A stretch of 64,000 nucleotides of DNA from Piromyces finnis finn (Eukaryota > Fungi > Neocallimastigomycota), in contig MCFH01000038.1 in the NCBI GenBank assembly GCA_002104945.1, positions 186,001-250,000 of the forward strand, read 5' to 3'. The notes beneath the pieces were generated by a model. That model saw nothing but the letters and a program-made list of their open reading frames with translations. It did no database searches and had not been told where the DNA came from. Shown in pieces: positions 1 through 64,000 of this stretch. A program made the translations under genes and the position numbers. Numbering within the stretch: the stretch's first letter is position 1; every line of letters starts with the position of its first letter.

Positions 1-700
1 TATTCATAATATATTTTATAATACTTAAACTAAACTTAAGACTTATTCCTAGTTATTAAAAAATAACTATTGTTTATAATATTCATAATATTAATTATTT
101 CTTAATTATAATATAATTCATTGAATATAATATTAATAATTATAATCTTCTAGTTCAAAGATTATAAAATATGTTATTGAAATAATTATTATAAAATAAA
201 GTTAATTAGTTCCGGAAAATAATTTTAATTTAATTAAACAATAATTTTTATACTTTGAGTGAATGATTTATGTTTGATATATCAGGGGTGATCATTCTCT
301 GAATAAACAATTAATCATTGCTAACAAAATATCTTTAAATTGGAATATCTCGTGAACCAGCAGAGATATTGACCTGATTTTAAGATATGTTGTTTGTCTC
401 GAGCGTGGCTTTCTAACGAACGTAATTATAACCAAAATATTTTTATTCAAAAATCGTCATTCGTTGAGGAGATACGCGTGTTTTTTCTTATTCCATTTTA
501 ACGATAAGGGTTAAAGTTATTTATTATAAAAATTATTAAGGGTTAAGGTCATATTTTAACCTTTTCTAAATTTTTAAATATTTCTTAATAAAATTTTATA
601 ATTTATTTGAAAATAAAATATTTGTTGATTTTGAATTTTCATAAGTGATTTCACAATTCCAAGTGATCTTGAAATTGTAATTTCACTAGTATTCGTGACA
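1..700 (-). mobile_element. Family A LTR, truncated by the window edge (5' LTR of another A element or a solo LTR)
   Basis: Matches 2768-3468 and 9441-10141 with about 5 substitutions and 1 indel. Ends in ...GTGACA and is followed by family C LTR sequence, not by a PPT. Confidence 0.92.
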
Positions 701-751
701 TCGTGTTTATTCAGCTAGTTTTTATCATGTTTTTATGTGAGTAGCGTATAA
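701..751. mobile_element. Terminal 51 bp of a family C LTR interrupted by the family A LTR
   Basis: Near-identical to 1803-1853 (tcgtgtttattc.gctagttttta...gtgagtagcgtat.a) and followed by AGAA at 752-755. Confidence 0.85.
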
Positions 752-755
752 AGAA

Positions 756-1853
756 TGATGCGTTGACCGATATATTTTTGAATAATATAATATTTTTAAT
801 AAATAATAAATTCTAATATTTATGATGAAACAATAAATTTAAAATAAAATAAAATATGTTTTATAATTAACAAATAAATCACTCAAAAACTCGAAAATAA
901 ACTCTTTTTATTATGTTTAAATTATCTCTTTATTATATTTATAATTTATTTATTGTCTATTTATTGTCCGCCCTTTATAAAGAAGAATTTTATCTTCCTT
1001 TTATACATTTTCATTTATTACAGGTATTATTATTTTTAACTATTAAATGCTATTATAACTATTGTTATTATTTATTAAAATTAAAAGAATAAATTAAAAT
1101 TATGTCTTAGTATTATAAAATATTATAGAATATTACTTATTTGATTTTCTTATTACTTCAAAATGTTTAAATTTAGAAAAATTATTATAAATTATCATTG
1201 ACTATCATTAAATGTATAATACCTTGAATAAAATAATTAAAATTTAAAATTAAAATAATATTAAAATAAAATTAAAATAAAATTAAAATAAAAATTTAAC
1301 AAAATTAAAATATTAAAAGTATCAATTATTATAAACACTCATTTTATACAGAAACATAAAAGAGTTCTGTATTTTATCTTTGGAATTGTTATTATTGTTC
1401 TATTTCCAGGCTTTAAATTAATCACTTTTAGTAATAATTACTCAGTTATTTATTTGTTAATTTATATATATAAGTTTGAAAGAATTTCTAAAGAACACTT
1501 GGATAAAACACTAGAATTAATAATTTAATGTATATCATTTTATTTTTTTAGTTTATTTATTCATTTTTATTTACTTATTATTATTTTATTATTTTAATAC
1601 ATTTTTGGATTGAGTCGTTTTATTTTATTTAATAATTTATTTTATTATTATCTCTATTAAGTCGTTTTTATTCATAATTTATTATTTAATAAAGAGAATA
1701 TTATTTATTTAAAAGAAAGGGTTATATTTCCATAAAATTATTATTTATTCATTTTTAAGGGTTATTATCTTTTATTTTTATTATAAGTCGCTATGGGTTA
1801 AGTCGTGTTTATTCGGCTAGTTTTTATTACGTTTTTATGTGAGTAGCGTATCA
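756..1853. mobile_element. Putative solo LTR, family C (1098 bp)
   Basis: Starts TGATGCG and ends CGTATCA (imperfect terminal inverted repeat, TG...CA). Flanked by AGAA on both sides (752-755, 1854-1857). Its end is duplicated at 701-751. No ORF. Confidence 0.75.
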
Positions 1854-2434
1854 AGAATGATAACGGATTGGTAGTTATATTACAACTTTTTAACTACTTC
1901 TTCTGTTATCTTATATTGTTTTATCTCGACAGCTATTGTACGAGCTTTAACAATATCTACTAGTTTTATTAATTTATTTTAAGCTATTTTATAGTTTTAA
2001 TAGTTTTATTATTTAATAATATTTATATAGAATAATAACACCAGATTTATTCTATAAAATATTATTTATTATTAACACAATAATTACAAATTAGACAAGT
2101 TTAATTTCGTTTTTATATTTTCTTTTATTTATTGTTCTTACGCTCTTTTTAACAATAATTTTTATTATATAAAAACTTATTTTTGTCTTTTTAAATATTA
2201 TTATGTATTCACTAATTAATTATATTAACTATTATTAAAATTTAACTTATTATTAATAATCTAAGTCTTCTTATTTTCTACTAAAAATTATTATTATTCT
2301 TTATATTAAAAATTATTTTTATAATTTAACCCAATCAAATATATAAATTTATAAAATATTTGATTTTATGTAAATTATATTTTTATAATAAACTATATAA
2401 AATTATTTAATAATTATTTTATAATAAAATTTTC

Positions 2435-3468
2435 TGTAAAAGTTTTACTAAACTTATAATTTAATATTAAAATATCAAATTAAATAAAAGGTTAAAAGAT
2501 AACTAGGTTAGAAAAAAAAATGTTTTATTAAAATAATCTTAATTGATTTATAAATGAATAATTAAATTATGTATTATAGTTAAAATAATTCCTTTTTATT
2601 TTATTTAAAGAATATATATAATAATAAGATTATTTAATAGTAATACTTATTAAGTATTAATAAGTTAATAATCTTTACAAAGATTTAATTCATAAAACTA
2701 TTCTAAACTATTTATACTATTTGTAATTTTACATTTAATAATAAAATAACTTTTCAATACATGATTATATTCATAATATATTTTATAATACTTAAACTAA
2801 ACTTAAGACTTATTCCTAATTATTAAAAAATAACTATTGTTTATAATATTCATAATATTAATTATTTCTTAATTATAATATAATTCATTGAATATAATAT
2901 TAATAATTATAATCCTCTAGTTCAAAGATTATAAATTATGTTATTGAAATAATTATTATAAAATAAAGTTAATTAGTTCCGGAAAATAATTTTAATTTAA
3001 TTAAACAATAATTTTTTATACTTTGAGTGAATGATTTATGTTTGATATATCAGGGGTGATCATTCTCTGAATAAACAATTAATCATTGCTAACAAAATAT
3101 CTTTAAATTGGAATATCTCGTGAACCAGCAGAGATATTGACATGATTTTAAGATATGTTGTTTGTCTCGAGCGTGGCTTTCTAACGAACTTAATTATAAC
3201 CAAAATATTTTTATTCAAAAATCGTCATTCGTTGAGGAGATACGCGTGTTTTTTCTTATTCCATTTTAACGATAAGGGTTAAAGTTATTTATTATAAAAA
3301 TTATTAAGGGTTAAGGTCATATTTTAACCTTTTCTAAATTTTTAAATATTTCTTAATAAAATTTTATAATTTATTTGAAAATAAAATATTTGTTGATTTT
3401 GAATTTTCATAAGTGATTTCACAATTCCAAGTGATCTTGAAATTGTAATTTCACTAGTATTCGTGACA
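2435..3468 (-). repeat. 3' LTR of element A
   Basis: Direct repeat of 9108-10141 (offset 6673). TGTAAAAG...CGTGACA on the + strand. Confidence 0.96.
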
Positions 3469-3478
3469 TCGCTCCGCC
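3469..3478 (-). other. Putative polypurine tract of element A
   Basis: Minus strand GGCGGAGCGA directly abuts the 3' LTR start TGTCAC. Purine-rich but imperfect. Confidence 0.6.
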
Positions 3479-4390
3479 AAAAAAAATCGAATACCAGGCG
3501 ATTGAAATAATATAAAATAAAGTTGTATAATAAAGTATAATTGAAATAAATTGAAGTAGTATATATTAAATATAAACCAATATATAGTTGTATGTGTAAC
3601 ATGAAATAAAATGGTAACTAAATAAAGAATATATTTAATATAATATGTTGAATATATTGCAATATATGAAATAAAATTAAAAAACATTTTCTTGTGTAAC
3701 ATTCAGTCAAATTCATAAAATTTTTGAAAGAAATGTTGAAATTTAAATTGATCATTGAGAGAAAAAATTGAAATTCGTACGAAAAATTAAAATTTGAATA
3801 AGAAATATTATTCCTAGGATATTGAAACACTTTTTATTTTTGAAAAATGTTAACATTTGCTAAAATAATTGAAATTTCAAAAATTGATCAAATAAACTTT
3901 AATTAATATGATTTTGAAAAAAAAAAATTTTTGAAATTTTTGAAAAATTTTTAATAATAAAAAATTTTTTCATTAAATACAAAAAAAAATTTTGAACTAA
4001 ACTTTTTGAAAAAATGTCACTGAAGACTATTGATTTTAATGATCGATCGAGATGGTGACAATATTGAAATTGATACTATTGAATAGAGAATAAAATAAGC
4101 ATTAACAACATATAAATATTTGTAATTGTACTGCTAAAATAAATTGAAAATTATTCTCTTTAAATATTTAATTTTCATTATAAAAATTTTGTGTTTTAAA
4201 TTAAATAAATTGATAAAATTGTTGGATCAAAAATTATTGAATTGAAATTTAACATTCATAGAAAAAAATTTTTGAAATTTGTGTTGAAATGTATTAGATG
4301 AGTAATACAAATTATAATAAAACATAATGTTAGTGAAAGATATTAATAAATTTTTAAAAAAATAAAATTGATGAAATGCAATTTAAAGAA

Positions 4391-7300
4391 TTAGATTTTG
4401 TGTTTTCTAATACTTTTATTGAATTGAATTAATAATTCTTGATATCTTGGGTTACTTTCTATTACTGTAGCAGGAACCCAGTGCCAACTTAGGCGGTGTT
4501 TATAACGAATTTTATATTCGTAGCGTTTTTCTTTATAATTTGTCCTAAAGTCACCAATTTCTATAATTTCTGCATTAGTTTCTTTATATTTAAATCTATT
4601 TTTAAATTTATCTGGCGTAGATACATAAGGTTCAAGTTCCGATATGTGAAATACAGGGTGGTGTTTTGGAAAAGGTGATTTTGAAATATCTATTTTATAA
4701 TTACCATTGTTTAAAACTTCTAAAACCTTGTAAGGACCATACTTACGAGGCGCTAGTTTGGCATTTTCAGTAGTAGCAAAAGCAGGAGGTGCATGAATCC
4801 AAACTTTTTGTCCTTCATTCAATTCAGGAGCAATAATTCTTTTCTTATCGGCAGCTCTTTTGTATAAATCTTGAGATCTAAGCAAAACATCTTTAACTAA
4901 AAGGAAATTTTTACTAACATCTTTAATGTATTTAAAGTTTGAATCAGAACCTTGAAACAAAAAGACATCATCCATAGGTGGGTGGAATCCATAATTAATG
5001 AAAAATGGAGTTTGTTTTGTAGATTCATGAACAGTATTATTATAAACAAATTCAGCTAGATGTAACCATTCAATCCAGTCATCGTGGAAAAATGTTCTTG
5101 AATAGCAACGTAAATATTGTTCAATGAAAGAGTTACAACGTTCTACTTGACCAACGGTCTCATGGTGATCTGTGGTAGCTATTTTTGGCTTAACACGCAA
5201 TTTTTCCATAATTTCTATCCATAAAGCACTAGTAAATTGTGTTCCTCTGTCCGTATAAATATCTGTAGGTAGTCCATGGAGTTTAAAAATATTTTTTAGG
5301 AAAGCTTTGGCAGTTTCTTCAGCTGTAGGTATTTCTTTGAACGGAATAAGGTGAATCATTTTTGAAAAGCGATCTACAACAACCATTATAACGGAAAACT
5401 TTTTTGATTCAGGGAGACCACAAAGAAAATCGATTTCAATAGATTTCCAAGGGCGATCAGGAATTTCTAAAGGTCTTAAAAGATCATATCTTTTATGTCT
5501 ATTAACTTTATTTCTGGAACATTGTTCGCAAGAATTGACAAAATTTACGATATCTTGATGCATTTTGGGCCACCAAAAATTACGGTTAATTAGTTCTTCA
5601 GTTCTTCGAATACCTAAATGTCCAGCAGTAGCGTTATCATGGTACCTGGTTAAAATATCTACATGAAGTTTTTCTGGTACATAAATTAAATTATTATATA
5701 AAATTAAATTATTTTTTATTTTAAATTTTTCCATTTTTCTGAAAGGTCTGTAAAAGTAACCTTGATTAGCATTATTAGGACTAAAGTAAAGATAAATATT
5801 ATTCGCATTTTCATCATCCTTATAATTTTCTATTATTTGATCAATGAGAGAACCAACAATACCAACAAAACATGGAGTATCGGGAACGTTTTTATAATCT
5901 AATATATGTTCTGGTTTAGGTTCAACATTATTTTTCTCGTAATCAGGTCTTCTTGATAAACTATCAGGTTTACCATTTTTTCTTCCTTGGCGGTATATTA
6001 ATTGAAAATTATATTCTTGGAAAAATAAATGCCAACGATGTTGACGTTGGTTTCCGACTTTACCACCTAAGGTGTATAGAAGGTTTTTATGGTCAGTAAA
6101 AACGGTTACTTGGTATTTAGCACCTAGTAATAAATGTCTCCAGGTAGAAAATGCACATTTTATAGCTAAAAGTTCCTTTTCAGTAATTGAATAATTTAAT
6201 TCAGCATTGTTTAAACATCTTGAATAATATGCTACAGGATGTAATTTGTTATCTTCATCCTTTTGAGAAAGTATACAACCAATGGCAAAATTACTAGCAT
6301 CGCATTCGACAATAAATGGTTTGGTTGGATCTGGATGTAATAAAATAGGTGAAGAGATTAGTCTCTTTTTTAATTCTAAAAATGAGTTATTACATTTATC
6401 ATTCCAATTAAAACTAGTATTTTTCTTTGTTAAATTGTGAAGCGGTTTAGCAATAGTAGCAAAATCTTTTATAAATCTTCTATAATAGTTGCATAATCCA
6501 ACAAAGCGTTGAACATCTTTTACACAATTAGGTGTAGGCCATTCTTGGACAGATTTAATTTTCTTTGGATCAGTAGATATACCATTGCCTGATATAACGT
6601 GTCCTAAAAATTCAACTTCTGGCTTGTGAAATTCACATTTCTTTAATTTAGCAAATAAATTATTTTTGAGCAGTGTTTGGAGAACAGTACGAACATGTTG
6701 TATATGTTCATCTAATGTTTCCGAGTAAATCAGAATATCATCTAAATATAAAATAACAAATTTTTCTAAATAAGGGCGTAATACTGAATTAATAAATGAT
6801 TGAAATGTAGCAGGGGCATTTCTTAAACCAAAAGGCATTACTAAATATTCATAGTGACCATATTTAGTTCTAAAAGCTGTCTTATATTCGTCTCCTTCAC
6901 GAATACGCACTAAATTGTAAGCAGAACGAAGATCTAATTTTGAAAAGAATTTAGCACCTTTCACTCTTTCGATAATATCAGTAATTAGAGGAAGTGGGTA
7001 AGAATTGCGAATTGTAACTGCATTTAATTTTTTGTAATCAATACAAAGACGTAACGATCCATCCTTCTTTTTCTGAAATAAAACAGGATAACCAGCTGGA
7101 GATTCAGATGGTCTAATGAATCCTTTCTTGAGATTTTCATCTATGTATTCTTTAAGAACTTGGGATTCATCTTCAGATAGAGGATATATAGGACCATAAT
7201 GTAAAGAAGCATCTTTTTGTAAAACGATTTTACAATCCGTTAGCCTATGTGGTGGTAGTTTATCAGCCTTAACCTTGCTGAAAACTTCCGCTAAATCACG

Positions 7301-8092
7301 ATATGGTTCTGGTACTTCTTCTAATTTGAAGTCTTCTTCATTATCATCTTCATCATCAGTATTATAATCTTTTTCACTATTAGCTAAAAATGAGTGAATA
7401 AAGTAATTATAGCTGAAATTTTGATATTTTGGTTTAGAGTAATTTTTCAAATTATTAAAAGATGTATTGGAAGTTAATTTATTATGATTAATGTTTTTAA
7501 TTTTTAAATTTTTGGATTTATTCAATCGGTTTTTATTAATTTTATATATAATTTTATTAGAATTTAATTTTTTAAAATTGTTAAAATTTAAACTTGAATA
7601 TACAAAATTTTTATTATAATTAAAATGTAGTTGATATTTGTGTAAAAATTTATTGCCTAATAACAAATCTGTTGGAAGATTTTTAATAATTAGAAATTTT
7701 TCTTTAAAAGTAATTAAAAATTTTGAATGATTAATATAGATAGTAGTCTTAAAATATAAGAAGGTGTATGTATCAATAAATATTGAACCACTAATTCCAT
7801 TTATTTCAATTGAGTGTAATAATTTGTGTGGTTTTAGTTTTAATTTATTGACCAAGTTGATTGAAATAAAGTTGCAATATGAGCCACTATCTAAAATTAA
7901 ATTGTATTGATTTTTATTAATTGAATTTTTTAAATCATAAAGTTTGTTTAATTTAATTGGGATAAAAAATTTTAAGTTGAAAAATGTTGTAGGCAATTTT
8001 TTATTTATTTTAGAGTCATATGTAGGAAAGTTGTAATGTATTATTTTTGTATTATGAACTCTCTTAGACTCTCTTGAGAGTTCATTTCTTAG
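4391..8092 (-). CDS. pol: Pol polyprotein of element A (protease, RT, RNase H, integrase, chromodomain-like C-terminus), reached by -1 frameshift
   Basis: Motifs LILDSGS (PR), YLDD (RT), ECDAS (RNase H), H-H-C-C plus D,D,E core and GPY (IN), and a chromo-like tail. The frame is open upstream of the tracked start 7996 as far as the gag slippery site. Confidence 0.96.
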   Translation of the reverse strand, partial: LRNELSRESKRVHNTKIIHYNFPTYDSKINKKLPTTFFNLKFFIPIKLNKLYDLKNSINKNQYNLILDSGSYCNFISINLVNKLKLKPHKLLHSIEINGISGSIFIDTYTFLYFKTTIYINHSKFLITFKEKFLIIKNLPTDLLLGNKFLHKYQLHFNYNKNFVYSSLNFNNFKKLNSNKIIYKINKNRLNKSKNLKIKNINHNKLTSNTSFNNLKNYSKPKYQNFSYNYFIHSFLANSEKDYNTDDEDDNEEDFKLEEVPEPYRDLAEVFSKVKADKLPPHRLTDCKIVLQKDASLHYGPIYPLSEDESQVLKEYIDENLKKGFIRPSESPAGYPVLFQKKKDGSLRLCIDYKKLNAVTIRNSYPLPLITDIIERVKGAKFFSKLDLRSAYNLVRIREGDEYKTAFRTKYGHYEYLVMPFGLRNAPATFQSFINSVLRPYLEKFVILYLDDILIYSETLDEHIQHVRTVLQTLLKNNLFAKLKKCEFHKPEVEFLGHVISGNGISTDPKKIKSVQEWPTPNCVKDVQRFVGLCNYYRRFIKDFATIAKPLHNLTKKNTSFNWNDKCNNSFLELKKRLISSPILLHPDPTKPFIVECDASNFAIGCILSQKDEDNKLHPVAYYSRCLNNAELNYSITEKELLAIKCAFSTWRHLLLGAKYQVTVFTDHKNLLYTLGGKVGNQRQHRWHLFFQEYNFQLIYRQGRKNGKPDSLSRRPDYEKNNVEPKPEHILDYKNVPDTPCFVGIVGSLIDQIIENYKDDENANNIYLYFSPNNANQGYFYRPFRKMEKFKIKNNLILYNNLIYVPEKLHVDILTRYHDNATAGHLGIRRTEELINRNFWWPKMHQDIVNFVNSCEQCSRNKVNRHKRYDLLRPLEIPDRPWKSIEIDFLCGLPESKKFSVIMVVVDRFSKMIHLIPFKEIPTAEETAKAFLKNIFKLHGLPTDIYTDRGTQFTSALWIEIMEKLRVKPKIATTDHHETVGQVERCNSFIEQYLRCYSRTFFHDDWIEWLHLAEFVYNNTVHESTKQTPFFINYGFHPPMDDVFLFQGSDSNFKYIKDVSKNFLLVKDVLLRSQDLYKRAADKKRIIAPELNEGQKVWIHAPPAFATTENAKLAPRKYGPYKVLEVLNNGNYKIDISKSPFPKHHPVFHISELEPYVSTPDKFKNRFKYKETNAEIIEIGDFRTNYKEKRYEYKIRYKHRLSWHWVPATVIESNPRYQELLIQFNKSIRKHKI

Positions 8093-8098
8093 TTTTTT
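8054..8098 (-). promoter_or_regulatory. -1 ribosomal frameshift signal of element A
   Basis: In-frame heptamer A AAA AAC (8098-8092) directly before the gag stop, 6-nt spacer, then a perfect 10-bp stem ATGAACTCTC/GAGAGTTCAT (8085-8076 / 8063-8054). Pol is in the -1 frame. Confidence 0.88.
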
Positions 8099-8997
8099 GA
8101 GTTCATCTTTTGAACTTTATTGACATAATTATTATTATTGTTTGAATTTTGATAATGGGTTTTATTCTTATTGAATTTCCTATTGTTTCTCTTATTGTAA
8201 TGTTGATTTTTATTATTATTATTATTGATATTTAATTTATTATTAGTAACAAGAGAATTTTCAAAAATTATACACTTTGTAACCATTTCACTTAAAGTGT
8301 TAGGTAAAATATCAGCTTTCTTAATTTCATTCTTATATTTTGGATGTAAACCATTTAAAAATATTAGTGAAAGACTAATGTCATCTATCTCTAAACAACG
8401 ACTTAAATCTCTAAATTTGTTAATATAATCGTTCACTTTTCCATAAGCTTGTCTTAATTCTATTAATTGAATCATGGCTAATTTGGTACTGGTAACATTT
8501 GAAAAAGCTTTGTTTAATTCACTTAATAGTTCGTTCATAGTCATAGGAGTAATACCATCTTTATATTTAATATGATACCAAGTTCTGGCAGAATCACGTA
8601 ATCTAACAACAACAAAGTTAATTTTTACTTCTTCAGATAGTTGATTGTTAGGTGGAGTTTTAAAGGTAGCTTGGCAGAGTTCGCAGAATAACTCAGTCTG
8701 AGTAGTATCACCAGTAAAGAATCCTGGATCTGGTACTTGTTTGATAGGATAGGTTCTATTACGCATTATAACATCATGATCTTCATCATAATCGGTAGAA
8801 GATTCCTCGGTTTCAGTATAATTAGCACGACTCTTAAGTTCCTTTAACATAGCATCCATACGTTCTAACAAGGAGGTGGTATTTTTATCCAATTGTTGAG
8901 TGATATACTTGTCTAATTCACCACAAAGATTTTTCTTAAATTCTTCTAAATCTTGAGGCTTTAGGAATTGTTGAACTGGTTTAGGTGTTGGTTGAGT

Positions 8998-9000
<3 letters not shown>
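8089..9000 (-). CDS. gag: Gag of element A (303 aa)
   Basis: Retrotransposon capsid-like motifs (PDPGFFTGD, LRDSARTWY). Lies between the 5' LTR and pol. No CCHC knuckle. Confidence 0.92.
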
Positions 9001-9055
<55 letters not shown>

Positions 9056-9096
9056 AAATTAAGTTTTTTCCTAAGGTAGTTATGGTAAAAAACGCG

Positions 9097-9107
9097 GTAA
9101 AGATTAT
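9097..9107 (-). promoter_or_regulatory. Self-priming PBS of element A, complementary to LTR 9341-9351
   Basis: Minus strand ATAATCTTTAC directly after the 5' LTR, with no TGG tRNA-type PBS. The exact 11-nt complement GTAAAGATTAT is at 9351-9341 inside the LTR. Confidence 0.8.
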
Positions 9108-10141
9108 TGTAAAAGTTTTACTAAACTTATAATTTAATATTAAAATATCAAATTAAATAAAAGGTTAAAAGATAACTAGGTTAGAAAAAAAAATGTTTTA
9201 TTAAAATAATCTTAATTGATTTATAAATGAATAATTAAATTATGTATTATAGTTAAAATAATTCCTTTTTATTTTATTTAAAGAATATATATAATAATAA
9301 GATTATTTAATAGTAATACTTATTAAGTATTAATAAGTTAATAATCTTTACAAAGATTTAATTCATAAAACTATTCTAAACTATTTATACTATTTGTAAT
9401 TTTACATTTAATAATAAAATAACTTTTCAATACATGATTATATTCATAATATATTTTATAATACTTAAACTAAACTTAAGACTTATTCCTAATTATTAAA
9501 AAATAACTATTGTTTATAATATTCATAATATTAATTATTTCTTAATTATAATATAATTCATTGAATATAATATTAATAATTATAATCCTCTAGTTCAAAG
9601 ATTATAAATTATGTTATTGAAATAATTATTATAAAATAAAGTTAATTAGTTCCGGAAAATAATTTTAATTTAATTAAACAATAATTTTTTATACTTTGAG
9701 TGAATGATTTATGTTTGATATATCAGGGGTGATCATTCTCTGAATAAACAATTAATCATTGCTAACAAAATATCTTTAAATTGGAATATCTCGTGAACCA
9801 GCAGAGATATTGACATGATTTTAAGATATGTTGTTTGTCTCGAGCGTGGCTTTCTAACGAACTTAATTATAACCAAAATATTTTTATTCAAAAATCGTCA
9901 TTCGTTGAGGAGATACGCGTGTTTTTTCTTATTCCATTTTAACGATAAGGGTTAAAGTTATTTATTATAAAAATTATTAAGGGTTAAGGTCATATTTTAA
10001 CCTTTTCTAAATTTTTAAATATTTCTTAATAAAATTTTATAATTTATTTGAAAATAAAATATTTGTTGATTTTGAATTTTCATAAGTGATTTCACAATTC
10101 CAAGTGATCTTGAAATTGTAATTTCACTAGTATTCGTGACA
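9108..10141 (-). repeat. 5' LTR of element A
   Basis: Direct repeat of 2435-3468. Contains TATAAATA (minus strand, 9389-9382) about 30 nt upstream of the predicted start at 9351. Confidence 0.96.
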
Positions 10142-10194
10142 TTTTCTACTAATATCAAATGTATAATATATTTATAATTATTATTTATCAAGAA

Positions 10195-10814
10195 TGATAA
10201 CGGATTGGTAGTTATATTACAACTTTTTAACTACTTCTTCTGTTATCTTATATTGTTTTATCTCGACAGCTATTGTACGAGCTTTAACAATATCTACTTG
10301 TTTTATTATTTATTTTAATTTATTTTATAATATTTATAGTTTTATTATTTAATAATATTTATATAGAATAATAACACCAGATTTATTCTATAAAATATTA
10401 TTTATTATTAACACAATAATTACAAATTAGACAAGTTTAATTTCGTTTTTATATTTTCTTTTATTTATTGTTCTTACGCTCTTTTTAACAATAATTTTTA
10501 TTATATAAAAACTTATTTTTTGTCTTTTAAATATTATTATGTATTCACTAATTAATTATATTAACTATTATTAAAATTTAACTTATTATTAGTAATCTAA
10601 GTCTTCCTATTTTCTACTAAAAATTATTATTATTCTTTATATTAAAAATTATTTTTATAATTTAACCCAATCAAATATATAAATTTATAAAATATTTGAT
10701 TTTATGTAAATTATATTTTTATAATAAACTATATAAAATTATTTAATAATTATTTTATAATAAAATTTTCTACTAATATCAAATTTATAATATATTTATA
10801 ATTATTATTTATCA
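10195..10814 (-). repeat. 3' LTR of element B
   Basis: Direct repeat of 14109-14728. Confidence 0.96.
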
Positions 10815-10817
10815 AGA

Positions 10818-10828
10818 TTTCCTCCCCT
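10818..10828 (-). other. Polypurine tract of element B
   Basis: Minus strand AGGGGAGGAAA, 3 nt before the 3' LTR. Confidence 0.85.
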
Positions 10829-11165
10829 AAGATACGACTTAGTGGTAGCTGATAAAAATATTCATAAATAATAATAAATATATAAGTTTTTGATATTTTT
10901 ATACTAAATATTTAAAAATTTAAATTTTTTTTTTTTCTATATATATATATATATATATATGATAAAAATAATATAAAATAAGGTTTATAAAAAAATGATG
11001 AAAAATTTGAAAATTTTTATTAATAAAATTTTTTTTTTTTTCAAAGAGAAATAAAAAAAATGAAGTGAAATTTTGTTAAATGTCGTAGTGTAAATATTTT
11101 TGTGTTTTTATATATTTTTGTAATGTAATTGTCGTATTATTTGTATATAAATGTTTAATGTGGTT

Positions 11166-13157
11166 TTATCTTTCTTTAAACTTTGAAAATAGATGAAATT
11201 TTGATTTTAATATGTCGAAATAATGTCGTTTTAAAATTGAAGTTACTGATTTGATATAATCTTTTAGATTGAAAATAATTGAATTTGAAATACTTTCTTT
11301 TACACTTTTTATTATACTGAAATATATATTCTTAAACGAATTATTTGATGAATTTTTGATTATATCATTTTGTTTATTTCGCTTTTTTCTTGATTTTAAT
11401 TTCCTGTTAATATTAATATTCAAATGATTATATTTTAGAATTTTACTTTTATTTTTATATATCTTGATTTTGTGGCATTTTTCGTGAATAATTGGCGTTT
11501 TTTCTGCTTCATCACGGCCGACAAGATTTGACTTATTAATTGAAAATTTAATAAGTGAATCGTTTTTAATTCTTTTTGGAAATTTGCTGAAATTTGAATG
11601 AAAAATGTGATATTTTGGATAAAAATATTTATTTTTAAATTTGAATAAATGTCGAAATTTAATTGAATAAAAAAGTTTGTTTTTATTGTTAAAAGTCGAA
11701 TTAAAATTTTGAATTTTGATATTATTATTAAATGAATTAAATTGAGATTCATTAATATTTGATGGATTGAAACAATGAATCATTGAAATATTTGAAAGAT
11801 TATTTTTATTTTGTTTAAAATTTGAGGGACGAGCAACCATAATAGGAGATGAATTAGTTTTCATGTAGAGAGAGTCATCATCAGGATCAATGTATAATCG
11901 GTGATTCTTTTGAGATTGACGACCTAATATAATATCATAACATGAATCTTCATCTTCTAGAATCCAGAATAATGCATAGATTTTTAAATCACCAAATTTA
12001 AGAGTTAAATTAACAGCTTGATTTGTTGAAATAACTTGTTTGCTAGCTAATTTAAAGAAAGTTCTCTTAAAATGTGTAATATTATGATTTGCTGATATTA
12101 AATTAAAGAAGGATTTAGTAATAACATTAACATCAGAACCAGTATCTACTAAAACTCGGACAATGTTATTATCAATTGAGCCAATGACAGAAGCAATGTT
12201 GATTTTATTAATGACATTAATTTCGTTATCTGCTATATTGATAATATCATCATCATTGTCATTATCAGCATCATCATTGTTTTCATTATTTTTATTATTA
12301 TAATTTTCATTAATGATATTAATAAATGAATTAATATCATCATCATTAAGATCCATATTTTGAATGGCGTTTATTTTCCGAACATCATTTGGATCAAGCT
12401 TTAAACCTTTGGCACAAAGTCTTCTGATGATAGGACTGACTGCAAGCAATTGTGCAAAAGAGATACCAGCATTTGTATTATTAAGGGCATCAAAAATATT
12501 ATATTCTTTATTTTTGCCCAACATGACAATAGAACGTAGGAAGTCATAATAGTTGCTTTTGGGAGACTTTTTGCTATCTATAACTTCTTCTAATTCGTCC
12601 TGTTTACTTGGTATATCTGGACCAATTCTTCTTTTATTTCTGGTTTCTTTATTTTTCATCTTAGCAGAGGAAATATTCTTGCCTGCAATTACCGAGGGGT
12701 CTAAGATGTCTAGGCGGGAAGTAGTGGTATGAAAATTTGAATTTTTCTCATTACGAATTTCTTGCTGTTCTTTCATCTGAGTGGCCTTTGTATGTATTGG
12801 TAATGGATTTTCTCGAAGTTTCTTTTTCTTCGACTGAGTCACGTGATCCTCATCATCACTTTCATCACTTTCTTCAGAACTTTTTCTCTTGAATGCATAA
12901 ATAAGGTTTTCGATGTCCTTATCATCGACTGTATTTGTCACGTGATCACGTGTAACGTAATCCTTATCATCTTCATTGATTGGATCATCCACCAAAGGGT
13001 TAGAGAATTTTTCTTTAGAATTTGGAAATTTTTTTGTTTTATGGAAATCACGTGTATCATCAACATAGATTTGCTCATTAATGTTGTTGATGTTGTGGGT
13101 TTGGTTATTATCAATTTTGGAGTTAGAAGGGGAAGATTGAGAACTTCCCCCATTTAA
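11166..13157 (-). CDS. ORF2 of element B: aspartic protease plus low-complexity tail, fused to Gag by -1 frameshift
   Basis: VLVDTGSDVN and DIILGR retropepsin motifs. The frame is open from the slippery site through the tracked ORF 11166-12995. No YxDD or integrase motif. Confidence 0.87.
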   Translation of the reverse strand, partial: LNGGSSQSSPSNSKIDNNQTHNINNINEQIYVDDTRDFHKTKKFPNSKEKFSNPLVDDPINEDDKDYVTRDHVTNTVDDKDIENLIYAFKRKSSEESDESDDEDHVTQSKKKKLRENPLPIHTKATQMKEQQEIRNEKNSNFHTTTSRLDILDPSVIAGKNISSAKMKNKETRNKRRIGPDIPSKQDELEEVIDSKKSPKSNYYDFLRSIVMLGKNKEYNIFDALNNTNAGISFAQLLAVSPIIRRLCAKGLKLDPNDVRKINAIQNMDLNDDDINSFINIINENYNNKNNENNDDADNDNDDDIINIADNEINVINKINIASVIGSIDNNIVRVLVDTGSDVNVITKSFFNLISANHNITHFKRTFFKLASKQVISTNQAVNLTLKFGDLKIYALFWILEDEDSCYDIILGRQSQKNHRLYIDPDDDSLYMKTNSSPIMVARPSNFKQNKNNLSNISMIHCFNPSNINESQFNSFNNNIKIQNFNSTFNNKNKLFYSIKFRHLFKFKNKYFYPKYHIFHSNFSKFPKRIKNDSLIKFSINKSNLVGRDEAEKTPIIHEKCHKIKIYKNKSKILKYNHLNININRKLKSRKKRNKQNDIIKNSSNNSFKNIYFSIIKSVKESISNSIIFNLKDYIKSVTSILKRHYFDILKSKFHLFSKFKER

Positions 13158-13163
13158 TTTAAA
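13129..13163 (-). promoter_or_regulatory. -1 ribosomal frameshift signal of element B
   Basis: In-frame heptamer T TTA AAT (13163-13157) directly before the gag stop, then stem GGGGAAG/CTTCCCC (13150-13144 / 13135-13129) with an 8-nt loop. Confidence 0.85.
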
Positions 13164-14008
13164 TGGTTTTGGGTTTTGAGGAGGGTAGCTATGATTTTGT
13201 TCACATCGGTCATTTCGTTTGGGCAGAAGCGGGCATCATGTCCTTTCTGGTTACAACGGTGGCAGATATGAATTTTCATCTGGGCAAAGCTTTTGGTCAA
13301 AGCATCCAGATCTGATTCTTTAGCTTCTTCTTTAGTAGTCTTTTCATTATCAGTACTACTATTATTTTCGTTATTATTATAAGAGGTTTTATCTTCAACT
13401 TCTATTTTTCTCTTATAATAATTATTTTTGTTTTGAGTTCTTTTATTGGGTACATATTCATCATCACTTTCATAAGCAGATAGAAGCTCATCTGCTTTAA
13501 TAGCAATGACCATAGCATCCTTTAAAGTTTTTGGTTGTTTGTTAATAAGAGAATTTAATATAGAAGTTCTCCTATTAAAAGCTTTTGTATAAAGAAAAAC
13601 AAGTCTTTCTTCAGAAGGCTTGTCCCTTTCTTTAATTTCTTTCAAAAGGTCGTTAAAAGAACGGTTAAATTCTCTAACAGAGCTTTTGTTTACTTTTATT
13701 TTTTCTAACTTATTTAGGTTTCTATTAGAGGTTTTATCATCCTCAAATAAGTTAGATATTTTATTGATAAATTCATTATAAGATAGGGATCTATCTTCAT
13801 AATAAATATCACTACAAAGATCCTTTGAGTTACCGGTAGTAGCAAGCAAAGCAATTCTCTTCTTTTCTTTTTCAGAAAGAGCTAAGTCTTCTAAGATATC
13901 TTCAAGTTCCATTTTCCATCTGAAGAACTTAGTATTTTTCTTGCCAAGAGGGCTTATTTCTTTAGCCATACTAGCGGCTCTTTCAAAATTGTTTTTATTT
14001 TCAGTCAT
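13154..14008 (-). CDS. gag: Gag of element B with CCHC zinc knuckle (284 aa)
   Basis: CHRCNQKGHDARFC nucleocapsid knuckle. First ORF after the PBS. Confidence 0.92.
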   Translation of the reverse strand: MTENKNNFERAASMAKEISPLGKKNTKFFRWKMELEDILEDLALSEKEKKRIALLATTGNSKDLCSDIYYEDRSLSYNEFINKISNLFEDDKTSNRNLNKLEKIKVNKSSVREFNRSFNDLLKEIKERDKPSEERLVFLYTKAFNRRTSILNSLINKQPKTLKDAMVIAIKADELLSAYESDDEYVPNKRTQNKNNYYKRKIEVEDKTSYNNNENNSSTDNEKTTKEEAKESDLDALTKSFAQMKIHICHRCNQKGHDARFCPNEMTDVNKIIATLLKTQNHLN

Positions 14009-14090
14009 ATTTAGTAAATAAATAAGATAATTATACTAAATATACTAATTAATAGGAATTATTTAAATTTTCGGCTTTCCCACGGGACGA

Positions 14091-14106
14091 CTGAGGTTCT
14101 CCACCA
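14091..14106 (-). promoter_or_regulatory. tRNA-type primer binding site of element B (probably tRNA-Ala)
   Basis: Minus strand TGGTGGAGAACCTCAG, 2 nt after the 5' LTR. The implied primer ends ...GTTCTCC-A-CCA, with U70 and A73 as in tRNA-Ala (G3:U70 identity). Confidence 0.78.
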
Positions 14107-14108
14107 CT

Positions 14109-14728
14109 TGATAACGGATTGGTAGTTATATTACAACTTTTTAACTACTTCTTCTGTTATCTTATATTGTTTTATCTCGACAGCTATTGTACGAGCTTTA
14201 ACAATATCTACTTGTTTTATTATTTATTTTAATTTATTTTATAATATTTATAGTTTTATTATTTAATAATATTTATATAGAATAATAACACCAGATTTAT
14301 TCTATAAAATATTATTTATTATTAACACAATAATTACAAATTAGACAAGTTTAATTTCGTTTTTATATTTTCTTTTATTTATTGTTCTTACGCTCTTTTT
14401 AACAATAATTTTTATTATATAAAAACTTATTTTTTGTCTTTTAAATATTATTATGTATTCACTAATTAATTATATTAACTATTATTAAAATTTAACTTAT
14501 TATTAGTAATCTAAGTCTTCCTATTTTCTACTAAAAATTATTATTATTCTTTATATTAAAAATTATTTTTATAATTTAACCCAATCAAATATATAAATTT
14601 ATAAAATATTTGATTTTATGTAAATTATATTTTTATAATAAACTATATAAAATTATTTAATAATTATTTTATAATAAAATTTTCTACTAATATCAAATTT
14701 ATAATATATTTATAATTATTATTTATCA
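14109..14728 (-). repeat. 5' LTR of element B
   Basis: Direct repeat of 10195-10814. Ends 16 nt upstream of the tRNA gene. Confidence 0.96.
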
Positions 14729-14744
14729 AGAAAAATCAGTAATT

Positions 14745-14816
14745 GGGGTGTTAGCTCAGCGGTAGAGCAATTGACTGCAGATCAATAGGTCTTCGGTTCA
14801 AATCCGGAACGCCCCT
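14745..14816 (+). tRNA. tRNA-Cys (GCA)
   Basis: Acceptor stem GGGGTGT/ACGCCCC, anticodon arm ATTGA-CTGCAGA-TCAAT, T-arm GGTTCAAATCC, discriminator U, and a T-run at 14821-14825. Confidence 0.97.
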
Positions 14817-14904
14817 TAAATTTTTATAACATTTTAAGAACTTCAATAAATTAATTATTAAATATTAACTTCAATTTTATTTATAAATTTATAGATTTAC
14901 ACTT

Positions 14905-15448
14905 TTAAAAATTAAATAAATAATTATAATCTACGTTATTATATTTTCTAATTTTAACACCAGCTTGTTTAAATAATTCTTTAATATATTCATCATGTCT
15001 ATATTCTAATGCGTAAACAACTTCAATTATACCAGACTGGACTGAAATATCATTATCATTTAATATGTATAATATAATATATATAATAAAATATATAATT
15101 TGTTAATCATAATAAAACTAATATTGTAATATTATATACTATTTTAATACTTAGAAATTTACTAATTTTTATAGTGCAGCCTATACATGGACATGTATTA
15201 CAATATAAAGTTGCTCCATTTGCTTTACCTCTGCCAGCTTCCAATAATGCATTTTCTTCTGCATGAAGACAAAGACATAAATCTAATTGAGTTCCCATTG
15301 AAGCATTACTATTACATCTTGGACATCCACCTTCATAACAGTTTGCTATATTTCTTGGTGTACCATTATATCCTGTTGAAATAATATAATGATTTTTTGT
15401 TAATATACATCCTACCTTTCTTTTCATGCAATTTGAGCGTCTGTTATC

Positions 15449-15487
<39 letters not shown>

Positions 15488-16212
15488 TCATAAAACAATT
15501 GTTAAATGTATAGATAGTGTTAATATAGTATTTTTAAATAAGCATGTAATTAATTTAAATAATAAATTAATTAATATTACCTAGCACTAAGAAAACTTAA
15601 AGTCATAAAATATGTATCCCATGAAGGTCTTAATCTTTCAAATCTAGTTAAATCTTTTTCTTCTAATAAACTATAAAATTCATTTATTGATTTACAAACA
15701 TTTTCTATTTTTAAATCTGATTTATTCATTAAAGAATTAAGACCCCTATCGAACATTTGTATATCATCTAATTTACAAAATTCTTCAAAGGATAGTATAT
15801 TTTTGGAATCATTATTACTGTTATTGTTAAAGCTTTCCTTATATCTTTGATATCTTTGTGTTACTGGAGCATTTACTGAAATTAATAAAAAAGTTGGTCT
15901 TTTTCTTAGTAAGAGTAAATCTGAAGAAATACATTCAGAATATAAGACATAATTTTTATTCCAATTAGAAGTAACAAAATCTAACAACTTTTGTGTATCA
16001 TCAAATACTATTAAATTATCATTTTTTAGAATTTCTTTTTCAATTAGATTTTTTTTACCGTAATCGTTAATATTATTGGATGTAAAATTTACTAGTTCAT
16101 TATCTACATTGTTATGTTGAAGATAAATCTCTTTAAATTGGTGATTTTCTACTAAATAATTAGCAATAGTTCTTTTCCCCGCTGAAATTGGTCCTATAAT
16201 TGCAAAAAACAT
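14905..16212 (-). CDS. DCD1: dCMP deaminase, 3 exons (about 16212-15581, 15440-15163, 15041-14905)
   Basis: N-terminal P-loop-like region typical of the fungal enzyme, RPSWDTYFM, RSNCMKRKVG, and zinc-deaminase HAEENA...PCIGC. GT-AG introns restore the frame. Confidence 0.93.
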
Positions 16213-17048
16213 TATAAGTATTTATTAAAATTGAATTGAATAATTATTTTCGAAATATAATAAAGGTAATACTTTAATTTTAGTTTTTTTTTAAAAAAAA
16301 AAAAACGAGAAAAGTAATTATTAAATTTTGTCCAATACATTTTTAGATCTACATTTAAATGTATACAAAATTTAATATTTCCTAAAAAAAAAGCAAAAAT
16401 TTGAAAAAGTTTAAATTTTAAATTTTAAAATTTTATATAATATTAAAATTTATATTCTTAATAGATTAAAAATACTAAAAGGAAATATTCATAAATGTTC
16501 AATAACCCTTTATATAGTTTCTATATAATTATTATTTTTAATTATCACTTCATCTTTTTTTAATAGTATATATAATATAAAAAATTGAAATACTATATTA
16601 TTAAATTATAATATTTATAATTGGATTATTAGTATAAAAATAAATTAGAGAGATATGAAATTGATTTGTAAATTGAGAAAGGCAAAACAAAAGTTTTAAA
16701 TTATAAAAAAAAAAACGAAATATATAATATATATTCTATATATGGGATAATTTTTAATTATTACAATAATTCATATAATTGTAAATATTTTTTATATTGT
16801 TATTATTATTATTATATAATTATTATAAGAATCTTTTAACTATTTGAAAATAATAAAACTGAATTATTTATTTTTAAAACATAATAGAATAATAATATTA
16901 TAATAATTGATATTGATTTATTGTCATAATTTCTTTTATCTATATACATAATATTAGAGTATTCAATATAAAAAATCCTGTTTTCATAACATCAAAGAAA
17001 TAGTAATATAAGTTATTATTTAATTTTTATTAATTTAGTAGAATAGTT

Positions 17049-20000
17049 ATGGAAAAAAAAACAGTTCCTGTAAAGGAAATATATACCAAACAAGAAATTA
17101 TTGGTATATTTCACTATTAATTATTATTATTATTGTTGTTGCTGTTATTGTTGTTATTATTATTATTCACATAAATAAAAAAAACCTTTATATAATATAA
17201 TAGGGCGAGGTTCTTTTGGAGAAGTATATAAAGGGTATTACATAATCATATTTAATAATGGCAATATTGGAATTGGATAATATTATTAATTTAAATTATA
17301 TATTAGAATCAATAAAATCACTAGTGAAATAGTTGCTATAAAAGTTTTGGATTTAGATACAGATGATGAAGATATTACTGATGTGCAAACAGAAATATCA
17401 TTTTTATCAAAATGTGATTCTGAACATATTACAAGGTATAGGGGCTCATATTTATGTGGGACAAAATTATGGGTAATTATGGATTATGCTTCAGTTGGAT
17501 CAATTAGAAAAATTGTAAGAATAGAAGAAAAAATCGCAAATACTTTGTTGAAAAAATTTAAATAAAACACTTTTTAATTGAAATAATTATTTATAACATT
17601 AGTTAAAATCAGGAATCATAGAAGAAAAATACATATCAGTTATCATTAGGGAAGTTTTACATGCATTAACCTATTTACACAAATCATGTGGTATTATTCA
17701 TAGAGATATAAAAGGTATATTATATAAAATTATAAAAAAGGACTTGTTAAGCATTAATTTATTAATAAAACCAGCTTTTTTTTATTATAGCTGCAAATAT
17801 TTTATTAACTGGTGAGGGTTCTGTAAAATTATGTGATTTTGGTGTTGCTGGTCAGATATCTATGACTTGTTTACGGCGTAATTCATTTGTTGGAACTCCG
17901 TAACCTTTAATAATTTCATTATTATATTTTATATATTTAAATTTTATTTATATAATTGATTATTAAATTTCATATTTTAATAATAATTATAATAATGTTA
18001 ACAACAACAATAATAATTATAATTCATTAAAGTTATTGGATGGCACCAGAGGTTATTCAGAGATCGAGTTATGACTTTAAAGTAATAAATAAAAATTATT
18101 ATTTAGGATTATATATTATAAAATTTTTTTTAAGTTTTTATAATGTTTATTCAAATACAAACTATATTTAAAGGCTGATATATGGTCTTTAGGTATTACA
18201 ATAATTGAAATGGCAACAGGAAATCCTCCATTTGCAAATGAAGATCCTAGACGTGCTATTTTCTTAATTCCAAGAACAAAGCCCGCTAAATTAGAAGGAA
18301 AGTATTCAGCATCATTAAAAGAATTTCTTGGATTATGCCTTAGGGAGGAACCTGATGATGTAATATATTCTATAATTTTAAAATATAGAAAAAAAATTTA
18401 TATTAAAGTATTTTATAAAATTAATAAATTTCTATTTTAAGAGACCAACTTCTGAAGAGCTACTAAAAACAAAATTCATTAAAAATTCATCAAAAGGAAC
18501 TTCAATATTAATGGATTTAATTACAAGGCATGAAAATTGGAAATTGACGAAGAATGATGAATCAGATGATGAATTAATAAAATTAAATGACGAAGAAATG
18601 TATATAATAATTCATATATTTAATTTTTAATATATGATATTATTTATTATATAATATTATTATATTATTATATATTAAATAGCAATGTATATTATTATTA
18701 TTTATATTTTAAAAATGTGTAAAGTGAATCTGAGACAAATGATGAAGAAGACTATGAATGGATATTTGAAACTATAAAGTCAACGTCGCATGAAAAAAAC
18801 AAACAAGATATTGATAATATAAAAGAAGATTCTTTATTAAAAAACCATGGCAAAAGTAAATCAATATTTGATCAAATGGAATTAAGTGAAGCAGATGGTA
18901 CAGTAAGAGAGACAAAAAATAAATTTAAAGAAAATAATGATGAAATAACAAAAGCAATAATTGAAAAAATGAAATTAGATCAAAGTTGGTATAATAGTAA
19001 AGGAATTGATACATCATCAATGGCAAATGAAAAATATAAAGATATACTTAATAGTATCTCAATAAAACAAAATGACAATACAAATAAAGAAGATATTCAA
19101 ATATCACTAGAAAACTTAAAAATATCCAATAATAATGAACAACCATTAGCTGATACTGAATATGAAGATAATTGTAAAACTATTTCAGGTAATCCAGCTT
19201 CATCAAGTTTAGCAGAGTTTTCAATAAACAATCAATGTCTTAATGATGCTTCCACTGACAATAGTAATTGTAATAACGATGATGAAGATGAAGACGAAGA
19301 TGAGGATGAAGATGAAGAAGTAGATGAAGAAGATTATGATTCTATAGAAATATTAAAAAAAGGTGTTGCTATAAAAAAATTATCAATAAATCCAGCTGTA
19401 TTAGATCCGGATTCTTATTCTGCTGGACAAAGTTATTCACCAGTATATTCTATTAAATCATATAATTTTAATAATACATCAATTGACGTTTCTGTAAAAA
19501 ATCCAAATGTATCAAATATTATAACAAATAATATCAAAGGAAAAACAGGAATTAATAAATCACCTCAAAAAGCAATATCTGATTTAGTAAATAAGCCACA
19601 ATCAGTATATAATGCAAATTCATCTATTTCAACAATACAGTCACCATATACACCATTATTAAATTTGAATTCACCTATAACAACAAATTATACAAATTCT
19701 TCTTCTTCTTCTCCATTATCTAATGAGTCGACTCCAAAAATAAATGATCCTATTCCAGTTGCATACATTAATAGCAATAATAATAGTAATAATAATGCAG
19801 ATATCACAAAACCACACTCCATTCAGTCCTCCCCATTTACAACGAATATGCCATCTCAACATACTCTACTATTAGCAAGAACTTCAATATCTGCACCTTC
19901 AACTACTACATCAACACCAACTACTATTAATGTTAAGAAAAGTCTACAATCACCTTCTGTTCTTTTCCAAAATAAAAATAAAATATTATCAAATATGAAT

Positions 20001-20888
20001 AGTAATATTTTTAATTTATATATATAATATAAAATAAAATTATTTAAATAGTTTTAATTACACAGAAATATATTTTATAAGTTTATAAATTGAATATTTA
20101 TATTAATTCATTTATATTTCCTTTTTTTTTATTACAGTTCATTCTCATATTAATAATAATAAGAAAAAAAATATACTGAGTCAATTTCCTGTTATTTTAA
20201 ACACAAGAAATAGTAATATTAGGAAAAAGACTATTGAAAGTCATTCCGCAACAAATATAAAAGGAATGATAAGAAAATTATCATTAAATCCGATAGATAA
20301 GCATAATATTATAGATAGTCCAACTAAACCAGTATCACCTTACAGTAAGTAATTTTAATACAAAAATTATATATATGATTTTATTAAGTTAATATTATTA
20401 AATTATAAATATGTATATTTTTCAGAAACACACTATTATTCTATATCTTGTCCACAAAATAATAATTTCAAAAAAAGTTTTAATATTAATGATCTTTTAG
20501 AAAAAACATCACCTCAATTACCATCTGTAAGTATATTAATATAATGATATATATTATTTATATATTAATATCAATAATGTGATACTATTGTCATACTGAT
20601 AATAAATCATTTATAAAATTACAAATATATGATAATATTATTAATTATAAAAAAAACCAGGAAAATGTAAATGATAAAATTAATTTTAAATTAAAAAAAC
20701 CAGGATCATACTCTTTTTTAGTTAGTAATAATAAAAAACCTATAACAGTGAATAATTTACATCTATATGAGAAAGACGCATTAGAAAAAGAAATAAATGA
20801 TGCGATAAATGAAACTATTCAATGCTTAGATGCCTATCATGCTTTATTTTCGGATGTGATGATGCCACAATATGAGAAAAAAAAATAA
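17049..20888 (+). CDS. STE20/GCK-family Ser/Thr kinase (Kic1/Nak1/MST-like), multi-exon
   Basis: Exons give [45 protein letters not shown] and DIWSLGIT, followed by a long S/N/D-rich tail. The 3' exon structure is approximate. Confidence 0.9.
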
Positions 20889-20982
20889 TTTAATATCTTC
20901 TTTTAATCTATATAAATCATATTCATATCTTTTATTCTATTCAAAAGTAATATAAAGAAAATGTTATATAAAAAATTCATTA

Positions 20983-20983
<1 letters not shown>

Positions 20984-21050
<67 letters not shown>

Positions 21051-21051
21051 G

Positions 21052-21082
<31 letters not shown>

Positions 21083-21083
21083 G

Positions 21084-21138
<55 letters not shown>

Positions 21139-21139
21139 A
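20984..21139. repeat. (AAAT)n microsatellite, about 155 bp, with two AAGT variant units
   Basis: Seen directly. Confidence 0.97.
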
Positions 21140-21999
21140 ATACATATATAATTAAATATTTATAAAAAAATAGTGTAAAGTAATATCTAAAATAATATAA
21201 AAAAAGAGTTTTATCTTTATAAAATGATCAAAATTAATAATTCATTTAATTAATTTATATTCAAAATATTATTAAAATAAATATAGTAATTTATTTATTA
21301 TATATTTATTCATTCATTTATTTCTTATTATATATATTTTGAATCATTGTGATATTTTTATTTTACATAATAAAATTAACACAGTAATTATCAATAATAG
21401 CCAAATTACTACTCTCACATTTCTTTCATTAATTTTTTTTAAATTTCAAAATTTTAATGCATCAAATATCCATTAATATTGTAAATTTTTTTAGTATATT
21501 ATAATAAGTAAATATATATAAAAGGAAAATTGAATAATATAATAACTTTATTATAAAACATAATATCAATATTCATTTTGTTTCAAAATAAAGAAGAGAA
21601 TTTATTTATAAAATACACTAATATAAAAATATCATTACTGGTAAACATTTTTAGCTATCCCTTTAAATAGATAATATTTATTATTTATATTGCATTATAA
21701 ATAAAAAATATTTTGGAAATTTAAAATCTAAATTTATAATTTTACATATATATAACCTAAATTTACTGATATATAATATTTTTTATACCTAAAGTGATAT
21801 TATTAACAATATAATAACAATATAATCGAGATCCTTATTTATTATTATTATAATAAAAATAATAGATATGAATAAAATTAATTATAGTAAGTTATTAAAT
21901 ATAAATATTATATTGCTTTATTAATTATATTGTTTTTTAGAAAATAAAATTAATATATTAGATATATACTGAAAAAATAAATATTAACTGAAAAAACTA

Positions 22000-24900
22000 T
22001 AATTATGTTAAATATAAACAATTAGTTAAAAAAATATATTCACCCCTTATTGGGGTCGTTGAATCAAAGGATGTCGAAGAATTATTTAATGAATGTAATT
22101 TCCATTCCATAGTCGAGTTTTTAACACCTTATGGACACTCCATAAAACCCATAGGAAGACAATGTAATCTATATAAAATATTAATATTTTTTGATAAACA
22201 ATTTTATAAATTCGTAATATTTCTAACTTAAAATATTATGAAATTTAAAAAACTAAAACTTCATTAAAAGTTAATTATCAAGATGCTCAAGGACAAACAG
22301 TATCTTTAAATGATTTTTCTTTAAGATTTGTTGATTTTAATAATTTAAGAGAACAAAATTATGCCAATATTGATAAAGTGGCATTAAAATTATTAAATAA
22401 GTATAAGGATGTTGATAATAATATAGATCTTATAAAAAACATAAACCCATATGAAGGGCCAAATGATAATATTATGGATGATATTGAAGGTATGCACAAT
22501 TATTAATTTAATAATTAATAACTTTTATTATATATTTATATAATATAAATTTCATAATTTGACAAAGAAAATACACCATGGTTTAGAGAATATAAAAATA
22601 TTGTAAATAATGTGGTATCAGTATCTGAGCATGAATCCTTCGATCATCCACTTGCATGTAAATATTCTATACTAAATAATTCAATAATTTATTATAAAAT
22701 ATTTTAAACATTTGATAGATATTCTTTTAAATAATATATATTCTAATTTATATTGTTTATTCTATCGTTATTATTATATTTTTAAGCATTTATATTTGTA
22801 TCTACTAATAATAAAAATCCATTAAGTACTTTTGAACAATTACAAAAAGCAATCGATTCTCATCCTATTTTTAAAACAGAATATGTTGACCCAAATATTA
22901 TTAAACATTATATATTAATTCATGATAAGAGAGCAACCTCGGATAAAGAGTAAATTTAACTATTACTTATAAATCAATAATTTATATTACAATTAAATAC
23001 AATTTTGATTAATTTTATTAATTCTATTAAAATATATAATACTGTTATATTTTTTAAAAAAATCTCAGAGTTGAAAATTTAAAATCTCAAATGAAAAAAT
23101 TATTTGGATTACAATTTGATATATTACCATTTGATTTTAAAGGAGAAGAGGAAAATGAAAATTCTGATAAACCAGTAGAAAAGTTTTGGACTGAATCAAT
23201 GGTGACACAGGATTATTTAAATATATTACTTCCAAAAAATCTTAATAATTCCGGTGGTGAAGATTCACCAGTTTTAATAAATTCACCTACAAATAATGAA
23301 GGTTTATTAATTTTTAAGGATGTTGATAAAAATAGTAAATATATTGAACAAGCAGAATTAATAGATTATGGTAAAAAAATTAGCTCTTCTGATAATATTA
23401 GTACAAAAACATTTTTAAGTGATTTTGTTGCTTTAACTTTATTACCATTCATGGAGAGAAATATTCATCATTTAAATGAACAAGTAAGATTATAACAGAT
23501 AAATAGTTTTGAAAATTAATAGAATATTATTTTTTTTTATTAATCAATATATAAAAATATAAAAAATCAATAATATACTTAAAAAGGTGGCTAGTGCAAG
23601 AAGAGGTATTAATCGTTTTTTCAATGCTGGTAGAAAGTATTTTGGTAACAGTAGCAAACAAATTCAACAAAGAAATATTATTGGTTCTATTGATGGATTA
23701 AATAGGTACATAAAAATATACACAATAAATGTAGTGTATGCTTAAAGAATACTCACATACTTTTTTTTTTTTTTTTTTTTTTTATAAATATTGTACAATT
23801 TAATCATTTTTTAAATTCATTTAGATATTCATATCAATCAGCAGAAGCACAAATGAGAAAATTAGCAGATTTATCGTTTATGCTTTGTGATTATAAATTT
23901 GCTTATTCAGTGTATGATAATGTTAAAAAGGACTTTAATAGTCATGACCAAGACAGAAAGTATTATGCAGGAACACAGGTAGATTTAATTATTATAATAA
24001 TTGAAATATAAAAATGATCAATAAACATACCATAATAATAATATAAAATATTTATTTTTTAATTATAATAAGGGAATGATTGTTCTCTGTCTATTAATGT
24101 ATAATTCAGTAAAATTAAACATTGATACAATAATGGAGAATTCAGTAATAAATTATATGAAATGCAAATCACATTTCTATGCTCAGAAAGCAACGTTTAC
24201 TTATATTTTTTTATTAAAACAATTAAATCAATATAAAAAAATATCTCAAGCTTTTTTAAGGATAACAACAGATGTAATTATTTTAATGAATTAATATACT
24301 AGTTTATTGCATTTTATTTTTTAATTGTTAATATTTCCATTTTTTTTTTTTTTTTTAAAAAAAAGGATTCAAATGTACTTAGTGGTTTATTCTTAGAACA
24401 AACAAGTTATTGTTATCTTAAATTAAACCCTAAAATGATAAGAAAATATGCATTCCATTTAATTCTTGCTGGTCATAGATATAGCAGATGTGGCAATGTA
24501 ATTATTTATATATTGGTTTTATTTTATTAATTGTCAAATATATTTATTCATCTTTTTTTTTTTTTTTTTTTTTTTTTTCTTTTTTAATAAATAGAGGAAT
24601 CATGCCTATAGATGCTATTTTACTGCTCAAAAGAATTTCAAAGATAAGAATTGGTCATTAATTGATGATCATATTAATTTTACATTGGGTAGACAAGCAT
24701 TCCATTTAGCTGATTTAGATACAACTGTGGAATACTTTTTAAAATTATTGTATGGAAGTAAGCAATCTGCTAATCAACAAAATGCTTACATGAAAGAATT
24801 TTTATATATTTATAAGGTAAATAGAATGGTTTTAAAGATAGAGGGATTTAATACATTAAAAAATAACAATTATTATATGTCTAATAAATAAATAATTTAT

Positions 24901-26083
24901 ATGGAAACAATCAAATATTTTATATTATTAATTATCATGGTTATGATTATCTATAATTCAGCAATATATTGAACATAAAAATCCAGAAGACAGCAAAAAT
25001 CACAAAGATATTATTACTCTTTCTATTCCTCAAGTAGATGATAAATCAATAAAAGTTCATTTATTTGATGTTTCTGAGAATCAAGGTGAAGATCATCTTG
25101 TTACTGGTAATCATCAACTTGATGAAGAATGGAAAGCATTAGATAATTTAGTGTCTTTAGAAAACCGTAATAAAAACTTTACAAGTTTTGATAACAATCA
25201 AAATACATGTACTATTGGAGGTATAATATAGTATTTATATAATATTCTATTTTTTTTTTTTTTTTTTTTTATAAAGTTATATATTATTGAAACCAATGTT
25301 TTAAATATTAATAATATTATTTATTATTTATATAATAAAGAACCAATATATGTTGTAATTACTATACGTAATCCAATGAAAATTCCACTAGAATTAGATA
25401 AAATTATATTAGATTGTGAATTGACACCAACCAATGAAGAAGCCGCTCAATCTATTGATTCATCATACAAAAATGACAACAATTATTTACATTATCCAAA
25501 TTATTCCTTACAACAAATTGATCACTTAAGTTTTAATCCAAATTCCGAAGAAAAAGTAATTTATTATTTTATTATATATTATCCATAATATTTTATATAT
25601 ATATATATATATTTTTTTTTAAAGTTTGATTGTTATGAAATGCAGATATTAATAAAATTATACTTTATGTAAAATTCAATAGATAAAAATTGTTGTCATT
25701 CCAAAAGTTGAAGGTATATTAAAAATACAAGGTATCAAATATTTCCTATTTGATTTAGTAAAAGCTGTTCATCCATTCAAAAGAAAAGGTAAAAGATTAA
25801 ATGATACCAAGGAACAAAGAATGAATGTAATGTATGCTGAAGATAAATCATTAGTATTTACAGTAACTCCACCAATGCCATTACTAGATGTTGTTTTTCA
25901 TTCTAAACCATCAACAGTATATGCAGGAGAAACAGCAAAGATTATACTTGAAATAAATAATAAAGGAAATTGTACACTAAAAAACTTGAAATTAATTATG
26001 AACCAGAATTCATTTGTTTATGTTGGTTCACCTGAGATGATTAATAATGAATTATATGGTAACATGTTTATTACATTATTATT

Positions 26084-26174
<91 letters not shown>

Positions 26175-28353
26175 GCATTATCATATAATTAAATAATTTA
26201 TTTCTAAACTAACATCATTTTTTTAAAAAAAATTACAATTTATAGATATAACTAATAATGATAATTTATTAGAAAACAATAAAATAAATAACAAATTATC
26301 AGAACAAAATGTATTTGATATATTACTACCATCATTAAATGATGGAACAAGAGGCTTAGAATCAGGAAAAACCACATTAATTCCTATATGGATTCATTTC
26401 AGTCAAATTGGAAAAATCTCTCAAAGATTTTTATTCAATTACTATTCAGAGGTATAATCTAGCTCCTAATTTTTACAATAGTTCAAAATTTATTCACCAT
26501 AAGACTCTAAAATATAATATTTTTAATTTTTATTTTATTAGGTTAATGGTCAATCCTATTCAAGAAATTTAAAATATATGATTAATATTCAAGTATTACC
26601 ATCATTAAGAATAAATGCTTTTACTCGTAAAAGTACATCCAAATTAAATGAATTCATTTTAGGAATAGAAGTAAATTTCAATTTAATAAGCTTAATTTTA
26701 ATGTAAAAAAAAAAAAAGTTAATAATATTCATTATTCTATATATCAGGTTGAAAATCTTCTTCATGATACAACTATTAATCTTCAACAAATTTCTATAAA
26801 TAGTCCAATATGGAAAATAAAGAATATAATGACTAATTTGTAAGATATAAATATATAATTTTTTTTTATTAGAAATTAAAATTTTTTATAACTTATTCAT
26901 TTATTTACTCATATATTCTTATATATTTATTTATTTCCTTAAACTAATAGATCCCAAGAAGATGACTATATAATTGAACCTCATCAAATATCATTAGTTT
27001 ATTATAAATTAATTCAATTAACTGATAATGAAAAGGTTGAATCCGACAATGTTTTACCCGAATTTTATTCTTGTCAAAGAATTGAAAACTTTTTATTAGG
27101 TGAAAAAAATAAGGAAGAAGATCACAACATTATAATTTATTCTGATCATGTAAAATGTGTAAGTTTTTTTTATATATAAATAATTTGAAAGAATAATAAT
27201 AATAAAAAAAAAAGTACTTAATAAGAATATTATAATTTTAAATGATTCTATATGTAATAATATAATTTTTATTTTATAATAATATAAAGCGTAATAGTTC
27301 ATTGATTTTAATGAAGAATGAAGGATTGAAATATTTTGTATTAAAATCAAAGTATGGTTGGAGAATGGAAAAATTACTTAGTCAATATCCATATATACCC
27401 AAAAAGGATCTTCCTGATCTTTTTACTCTCTATCAAACAGATGATGTCGATTTATTAATTTTTTGGGAAAATACAAATACTAAAACTAAAAGCTATCAAT
27501 TTATTCCAGGTATTAATTTGGGAATACAACAATCTCCATTACAATACTCTATCAAATTTAAGGATAATGCTTCTAAATCTGTTAATATGATTACGTCAAA
27601 AGCCCTCTTTTCACAGACAGCCCAAAAAAAGAAAGAATTATTAAACAGCTTATTAAATAATAAAAACATTAGAGATTGTAGTCCATTAAGAATCAATCTT
27701 AAATCCAAAAATATTATTTATCATGATTTCAGCCAAAGCAAGTAAGTATTTTTCCGATGAAAATTCAATTTATAGTTTGAAAAATAGAGACATTTATTTA
27801 ATTTATATATATATGTATATAAATGTTAACTTTTTTTTTTTATAGAACTTGTGTAGTTCCTGTCACATTATGCATAAAAAATTGTTCCTATAATAAAGTA
27901 GCTTATTTCAAAATTAATATGAACAATAAAAAAGTACAATCGGAGAGGTATTTAAGTTTTTGATTTTCTTTTAAAAAAAAAAAAAAAAACCATTTCAATA
28001 TTTATTGAAACTAAAATATTAATTCTATTATTATTTAAAAAATTATGTAATTATTAATTCATAGTTATGATCATGATAATATCGAAGAATTTATTTGGAT
28101 TGGTAAGGTTTCATCAAATGGTTTCTTAAAACCTAATGAAGAAAAAGTATTAGAGTTTAAAGCTGCTATATCAAAATATGGTGTCTATAATTTAAATAAA
28201 TGGAATATTAAGGTGAAAACTCAACATTACATTCCTGATATGGCATTAACTACTGAAGATATTGTATTTGACGAGTCGAATATAAAGGATACAGAAAATC
28301 TGTATATACAAAGTTCAACAAACGTCTACAATGTTAACATAATCAATAAATAA
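22000..28353 (+). CDS. TRS85: TRAPPIII subunit Trs85/TRAPPC8, multi-exon (start codon not resolved)
   Basis: Exon translations include YSPLIGV...FLTPYG, HESFDHPLAC, MRKLADLSFML.DYKFA, RKYAFHLILAGHRY and LGRQAFHL. Confidence 0.85.
26085..26173. repeat. (AAT)n microsatellite in a TRS85 intron
   Basis: Seen directly, about 29 units. Confidence 0.95.
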
Positions 28354-29657
28354 TCACCATAATTTCAAGTTAATCAATCTAAGCATTTTTTTATTTTTAA
28401 AAAAAAAGAAAGAAAGAAAAAAAAAAGGAATTTTATATTTTATATTAATACTATTTGTTTTATATTAATATCTATTCTAATTCTAAACTACGAATATTAA
28501 CATTAATATAAAAATAAAAATAAAAAAAAATACATTAGCATTAAATATATATATATTTAATTTTTATGTATTATTATTAGCAGCAATTTATTATTTTAGT
28601 AGTTAACAAAAATACATTATAAAAGATAAAATTTGAAAGGATTAACTTTTTTTTTATTTTTTCTTTTTATAATAAAGAAAAAAATATATATCTAAAAAAA
28701 ATAAGAAATACAAATAAATCAATATAAAATAAATAAATCATAAAATAAAATCAATAATACTTTTATAAGAATAAAATTTTTTTAATATAGCATAAATTCA
28801 TTTTTTTAAAAAGGTACAATGAAACTTTTTTATTTCATGGATGATCCCTATCTATTTTATTTTATCTACATAATGTAAATTAATATATTTTATGTACGGT
28901 AAATGTAATTAAAATAAAATGTTTGGAATCCATAAAATTTTCCACATCATTAATATTACATTTATTTCTAATATAATTAAATATATTATAATTGATATAT
29001 AAGAGTCAATTAAACCGACCGAAAAATGTGGCTACATAATTTATACTAATTTTAATTTTAATATTTCAATAAAAAAGTTAAAAGGCTCTTTAAAAAAAAA
29101 AAAAAGAAAATTTAAATATTATTCTATTAAATATATAATTTTTTTTTTTTTGTAAAAAGAAGAAAATATATAATAAAATTTTAAAAAAAAATTGTTAAAA
29201 AGAAAAGCTTTTTCTTTTTTCTTTCTTTTAAAAAAAACATCTGTAAGGGTTTTTAGTGCTTCATGTCAAATATTATTTAAAAATATATATTTTTTTAATT
29301 TTTCTCTTTTCCATATATGGTTATTTTAAATAAAATTTATTATTAATTTATTGATTTAATTAAAAAAAAAAATTTTTTTTTTAAAAGTTATTGAAGTTTG
29401 TTAAAAAAAAAAAAAAAGTAAAGATTTAATAAACTTAAGAAAAATAAAAAACAATTCGATATAACATATAAAGAAAAGTTAATAATTTCTTTATATTTGC
29501 TGAATAATAACTGAAGTGAAAATAATTAGATATTAACATTGGTAAAACAATTCTAAAAGAAACAATTTTTTATATAATTTACTTTTGTTTATTTATTATA
29601 AAGAAATAAACAAATATAAAAACTGGAATAAAGAATAATAAATATAGTATTTGTATA

Positions 29658-30501
29658 ATGAGCAATTATAAAGAAAGGTATAATAAATATAATAGGTGAT
29701 AAACTGTAAATAAGTTATTATTAACTTTAAATTTTTATCATTTTTAAATTGTTAATCCAATATAATAAAATAAAATAAAATATCATTCCAAAGATTGGAA
29801 TTATTTGAAAATATTTTAAATCATAAAGTTGACTATTCAATTAAAGACTTTAGAAAATTATGTTTTAAAGGTACATTTAATTAATATTAATATTAATAAT
29901 TTGTAAAAAAAGAAAAAAAAATACCGAAGAAAAAGTTTTTTATTAACAAAAATATAAGCAAAACACAAACACAATTTAATACAAAGTAATTAAACTAAAT
30001 AAATATTTTTTTTTATATAAAAAGGTATTCCGGAGAATGCACATGTTAAAGCAACATCATGGAAGGTATAATACTTATTATGAATGTTTATATATAAATC
30101 CAATTTCTATATATATATATATATATATAATTAAAAAAAGAAAAAAGAAAAAAAAAAAGAATTTATAATTACTTATAATAATTTATATTAAATTTATTCA
30201 TATTAAAAATATTAAAAATTTCTTCAATATACATAAAGATATTGTTAAATTATATATCACTTGATGAATATGATGAATGGGAAACCAAGAAGAATGAAAA
30301 AAGAAAGTCATACTATGAATTTGTTAAAGAATTAATTATTGAACCATCTTGGGAAGAAATTATTAATGCAAAAAAGGAGATTGTTGCTGTTGAAGACCAT
30401 GTAATTTTTTTTTTCTTTTTTGAAAAAAATAGTTGAATATTTAATATTAGATAATTCAATTTTTATTTTTAATAAAAAAGTGAAAATTAATAGTATTATT
30501 A

Positions 30502-30541
<40 letters not shown>

Positions 30542-33500
30542 AAAGCCATTGAATGAAGCACCTACTTCAAAATGGACAACATATTTTTCAGAATTAACAG
30601 TTCTTGAACAAATTGATAAAGATTCCAGAAGAACATTACCGGACTTGGGTTTTTTCCAAAATCCTATAGTTTATAATAGTGAAATTATTGAAGGTATAGC
30701 AAATTTAATAATAATAACAAAGAACTTTCTATATTCTTATATTGAAAATATATTAATGGATATTTTCAATATATAATTAATATCATTACCTAATTTAAAT
30801 AGAAAATAAGAAATTAGGAAATGTTGAACCATTTTTAGGGATTCCAATTTCTAAAAGACGTTCATTATTTTCCAGATTAGAACATAAAATTAAAGATGAT
30901 GATTTTGGAGCACGTTCTCATAAAATGTCATTAAATACTAGTAATAGTCAAACTAATGTAATAGAAAATAATGTGGAATATGATTTACATTGGGAAGCAC
31001 TTGAAAGAATATTATTTATTTATGCTAAATTAAATCCTGGAATTGGTTATATTCAAGGAATGAATGAAATTTTAGGACCTATATATTATGTTTTAGCCAA
31101 TGATATTGGAATTGATCAATGTAAATATCAATATATCTAGTATTAAATCATAAAATCTTTTTTAATATACTTTTATTATTTATTACTAATGATAATCTTG
31201 CATAATCTAATAATATTATACAATTACTTAATTATTATACTATTATCGAACATTCATAACGCTATATACAATAACATTTTATTTAAAATAACCCTATTCA
31301 TCAAAAAACATCAAAAATCCATCAATTTTCGATAACATTTTATATTTTATTCTAAATATTTTTTTTCATCGAAATATCTTTTTTCAACTATTTATAATAT
31401 TATATACATTATTTATCATTAAATGTCATTGTTTTGATATAATTTATTGGAAAATTTCAGTACATGCTGAAGCCGATTCCTTTTATTTATTTACCAGCTT
31501 AATGTCAATATTTAGAGATCATTTTATTAGAAATCTAGATAGCGTTGGTGTAAAATCACGTGTGGTTAAAAATGAAATGACGATGGAAAATCTTGTAAAA
31601 TTAAAACCACAAGACAAACCACAATCACAGAAATCAGTTGGTAAGAGAATTATAGGAAATGAAAATGGTATTGGACAAAGTATGTTAAGATTATATAAAC
31701 GCATTGAATTAAGAGACAGAGAAGTTTATATTCATTTGGTAACTATTAGAAGATATATATATATAATTTATATTATAGTATAGTACATTAATATATTTTA
31801 TTTTTATTTTTAAATAAATAAATAAATTATATGTATGATAAAAATCAATAAACTCAATCTATTAATTGTTACTCAATAATTACCTCCCTCTCTCCCTCCC
31901 TCCTCCAAAAAATAATAATATAATGATAAATGAAAATGCCTTTTTTTTTTTTTATTAATGATAGAGATCTAAAAAAATTTTACCAGCCTACTTTGCTTTT
32001 CGTTGGCTATCGGTTTTATTAACTCAAGAATTTAATCTTCCAGAAATAATAAGAATATGGGATTCTTTATTAAGTGATATTAATATGGATATATTTAATG
32101 AAGATCAAATGGAAAAAAGAAAGCGTGATGGAAGATTTGATTTCCTTATTGAATTATGTTGTGCTATGATTATGTAAGCAATATACTTTTATAATAATTT
32201 CCCTGACTATTTTTAATATTAATAAGGATATATTAAACTAGAATGCCTTATTTATATTGTGTATTTTTTTTTAATTTTTATTAATTTTTATTAATTTATA
32301 AATATTATGTAAATCGATGTTTAGGTGTGTACGTAAAAAAATCATTACAGAAGATACAGCGGATATTATAAAATTATTACAAGTAATGAAAAAAAAAAAA
32401 AAAAAGAATTTTATTTTTATTTATTACTCTTTAATGATACATTATACTTTTTTTCCATATAGATATATTTTTATTATGTTATATTCTATATAAATATTAA
32501 ATAATTTATTCTAGTGTTTTATTATTTTTTTAAACTATTAATATTAATATATCTTTTAATGCATTTTTTTTTTTTAATTGATATAATAAAGAATTATCCA
32601 ATACAAGATGTCAATATTGTATTACAATTAGCTTATAAAAATTTCGAAAGACCACTTCGTCCAAGAATCACTTCAGAACAAATTCAACAACGTCAAGAAT
32701 ACCTAAAGAGAAAACATCAACAACAACTTCAACAAACCAGATCAAGTGAAGTCACCAACCAAATTAAAAATTCTATTAATAGTTTAGAAAATAAACTTCA
32801 AAGTTTGGATTTTTCAAAGATGTTTAATCAAGTTTCAGAAAAATTGACTTCTATTACTAGTCCAATTACCGATAAATCTTTCTCTTATTTTGATAATGAT
32901 GATGAAATAGAAACCACCTCTAGTCATCCTAGAAATGATTCATCTGACGTCACAACAGCAACAACAACAACAACAACAACAACGAAAAAGGACGCAAATT
33001 CTTTAGTTCATGGTTCATCTAAAAATACCACTTCTATGAATTCCTCTAATCCACCACCACCTCCGAGACGATCATTTTCAACCAATAATACTAATTCACC
33101 CATCAGAAATAATCAAGGTAACAAAGTACTTCAAAAGAAAACATCCTTAACGACATTAGCTTCTAGTGGTATAGAAAATGCTAGTATAAAATTATCAGGA
33201 TGGTTTAAAACTGGATCTTCAGTTTTATCCAATGCCTTTTCCAATATTAATAATATTATCAATGATACGCCATCCAATGATACTTCTTCCAGTAGTACCA
33301 CAAGTATTGCTAATAAAAGAGCTTCAGCACCACCACGTATCAATAGAACAACGTCCAATTCAATTCAACATAAACTTTCTGATCCCAATGAAAATGTTCC
33401 TATTTTAAAAAGTTCATCAGACAAAGTCAAACCCATAAGAACTGTAAGTTCTCAACCAAAGCTAAGAAATAGAGTACCCATGGCTTCCACTTCATCCAAT

Positions 33501-33665
33501 ACTTTATCTGGTGTTGCTAGTAATGTACAAAAGTCAACTAAACCTTTAAACCCTTCGACAACTACACCAATAGAAACTAAAATCGAATCCGAATCTGTTG
33601 TTGAAGCAACTTCTACCACATCACACCCTACCTCATCTGAAAATACTACTTCCAATACAAATTAA
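29658..33665 (+). CDS. TBC-domain Rab GTPase-activating protein (TBC1D13-like), multi-exon, S/T-rich C-terminus
   Basis: QIDKDSRRT (R finger), YAKLNPGIGYIQGMNEILGPIYYV (Q finger), EADSF, and YFAFRWLSVLLTQEF..IRIWD. Confidence 0.9.
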
Positions 33666-36600
33666 ATTTCAAATAAACCAAAAAAAAAAAAAAAAAAGTT
33701 ATCGTATAATTATTTTTTTTTCCTTTTTTTTTTTTTTTTTTACCTCTATGTAGATAGGAAACTTTTAACAGATTTATAAAGTTAAACAAACCCAACTAAT
33801 TCTGATATTTTCATTAAAGGATAGTACATAAAATGAAATAGATCATTAGACATTTTTTTTTTTATTACTTTCCTCCTTCCCTTTTTAAAAATTTCTAATA
33901 CTTGTATCCCTTTGGATAAAAATAAGAATATCAACCCTAGAAAATAGATAAACAAAAGCATGACTTTCAATATTTATTGTTTTAAAAACTATAGAGTTTT
34001 AATTTCAATTGATAGATACATTTTTATAGAAAAATAACCAAATAAATAAAATAAATATTTAGAATTTTTCTTTTTCTTTTTTATAAAAAATAAATTTTTT
34101 TTTTGTTTTATACTAAATAAAAATAAAAAATTTTCAGTTTTGTTAAAATTTTTTGATGTAAAAGAAATTTTTTTTTTTAAATTAATATTTTTTCATAAAT
34201 ATTAAGGTTTTCTTATTGGCTTTTTACTTTTATTGATGGGATAGAAGGGTTAGAATAAAATGAAAAAAATGAATAAGAATTAAAATTTTAATTCATTTAA
34301 AGTTTAAGCCTTTACCCTTTCTATTTATTAGAGTGCATTATAATATATAATAATATATTGTGTCGATAGAAAAATTAAATAGAAAAAATACTGGTATTGT
34401 TTCCAACAATGCATTCTATTTATGGAAATTATCAAATAAATTAAAAAAGGCAGCAGCAATCAAGCAAAAGAGGGATTGTCTCTAGTATTTTAGTATAGTC
34501 AATCCTATATAGATATAATTATTAATTATTATTTTATAGAATAAATATAAAGAAAAAAAAAAAGATCAAAAAGTATATATATAATATATATAATATAGCA
34601 TTGCTATTTCATCTTTTCATAAAAAAGTAGTCTTAATACAATTTTATGAAAGAGAATATATACTTCTTTGATTGTATTTTATAATTTTTAACATGAAATA
34701 AAACTATAATTGGATAAACATTAGGGTTAGTATTACATCATAATTATATTTAACTCTTATATATATTGTATAAAAATTATAATAGCATATATAATAATAA
34801 TTTTTTTTTTTTTTTTTAACTTCCGAGTGCATTTCTCCCCATCGATCAGAGTTAGCTCCAATGGTGGTTCTTAGAGAAACGTTGGCTATATAATAATAAT
34901 TATAATAATAATATGTATATTATTATTATTATTTTATTATAAAATATCTACTCTACGCTATACTATTTAATATTACAATGTTTTTCTATGTTTTAAGAGT
35001 TAACCCTAGGTATTCCTTTCTTTATGTTTGCTTTATTTATACACACCACTCTAATGTCTTTGTTATTACTACAAAAACATAATAATACTTGTACCTAAAA
35101 ATGTTTACTTTTCAATTAATACTTTACACACTTTGCAGGAATATTGATTATAAAATTTTTAAAGTTTAAAAACCTTTTTTTTATTATTTATATTATTCAT
35201 CATTTGAGTAATATTTACTCATTATAATAATAAATAATACTATTATTAATAATATAAACTTATACTAATGTTACTATTACTAATGCTACTACAAATAATA
35301 CTAATAATAAATATAACTATATTCAATAATATAACATATATTATTATAATAAAAGTAGACCTAGAAATAGAAATACCTTTCATTTATTTATAAAAGAATG
35401 TAGTAAAAAGTTTTTTTTTTAAATGAGTACAAAAATGATAATTTACTGGAAGCCTATTGGATAGTTGAATCTTTCATCCTATTAAAAGTTCAAACTTTAA
35501 TTACTATTAAAAACAACTTTTGTACATAAAAATAATAATTAATGTAAATGTAGTATACATTTATAAACAAAAACAATGAAATTATCAAAATGATCTATTA
35601 AAATGACATATAGGATAAATTACTAATTTTTATTACTAATAAGATAATATTTATCATCAGACATTGCTTCTATTAAATAGTAGTAATGACAACTATGAAA
35701 AGTAATATTAATACTAATAATGATTTATAATGAATATACTATTTTTTTTTTTGCATTGCAATACTACCTACTCTAGAGTGAAATAGTTTTTTTAAAATAG
35801 TATAAATAGCTTAATTCATATAATTCTATAGAATTTTAAAACTTAACCATCTTTTATCTTTACGATCTAAAAATCATATATAATAAATATATTAATGTCA
35901 ATTTAAGTTATATATTATCATCCACTATTAATATATAAATTTTTCCGCATATATTATATTACTTTTAATTTATTGGTTTAAAAATTATGGTTGAAATCAT
36001 TAAAAATAACAATATATTATGTGTATAATAAAATTATATTATATAATATATAATTTATATAATTTATAAATATATTTAATTTAAATCAAATATTTATGGA
36101 AAAATTTTATTTTAATAATTATCAAAATTAATTAATATTACAAATGTGGGTTTTTTTTTTTTTTAAAAAAAACTCGTTATTGTTGTTGTTGTTGTTGTTG
36201 ATCTTTTTATATTAAAATTTTAATAAAATTTAGAAATGTAACAAAAATAATTTAGCCAGATTTTTTGGTTACTTTTTTTTTTTTTCCAAAAAATTTGATA
36301 GAAAAATGTTGTTACATGTATACAAACTATGACATAAAAAAAGGTGAAACAAATCAATGCACACACATAAACATTTTCCATTATTGTAAAATTAAAATTA
36401 TTTCAAAGGATTGAATGAATAGTAAACAAACAAAAAACATATATATTTTGTTTATTATGATCATGCAATATGGTGGAAGAATATTTTTAGCATGACAATT
36501 AAAAAAGTAAAGAGTATTGTCCTATCTAATGGCTCACTTGTTCAAAAAGAATGTTTATATAAGCTTTTTGTTGTTATTTTTGTACTTTTTTTAATCTGCA

Positions 36601-38637
36601 TCTTTTTTTTTTATCCTTTTACTAATAAGCTAAATCCAACCAAATGAATTTATTCTAATATGAATATAACAAAATTTATTAGAATGCTGTTTACTGTTTT
36701 TTTTTTTTTAAGTAACTATTTTAACTGTGTTGTTTTATTATAAAAAAAAGTTATATATAAAATCACAAAATATTCATATTATCTATAAAATTCTTTACTT
36801 TTAATATTATCATTTTCTTATAATTATAACAATCTTATAATTTAACTTTTTTTTATTATATTAAAAAAAATGATTCATAAAAGAGATTTAATATTAAAAA
36901 TTAATTGACAATATATAGAAAGAATATATTAAAATTAATTATGTTATCATTACAAATGTGGAAGAAATTAAGAAATAATACTAATAAAAAAAAAAGGACA
37001 TTTTACTTTGTTAAAATAATATATAACATGAAATAGAATTATAAAAGCATCTATTAAAGTATTTTATTCCTTTTTTCATTGCTTAATATAAAAATATTTA
37101 TTTCTACAAAACTCTTTTTTTTCTAATTCTCTTTATTACAATTTTAAGTTCTTTTTTTTTTTTTTAAACTTTAATGAAATTAATAAATTTTATTTATTAA
37201 TTAATAAAATCATCATATATAAATTAATTAATATATTAATTCAAAATATTATTTTATCATATATAAGTTATATATGACATTTGATATTATTCAAATTATA
37301 AAAAAAAATATAAAAAAAGTTAATATTCCTCATTTTTCACTTTTTTTTTTTAATCATTTTCTTTGTTAATAAAATAACTGTTTTTTACTATTATTATTTT
37401 TTAATTTTTAAACTAGATAAACTTTTAAATAATTTAATACTTGTTAATATTATATTAGAATTAATGTTTTATTTGTTAGAAAACAACTAATTATATTACT
37501 TTTATTAAAGTAAAAAGAAATTATTAATACTCATTTTATTCAGTAATAAAAAATATTGAAGAAAAAAAAATTATAATTTTTAAATATTCAATGGATAGTA
37601 TTAATAATACACAAAAAAATCAATTGATGTTATTAAAAATAAAACACAAATTATAATATTCAAGTAAAAAACTCAAATTCCCTAAAAGATATTTTAAATT
37701 AACATTCAATTTATAAAATATTATTTTTTTTTTTGAGAAAATAAAAATTTATTCAATAGTTACATTTCATATATAAACAACTCATCAATATAATAATAAA
37801 TATTAAAATATAATTATTACTAATTTTGTTTCTCCATAAAAATACATACTTTTTAAAATCTATTTTTATTAATAGTATTGTAATTTTAATTATAGTTGAT
37901 GTTTTAATAAGAAATATTTATTCCATTTAAATGTGGAGTTATTAAAACAACAATTGTAAAGTGGAATTTATTATACTATTATAGATAAGTATTAATAAAT
38001 ATCAATAAATATTAGTATATTAATAACAAAAAGGGTCACTAGAAAAATAGAGAAATTATTAATAAATTATAACAATAATATCATTATTTAAATATTAATA
38101 TTTATAGTATATAAAAAATATTAATATTTTATTCCATAGAATAAAAGAAATAAAAGAAAAATAATAATTTCGAATAACAGTATATATTCATACACTTTAA
38201 AACCTTTTTATAAATTTTATAACTAAATAGTATTATTTATATTTGTAAAGCATATATACAAAAAAATAATATTTTTAAAGTTTATATAATTTTTTTTTGA
38301 ATTATTGTAAACAAATTTTTTTTTTTTTTGGATTATTGATATACTAATATCATATATGTAGTAATTTAAAAATATTGAAATGAATACTTTTGTTAACTTT
38401 AAAAATATTTGAAAATATAAAGCTTGCAACAATATTATATCTTTTGAACTGCTTCTATAATAAATTTGATAATTAAAGTATTAGATTTTAATTTTTTTTT
38501 TTAAAAAAAGCTAATATTTTAAAATAAAGTATTACAGTATTACCTTTAGTAATTAATAAAAAAAGCAATAATATTAGACTTATTTTTTCAATTTAATAAA
38601 TTATTCATTTTTTGTTATTAATATATATATATATAAA

Positions 38638-41312
38638 ATGAAAGGTCTTGAAAACATGAGGATATATTTTATCCTTTTATTTTCATTATATTTCTTAATA
38701 GCTACAAGTAAAACCATTTTGACACAGGAAAATAATCAGTACAATGGAATATTACATTTAAATCAATATAAAACTTATTTATATGAAAGAATAGATTCTA
38801 ATAAAAAAGAAAATGATGCCGTAAAAAATTTTTCATATATAGTGACAACCAATAGTACTATATCAACATATTTATTTTCAAATGATCAGTATAAAACATG
38901 GGAAAGTACCATAAATGAATTAATAAACAAAAAGGATAATGCAACTACCATTGAATCTATTTTAAGTAAAAACGACACAATAAATCATATTCATTGGTGT
39001 GATTGTCCTGTAAGTATATCTATTAAACATTAATTATTAAATTAAATTAAAATATTCATATTAATATTTTTAATTTCCAAAATTAAAAGACAAAGATTCA
39101 ATTATGTAAAATGACTCAATGTGATATTAAGGAAGAAAAGGTTTATTTAGTTATTTTTGGATATATAGATACAATTTCATATGAATTATCAGATACAAAA
39201 GGTGACTTCAATCTAAAAAAAATTATGACTAATAATGAAAAGCCAAATTCAACTGATTTTGTCCGTCCTACTGATTTTACGGGTAAAGCTTATAAAACTA
39301 GTTTTATTGGTATGACTGATAATGATGAGGATTCTAAAATCCATGATCCAGAAGAAGAAAATGATATTTTCAAAAAAATGATTTATATCGCTCTCATTGT
39401 TATTCCTTCCATTGTCATTTTCTTAATATTGATTTTTATTTATTGTCATCGTGGTTATAAAATTGGAAAGAAAGAAAAAGATAAGCTCTACAATCCAAAA
39501 GAAGAAGACAAAAGTTTAAAATTTCAATCATTTTCTGAAAATGGTAAATCAAAGAAAAAAAATAATCATCTAAGTGATTCCACTACATTTCGTAATGATC
39601 ATAGCAAAATTTCTGGGTTAAATAGTTATTCTCATTCAAAAAGTGCTAACACCCTTTATGGTAATAGTATGGAACAAGGAAATCTCTATAATGAAAATGA
39701 ATCTGCCTCTATATCTTCTAGTTTTAGTGAAGAGCCCTTTGGTGGAAAATATATTTCTAAAAAACTTGATAAACCATTAAATGAAAATGCTTATCCTCAA
39801 GCAAATATTAATATTCCTTATAACAATAATTCATACACAGAAAATAGTCACTCGTTAATCAGTAATCGAAATAGTAGAAATATATCAAGAACAATGGATG
39901 AAAAAAGTGAAGATATCGTTAATACAAGCATTGGTCATATAGAAGGTGAAGAATTCGACAATACAAAGAATATATATATAAAAATAAATCGTAGTACAAA
40001 TAAATATAACACTGAAGAATATCTCAAAGAAGATAGTATTAATAAAATAAAAGAAAAGCACTCTTGCATTACCCAACTTTCCCATTTCTTTAATGAAAAT
40101 AAAGACGCTGCTAGTGTGAATGATTGTTCTTCTTCCTCTTCTTCAAAAATCAACTCTAATAAAACCGATTCCATTAGTAACCCCGATTCTTCTAATAATA
40201 TCAATAATAATAGTGATAATGGCACCATTAATAGCAAGAAAAATAAAAATAAGCTTTTGAGCAACTATCTTGATAAACATATTGAAAGTATTAAATCCCT
40301 TGAAAATGAAAATGAAGACGAAGAATCATTTATTGAAGCAGATTTCAACAATAATAATTTAGATTTACTTTTGCCTTCATTGACTCAAGCTCAATCCCGA
40401 GCTCAAACCCATATTCCAAATTCTAATACATTAAATACTTTTAAAAGTAGAAATATTTCCACAAATACCTTTGGTAATTCCTTTTCCTCAGATGAAACGG
40501 AAACTAATCCTAGTTCACCATTAACACCACCTCATAATCCTACAATTACTACATCAAAAAGTAATAATAAGGGTCATATTTTGGGTAGATTAATTTATAC
40601 CTTTTACTATTCTAGTTCCCGAATTCTTAATGTGGATGAAATTGTTAAAATTAAAAAAGTATACGAAAATAATTGGGCTAGAGTGGAAAGAAATCCAAAT
40701 GAATTCTTTATTATACCACTCTTAGTTATAAGTACGTCATTTGAAGATTTACGTCTATTTAAAATGCGTTGTCGTAAACGTAGAACAAAAGTGGATAAGG
40801 AAGATATGAAGATTAATGAAAGAGTTGAACCTACTCCTGAATACTTATATAATTGTGCCTATATTTCTGGTAAGGATTTCCAAAAAATGAAACATAATGT
40901 TAAATGGTTAAATCTTATTAAATCTCTAGATTTTACCTTTACACAAACACAATACAGTATGGTCACACCATCATCTTCAAAACCTCAATCCCCTACTCTT
41001 CCAACAACTATTCATCATTCATCACAAAATCTTCATCCGAAAAAAAATATAAAGGTAGATCTTCAACAATTTATGGATTCCACTTCAAAAAATAATTCAT
41101 TCCAAAAACATCAAATCAATAAAGATAATGTTCCAGATACCACAAAAAAATTAAATACTTCCTTTAAGAATTCTTTCTTAGATCGAATGGATGTTAGCGT
41201 TTCTTCTTCTCAGGATGATATTGACATTAAAGATCAATTTAAAGTAACTAATAAAGAGGATGAAGAATTTTATCATTTTGAAAATATTTCAGATCCTGGA
41301 ATAACAAATTAG
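38638..41312 (+). CDS. Type-I membrane protein of unknown function (exons 38638-39009 and 39090-41312)
   Basis: Hydrophobic signal peptide. A GTAAGT...AG phase-0 intron joins the two tracked ORFs. One TM helix (MIYIALIVIPSIVIFLILIFIYC), then a long S/N-rich cytosolic part with a possible degenerate SH3-like segment. Confidence 0.75.
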
Positions 41313-42399
41313 TTTTAATATTATCCATGCTAAGATTAATTCTAAATAATTTAAGTTTGTTTATTTGATTATTTAAAAAAAAAAAGAGTTTTATAAATTT
41401 CCAATACTTTTTTTTTTTTACAATTTAGTAATTTAATTTTTTCATTGATACAATTGGATAAATATTAATATAAATTAAATAGCATACCTATATATAATAA
41501 AAACAAATAATATTTAAAAATGATTAACTATTCATATCAATTTTATATAGATTTTATATATATATATATATATATATTACTATTTGATAATTGCTTTATA
41601 ATTATATTTTTAAAGATTTTTATATTTCTTATTTTTTAACATAAATTTAATTTTATGAATATAATTATAAATACCAATAAATAATATATTCTATTAGAAA
41701 AAAAAAAAAAGTATTTATTATTTTTTTTATATTATATTATATAATAATAATAATAATAATAAATAAATAAAAAAAAGCCTAAATCATACTACAAGAACAA
41801 TGATTTGTAGCAAAAGAAAAAGGTTTATCGTAGTATTTATTAAATATTATAGTTGTTAAAAGGTAAAGTTGATGTTTCCATGAGGAGTAAATATTTTGGG
41901 ATTACAATCTTTTTTAAATTTTAAGTCAAATAATAAAGTGATAAACAAAAAAAATTATTGTTATGAAAGAATAAGGCGCTAAATAATTAATTAAAAAAAA
42001 ACGTTTCCAATATTTAAATAAAATTAAATTTTTGTATGAAATAGTTTTAACTAATTTGTATAGTTATGTTGTTAATAAAGTAAAATTAACAAAAATAAAA
42101 TATATATATTTATATATAATGTAGATATGTATTTAAAATATTTTTTTTTTTTTAATGCTAATATTTTTATTATTATTATATTAACGTTTTTCAAATATCA
42201 TTTTTTATAATACTACTAATATACAAATATTTAAAATCTATTTAAATCTCTATCAAATTAATATAGAGTTTTGAAAATACACATATAGATAAGGAAAACG
42301 ATAGTAAAATTTTCAAATTAATTAATATATTATTTATATATCTTTTTATAAAATATTTCTATATATAATTCAATATGCATAGTATAATACAGTTTATTT

Positions 42400-45015
42400 A
42401 AATATTATCAATTAGATAATATTTACTTAGTACCAACGCCATTGGTTGTTGTTGTTGTTGTTGTTCCATTGATTCCATTGATTGTTGTTGTTGTTGTTGT
42501 TATTCCATTGATTCCATTGATTGTTGTTGTTGTTGTTGTTGTTCCATTGATTCCATTGATTGTTGTTGTTGTTGTTATTCCATTGATTCCATTGGTTGTT
42601 GTTGTTGTTGTTCCATTGATTCCATTGATTATTGTTGTTACCTTGGTCCCATTGGTTCCATTGATTGTTGTTGTTGTTATTCCATTGATTACCTTGATCA
42701 AAAGTAACACCTTGATTACCATTAGATTGTGGTGGGGCTTGTTGAGTTGGGGCTCCTCCTGCATTACCTCCTGCATTACCTCCATTACCTTGACCAATGT
42801 AAACTTTAGCATATGGGAAATCTGCGGTACCACTAGTACCTGCTCCATTACTACCTGCTTCTCCTAAAACTTTAGCTTCATGCATTTTACCCATAGTCAT
42901 ACCAAGCTTTTCCCATTGAGCAAAGTGAGCTGAAATATCAATTGTACCACAATCACGTGGGGTTTGACGAATACTAAAGTATTGTTTGAATTGAGTATCA
43001 CCATCAATAGATGGTCCAAAACGAGTGTTTTCAAAAACTGTGTATTGAGCACCATCAATGGTGAAATCACCATGTTTCTTATTACCAACCCAATCACCTG
43101 GACGATATTGACTAAGCCAGTTATCAACAATGTAGAATTCTACAAGTGGATTTCTGGTCCAACCGTAGATACCAACATAGGAATAATCGACATTGGCAAT
43201 GTTTTGCTTGACAAGTTTGAAGTCAGCATACATGTGACCAATTTGAGAATGAGATTGAGTACTGTCGAAGGAAAGACCGGAACGACATAAATAATCCTTA
43301 GCATTAGAGAAAGAACAAGAGAAAGAACCATCAGAATAGAAAGTAGCACTGTTATTACCACTATCAGCCCACATTTCATAACCAACACCACCAATGGAAC
43401 CAACCTTATTTCCGGTTTCCTTAACACTTTGACCAGAGTGAGAAGCACTGCTACAGAAACTTTGAGCTAAAGCAGAAGTAGCAAAAGATAAAGCAACTGG
43501 AATGAATTGACTGAATTTCATTTTTTATTATATATACAAATATTTAAAATTATTTAAAATTTAAATTTTATTTTTTATTAATTCAATTAATAAGTAATTA
43601 TAATAAGTAATTATAATACAATTAAAATGATACTATAATAAGAAATATTAATAAATATTAATACTAATGAATTAAAAAAAAAAGAATGAATTGATAAATT
43701 TGAAGGAAAAATTTGAAACTATTTATACAATGAAATTTAAATCATCTCTACTAATCCTTTTTTGAAAATATTTTAAAAATTTCATTTATAAGCAGATTTA
43801 AATTAAAAATTCTAGATTTTAATTTATTTTCTCTAGGAAATACAATAATAATTTAAGTTTCAAATGAAAATAATTTATATTAAAATTTATGGTATTTATG
43901 GAGACATAGGAAGAGATAGGTTTAAAAAAAATATTAAATTCTAAACAAAAAGAAATAATAATAATATTTGATATTATGAAAATTATCCCAATAAAAAACT
44001 ATTAAACTTCACATTAACTCAATCGATTTAATATAAATGATTTACTTTTTTTTTTTTTTTAATTAAAAAGGTAGATATAAAAAATCAATAGTAATATAGA
44101 TAGAGAGATATTTTGAATAACTTGTACGAATTTATTTCTTTTCTTTTAATGTATAGTGAATGAGTATATAATAAAGGTATAGTAAAAGTATATTAAATAT
44201 TATATAAATATTAAATATTATTTTAATCGTATTTATCATTTTATCACATCCCATCCTAACAAAAGTATTCATAAAATATTTTATTCAATAACGGCATGCA
44301 TTTAAAAAAAATATTAACAAAACCAACATTATAAAACATTTGTACAACAACCAAGTTCTTTGATATTTTTTAAAATTAGTTATAAATGGTTACACACTAA
44401 TAATATTGAAAAATAAACCAATAACTATTTTTTATATATATATATATATTTAAAATTTAAATAAATTTTTAATTATTCTTTATTTATTTTTATTTTTATT
44501 ATTTTTATTATTATGAGTAAACAATTTCTTTTTTCTATTTTATAAGGTTTGCTTTATAAACTTTATACCTTTTGGGTTTTTAATGTTTATTAATATCAGA
44601 TATTAAAAAGTTGAAACTTTTCTAATATAATAAATTAAATGTTAACAGTTTAATAGATTTGTTGTTTTCTTTAAATTTTAATTTAAAAAATAGTCTATTT
44701 TTAGTATCCTACTTTGTTTAATCTTTCTAAAGTTTTTAATAGTTAAACCTAAATAGTTTTATTTATAAATATTAATATATAATATGAATTTTTTCAACAA
44801 ACCATTAAAAAAAGTTCATCATCATATTATTATTCTAATTATTAAACTTTTCTTTCATCATAAAAAAATATTAAAATATATTATCATAAATCATAAATCT
44901 ATAATAATAAATTAATAAATAAAATAATTATTTGAAAAGTTAAAAATTTGTGACAACTTTAACAACAATATTTAAATTTTATAAAAATTAAAGTTACATT
45001 ATAGTTCTCATACCA
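42400..45015. repeat. Direct segmental repeat, partner of about 61325-64000
   Basis: Xylanase copy 1 plus about 1.5 kb of upstream DNA matches copy 6 and its upstream DNA to the window end (45015 corresponds to 64000). Confidence 0.9.
42427..43521 (-). CDS. Secreted GH11 endo-1,4-beta-xylanase copy 1 (364 aa, type I N/Q/W tail, ends WRWY)
   Basis: Signal peptide. Catalytic domain closely resembles Neocallimastix XynA-type GH11 (YGWTRNPLVEFYIVDNW, HEAKVLGEAG). Intronless, no dockerin. Confidence 0.96.
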   Translation of the reverse strand: MKFSQFIPVALSFATSALAQSFCSSASHSGQSVKETGNKVGSIGGVGYEMWADSGNNSATFYSDGSFSCSFSNAKDYLCRSGLSFDSTQSHSQIGHMYADFKLVKQNIANVDYSYVGIYGWTRNPLVEFYIVDNWLSQYRPGDWVGNKKHGDFTIDGAQYTVFENTRFGPSIDGDTQFKQYFSIRQTPRDCGTIDISAHFAQWEKLGMTMGKMHEAKVLGEAGSNGAGTSGTADFPYAKVYIGQGNGGNAGGNAGGAPTQQAPPQSNGNQGVTFDQGNQWNNNNNNQWNQWDQGNNNNQWNQWNNNNNNQWNQWNNNNNNNQWNQWNNNNNNNNQWNQWNNNNNNNNQWNQWNNNNNNNQWRWY

Positions 45016-45729
45016 TTAAAAAAAAAAAAAAAGATGAAAAAAAGACCGCAAAAAAAGAAACTTAATCCATTGAGTTTTAAAAGTCTTTCCAATAAAAAAA
45101 ATAATAAAAACATAAAGATTAATAAATTACAAATATATTTTTTATCTTAATATTACTAATGTATTAAATGTGTGAAGCTTTTTAATTCTTTTTCCTAGAC
45201 TATAAGTTTATTATAAAAAATTTTTATTTTTTTATTATAATCTAATTTAATATATCTTAACTTGTGGATTTCCACATGCTCAATAATTAATTTATGTTAT
45301 TAATTATATGTAATACAATAATATTATTATTTATTAATTTCTCGATAAATTAAATAATTTCTAAAATAATACTAAAATGGATTGCTAAATAACTAAACAA
45401 TAATAATAATAATAAGTTAATTTAATATGATTAAAAATAATAATTAGTTTCTATAATTTTTATTAAAATTCCTATTCAAAAAGGCCCTTTTTTCCGTATA
45501 TAGAAAATGTGTGTTCATCTTTCTTAGAATGCTTAAATCTTGATAATACTTTATTAATAATAAAATTTATTTAACCCTTAACTCTTTCTGAGTATACATA
45601 GAAGATAAAAAAATTTAATATTTAAATCAAGATGCTATCATAAATTTTCTATCTTAAACTGATTAAAAAAAAACAAACAAATTAAACCAATTTATTTTGA
45701 AAAAAAATAAAAAATTAACAAATTTTATC

Positions 45730-45900
45730 AATAAAAGAGAAAGAAGATGTGAAGCCCTTTTACATATTGCTTATGAAGCGCTACAGGTGTTACTCTGAAA
45801 AACAAAAAAGGTGTTACACCATTACATTATTTGAAACGAAAAAATTTTGCTAAATATTTAACAGAAAATGACTTGGATGATACCATTGAAAAAAAATAAT
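45730..45900 (+). pseudogene. Possible ankyrin-repeat gene remnant
   Basis: Frame-broken translation gives ...EALLHIAYEALQVLL* and NKKGVTPLHYL, resembling the G-x-TPLH ankyrin consensus. Short and not verified. Confidence 0.4.
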
Positions 45901-46016
45901 AAACGATCGTTTAATGGTCAAAGAAGAAAAAAAGTTAAATTGTCATGAATCATATTCATCATAATATTCAATTAAAAAAAAAATTGAATCTTGGCCACCA
46001 TAGAATAATATAGGAA

Positions 46017-46119
46017 ATATATATACAAATACATAAACATAACTTAATATTATAGAAATTAATAATAATATATATACAAATACATAAACATAACTTAATA
46101 TTATAGAAATTAATAATAA
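46017..46119. repeat. About 51-bp tandem repeat, 2 copies plus a degenerate third
   Basis: atatatacaaatacataaacataacttaatattatagaaattaataata occurs twice in tandem. Confidence 0.8.
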
Positions 46120-47513
46120 GTAAAAACTATAAAGTAAAGATAATATATACAAAATACATAAATGTAACTTAAATAGAAAACATTAATAAATTTCATGATT
46201 ATCATTTTTAAAAATGAATCTTTTTAATATTTTATTTTGTTAAATTTAATATTTATTAAGAAAATAGAAATTAAGAAAAAATATTCTTATTCTTATTTTT
46301 AATTTTCACTTTTTACTTTATAATCTAATTATAATTTTATTTTTAACATCATACATTATAATCTATATTAGTATTAGTATGAAGAATAATATTATATATT
46401 ATTCTTTATAATTTTCATTATATATTGGCATTTATTTTATTTATATATTTATAAATATTTAAAATTAAACGATTTAGAATTATCATTAAAATCTATATCA
46501 CACTAATTAAAAATTATACTTTTTTTATTTAAACTATATATTTTCCTCATATAAAGATTAGAATAATCTCATTAATAATATAATGAGAAATGTTACCTAT
46601 TTCAACATTTCTCATTCTTAATTCATTTATCATTATATAAATTATATGACCTGTACCATACGATCAATTTGATAATGTAACCATAAATGAACACTTATGG
46701 CCAAAAAAAGAAGAATAATTATTTCTTTGTGTAATTTGTGTAATTGGCTTACATGCCGTTATATAGTTCTATATGTCACCACATATACCATATTAATCTT
46801 TTTCATCTCTTTTAAGGTTCTACAAAAAATTAAATATCATCATGTATAATTAGTTAATATTATAGATGGCGGATTAAATAATATTATTTAATATTATTTT
46901 ATAATCATCATAATAATGAAAATAATAAATATTATCATTAAATTTAATTTAATAAAAAGATATTAATTACTTTATAAACTCTGTTTTAAATTTATGCTTT
47001 TAATTTATTAATTTAATATATATATATAAAAGTTTATACTTTCTATATTATTACCTTTTAGTATTGATATATAAGCATGTGGTTTAATTTTTATTTATTT
47101 TATTAAATATTATTTTTTTAAAAAAATAAATAAATAATAGAGTTCCATATAAATCTCCTTTTCAATATTAGATAAAGTTTACATAACTAATTTAAAAATA
47201 CTCGAATAGATGTTACGATTAATTTTTATTAATGAAATTTTACTGATATTTATTTTTTAATTTTTATTGAAATACCAATAATTTTTTAAAATAAAATTTT
47301 AATATACTTTAATAAAGAAACATATAAATAGAGAATTTTCTCTTCAAATTACAATGTATAATATCATAATAATTGTATAAAATAAATCATTATAAATTAT
47401 AAAAAAAACTCTCTTTTGTATTATATTAATTCATTGTAAATTATTATTATAATTTATTTAAAATTTAATTTTAATTATTTGTGAAAAAAAAAAAAATTAA
47501 TAAAATAATAAAA

Positions 47514-48722
47514 ATGAAATTCAGTCAATTCATTCCAGTTGCTTTATCTTTTGCTACTTCTGCTTTAGCTCAAAGTTTCTGTAGCAGTGCTTCTCACTCT
47601 GGTCAAAGTGTTAAGGAAACCGGAAATAAGGTTGGTTCCATTGGTGGTGTTGGTTATGAAATGTGGGCTGATAGTGGTAATAACAGTGCTACTTTCTATT
47701 CTGATGGTTCTTTCTCTTGTTCTTTCTCTAATGCTAAGGATTATTTATGTCGTTCCGGTCTTTCCTTCGACAGTACTCAATCTCATTCTCAAATTGGTCA
47801 CATGTATGCTGACTTCAAACTTGTCAAGCAAAACATTGCCAATGTCGATTATTCCTATGTTGGTATCTACGGTTGGACCAGAAATCCACTTGTAGAATTC
47901 TACATTGTTGATAACTGGCTTAGTCAATATCGTCCAGGTGATTGGGTTGGTAATAAGAAACATGGTGATTTCACCATTGATGGTGCTCAATACACAGTTT
48001 TTGAAAACACTCGTTTTGGACCATCTATTGATGGTGATACTCAATTCAAACAATACTTTAGTATTCGTCAAACCCCACGTGATTGTGGTACAATTGATAT
48101 TTCAGCTCACTTTGCTCAATGGGAAAAGCTTGGTATGACTATGGGTAAAATGCATGAAGCTAAAGTTTTAGGAGAAGCAGGTAGTAATGGAGCAGGTACT
48201 AGTGGTACCGCAGATTTCCCATATGCTAAAGTTTACATTGGTCAAGGTAATGGAGGTAATGCAGGAGGTAATGCAGGAGGAGCCCCAACTCAACAAGCCC
48301 CACCACAATCTAATGATAATCAAGGAGCTAACTTTGGAGGTCAAAATCAATGGAACCAAGGTAACAACAATCAATGGAACCAAGGAGGTAATCAAGGAGG
48401 TAACCCATGGGACCAAGGTAACAACAATCAATGGAACCAAGGAGGTAATCAAGGAGGTAACCCATGGGACCAAGGTAACAACAATCAATGGAACCAAGGA
48501 GGTAATCAAGGAGGTAACCCATGGGACCAAGGTAACAACAATCAATGGAATAATAACAACCAATGGAACAACAACAACAACAACAATCAATGGAATCAAT
48601 GGGACCAAGGAAACAACAATAATCAATGGAATAATAATAACCAATGGAACAACAACAACCAATGGAATCAATGGAATCAAGGAAACAACAACCAAGGTGG
48701 TAATCCATGGCGTTGGTGGTAA
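47514..48722 (+). CDS. GH11 xylanase copy 2 (402 aa, type II tail with three 19-aa units, ends WRWW)
   Basis: True ATG is 11 codons inside the tracked ORF. Same catalytic domain as copy 1. Confidence 0.96.
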   Translation: MKFSQFIPVALSFATSALAQSFCSSASHSGQSVKETGNKVGSIGGVGYEMWADSGNNSATFYSDGSFSCSFSNAKDYLCRSGLSFDSTQSHSQIGHMYADFKLVKQNIANVDYSYVGIYGWTRNPLVEFYIVDNWLSQYRPGDWVGNKKHGDFTIDGAQYTVFENTRFGPSIDGDTQFKQYFSIRQTPRDCGTIDISAHFAQWEKLGMTMGKMHEAKVLGEAGSNGAGTSGTADFPYAKVYIGQGNGGNAGGNAGGAPTQQAPPQSNDNQGANFGGQNQWNQGNNNQWNQGGNQGGNPWDQGNNNQWNQGGNQGGNPWDQGNNNQWNQGGNQGGNPWDQGNNNQWNNNNQWNNNNNNNQWNQWDQGNNNNQWNNNNQWNNNNQWNQWNQGNNNQGGNPWRWW

Positions 48723-49756
48723 TCATGAAGGCAAAAATGTTAAATTTCAAAGATTATTATATTGTTCTCATCCTTGAAGTCATTATTGAATGAAAAAAAT
48801 AAATTATTTTTTAAAATAGAAATGGAAAATATTATTTTTAGTTTTTTTTATTATTAGAAAAGAATTAATATATATTTTTGTAATATATTTATATAAAGTT
48901 ATAAACTTATTTTATTAATGAAATAAAGTAAAATAATTTTTGAGTTGTATATAAGTAACCAAATAACGTAGATACAATAAAATAGAATAATATAAATAAT
49001 AAAACCATAAATAAAACTGTTGCTAAAAAATTAAATACTGTTTTGTCTTGTTGACATTAGTATAATTTCAATTATAATATAGAATAGTGAAAAATCCTGG
49101 AATCCTGGCCTTACGTATCTTTTCTAAATCATCATTGATTATTTCTATATTAGAAATAATAATAAAATAAAATATTTATTACTATTAATAATAAAGTAAA
49201 TTAATGATTAAATATAATAAAGTTTTTACAAAAGTAGTTAAAATAAAATGTTCAAAGTAAGCTTTATTTTAAATTGTAATTTATATTAGTATTATTATAT
49301 TAGTATTATTAGAATTCGGATATGATTATAGTAAAAGTATAAAAGTAATTCATTCATTTTAATGAAATTTATTTTAATACAATATATCGTTTTCATTTAT
49401 TTTTACTTTTTTTTTTCATTAAAAATTTAATAAGAATTGTAATGAGTTATGATGATTAAAGTTGATAAAGCATCAAATTCATATATAAATCATTATTTTT
49501 AAAATTAAAGTGCTTAATAATGTGAGAAATCATTTGATTTGTTGTTACAGTTAATATATCAATTTCATTAATTTGAAGAATATTCATTGATAATGAAATT
49601 ATAATATATTTTAATATTATTTATTAATAAGAACTTGAAATTTTAATAATAAATAATTATTCATATTCCTTATAACATTTAAATTTTAATTAAACTAAAA
49701 TAAATATTATTATTAGGCATGTTTAAATTTTAATAATGTTTTCTTAATCCCATTAA

Positions 49757-49950
49757 TTTCATTGACGGTTGTTATCTTAGTTCTGTTGATTGTCTTGACC
49801 TCCAAAATTAGCATCTTGATAGCCATTATATTCTTTTTGAGTTGAATTTCCTCCGGTATTACTTACATTGCCTTGTACAATGTATATTTTAACATAAGGA
49901 GAAATGGTTATATCACAAGTCCTGGCACCATTATTACTAATTTCTCCTAT
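49757..49950 (-). pseudogene. Decayed GH11 xylanase fragment (catalytic C-terminus, linker, start of type II tail)
   Basis: Translates IGEISNNGARTCDITISPYVKIYIVQGNVSNTGG...NGYQDANFGGQDNQQN*, aligning to LGEAGSNGAGTSGTADFPYAKVYIGQGNGGNAGG...NDNQGANFGGQNQWNQ. Confidence 0.82.
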
Positions 49951-49981
49951 TAATATATTTCTAATAATTTCAATATATTAT

Positions 49982-52519
49982 TTTCATATTTAATTAAACA
50001 CTTAATAAATAGTAAAAATAATAAATAAAAATAAAAGAGAAACAAGTCATTTTTTGGTTAATAAATTCACTTGAAAACCCTTTTTTTTTAAGCAAACACA
50101 ATAATTTAATAAAAATACTAAAGAATTATAAATGATTATTAAATATATATTGGCTAATTGTTTATTTATAAAGTTTTATTAAATATTTTTAAAATTTTTT
50201 ACATATATTTTACAAATCTATTATATTCGAAAGACTTTTTAAGAATTTTTTAAAAATATTTTAATAGTAAAAATTATTTAAAGATTATTTTTATAAAAAA
50301 AATTAAAAAAATTTTTTTGAACATATATTTTACTAAGCTTATTGTTTTATTTTATAATATTTGAAAGTTTATTTCTTTTCATCTAATACCAACGCCATTG
50401 ATTGTTATTGTTTCCTTGATCCCATGGATTACCACCTTGGTTCCATTGGTTGTTGTTGTTGTTCCATTGGTTATTATTATTCCATTGATTATTGTTATTT
50501 CCTTGGTCCCATTGATTCCATTGATTGTTGTTGTTGTTGTTGTTCCATTGGTTGTTATTATTCCATTGATTGTTGTTACCTTGGTCCCATGGGTTACCTC
50601 CTTGATTACCTCCTTGGTTCCATTGATTGTTGTTACCTTGGTTCCATTGATTTTGACCTCCAAAGTTAGCTCCTTGATTATCATTAGATTGTGGTGGGGC
50701 TTGTTGAGTTGGGGCTCCTCCTGCATTACCTCCTGCATTACCTCCATTACCTTGACCAATGTAAACTTTAGCATATGGGAAATCTGCGGTACCACTAGTA
50801 CCTGCTCCATTACTACCTGCTTCTCCTAAAACTTTAGCTTCATGCATTTTACCCATAGTCATACCAAGCTTTTCCCATTGAGCAAAGTGAGCTGAAATAT
50901 CAATTGTACCACAATCACGTGGGGTTTGACGAATACTAAAGTATTGTTTGAATTGAGTATCACCATCAATAGATGGTCCAAAACGAGTGTTTTCAAAAAC
51001 TGTGTATTGAGCACCATCAATGGTGAAATCACCATGTTTCTTATTACCAACCCAATCACCTGGACGATATTGACTAAGCCAGTTATCAACAATGTAGAAT
51101 TCTACAAGTGGATTTCTGGTCCAACCGTAGATACCAACATAGGAATAATCGACATTGGCAATGTTTTGCTTGACAAGTTTGAAGTCAGCATACATGTGAC
51201 CAATTTGAGAATGAGATTGAGTACTGTCGAAGGAAAGACCGGAACGACATAAATAATCCTTAGCATTAGAGAAAGAACAAGAGAAAGAACCATCAGAATA
51301 GAAAGTAGCACTGTTATTACCACTATCAGCCCACATTTCATAACCAACACCACCAATGGAACCAACCTTATTTCCGGTTTCCTTAACACTTTGACCAGAG
51401 TGAGAAGCACTGCTACAGAAACTTTGAGCTAAAGCAGAAGTAGCAAAAGATAAAGCAACTGGAATGAATTGACTGAATTTCATTTTTATTATTTTATTAA
51501 TTTTTTTTTTTTTCACAAATAATTAAAATTAAATTTTAAATAAATTATAATAATAATTTACAATGAAGTAATATAATACAAAAAATAGTTATTTTATAAT
51601 TTATAACAATTTATAATGATTTATAATGCTTTATTTTATATACAATAATATTTATAATATTATAATATTATAATATGAATAAAAATATTATGATAATGAT
51701 GATAATAATTTAAAGAAAACCTTTCTCTATTTATAATAAAATTTTTATATTAATGGAGACACCATTCGTTAAAAGATATAAGATATTCAAGAATATTAAA
51801 AAAAATATTCATCAATAATAATTTAGAAAATATTAAAATAAAATATGGAGACAAATGAAGATTTATTAATTTTTAATCAATTTAAGCATTACGAATGGTT
51901 TTTAATGGTTTTTTTTCATTTTTTTTTTATTTTTGAAACTGAAACTTAATATAAATATTTAAAAGAAAATAAAACTTTAAAAAATAAAAGAATAGATTTT
52001 ATGGTAATTTTATTTTATATTTCTAATATAATAATAATAATATCTTTTTTTTTTTTTTAATTATTATTTTTTTTTTAATTAAATAAATGAATTTTATTTT
52101 TATTATTCTAATTTCTTATTTTTTATTTTATACAGCTACATCAATTGGTTATTATTTTTAATTATTATTAAATAGACATGCTTATTATACTTATTAAATT
52201 TAAATTATAATTCTAACACTTGTAAAAAAAAATAAAGAAAACATCTTTTCTAAATTTTAACGGTAGTTGTAAATATAATATAAATTAAAAAACTTTATTT
52301 ATAATATTTGTAATTCTTAAACTTCAATTATTAATTCTTGACCTTTTTTATGAAAATTTAAAAAATTATCATTATCTATATAAAAAATGTTTGATTATTA
52401 CTTTTATATAAAAGATAGTATAGCAATAATGCATTATGATATTGTAACTTCTTAGTATTATAACATTATTAGAAATTAAAAAAATAATATACTAATAATT
52501 ATACTAATAATTTATATTA
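49982..52519. repeat. Left arm of an about 2.5-kb inverted duplication
   Basis: Reverse complement of 53277 to about 55810. The outer 200 bp or so are more diverged. Confidence 0.9.
50383..51483 (-). CDS. GH11 xylanase copy 3 (366 aa, type II tail, ends WRWY)
   Basis: Same as the other copies. True ATG at 51483. Confidence 0.96.
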   Translation of the reverse strand: MKFSQFIPVALSFATSALAQSFCSSASHSGQSVKETGNKVGSIGGVGYEMWADSGNNSATFYSDGSFSCSFSNAKDYLCRSGLSFDSTQSHSQIGHMYADFKLVKQNIANVDYSYVGIYGWTRNPLVEFYIVDNWLSQYRPGDWVGNKKHGDFTIDGAQYTVFENTRFGPSIDGDTQFKQYFSIRQTPRDCGTIDISAHFAQWEKLGMTMGKMHEAKVLGEAGSNGAGTSGTADFPYAKVYIGQGNGGNAGGNAGGAPTQQAPPQSNDNQGANFGGQNQWNQGNNNQWNQGGNQGGNPWDQGNNNQWNNNNQWNNNNNNNQWNQWDQGNNNNQWNNNNQWNNNNNQWNQGGNPWDQGNNNNQWRWY

Positions 52520-53276
52520 AAGTTTTGTATAATATTACTATAAATCAAAATAAATATGTAAACTATTTTAGATATATTCTTTTTTTCTAATAATATAATA
52601 AATGATTATTAAATGTTTTTTTTTTTTTTTTAAATATATATATAACATATTGAACTTTACAATAAAATGAATATTAAAAAAAGTGTTTATAAACTTACTC
52701 AATAAATCTTATTAAATAAAGTTACATATTCTAATTCAAAATCCAAAAGATAATAGCATAAAAACGATAAAAAACGATAAAATGGCATTAAAAATATCAA
52801 AATATTCCGCATTCCATAAATAAAATATTTAATTAATTTTACCAATAAAAAAATAGGAATAAATTCATTAAAATATTTATTTTTAATGACAAACCAATAA
52901 AACACACTTTTTTTTAATGGAATATATTCACTAATAATTATAAATAAAAAAATAATTTAATAATATGTAATGTTACCTCAAATTATGAAAGGTTGAAAAC
53001 TTAAAAGAATTATTAGTTATATATTTATATTTATTTATTATAATTCTTACATTATTTTATACATAGCAATGCTTAAGCATTTCTGTAATAGACTTCTAAT
53101 TAGATTAAATTTTATTTTATCTTGGATTTAGAATTAAGTTATACAATCCTATTTATTAAGAATTATTGATTAATTCTATATTATTTTTATATACTTTTTA
53201 TTGTAAAGTTATACGTTATATTTTTATAAAAAAAAAAAAACAATCAAAAAGTATTACGGCTGTTAAATACTAATAA

Positions 53277-55810
53277 TAATATAAATTATTAGTATAATTA
53301 TTAGTATATTATTTTTTTAATTTCTAATAATGTTATAATACTAAGAAGTTACAATATCATAATGCATTATTGCTATACTATCTTTTATATAAAAGTAATA
53401 ATCAAACATTTTTTATATAGATAATGATAATTTTTTAAATTTTCATAAAAAAGGTCAAGAATTAATAATTGAAGTTTAAGAATTACAAATATTATAAATA
53501 AAGTTTTTTAATTTATATTATATTTACAACTACCGTTAAAATTTAGAAAAGATGTTTTCTTTATTTTTTTTTACAAGTGTTAGAATTATAATTTAAATTT
53601 AATAAGTATAATAAGCATGTCTATTTAATAATAATTAAAAATAATAACCAATTGATGTAGCTGTATAAAATAAAAAATAAGAAATTAGAATAATAAAAAT
53701 AAAATTCATTTATTTAATTAAAAAAAAAATAATAATTAAAAAAAAAAAAAGATATTATTATTATTATATTAGAAATATAAAATAAAATTACCATAAAATC
53801 TATTCTTTTATTTTTTAAAGTTTTATTTTCTTTTAAATATTTATATTAAGTTTCAGTTTCAAAAATAAAAAAAAAATGAAAAAAAACCATTAAAAACCAT
53901 TCGTAATGCTTAAATTGATTAAAAATTAATAAATCTTCATTTGTCTCCATATTTTATTTTAATATTTTCTAAATTATTATTGATGAATATTTTTTTTAAT
54001 ATTCTTGAATATCTTATATCTTTTAACGAATGGTGTCTCCATTAATATAAAAATTTTATTATAAATAGAGAAAGGTTTTCTTTAAATTATTATCATCATT
54101 ATCATAATATTTTTATTCATATTATAATATTATAATATTATAAATATTATTGTATATAAAATAAAGCATTATAAATCATTATAAATTGTTATAAATTATA
54201 AAATAACTATTTTTTGTATTATATTACTTCATTGTAAATTATTATTATAATTTATTTAAAATTTAATTTTAATTATTTGTGAAAAAAAAAAAAATTAATA
54301 AAATAATAAAAATGAAATTCAGTCAATTCATTCCAGTTGCTTTATCTTTTGCTACTTCTGCTTTAGCTCAAAGTTTCTGTAGCAGTGCTTCTCACTCTGG
54401 TCAAAGTGTTAAGGAAACCGGAAATAAGGTTGGTTCCATTGGTGGTGTTGGTTATGAAATGTGGGCTGATAGTGGTAATAACAGTGCTACTTTCTATTCT
54501 GATGGTTCTTTCTCTTGTTCTTTCTCTAATGCTAAGGATTATTTATGTCGTTCCGGTCTTTCCTTCGACAGTACTCAATCTCATTCTCAAATTGGTCACA
54601 TGTATGCTGACTTCAAACTTGTCAAGCAAAACATTGCCAATGTCGATTATTCCTATGTTGGTATCTACGGTTGGACCAGAAATCCACTTGTAGAATTCTA
54701 CATTGTTGATAACTGGCTTAGTCAATATCGTCCAGGTGATTGGGTTGGTAATAAGAAACATGGTGATTTCATCATTGATGGTGCTCAATACACAGTTTTT
54801 GAAAACACTCGTTTTGGACCATCTATTGATGGTGATACTCAATTCAAACAATACTTTAGTATTCGTCAAACCCCACGTGATTGTGGTACAATTGATATTT
54901 CAGCTCACTTTGCTCAATGGGAAAAGCTTGGTATGACTATGGGTAAAATGCATGAAGCTAAAGTTTTAGGAGAAGCAGGTAGTAATGGAGCAGGTACTAG
55001 TGGTACCGCAGATTTCCCATATGCTAAAGTTTACATTGGTCAAGGTAATGGAGGTAATGCAGGAGGTAATGCAGGAGGAGCCCCAACTCAACAAGCCCCA
55101 CCACAATCTAATGATAATCAAGGAGCTAACTTTGGAGGTCAAAATCAATGGAACCAAGGTAACAACAATCAATGGAACCAAGGAGGTAATCAAGGAGGTA
55201 ACCCATGGGACCAAGGTAACAACAATCAATGGAATAATAACAACCAATGGAACAACAACAACAACAACAATCAATGGAATCAATGGGACCAAGGAAATAA
55301 CAATAATCAATGGAATAATAATAACCAATGGAACAACAACAACAACCAATGGAACCAAGGTGGTAATCCATGGGATCAAGGAAACAATAACAATCAATGG
55401 CGTTGGTATTAGATGAAAAGAAATAAACTTTCAAATATTATAAAATAAAACAATAAGCTTAGTAAAATATATGTTCAAAAAAATTTTTTTAATTTTTTTT
55501 ATAAAAATAATCTTTAAATAATTTTTACTATTAAAATATTTTTAAAAAATTCTTAAAAAGTCTTTCGAATATAATAGATTTGTAAAATATATGTAAAAAA
55601 TTTTAAAAATATTTAATAAAACTTTATAAATAAATAATTAGCCAATATATATTTAATAATCATTTATAATTCTTTAGTATTTTTATTAAATTATTGTGTT
55701 TGCTTAAAAAAAATAGTTTTCAAGTGAATTTATTATTCAAAAAATGACTTGTTTCTCTTTTTTATTATTATTATTTTTCCTTTTTATTAAATGCTTAATT
55801 AAATATAAAA
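53277..55810. repeat. Right arm of the inverted duplication
   Basis: Reverse complement of about 49982-52519, separated by a 757-bp unique spacer. Confidence 0.9.
54312..55412 (+). CDS. GH11 xylanase copy 4 (366 aa, identical to copy 3 except one T to I change)
   Basis: HGDFIIDG versus HGDFTIDG (base 54772). True ATG at 54312. Confidence 0.96.
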   Translation: MKFSQFIPVALSFATSALAQSFCSSASHSGQSVKETGNKVGSIGGVGYEMWADSGNNSATFYSDGSFSCSFSNAKDYLCRSGLSFDSTQSHSQIGHMYADFKLVKQNIANVDYSYVGIYGWTRNPLVEFYIVDNWLSQYRPGDWVGNKKHGDFIIDGAQYTVFENTRFGPSIDGDTQFKQYFSIRQTPRDCGTIDISAHFAQWEKLGMTMGKMHEAKVLGEAGSNGAGTSGTADFPYAKVYIGQGNGGNAGGNAGGAPTQQAPPQSNDNQGANFGGQNQWNQGNNNQWNQGGNQGGNPWDQGNNNQWNNNNQWNNNNNNNQWNQWDQGNNNNQWNNNNQWNNNNNQWNQGGNPWDQGNNNNQWRWY

Positions 55811-56729
55811 AAAACCATTACATGCATTAGAAATATTCAGTCCATATTTTGATATAACTAAATTATCATATAGTTATGTTAATTTTTTTTTTTTTTGAAA
55901 TATATAAAATAATTGTTAATCGATATTGTTCATAATAAATACATGATTACTAAAATCTTATATACCCTAATTATTTTATATTCATATTTCTTGACATATC
56001 AGTACTATTAATCATTAGTACAATCTCCTAAAATGTTAAAATATTACTCCTATATGCACATTAGGAATTTAAGATTAAATAAAATTTTTTCTATAATCCT
56101 TTTAAACAACAAAAAAATTTCATTCAAATATTAAACTAAAAATCAAGATAAATTTATTAATAAATTTAGTAACTGGAAGATTAGTATTTGTATGTATATG
56201 TTTCTAGTATAATTATTTATTCATAAGAAAGTAATAAGTAAATTACTAAATTACTTTCTTATGAATAACGAGGATATTTAAAGGATACTCCTTTTAATAA
56301 TTAACCCGGATTTTTTTCCTTTACAACAAAAAACCAATTTGTTTAAAAATCAAAGGTAAAATAAAAGTTCAATAACCTAATCCATTCACAAATAAAAATT
56401 TTGACAATCTTTTAAATACTTTTTTAATATTTTCTTATACAAGGAAGATAATACACTTTTTCATGTATTTACTTATTTATTTTGTGATTTTACATTATAT
56501 TAGATAATAATACATAGGGTTATTTATAATAAACATATTGATATCATTGACATAATAAATAATATATAAAACTAATAAAATATATATAAATAAAAATAGA
56601 AATATAAAATAAAATATAACAGTTTCAATTAAGTTCAATGAACTTGAAATTTTTAATGTGTGGGATCGGTCCCTACCTAATAAATTAAATGAAATAAAAA
56701 TAAAAAAAAAGAAACATTAAGTATGATAG

Positions 56730-57520
56730 TATAGTATCCACTAGACTCTCCTATGAGTAATGTTTTCAATCAAAAAAATACTACCATTGAACTGTAGGGA
56801 ACATTTTCCTTTTACCATAGCAATAAGTCGCCGGCGCTCTTAATTACATTAGGTGTCTATTAAATCTATCAAAAAATAATTTTATATAGCTACTAATGAT
56901 AAAAATTGTTTTTGTTAAAAAAGTCTCAAAACCCTCTATGTATGGAACATGAGACTCCAACAAACTGTAAAGCTGTTCATTCAAATATTATTTTCCACCT
57001 TATCGATTTGTAATTCATCATAAACTAAAATCTCACCAAAAAAAAACGTTACAAATAGTTTTTCTTATTTCCATTTCAGTAAGTGATAAATTGATTCTTA
57101 TATTTATCATGAAAAGGGATAAAAAGATCATCAAGAAAACAAAGTGAGAAAGTTCTGTACTCAGATAATGCAAAACATTCTAGTATCCAACAATGAAAAT
57201 ATTATTCACCATATCCGCAATATGGACAGATACGAAGGGTCAGTCAGTAGTAAGTTTATTGCAAACAATAGCAACTTTGGTGGTAATGTTTACATAACCG
57301 CATCAAATACGAACAATCTAAGTAATTTCTAAATTCAATTGAAGTTTGCTTTGACCACTTATTTATTCCAAAAGACATTTCATTTAAATTCTCCCAATTA
57401 AGAACTAGATTAAGCATCTTTTGAAAATTCTTCTTGCTAGACACAATCAGAATGATGTTATCAGCAAAGAGGCCACCACAATTACATTTATTTCCTAAAT
57501 TAACACCAAGCCTTTCACAA
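56730..57520 (-). mobile_element. Degenerate non-LTR (LINE) retrotransposon fragment
   Basis: Minus strand reads CGGLFADNIILIVSSKKNFQKMLNLVLNWENLNEMSFGINK (RT FADD-type motif region), then RICPYCGYGE*YFHCWILEC (C-terminal zinc-knuckle-like), with stops and an apparent internal deletion. Confidence 0.72.
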
Positions 57521-58050
57521 CTAATTCTTTAATGTTATACTATTCCACGTTAAAAATAAAACGATAAGTCTTACTTATTTTTATATTATAAATAAGATTA
57601 ATTGGGGAATTGAATTTAAATGAATATTTTAAAAAAAAAAAAAAAAAAAAACTTTTCCATTTATTAATTTTACATTAAAAAGGATTATAAATGAAATATT
57701 TTATATTTTTATTATATTCTTTAATATTATACTTTATTTATATATATTATTATTATAATATTAAATTTTACATTGAAATTACTTTTTATAAAAAAAAATT
57801 ATATATTTATTTATCAAATTTTATAATACAAAATATATTTACTCTTATAAAATTGAATGTACATATTTCTTGTATTTATATATTAATTAATTAAAAAAAA
57901 AATTTTTTTATTTTATATAAAAGAAAATTAATATTTACTACTTAAAAATACTTTTTTTTTTGGATTGATAGCATATACAAAAAAAAAAAAATAAAGTGTA
58001 CGTTTTATAAAAAATATCAAGATACAAGATACATAATATCTTATTTAAAT

Positions 58051-59217
58051 TTACCACCAACGCCATGGGTTATTGTTATTGTTTCCTTGATCCCATGGAT
58101 TACCACCTTGGTTCCATTGGTTGTTGTTGTTGTTGTTCCATTGGTTATTATTATTCCATTGATTATTGTTGTTTCCTTGGTCCCATTGATTCCATTGATT
58201 GTTGTTGTTGTTGTTGTTGTTCCATTGGTTGTTATTATTCCATTGATTGTTGTTACCTTGGTCCCATGGGTTACCTCCTTGATTACCTCCTTGGTTCCAT
58301 TGATTGTTGTTACCTTGGTCCCATGGGTTACCTCCTTGATTACCTCCTTGGTTCCATTGATTGTTGTTACCTTGGTTCCATTGATTTTGACCTCCAAAGT
58401 TAGCTCCTTGATTATCATTAGATTGTGGTGGGGCTTGTTGAGTTGGGGCTCCTCCTGCATTACCTCCTGCATTACCTCCATTACCTTGACCAATGTAAAC
58501 TTTAGCATATGGGAAATCTGCGGTACCACTAGTACCTGCTCCATTACTACCTGCTTCTCCTAAAACTTTAGCTTCATGCATTTTACCCATAGTCATACCA
58601 AGCTTTTCCCATTGAGCAAAGTGAGCTGAAATATCAATTGTACCACAATCACGTGGGGTTTGACGAATACTAAAGTATTGTTTGAATTGAGTATCACCAT
58701 CAATAGATGGTCCAAAACGAGTGTTTTCAAAAACTGTGTATTGAGCACCATCAATGGTGAAATCACCATGTTTCTTATTACCAACCCAATCACCTGGACG
58801 ATATTGACTAAGCCAGTTATCAACAATGTAGAATTCTACAAGTGGATTTCTGGTCCAACCGTAGATACCAACATAGGAATAATCGACATTGGCAATGTTT
58901 TGCTTGACAAGTTTGAAGTCAGCATACATGTGACCAATTTGAGAATGAGATTGAGTACTGTCGAAGGAAAGACCGGAACGACATAAATAATCCTTAGCAT
59001 TAGAGAAAGAACAAGAGAAAGAACCATCAGAATAGAAAGTAGCACTGTTATTACCACTATCAGCCCACATTTCATAACCAACACCACCAATGGAACCAAC
59101 CTTATTTCCGGTTTCCTTAACACTTTGACCAGAGTGAGAAGCACTGCTACAGAAACTTTGAGCTAAAGCAGAAGTAGCAAAAGATAAAGCAACTGGAATG
59201 AATTGACTGAATTTCAT
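58051..59217 (-). CDS. GH11 xylanase copy 5 (388 aa, type II tail with two 19-aa units, ends WRWW)
   Basis: Same catalytic domain as the other copies. Confidence 0.96.
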   Translation of the reverse strand: MKFSQFIPVALSFATSALAQSFCSSASHSGQSVKETGNKVGSIGGVGYEMWADSGNNSATFYSDGSFSCSFSNAKDYLCRSGLSFDSTQSHSQIGHMYADFKLVKQNIANVDYSYVGIYGWTRNPLVEFYIVDNWLSQYRPGDWVGNKKHGDFTIDGAQYTVFENTRFGPSIDGDTQFKQYFSIRQTPRDCGTIDISAHFAQWEKLGMTMGKMHEAKVLGEAGSNGAGTSGTADFPYAKVYIGQGNGGNAGGNAGGAPTQQAPPQSNDNQGANFGGQNQWNQGNNNQWNQGGNQGGNPWDQGNNNQWNQGGNQGGNPWDQGNNNQWNNNNQWNNNNNNNNQWNQWDQGNNNNQWNNNNQWNNNNNNQWNQGGNPWDQGNNNNNPWRWW

Positions 59218-61324
59218 TTTTATTATTTTATTAATTTTTTTTTTTTCACAAATAATTAAAATAAAATTTTAAATAAATTATAATAATAATTTACAATGAA
59301 GTAATATAATACAAAAATCAATTATTTTATAATTTATATTTATAATATTTTATTTACACTAATATTATAATGAAAAAGATATAGAATAAATAAGCGAAAA
59401 AACAAAGACTATTTATATAAATTTCATTCTTTTTTAACAATCTTCATTTTATTTAAAAAATATATTAAAAAAAATTAATTTTTAATTTAATTTACCTATT
59501 ATAATTTTATTTATTAATAAAAATAAAATTAAAAAATTATACCCATAATTAAAAAACGTAATTGCTATTACACCATAAACCAAAAAAGCATATGAATTAA
59601 AATTTACATTTTTATATTTATTAATTAGTTAAATAAATGGTGGTAAAAACAAAATAAATAATATAAATAATTATATGGTAAATAGCACCAATAAAATCTT
59701 ATACTCTCTTTAAATAATAAAGAAAAGAAAAAAATATGTTAAATGATACCATTTAATATTGCATCATTCAAAAAAAAGTTATTGTGGATATTCAATTTAA
59801 AATATAAAAATTTATCTTGTCTATACTTGATCTTTTTAACCATAAAGTTTTTTTTTTTTTCAATAAAATCTTTTTAAAAAAAAAAAAAGTCATATTATTA
59901 TTACAAAGTATAATTAAGTATTCTTTATTATTTATTGTTTATTAAGTATTTTTACTAAGTATTATTATTATGAATGCTTTATAAAAAAAAAAAAATAATT
60001 CTTATGTGTGAAATTTTTAATTTGATAGTTTACTAATAATATTTAATTTTACTTATTAAAAAAAGTCAACAAAATGCATCGTATTATTATAAAATTTTAG
60101 TATTGGTGGTAGCTGTCATCCAAATCAATAAACGACAAAGAACCTATTCACCATATATTAAATTGAAACATGAAACATTTTTAAAATGTTTTAATTTAAA
60201 GATTTTCCATTTTTAGTCATTTTAAGTATTAAATATCAAAAATTAATTTAATTTTTAATACATAACCCATTTTTAATATTAATATTTAATCTATTTATTT
60301 AATTTATTTTTGATATTTATATTAAATTATGATCATAAAAACTAATTTATAAACGGCAAGTTATTAAGATTATATTTATTACAGTTTATAATTCTTTAGA
60401 TTTTAATAGGCATCACATTTTTTTTTATAATATTATTTTTTAATATAAAATAAAATTAAAAAAGTTTCTATAATTTATGGGAGAAAGTGAAAGATATTCA
60501 TTTTTTAATTTAATAAAGATATTTTACTTTATTAAACGATATAAAAGATAATCGATATAGGTTATGGTTTTTGTATATTGCAATAAACACTCAAACAATA
60601 TTAATTGTAATAATAGAACAATATTATATGTATTTATTTTTTATATTTTTTATTATTACCATTATAATATTATTCAAAAAAGAAAAAGGTTTTATTTTTA
60701 TTAGTATAGATTGTATTTTGTTATCCTGTAATAACTTTAATATTTTAATTGTCTTATTCAAATGTTATTTTATATAAATAATTATTATCTTTTATTATTA
60801 ATATTCCAAATAACAATTTTATGTCTACAATTAATATTATAACTATAAATATTCAATATTTGTAAAAATAATACTACAATAATGGTAATTTATTCTTATG
60901 AAGATTCTATTTTGTAATTCTAGTGATTCCAAGTGTTTATCTACAAATTATTAATCATTGATATTAAATTATTTATATGTTCCCTCCATATTCATAAACA
61001 AAAAGAAAAATAAAATGTATTATATTACACCACAAATTTAATATTACAAAATAATGTCTTATAACTTTATACATACATATACTATAAATCTGTTTTTTAA
61101 ATTTTTTTTAAATACATGATCTTTATTAAATAAAATTATATCAATACTAAAAAAAAATTAATGATTTAACATCTATCTAAATTTCTATATTATATAATGA
61201 AAATTTTGAAAATAAAAAATATATGAAATTACGAAAAAAAAAAAAAAATACATTTATATTTTAAATGTTATGTTAGAATTAATAAGGTTATTAATTCTTC
61301 TTTTTAGGTAGGTTTTTGCAATAT

Positions 61325-64000
61325 AAATATTATCAATTGAGATAGTATTTACTTAGTACCAACGCCATTGGTTGTTGTTGTTGTTATTGTTCCATTGATT
61401 CCATTGATTGTTGTTGTTGTTGTTCCATTGATTCCATTGATTGTTGTTGTTGTTGTTATTATTCCATTGATTCCATTGATTATTGTTGTTTCCTTGGTTC
61501 CATTGGTTCCATTGATTGTTGTTGTTGTTGTTATTCCATTGATTGTTGTTATTTCCTTGGTCCCATTGATTCCATTGATTGTTGTTGTTGTTGTTGTTCC
61601 ATTGATTGTTGTTGTTACCTTGGTCCCATTGGTTCCATTGATTGTTGTTGTTGTTATTCCATTGATTACCTTGATCAAAAGTAACACCTTGATTACCATT
61701 AGATTGTGGTGGGGCTTGTTGAGTTGGGGCTCCTCCTGCATTACCTCCTGCATTACCTCCATTACCTTGACCAATGTAAACTTTAGCATATGGGAAATCT
61801 GCGGTACCACTAGTACCTGCTCCATTACTACCTGCTTCTCCTAAAACTTTAGCTTCATGCATTTTACCCATAGTCATACCAAGCTTTTCCCATTGAGCAA
61901 AGTGAGCTGAAATATCAATTGTACCACAATCACGTGGGGTTTGACGAATACTAAAGTATTGTTTGAATTGAGTATCACCATCAATAGATGGTCCAAAACG
62001 AGTGTTTTCAAAAACTGTGTATTGAGCACCATCAATGGTGAAATCACCATGTTTCTTATTACCAACCCAATCACCTGGACGATATTGACTAAGCCAGTTA
62101 TCAACAATGTAGAATTCTACAAGTGGATTTCTGGTCCAACCGTAGATACCAACATAGGAATAATCGACATTGGCAATGTTTTGCTTGACAAGTTTGAAGT
62201 CAGCATACATGTGACCAATTTGAGAATGAGATTGAGTACTGTCGAAGGAAAGACCGGAACGACATAAATAATCCTTAGCATTAGAGAAAGAACAAGAGAA
62301 AGAACCATCAGAATAGAAAGTAGCACTGTTATTACCACTATCAGCCCACATTTCATAACCAACACCACCAATGGAACCAACCTTATTTCCGGTTTCCTTA
62401 ACACTTTGACCAGAGTGAGAAGCACTGCTACAGAAGCTTTGAGCTAAAGCAGAAGTAGCAAAAGATAAAGCAACTGGAATGAATTGACTGAATTTCATTT
62501 TTTATTATATATACAAATATTTAAAATTATTTAAAATTTAAATTTTATTTTTTATTAATTCAATTAATAAGTAATTATAATAAGTAATTATAATACAATT
62601 AAAATGATACTATAATAAGAAATATTAATAAATATTAATACTAATGAATTAAAAAAAAAAGAATGAATTGATAAATTTGAAGGAAAAATTTGAAACTATT
62701 TATACAATGAAATTTAAATCATCTCTACTAATCCTTTTTTGAAAATATTTTAAAAATTTCATTTATAAGCAGATTTAAATTAAAAATTCTAGATTTTAAT
62801 TTATTTTCTCTAGGAAATACAATAATAATTTAAGTTTCAAATGAAAATAATTTATATTAAAATTTATGGTATTTATGGAGACATAGGAAGAGATAGGTTT
62901 AAAAAAAATATTAAATTCTAAACAAAAAGAAATAATAATAATATTTGATATTATGAAAATTATCCCAATAAAAAACTATTAAACTTCACATTAACTCAAT
63001 CGATTTAATATAAATGATTTACTTTTTTTTTTTTTTTTTTTAATTAAAAAGGTAGATATAAAAAATCAATAGTAATATAGATAGAGAGATATTTTGAATA
63101 ACTTGTACGAATTTATTTCTTTTCTTTTAATGTATAGTGAATGAGTATATAATAAAGGTATAGTAAAAGTATATTAAATATTATATAAATATTAAATATT
63201 ATTTTAATCGTATTTATCATTTTATCACATCCCATCCTAACAAAAAAAGTATTCATAAAATATTTTATTCAATAACGGCATGCATTTAAAAAAAAATATT
63301 AACAAAACCAACATTATAAAACATTTGTACAACAACCAAGTTCTTTGATATTTTTTAAAATTAGTTATAAATGGTTACACACTAATAATATTGAAAAATA
63401 AACCAATAACTATTTTATATATATATATATATATTTAAAATTTAAATAAATTTTTAATTATTCTTTATTTATTTTTATTTTTATTATTTTTATTATTATG
63501 AGTAAACAATTTCTTTTTTCTATTTTATAAGGTTTGCTTTATAAACTTTATACCTTTTGGGTTTTTAATGTTTATTAATATCAGATATTAAAAAGTTGAA
63601 ACTTTTCTAATATAATAAATTAAATGTTAACAGTTTAATAGATTTGTTGTTTTCTTTAAATTTTAATTTAAAAAATAGTCTATTTTTAGTATCCTACTTT
63701 GTTTAATCTTTCTAAAGTTTTTAATAGTTAAACCTAAATAGTTTTATTTATAAATATTAATATATAATATGAATTTTTTCAACAAACCATTAAAAAAAGT
63801 TCATCATCATATTATTATTCTAATTATTAAACTTTTCTTTCATCATAAAAAAATATTAAAATATATTATCATAAATCATAAATCCATAATAATAAATTAA
63901 TAAATAAAATAATTATTTGAAAAGTTAAAAATTTGTGACAACTTTAACAACAATATTTAAATTTTATAAAAATTAAAGTTACATTATAGTTCTCATACCA
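61325..64000. repeat. Direct segmental repeat, partner of about 42400-45015, running off the window
   Basis: Matches copy 1 and its upstream DNA apart from homopolymer and microsatellite length changes and tail length. Confidence 0.9.
61353..62498 (-). CDS. GH11 xylanase copy 6 (381 aa, type I tail, ends WRWY)
   Basis: Same catalytic protein as copy 1. One synonymous change was seen at 62436. Confidence 0.96.
   Translation of the reverse strand: MKFSQFIPVALSFATSALAQSFCSSASHSGQSVKETGNKVGSIGGVGYEMWADSGNNSATFYSDGSFSCSFSNAKDYLCRSGLSFDSTQSHSQIGHMYADFKLVKQNIANVDYSYVGIYGWTRNPLVEFYIVDNWLSQYRPGDWVGNKKHGDFTIDGAQYTVFENTRFGPSIDGDTQFKQYFSIRQTPRDCGTIDISAHFAQWEKLGMTMGKMHEAKVLGEAGSNGAGTSGTADFPYAKVYIGQGNGGNAGGNAGGAPTQQAPPQSNGNQGVTFDQGNQWNNNNNNQWNQWDQGNNNNQWNNNNNNNQWNQWDQGNNNNQWNNNNNNNQWNQWNQGNNNNQWNQWNNNNNNNNQWNQWNNNNNNQWNQWNNNNNNNQWRWY

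Follow-up and report, generated by a model that had tools for sequence, protein, structure and literature searches.

A chronological stack of LTR retrotransposons probably aimed at one tRNA-Cys gene of the anaerobic gut fungus Piromyces finnis

Why should LTR retrotransposons of different families lie end to end, separated by copies of the same 4-mer, just upstream of a single tRNA gene? We addressed this question in a 64-kb stretch of DNA (hereafter, the window) from Piromyces finnis, a member of the Neocallimastigomycota and so an early-diverging fungus, as the first-pass annotation had supposed from the letters alone. ARAGORN found a single tRNA gene there, tRNA-Cys(GCA). Read directly, the DNA upstream of it consists of a C-LTR tail, a solo C LTR, a solo B LTR, a B element and a 12-nt spacer, with one AGAA between neighbours (Table 1). 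This order, and every boundary in it, had already been given correctly to the base. The pattern is far beyond chance, and we consider it highly probable that a series of LTR retrotransposons, each aimed at this one Pol III gene, built the region up as a chronological stack.

Table 1. Features of the stack, from distal to proximal, in window coordinates (negative numbers lie left of the window)
Feature	Position	Strand	Basis or detail
Solo D LTR, start	about -426, left of window	-	nested in old C LTR
Solo D-family LTR, 3' part	1-700	-	99% identity to D LTRs 2768-3468 and 9441-10141; ends GTGACA at 700
Old diverged C LTR, final 51 nt	701-751	-	94% identity to solo C LTR positions 1048-1096
AGAA target-site copy	752-755	.	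direct reading
Solo C LTR, 1098 bp	756-1853	-	starts TGATGCG, ends GTATCA; TG and CA termini
AGAA target-site copy	1854-1857	.	sequence reading
Solo B LTR, 5'-most 577 nt	1858-2434	-	98.1% identity to the B element's LTR; breakpoint read
D element, full-length, 7707 bp	2435-10141	-	LTRs 2435-3468 and 9108-10141
D pol ORF	4391-7996	-	PR-RT-RH-IN, SH3 and diverged chromodomain (Pfam; chromodomain by alignment and fold)
D gag ORF	8089-9000	-	within D element
Solo B LTR, remaining 49 nt	10142-10190	-	ends TTATCA at 10190
AGAA target-site copy	10191-10194	.	sequence reading
Non-autonomous B element, 4534 bp	10195-14728	-	LTRs 10195-10814 and 14109-14728
B polypurine tract	10815-10832	-	within 10195-14728 element
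B 609-aa ORF	11166-12995	-	sole domain: aspartyl protease (Pfam)
B gag ORF	13154-14008	-	Ty3_capsid (Pfam)
B tRNA-type primer-binding site	14091-14106	-	within 10195-14728 element
AGAA target-site copy adjoining tRNA side	14729-14732	.	sequence reading
12-nt spacer AAATCAGTAATT	14733-14744	+	direct reading
tRNA-Cys(GCA) gene	14745-14816	+	ARAGORN; T5 terminator 14821-14825

Two units proved to be more complex than they had seemed. The unit described as a solo B LTR (1858-10190) has the right outer bounds, but between them lies a 620-bp LTR that a complete element of a third family, D, has broken in two. The 5-bp duplication of D (TTTTC) is found at 2430-2434 and 10142-10146, the left copy being the final 5 nt of the B LTR segment, and its two 1034-bp LTRs are identical at 1034/1034 positions. 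Before the last B insertion, this D element lay 49 + 4 + 12 = 65 nt from the former tRNA position. Meanwhile, the B unit next to the tRNA gene has the matching LTRs noted before (identical at 620/620 positions) and yet is not a full element, because RT, RNase H and integrase are missing and only gag and protease remain. In this non-autonomous copy, 754 unrelated nt stand in place of the 2.8-kb RT-RH-IN segment of a 6.6-kb autonomous B element (L104).

We also followed the contig leftward for more units. The stack runs on for about 3.8 kb outside the window, and the spacer there is GAAA, which reads as the same A-rich site with its register shifted by 1 nt. The body of the old C LTR lies at -1484 to -424 (88.8% identical), and its terminal CA is now AA by mutation. 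Unique sequence flanks the stack on both sides of the contig. In all, the stack shows that the -16 register was used six times and the -65 register twice, by D and both times fitting 64-68 nt; it also holds one SINE. Serial integration at AGAA, as first proposed, therefore stands, while the earlier figure of at least four integrations by two families was an undercount.

Families B and C belong to Ty3/gypsy and are related to each other: both make 4-bp duplications, have TGAT...ATCA termini and carry similar primer-binding sites. The order PR-RT-RNase H-IN between TG...CA LTRs was found in the autonomous B element, in a full-length C element (L103; full-length C elements are about 9.8 kb) and in D. 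The genome contains at least 40 LTR copies of B and at least 40 of C, the latter with 89-98% identity. About 22 B insertions were considered. Nine of them directly adjoin a tRNA gene, in either orientation and 13-18 nt away; most of the others are flanked by termini of other LTR families. Seven C copies adjoin tRNA genes with gaps of 13-16 nt, in a single orientation (7/7). A few B and C copies lie away from tRNA genes; nearly all that do not abut one sit inside similar stacks, between LTR termini of other families. Every checked B and C site had a 4-bp duplication, which bears out the earlier contrast with the 5 bp of Ty3 for these two families. In addition, we considered whether AGAA is simply part of the LTR sequence. 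This was excluded because the 4-bp duplications of B and C differ from site to site: the matching flanks of other copies are AAAA, TTTA, ACGT, TTGT, TTAT, TTCT, ATAG, AAAT and TCAA.

The association with Pol III genes was seen from both directions across the genome, and these tests support targeted integration, as the first-pass annotation had suggested. Starting from the elements, 16 independent B or C copies have a terminus 13-18 nt away from a mature tRNA 5' end, and the genes concerned are of at least nine kinds, among them tRNA-Cys, Ser, Trp, Glu, Ala, Thr, Met and intron-containing genes; the targets overall also include tRNA-Gly and Val, and Ser genes with two anticodons. Starting from the genes, we took a blind sample of the 40 top-scoring tRNA genes of the genome. 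A repeat (LTR) terminus was present 11-22 nt upstream in 17 of the 21 stand-alone genes, and in 8 tRNA pairs it lay 11-16 nt before the first gene. Furthermore, a tRNA-derived SINE also receives such insertions (4 cases): copies of B, C and two other families end 7-12 nt upstream of its head. At least ten families in the genome have this tRNA-upstream habit, and the same architecture, each time with its own site-specific 4-mers, is found at dozens of loci. This two-way association was observed directly, as were the positions, the duplications and the domain content. Three metagenome contigs encode pol proteins that are 52-53% identical, and there is no tRNA gene on any of them. The trait was thus observed in the analysed genome only.

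Family D occupies a different position. A tRNA gene was found 64-68 nt off 13/23 outer 5'-side D ends and off 0/10 opposite-side ends, so that the orientation is fixed with the 5' end toward the tRNA gene (13 vs 0). The duplications are 5 bp in 7/7 copies checked. For instance, five tandem solo D LTRs with 5-nt spacing end 65 nt from a tRNA-Ala gene. Around four other D copies (L067, L075, L088 and L093), no tRNA gene lies closer than 200 nt. The stretch of about 50 nt between D and the tRNA gene varies from locus to locus, and the distance is thus set by the tRNA gene and not by the host LTR.

The integrases of the families also end differently. No chromodomain is present in those of B and C, which end 4-14 residues past the SH3-like module, with no further ORF between the integrase end and the LTR. 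In the D integrase, Pfam did not detect Chromo; its C-terminal region aligns with Chromo-positive chromovirus integrases. The AlphaFold model of this C-terminus (pLDDT 89) has an SH3 and a chromodomain fold, and its top structural matches are chains of the Ty3 intasome; the fold also matches the chromodomains of MPP8, CDYL2 and HP1 (TM 0.7-0.86). On this alignment and model we class D as a chromovirus, in which a diverged chromodomain comes after the SH3 domain of the integrase. The aromatic cage of this chromodomain is not canonical: Ala replaces the first Tyr, Tyr replaces the Trp, and the third aromatic residue is missing (alignment A1). In addition, among solved structures, both pol proteins match the Ty3 integrase best.

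Could such a stack arise without aimed integration? Elements might have integrated at random, with purifying selection sparing only the harmless copies beside tRNA genes; selection is known to shape transposon distributions in general, and a few B, C and D copies do lie elsewhere. However, selection could not place ends to the single base, at 13-18 nt for B and C and at 64-68 nt for D, and it explains neither the fixed D orientation (13 to 0) nor the repeated use of an identical 4-mer. It also had little time to act, because the LTR pairs of the newest copies show 0 differences in 620 and 1034 bp. We regard this explanation as very unlikely. An origin of the array in recombination, gene conversion or segmental duplication among repeats, without serial integration, is hardly credible, although unequal crossing-over can build LTR arrays and the solo LTRs in the stack attest LTR-LTR recombination. 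Adjacent units come from different families, all with complete TG...CA termini, and one duplicated 4-mer is common to each neighbouring pair, as serial insertion predicts. Furthermore, other stacks carry 4-mers of their own, and the D element in the B LTR has a separate 5-bp duplication.

An assembly artefact made of collapsed or chained repeats might be suspected, for the region is almost wholly repeats and short contigs from public runs (Logan) do not bridge the junctions. Nevertheless, the junctions are base-clean with matching duplications, and the contig reaches unique sequence on both sides. Misassembly is most unlikely because the same logic is repeated on many contigs, at dozens of loci that differ in tRNA gene and 4-mer. 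The elements might instead recognise DNA sequence, either AGAA or the LTR ends, and not the Pol III machinery; AGAA is present at all four window junctions, and D lies about 50 nt inside an LTR in both window cases. This idea is scarcely tenable, since the target 4-mers differ among loci, as do the leaders from the duplication to the tRNA. The host sequence of D varies, with apparently no recognisable LTR end at L091, whereas the distance to the tRNA gene is constant at 64-68 nt. SINE heads, which bear a Pol III promoter, are also targeted.

Serial insertion aimed at the tRNA gene could proceed as follows. B and C integrate 13-18 nt before the mature tRNA 5' end, at about the Pol III start, and the spacer AAATCAGTAATT presumably represents the start site and the pre-tRNA leader. 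Internal A and B boxes recruit TFIIIC, which places TFIIIB upstream; because the aiming signal would thus lie in and on the tRNA gene, it would survive each insertion. Every insertion would regenerate AGAA and the 12-nt leader beside the gene, so the next element would hit the same bonds and older copies would shift outward. D uses a second fixed site 64-68 nt upstream, with a 5-bp duplication and its 5' end toward the gene, and would therefore fall about 50 nt inside the LTR nearest to the gene at that moment. By analogy with Ty3, we infer a tether between the integrases and TFIIIB or the Pol III complex. Going further, there is about an even chance that the genome hosts a guild of at least ten Pol III-homing LTR families with two tethering geometries. 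One would be a chromodomain-less start-site register, convergent with Ty3 and not inherited; the other would comprise orientation-locked -65 chromoviruses, with the diverged chromodomain docking on the upstream face of the TFIIIB-DNA complex. To our knowledge, the exact -65 upstream geometry is undescribed for any LTR element.

Ty3 inserts within a few bases upstream of Pol III starts, about 15 nt before the mature tRNA (PMC5006619, PMC5911963). Ty3 and the yeast elements Ty3p, Tj1, Tyl3, Tyl6, Ylt1 and Tca8 have the same Ty3/gypsy gene order as the elements here, and in both systems the site survives insertion and many different tRNA genes are used. The duplication is 5 bp in Ty3 and D and 4 bp in B and C. 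The Ty3 integrase binds Brf1 via a vestigial chromodomain (10.1101/2021.07.27.453949). In contrast, the B and C integrases finish right after the SH3 domain and lack this chromodomain with its contacts to TBP and Brf1, so their mechanism cannot copy that of Ty3, and D has the SH3-chromodomain tandem yet inserts at -65 and not at the start site. The hosts of Ty3-like elements are ascomycete yeasts, whereas the host here is a Neocallimastigomycota fungus with at least ten such families.

In dictyostelids, DGLT-A, a Ty3/gypsy-class element without chromodomain, is found in both orientations on the upstream side of tRNA genes, at a distance of 13-33 nt (mean 15) (PMC5006619, PMC5911963). Its likeness to B and C is one of behaviour (no chromodomain, -15 register), and it matches B in having both orientations; it differs in its single gag-pol ORF and amoebozoan host, and C has only one orientation (7/7). 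The non-LTR elements TRE5-A and NLTR-B insert about 48-50 nt upstream in fixed orientation, beside a -15 register in the same genome (PMC5006619). D likewise has a second fixed upstream register and a fixed orientation and coexists with a -15 register, but unlike these LINEs it has LTRs, an integrase and a 5-bp duplication, and it lies about 15 nt farther out. In the chromovirus Skipper-2, a diverged chromodomain goes with tRNA genes and not with heterochromatin (PMC5006619). D shares the tRNA-gene association and the diverged chromodomain, with 2/3 cage residues changed; Skipper-2 lies downstream of tRNA genes, whereas D keeps an exact distance on the upstream side. Ty1 of S. cerevisiae, a copia-type element, integrates upstream of Pol III genes, past the TFIIIB footprint. 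Its window is broad (about 750 bp) with nucleosomal periodicity, and its integrase binds the Pol III subunit AC40 (PMC7459421). D resembles Ty1 in inserting upstream of Pol III genes, but within a window of 5 nt.

Ascomycete yeasts and dictyostelid amoebae are the groups in which LTR elements are known to integrate at Pol III genes, and reviews name no others (PMC5911963, PMC5006619). A full-text literature search returned no report of such integration for anaerobic gut fungi. It thus appears new to the phylum Neocallimastigomycota, where, by analogy, the targeting is probably Ty3/DGLT-A-like. This would add a third, distant lineage, and the view of tRNA genes as a recurrent safe haven would be better supported. 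Chromodomain-less integrases that reach the start site provide a natural comparison for building Ty3-like precision, and in the stacks the chronology of transposon activity is already on record. Genetic tools are lacking for anaerobic gut fungi, and for designing integration sites in them it could help to know a well-tolerated, precisely addressed landing site beside tRNA genes.

Two minor observations concern priming and the host. No TGG-type primer-binding site was found in D next to the 5' LTR; the 11 nt beside this LTR (9097-9107) are perfectly complementary to 9341-9351 within it, and might serve for self-priming of the Tf1/sushi type, in place of a tRNA 3' end. The host TBP and Brf1 genes are interrupted, with several exons each.

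In the 56,455,805-base genome (232 contigs), the window has a GC content of 21.5%, and a tRNA-Cys(GCA) gene is the sole tRNA gene called in it by ARAGORN; a T5 run lies 5 bases downstream of the gene. Direct reading and self-comparison showed that LTR elements of the B, C and D families are stacked upstream of this gene, and all unit boundaries of the first-pass annotation were found to be correct. The B unit that it had taken for a single solo LTR of 8.3 kb keeps both of its ends, but it is a 620-bp LTR interrupted by a 7707-bp D element. The two 1034-bp LTRs of this D element have zero mismatches, the element is flanked by a 5-bp duplication (TTTTC), and it codes on the minus strand for a gag ORF and a 1201-aa PR-RT-RH-IN ORF.

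Features of the stack and its left extension (window positions)
Feature	Position	Remarks
SINE	about -2066 to -1510	L145:7934-8490, left of the window
Solo D LTR, end portion	1-700	nested in old C LTR
Old C LTR, tail	701-751	direct reading and self-comparison
Solo C LTR	756-1853	AGAA on each side
Solo B LTR, 620 bp	1858-2434 and 10142-10190	start 1858, end 10190; AGAA on each side
D element, 7707 bp	2435-10141	inserted within solo B LTR
11 nt next to the D 5' LTR	9097-9107	perfectly complementary to 9341-9351
11 nt inside the D LTR	9341-9351
D part covered by contigs of public runs X1 and X5	9103-10141
B element	10195-14728	AGAA on each side, then 12 nt, then the tRNA gene
754 nt in place of pol in the B element	11065-11818	C-terminal third of a 609-aa ORF
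tRNA-Cys(GCA) gene	14745-14816	ARAGORN

The stack extends about 3.8 kb leftward beyond the window, where more spacer-separated units were found. A further C LTR lies here, then a B LTR in reverse orientation that is interrupted by a tRNA-derived SINE, and then the body of the old C LTR, with GAAA as the spacer, which is the same A-rich site with a 1-base shift. The whole stack spans about 18.5 kb: six insertions fall in the proximal (-16) register, two are of D, and one is a SINE. The earlier reading of serial integration at one site is supported, but its count of at least four events was too low. The outermost C units share 85-89% identity with the solo C LTR and their termini are decayed, and the LTR pair of the innermost B element is identical.

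The AGAA spacers could in principle be element sequence, and an internal AGA after the LTR had pointed in that direction. However, this AGA is part of the polypurine-tract junction, and the outer flanks vary. Matching 4-mers flank other B and C copies and differ by locus (AAAA, TTTA, ACGT, TTGT, TTAT, TTCT, ATAG, AAAT, TCAA and ATCA). Thus, AGAA is not part of the elements, and B and C generate 4-bp target duplications, as had been proposed; those of D are 5 bp. Units chained by one common 4-mer are the product expected of serial integration at the same bonds. We give low weight to an origin of the array by recombination, and likewise to misassembly; in public runs the window DNA occurs only as short Logan contigs, and none of these spans a stack junction.

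To see B elsewhere in the genome, about 22 insertions were collected by LTR similarity. Nine of them directly adjoin a tRNA gene, with the 5' end of the gene toward the LTR, one adjoins a SINE head, and nearly all others have termini of other LTR families on both sides and so lie in similar stacks. In addition, seven C copies adjoin tRNA genes. After one duplicate was removed from the tally, the LTR end lay 13-18 nt from the mature tRNA 5' end in all 16 B or C cases (13, 14 and 16 nt in four cases each, 15 nt in two, 17 and 18 nt in one each). B elements occur in both orientations relative to the tRNA gene (four and five), and C elements in a single one (7/7).

The reciprocal sample consisted of the 40 best-scoring tRNA matches of the genome, chosen regardless of repeats. 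For 17 of the 21 stand-alone genes, a multi-copy repeat ends 11-22 nt upstream; the remaining 19 matches are the second member of a close tRNA pair, and in eight pairs a terminus lies 11-16 nt ahead of the first gene. At least ten LTR families, told apart by their termini, share this upstream position. The chance that a random site has such a tRNA neighbour is about 1.5 in 10,000, calculated with 2914 tRNA candidates as a rough upper count. The association suspected from the window therefore holds across the genome and is beyond chance. Random insertion followed by selection is an explanation to which we attach little weight. Tight tRNA pairs are themselves frequent: a tRNA-Glu or tRNA-Gly(TCC) gene comes first, and another tRNA gene starts 6-9 nt later (segments L107-L114 and L125-L144; for example, G000:C4:35220-35359 and G000:C45:19554-19693). 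In segment L016, tRNA-Ser also precedes tRNA-Met with an 8-nt spacer. These pairs are reminiscent of the dimeric tRNA genes in fission yeast.

D elements follow a second register. In the stack, their ends lie 49 nt into the B LTR and 51 nt into the old C LTR, which corresponds to 65 and 67 nt from the tRNA gene if the host LTRs then adjoined it. At least 45 D LTR copies with 99-100% identity occur genome-wide, and 5-bp duplications were found in 7/7 copies checked. A tRNA gene lies 64-68 nt from the outer 5'-side end in 13 of 23 cases (mode 66), and none of ten ends of the other side has a tRNA gene at that distance. Three more D copies were displaced by a later proximal insertion, as in the window. 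Furthermore, G000:C135:109911-115092 (flanks L061 and L062) carries five tandem solo D LTRs with 5 nt between each, the last one 65 nt upstream of a tRNA-Ala gene; this stack is purely in the second register. The 50 nt between D and the tRNA gene are tails of assorted LTR families, and at one locus (L091) we recognised no LTR end there, by eye only. Because these 50 nt vary, the distance for D is set from the tRNA gene rather than from the host LTR.

At two D loci (L083 and L090; G000:C177:290026-290237 and G000:C185:326294-326505), the element is followed by an LTR-like tail ending GTAACGAATC and then by a repeated tRNA-like stretch, GTCTTAGTGGTTAGTA...AAGAC, which went uncalled in both ARAGORN and Rfam and may be another Pol III-type target. 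In addition, public-run contigs join the D LTR end to the D LTR start with few letters between. Such joins are as expected of tandem solo-LTR stacks elsewhere in the genome, and circular two-LTR forms may be an alternative source. No TGG-type primer-binding site was found in D, and the complementarity between its 5' LTR neighbour and the LTR interior recalls that of Tf1-type self-priming elements.

The SINE is also a neighbour of LTR ends. It is about 580 nt long and poly(A)-tailed, and its tRNA-like head (GTCGTTCCAGTTTTTATCCTGG...) includes a B-box-like GGTTCGACCCC. Over the first 265 nt, at least 40 copies (including G000:C1:2076993 and G000:C146:112669) show about 100% identity, and the copy in the reversed B LTR of the stack is associated with a duplication of about 14 nt. 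In four cases, the SINE head is preceded by an LTR end at a distance of 7-12 nt; two of these cases came from a random sample of 20 SINE copies. Rfam gave no family for a repeated sequence beside two LTR ends, and this sequence was later identified as the SINE head.

The two exact registers, the duplications, the orientation rules, the repeated use of one site and the domain content were observed directly; from here we infer a tether between the integrases and the Pol III pre-initiation complex. Targeting of a DNA sequence has low weight as an alternative. A protein-based ruler seems more likely to us than a DNA motif, because the target 4-mers and leaders vary, many tRNA species are used at a constant distance, and LTR ends also precede SINE heads. 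With the promoter inside the gene, the address would outlast each insertion, and stacking and outward ageing would follow from this. In yeast, TFIIIB covers -15 to -32. With about 50 nt between it and the presumed start, the D site would fall just past the upstream edge of TFIIIB, and it is a reasonable guess that D docks on the far side of this factor.

The best solved relative of the pol of autonomous B (L104) and of D was Ty3 (PDB 7Q5B; 326 and 460 bits, respectively), mostly because no other member of the class has been solved. The B and D pol proteins are 33% identical, and the B and C integrases 51%. In B and C, the integrase stops 4-14 residues past its SH3-like C-terminal domain, with no additional ORF between this end and the LTR. 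The D integrase runs on for about 60 residues beyond the SH3 domain. Pfam detected no chromodomain in D, but these residues align to chromodomains of Chromo-positive chromovirus integrases. Their model (three strands and a helix, pLDDT 89) matches Ty3 integrase chains and the MPP8, CDYL2 and HP1 chromodomains with TM 0.7-0.86. By alignment and predicted fold, we identify them as a chromodomain, with two of three aromatic-cage positions altered. In Ty3 integrase, SH3 contacts TBP and a vestigial chromodomain contacts Brf1, and both together form the integration ruler (10.1101/2021.07.27.453949). The host genes for TBP and Brf1 are multi-exon.

In our judgement, the start-site targeting of B and C looks convergent with that of Ty3, because they are without the chromodomain required by Ty3, their duplications are 4 bp long, and they are not nearer Ty3 than D is. 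Convergence has also been proposed for the start-site targeting of DGLT-A (PMC5006619). The reviews that we consulted list Pol III-targeted LTR elements from ascomycete yeasts and dictyostelids only, and our full-text literature searches for retrotransposons and tRNA in anaerobic fungi or Neocallimastigomycota returned nothing relevant. The start-site register is an already known type of targeting, here in another host; more unusual is an LTR element with an exact -65 register. The metagenome comparison was uninformative, because closer relatives sit on contigs too short for flanks; no tRNA gene was present on the three contigs L166-L168, whose pol shows 52-53% identity to that of B.

The tRNA-proximal B element had been described as full. 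Its LTRs do match, being identical over 620 bp, and it has a tRNA-type primer-binding site, a polypurine tract, a Ty3-capsid-like gag and a protease, but RT, RNase H and integrase are absent. Compared with the 6.6-kb autonomous B, 754 unrelated bases, with no match within the autonomous form, stand in for 2.8 kb of pol. The gag-protease part is 87% identical to that of the autonomous form, and the LTRs 98%. Contigs of the B internal region also occur in public runs that were guessed, uncertainly, to be RNA. Among the sampled copies, the short form (LTR spacing about 3.9 kb) is commoner than the autonomous one (about 5.96 kb).

Follow-up and report, generated by a model that had tools for sequence, protein, structure and literature searches.

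Piromyces finnis GH11 xylanases ending in a Trp-rich gut-fungal linker, probably after loss of CBM1

The six GH11 genes in the window (the whole 64,000-nucleotide stretch of Piromyces finnis contig MCFH01000038.1 analyzed here) are paralogues of a secreted, free endo-xylanase without dockerin or CBM. Each closes with an N/Q/W-rich tail which, judged by its sequence, is the low-complexity linker that gut-fungal CAZymes put between GH11 or GH10 and CBM1, CE4, or a dockerin, and is not a new kind of module. Our overall reading, to which we assign a probability of about 0.6, is that the tail is an orphan linker arising from CBM1 loss and kept by selection, most likely for weak contact with polysaccharide. 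The usual division of gut-fungal xylanases is between cellulosomal enzymes, which bear dockerins, and free ones, which either carry a CBM or are bare. A C-terminal Trp-rich linker without CBM or dockerin is a third, recurrent form that stays in frame and retains its end motif in at least three taxa.

The ORF listing and re-translation bear out the initial annotation in its count of six secreted GH11 genes, and the tail lengths that it gave for copies 1 to 6 are exact (Table 1). Residues 1-267, described there as common to all copies, are identical save for a single core substitution in copy 4 (nt 461, T154I). Such a pattern is not a product of chance, for the ORFs are genuine and have stayed in frame. 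Pfam found GH11 only in all six copies (residues 46-230; E about 2e-40), with PF00457 scoring 137-139 bits against a cutoff of 27, and the AlphaFold2 core is all-beta, as in the GH11 beta-jelly-roll (pLDDT, 81-94). E128 and E221, presumably the GH11 nucleophile and acid/base, are invariant (alignment A1). The catalytic domain of Neocallimastix patriciarum XynCDBFV (PDB 3WP4) aligns over residues 19-243 (E = 1e-129), although that construct is the catalytic domain alone, without the tail of the window genes. Public gene models cut off five of the six tails, leaving 242-aa partial proteins, and proteome-based surveys therefore miss the terminal-tail form; the public model ORX45771.1 is copy 6 minus an in-frame 57-nt "intron." The cluster extends to at least seven genes, the seventh, outside the window, being of the GH11-linker-CBM1 type. 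Elsewhere in the window, Pfam gave no match for an RT-like fragment (57259-57528) or for a 733-aa ORF (39111-41312).

Table 1. GH11 xylanase genes, their tails, and associated repeats in the window
Feature	Position	Strand	Details
GH11 xylanase copy 1	42427..43521	-	364 aa; type I tail
Copy 1 tail	42430-42720		Type I; 97 aa; ends QWRWY; stop 42427-42429
GH11 xylanase copy 2	47514..48722	+	402 aa counted from ATG
Copy 2 tail	48315-48719		Type II; 135 aa; three 57-nt units; ends PWRWW
GH11 xylanase copy 3	50383..51483	-	366 aa
Copy 3 tail	50386-50682		Type II; 99 aa; one unit; ends QWRWY
GH11 xylanase copy 4	54312..55412	+	366 aa
Copy 4 tail	55113-55409		99 aa; identical to copy 3 tail
GH11 xylanase copy 5	58051..59217	-	388 aa
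Copy 5 tail	58054-58416		Type II; 121 aa; two units; ends PWRWW
GH11 xylanase copy 6	61353..62498	-	381 aa
Copy 6 tail	61356-61697		Type I; 114 aa; ends QWRWY
Inverted repeat, arm 1	49955..52519		2.57 kb; carries copy 3; 99.1% identity
Inverted repeat, arm 2	53277-55836		2.57 kb; carries copy 4
Direct repeat	42446..45015 with 61404-64000		2.6 kb; 98.1% identity; copies 1 and 6, upstream flanks included
Decayed fragment of a further copy	49765..49989	-	GH11 end and linker start; ~400 nt downstream of copy 3

The tails had been characterized as almost wholly N, Q, W, G, and D; with P included, these residues account for 93-100% of every tail (41-56% N, 18-20% Q, 13-15% W; N+Q, 61-74%), and the charged residues are one Arg and 2-5 Asp, with no Lys. 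Both proposed repeat types were recovered: copies 1 and 6 contain the type I unit QWNQW-N6-8, and a 19-aa (57-nt) type II unit occurs once each in copies 3 and 4, twice in copy 5, and three times in copy 2. TRF placed the 57-nt period at 3.5 copies (99%) and 2.5 copies (98%). The predicted end, WRW(Y/W), is WRWY in copies 1, 3, 4, and 6 and WRWW in copies 2 and 5. Modeling predicts the tail to be disordered, AlphaFold2 giving no secondary structure and a pLDDT of 23-35 (residues 247-381). It was also correctly noted that the tails are terminal, lack a dockerin, and vary by repeat number. Their composition is that of N/Q/W linkers (N and Q dominant, about 10-16% W), but a linker lies between two folded modules, and here the stop directly follows the repeat in all six copies.

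The claim that the tail is "not merely a linker" fails as a statement of identity. The same repeats lie between GH11 and CBM1 in eight genes (P0017, P0027, P0025, P0018, P0021, P0014, P0022, and P0053), between GH10 and CBM1 in P0204, and between dockerin and esterase in P0121. P0017 is the seventh cluster gene, found on the same contig next to copy 6 and 2.6 kb past the window end (L001:5271-7164 is the reverse complement of window 62107-64000), with an intact CBM1 and a core dS of 0.10 to the window copies. GH11-linker-CBM1 enzymes such as P0017, P0027, and P0025 share with the window genes the signal peptide, the GH11 core, and the QW and GGNPWDQGN linker units; they run on into a 36-aa CBM1, whereas in the window genes the protein ends with R-W-[YW], and the tails are longer and richer in Trp than the corresponding linkers.

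We infer that the tail arose by loss of CBM1. With no CBM1 downstream, the linker would become the C-terminus, capped by an aromatic/basic stub of 3-4 residues. This stub is possibly a scar left by a frameshift, since moving the reading frame of GGT-GGT-AAY (Gly-Gly-Asn) on by two bases gives TGG-TGG-TAA (Trp-Trp-stop); the P0027 junction in its +2 frame reads CCWWW-stop. In P0039 (L006), 13 nt located 17 nt past the stop still encode the CBM1 motif QCGG, the last codons (TGG AGA CAA TGG TAA) show an out-of-frame alignment to the P0018 GGNC junction, and the 3'UTR is the sole match to an nhmmer CBM1-DNA profile (E = 0.017). For the window copies, a scar origin may apply but is unproven, as the codons of WRW[YW] have several equally good short alignments to the junction or CBM1. 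When the 3'UTRs of genes with terminal tails were compared with those of CBM1 genes, similarities noticed by eye did not rise above shuffles and were rejected as homology; 3'UTRs could be aligned only between copies 3 and 4 (3/4) and, marginally, between copies 1 and 6 (1/6). The GH11 phylogeny has a star-like shape, and gene conversion confounds it by blurring the ancestral architecture; its well-supported branches require at least four origins of the capped type, which we treat as weak evidence.

Judged from sequence comparison, the terminal architecture looks retained rather than decaying. P. finnis shares it with Piromyces sp. E2 and with relatives known from metagenomes at a core dS of 0.34–0.74, every tail indel is in frame, and terminal tails contain more Trp than CBM1 linkers do. 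The conserved cap described in the initial annotation extends beyond the cluster, with WRWY also ending P0011 and P0023/P0026; other tails end in WHWW (Piromyces sp. E2, where tandem genes end PWHWW at a core dS of 0.37), WRQW (P0039), or WHNWY (L015 and L019), giving the consensus W-[RH]-x0-1-W-[WY]. Short-read assemblies collapse the tail repeats, as in Piromyces sp. E2. For the window, four candidate read runs held 10-19% of the sampled words, their RNA status being uncertain.

A neutral explanation is that the tail is a functionless orphan linker, its end a scar of CBM1 loss, and its conservation the product of descent, conversion, and slippage turnover. We consider this unlikely. The relic and out-of-frame junction of P0039, the Trp-Trp-stop reading of GGT-GGT-AAY, the confinement of all indels to trinucleotide repeats, and the demonstrable activity of gene conversion in the cluster all speak for it. 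Against it, the 12-nt end shows either no change or conservative change at the same core dS values (0.34–0.74) and is identical in P0011 (dS, 0.63) and P0023 (dS, 0.34), where the 3'UTRs are unalignable. When core dS is used as the neutral clock, which gene conversion can distort, at most 3 changes are seen in these 12 nt against 12.6 expected (Poisson P, about 0.0014). The Arg is retained through two codons (CGT in Piromyces, AGA in P0039), and L015 and L019 differ in WHNWY at three synonymous sites only. Each tail also carries 32-45 TGG or CAA codons, every one of them a single transition from a stop, and yet no truncated copy occurs among at least eight genes from at least three taxa. These patterns suggest that selection keeps the tail.

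As to its role, the tail is likeliest to be a flexible, Trp-studded extension whose contacts with the surface of xylan or cellulose would be weak and multivalent, partly standing in for the lost CBM. The median Trp fraction is 0.11 for terminal tails and 0.024 for CBM1 linkers (Mann-Whitney p = 7e-5 after lineages were collapsed, in a comparison that is not phylogenetically independent), and this enrichment, like the conservation of the end, is compatible with a binding or anchoring role. More tentatively, the N/Q tail and its W-[RH]-x0-1-W-[WY] end could form a selected, fold-less CBM substitute, a disordered, multivalent "sticky tail" keeping free GH11 xylanases on plant-wall or fungal surfaces, whose affinity would be set by repeat numbers varied through slippage among paralogues that gene conversion otherwise keeps alike; in this strong form, we regard the idea as possible but doubtful. 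If the tail does bind polysaccharide, enzyme engineering would gain from it a tunable targeting device of great simplicity, free of any domain, and the tryptophans of rumen N/Q linkers, long remarked on as "particularly unusual," would have a function.

The initial annotation had instead proposed that the tail is a module in its own right, with a cap that has a function, tuned by repeat number and serving either to anchor the enzyme to a substrate or surface or to drive self-assembly of a prion-like, amyloid, or condensate kind. This is rather improbable as a whole, and a self-assembling prion-like module is less likely than weak multivalent contact with polysaccharide. The high N+Q content, regular oligopeptide repeats, terminal Trp enrichment, and an end kept across species with conservative changes (R/H, W/Y) are in its favor. 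The tails have the N/Q-rich, sparsely charged composition and predicted disorder of Sup35-type prion domains and share their oligopeptide repeats. Sup35-type domains, however, are intracellular, Tyr-rich rather than Trp-rich, and form amyloid experimentally. The module proposal is also weakened by the many paralogues in which the same sequence is no more than an internal linker and by the capacity of a frameshift to create the end residues, as in P0039. Prion-like or amyloid assembly in particular has no support: AlphaFold2 predicts no structure in the tail, and C-terminal low complexity rich in Asn is a general trait of the AT-rich phylum to which P. finnis belongs (PMC11878562). Some fungal LPMOs offer a parallel, as secreted CAZymes with a disordered C-terminal extension (dCTR) in place of a CBM, in one case with a functionally important near-end residue (PMC8615602, PMC10990093), and one LPMO dimerizes through its disordered tail (PMC10990093). 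The enzyme class and composition differ, and that dimerization is by a Cys disulfide, making this an analogy only.

Independence from dockerins, as originally described, is confirmed for the whole window, where tblastn with a dockerin query was empty. The Cys-rich dockerin of fungal cellulosomes (CBM10, PF02013) is absent from all six copies, as is the C-terminal CBM1 (PF00734) that P0017 carries. A tblastn search for CBM1 over the whole 64-kb window gave no match, nor did Pfam find CBM1 in the copies. Three-frame translation showed no Cys-rich ORF within 1.5 kb downstream of any copy, and nhmmer with a profile of 14 CBM1-coding DNAs found no CBM1 relic after the six stop codons; a suggestive-by-eye relic 3' of copy 2 was not significant. 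It is therefore highly improbable that the gene models are incomplete and that splicing or frameshifting bypasses the stop after WRW[YW] to reach a downstream CBM1 or dockerin exon: the last codons include GTA, which read off the sequence is possibly splice-donor-like, but the window and the 1.5 kb downstream of each copy lack such coding potential, P0017 has no intron between its linker and contiguous CBM1, and in the related contig L015, the stop is followed by a 289-nt 3'UTR and a run of 13 A, resembling a polyadenylated mRNA.

Outside the fungi, the comparison originally drawn with the Ruminococcus flavefaciens XynA linker is apt, its composition (45% N, 26% Q, 16% W) nearly matching that of the tails (PMC2721979). 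The linkers of XynA (strain 17) and of FD-1 ORF03896 are likewise attached to GH11 modules, but they are bacterial and internal, between catalytic modules, and a terminal version has not been described. Descent of the linker from Ruminococcus was rejected, with no sequence-level link in the GH11 searches or the bacterial-genome scan: no Ruminococcus xylanase was among the best 120 matches of either GH11 search, the nearest bacterial matches being from Fibrobacter, and scanning bacterial genomes for QWNQWNN-coding DNA returned only chance matches, including the tail of a penicillin-binding protein. A protein search with the tail alone left 6 matches after composition correction, and an ESM Atlas feature search for the tail gave nothing usable.

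The catalytic and tail portions of these genes vary in different ways. Coding nt 1-802 show 0-1 differences among the six copies, whereas flanks and tails differ, with divergence between tail types beginning at nt 803 and at -5; nt 1-802 have been homogenized by gene conversion. Differences among the tails come almost solely from 3 to 114 nt of repeat gained or lost in frame; where close pairs are compared, each of the 17 tail indels has a length divisible by 3. Trinucleotide slippage alone may account for both the repeat purity and the in-frame indels. Even with an inert tail, the cluster is a clean case of two processes at work together, conversion making a catalytic domain uniform and slippage making the repeat next to it diverse.

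The six intact open reading frames between 42.4 and 62.5 kb of the window (Piromyces finnis, MCFH01000038.1, assembly GCA_002104945.1; G+C ~20%), translated from a common ATG, share residues 1 to 267 save for one substitution in copy 4 and continue into C-terminal N/Q/W/G/D repeats, type I in copies 1 and 6 and type II in the other four. Pfam finds GH11 at residues 46 to 230 and no other domain in any of the six proteins, and the nearest solved structure is the XynCDBFV catalytic domain of Neocallimastix patriciarum (3WP4, E=1e-129). What the initial annotation had observed in the sequence of these xylanases is completely confirmed: the near-identical 267-residue front, the tail lengths, which re-translation reproduces exactly, and a WRWY (4/6) or WRWW (2/6) end on every tail.

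Features of the GH11 cluster and related loci (window positions unless stated; gene strands from the ORF listing)
Feature	Location	Strand	Detail
Copy 1	42427-43521	-	364 aa, ends WRWY
Copy 2	47514-48722	+	402 aa, ends WRWW
Decayed remnant of an additional GH11 copy	49765-49989	-	End of catalytic domain and start of linker, with stops; lies ~400 nt 3' of copy 3, on the inverted-repeat edge
Copy 3	50383-51483	-	366 aa, ends WRWY
Copy 4	54312-55412	+	366 aa, ends WRWY
90-aa open frame	57259-57528	-	Seven Cys, "LFADN" stretch; between copies 4 and 5
Copy 5	58051-59217	-	388 aa, ends WRWW
Copy 6	61353-62498	-	381 aa, ends WRWY
Seventh cluster member P0017	L001:3001-4164 (~65107-66270 on window scale)	-	GH11-linker-CBM1; placed by L001/window overlap
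Piromyces sp. E2 tandem GH11 cluster	L070, KZ151016.1		Gene ends 2048, 6083; third gene from 10001

Matches to a protein search with copy 3 as the query were inspected for domain layout. The vocabulary of the tail (QW, NQGGN, GGNPWDQGN and runs of N) connects GH11 to CBM1, a carbohydrate-binding module missing from the window copies, in the gut-fungal xylanases P0017, P0027, P0025, P0018, P0021, P0014, P0022 and P0053. It also joins GH10 to CBM1 in P. finnis (P0204), dockerin to esterase in P0121, and GH11 to CE4 or GH10 modules on metagenomic contigs. In line with the comparison first drawn, the composition fits the N/Q/W linker of Ruminococcus flavefaciens XynA (45% N, 26% Q, 16% W), whose tryptophans were termed "particularly unusual" (PMC2721979). 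In a fungal survey, Neocallimastigomycota had the most low-complexity regions per genome, with a preference for the C-terminus, the highest Asn share and frequent occurrence alongside CBM10 and CBM1 (PMC11878562). AlphaFold2, run on an alignment of 19 sequences, gave a confident GH11 core and left residues 247 to 381 at pLDDT 23 to 35, without secondary structure. Because the same repeats lie between modules in gut-fungal relatives, the composition is XynA-like and no structure is predicted, the tail is a familiar type of linker, unusually placed, and not a new fold, contrary to the earlier view that it is "not merely a linker." It differs from the usual glycosylated fungal linker, as the window tails have no N-x-S/T sequons and hardly any Ser or Thr. 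Related architectures include gut-fungal GH11-GH10-dockerin enzymes with an N/G/W-rich linker after GH11 (L013, L030, L031), in the same GH11-linker-GH10 order as XynA, and two metagenomic sequences (L026, L034) in which GH11 and two dockerins precede a long C-terminal (GGFDMSQFGGQ)n array that doubles as a linker ahead of the dockerins. A DNA scan for QWNQWNN also picked up an archaeal open reading frame containing a short (WNQ)n stretch (L081:1817-1837, Methanobacteriota MAG), which probably has no relation to the fungal tails.

One of the CBM1-bearing relatives is a neighbor. Since the stretch L001 overlaps the window end (L001:5271-7164 is the exact reverse complement of 62107-64000), P0017 belongs to the cluster, ~2.6 kb past copy 6 and outside the window. 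Its core lies at dS 0.10 from the six copies, and its linker parallels the type II tail as far as GGNPWDQGNNNNQW, after which P0017 enters CBM1 whereas copies 3 and 4 read RWY and stop. Linker and CBM1 are contiguous in P0017; an annotated 78-nt "intron" is an in-frame stretch of PAQD-type linker and is probably spurious. We propose that an orphaned Trp-rich CBM1 linker became the C-terminus of a free xylanase, and that slippage diversifies this tail while the catalytic region is homogenized, a reading that is well supported.

Across the six copies, coding nucleotides 1 to 802 are identical save for two singleton differences (core dS between copies, 0 to 0.007), and type I and type II genes diverge sharply from nt 803 and, upstream, from -5. 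The 3'UTRs are unalignable between copies, except for 3 with 4 and, weakly, 1 with 6. A uniform block with diverged sequence at both edges indicates gene conversion confined to the catalytic region. Sequence shared further into the flanks sorts the copies into three pairs: copies 1 and 6 lie in a direct repeat of 2.6 kb (98.1% identity), copies 3 and 4 in an inverted repeat of 2.57 kb (99.1%), and copies 2 and 5 have 1.1 kb in common (98.8%). Almost all differences between tails of the same type are in-frame indels, 3 to 114 nt long, including entire 57-nt units that are 98 to 99% identical; in close tail pairs 17/17 indels are multiples of three, a pattern that, like the purity of the repeats, is also expected from slippage alone. 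The "hypervariability" of the tails is gain and loss of repeats beside a homogenized core.

Similar tails and caps do occur elsewhere, the cap in more variable form than the WRW(Y/W) first described. P0011, encoded at a second locus of P. finnis, has a terminal tail with the end PWRWY, (QWNQNNN)n tails of the metagenomic relatives P0023 and P0026 end QWRWY, and the Piromyces sp. E2 cluster has the same tail type ending GGNPWHWW, in a short-read assembly whose gaps (runs of N) fall inside the tail repeats. On Neocallimastix-like contigs, (GWNNNNNN)n tails end WHNWY (L015, L019), and the tail of L032 ends WHNWW; L015 closes with 13 consecutive A, 289 nt after the stop, resembling a polyadenylated transcript. 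Relative to the window genes, core dS is 0.34 (P0023), 0.37 (E2) and 0.63 (P0011), a clock that gene conversion can distort, and no 3'UTR similarity was found between the window genes and these three. Nonetheless, P0011 and P0023 share TGG CGT TGG TAT with window copies 3 and 4; in E2, CGT becomes CAT, and the last codon, TAT, alternates with TGG. On a rough four-lineage tree, the 12-nt end has at most 3 substitutions versus ~12.6 expected (Poisson P ~0.0014). The Arg codon is CGT in Piromyces and AGA in the Neocallimastix-like P0039, and L015 and L019 differ within WHNWY by three synonymous changes only. In each window tail, 32 to 45 codons are TGG or CAA and would become a stop by a single transition, yet none of the tails is truncated. 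Median Trp fraction is 0.11 in terminal tails versus 0.024 in CBM1 linkers (Mann-Whitney p=7e-5, near-duplicates collapsed), the lineages in this and the retention test not being independent. Taken together, these comparisons argue moderately for constraint on the tail and its end. Aromatic residues have a general role in carbohydrate binding. Given this role, the retention tests and the Trp enrichment, we infer that a function may keep the tail in place; weak multivalent contact with the surfaces of polysaccharides is the most plausible one. The self-assembly or prion-like device initially suggested is less likely and finds no specific support. The tail may also be a purely neutral leftover. 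A hidden downstream exon continuing the tail is very unlikely, as no dockerin or CBM1 coding potential occurs 3' of any copy or elsewhere in the window, in agreement with the dockerin absence first reported.

The end residues may have arisen by frameshift. P0039 ends APQNNAAPWRQW, and in an alignment of its DNA (L006) with that of the CBM1-bearing P0018 (L064), its last codons, TGG AGA CAA TGG TAA, overlie in a different frame the GGA GGA AAT TGT (GGNC) junction of P0018. A 13-nt stretch coding the CBM1 motif QCGG persists 17 nt past the P0039 stop, and a CBM1-DNA profile matches its 3'UTR (E=0.017). Because Gly-Gly-Asn in the local codon preference (GGT GGT AAY) becomes Trp-Trp-stop when shifted by two bases, and the +2 frame gives CCWWW-stop at the P. 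finnis P0027 junction, a frameshift close to the linker/CBM1 junction would readily yield a short end rich in Trp. In the six genes of the window such an origin is hypothetical: the profile finds no significant CBM1 relic (0/6), and several segments of the junction or of CBM1 fit their 12-nt end with about equal quality. In the tail DNA, more than one frame is open on both strands (48168-48777, 58041-58563, 61349-61844), with off-frame ORFs of 158 to 196 aa rich in T/I/N/G or V/P/L/I; therefore, a frameshift would not quickly halt translation. L032 is an example of such a shifted reading.

In public records, five of the six gene models end at 242 aa ("partial"), as two distinct sequences (P0020 and P0132), and that of copy 6 (ORX45771.1, P0128) drops an in-frame 57-nt "intron." None of the six full-length proteins is present exactly in a collection of 15 billion proteins. 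Four candidate read runs, of uncertain RNA status, contain 10 to 19% of sampled words. The 90-aa frame between copies 4 and 5 has no Pfam match; its "LFADN" loosely resembles a reverse-transcriptase motif.
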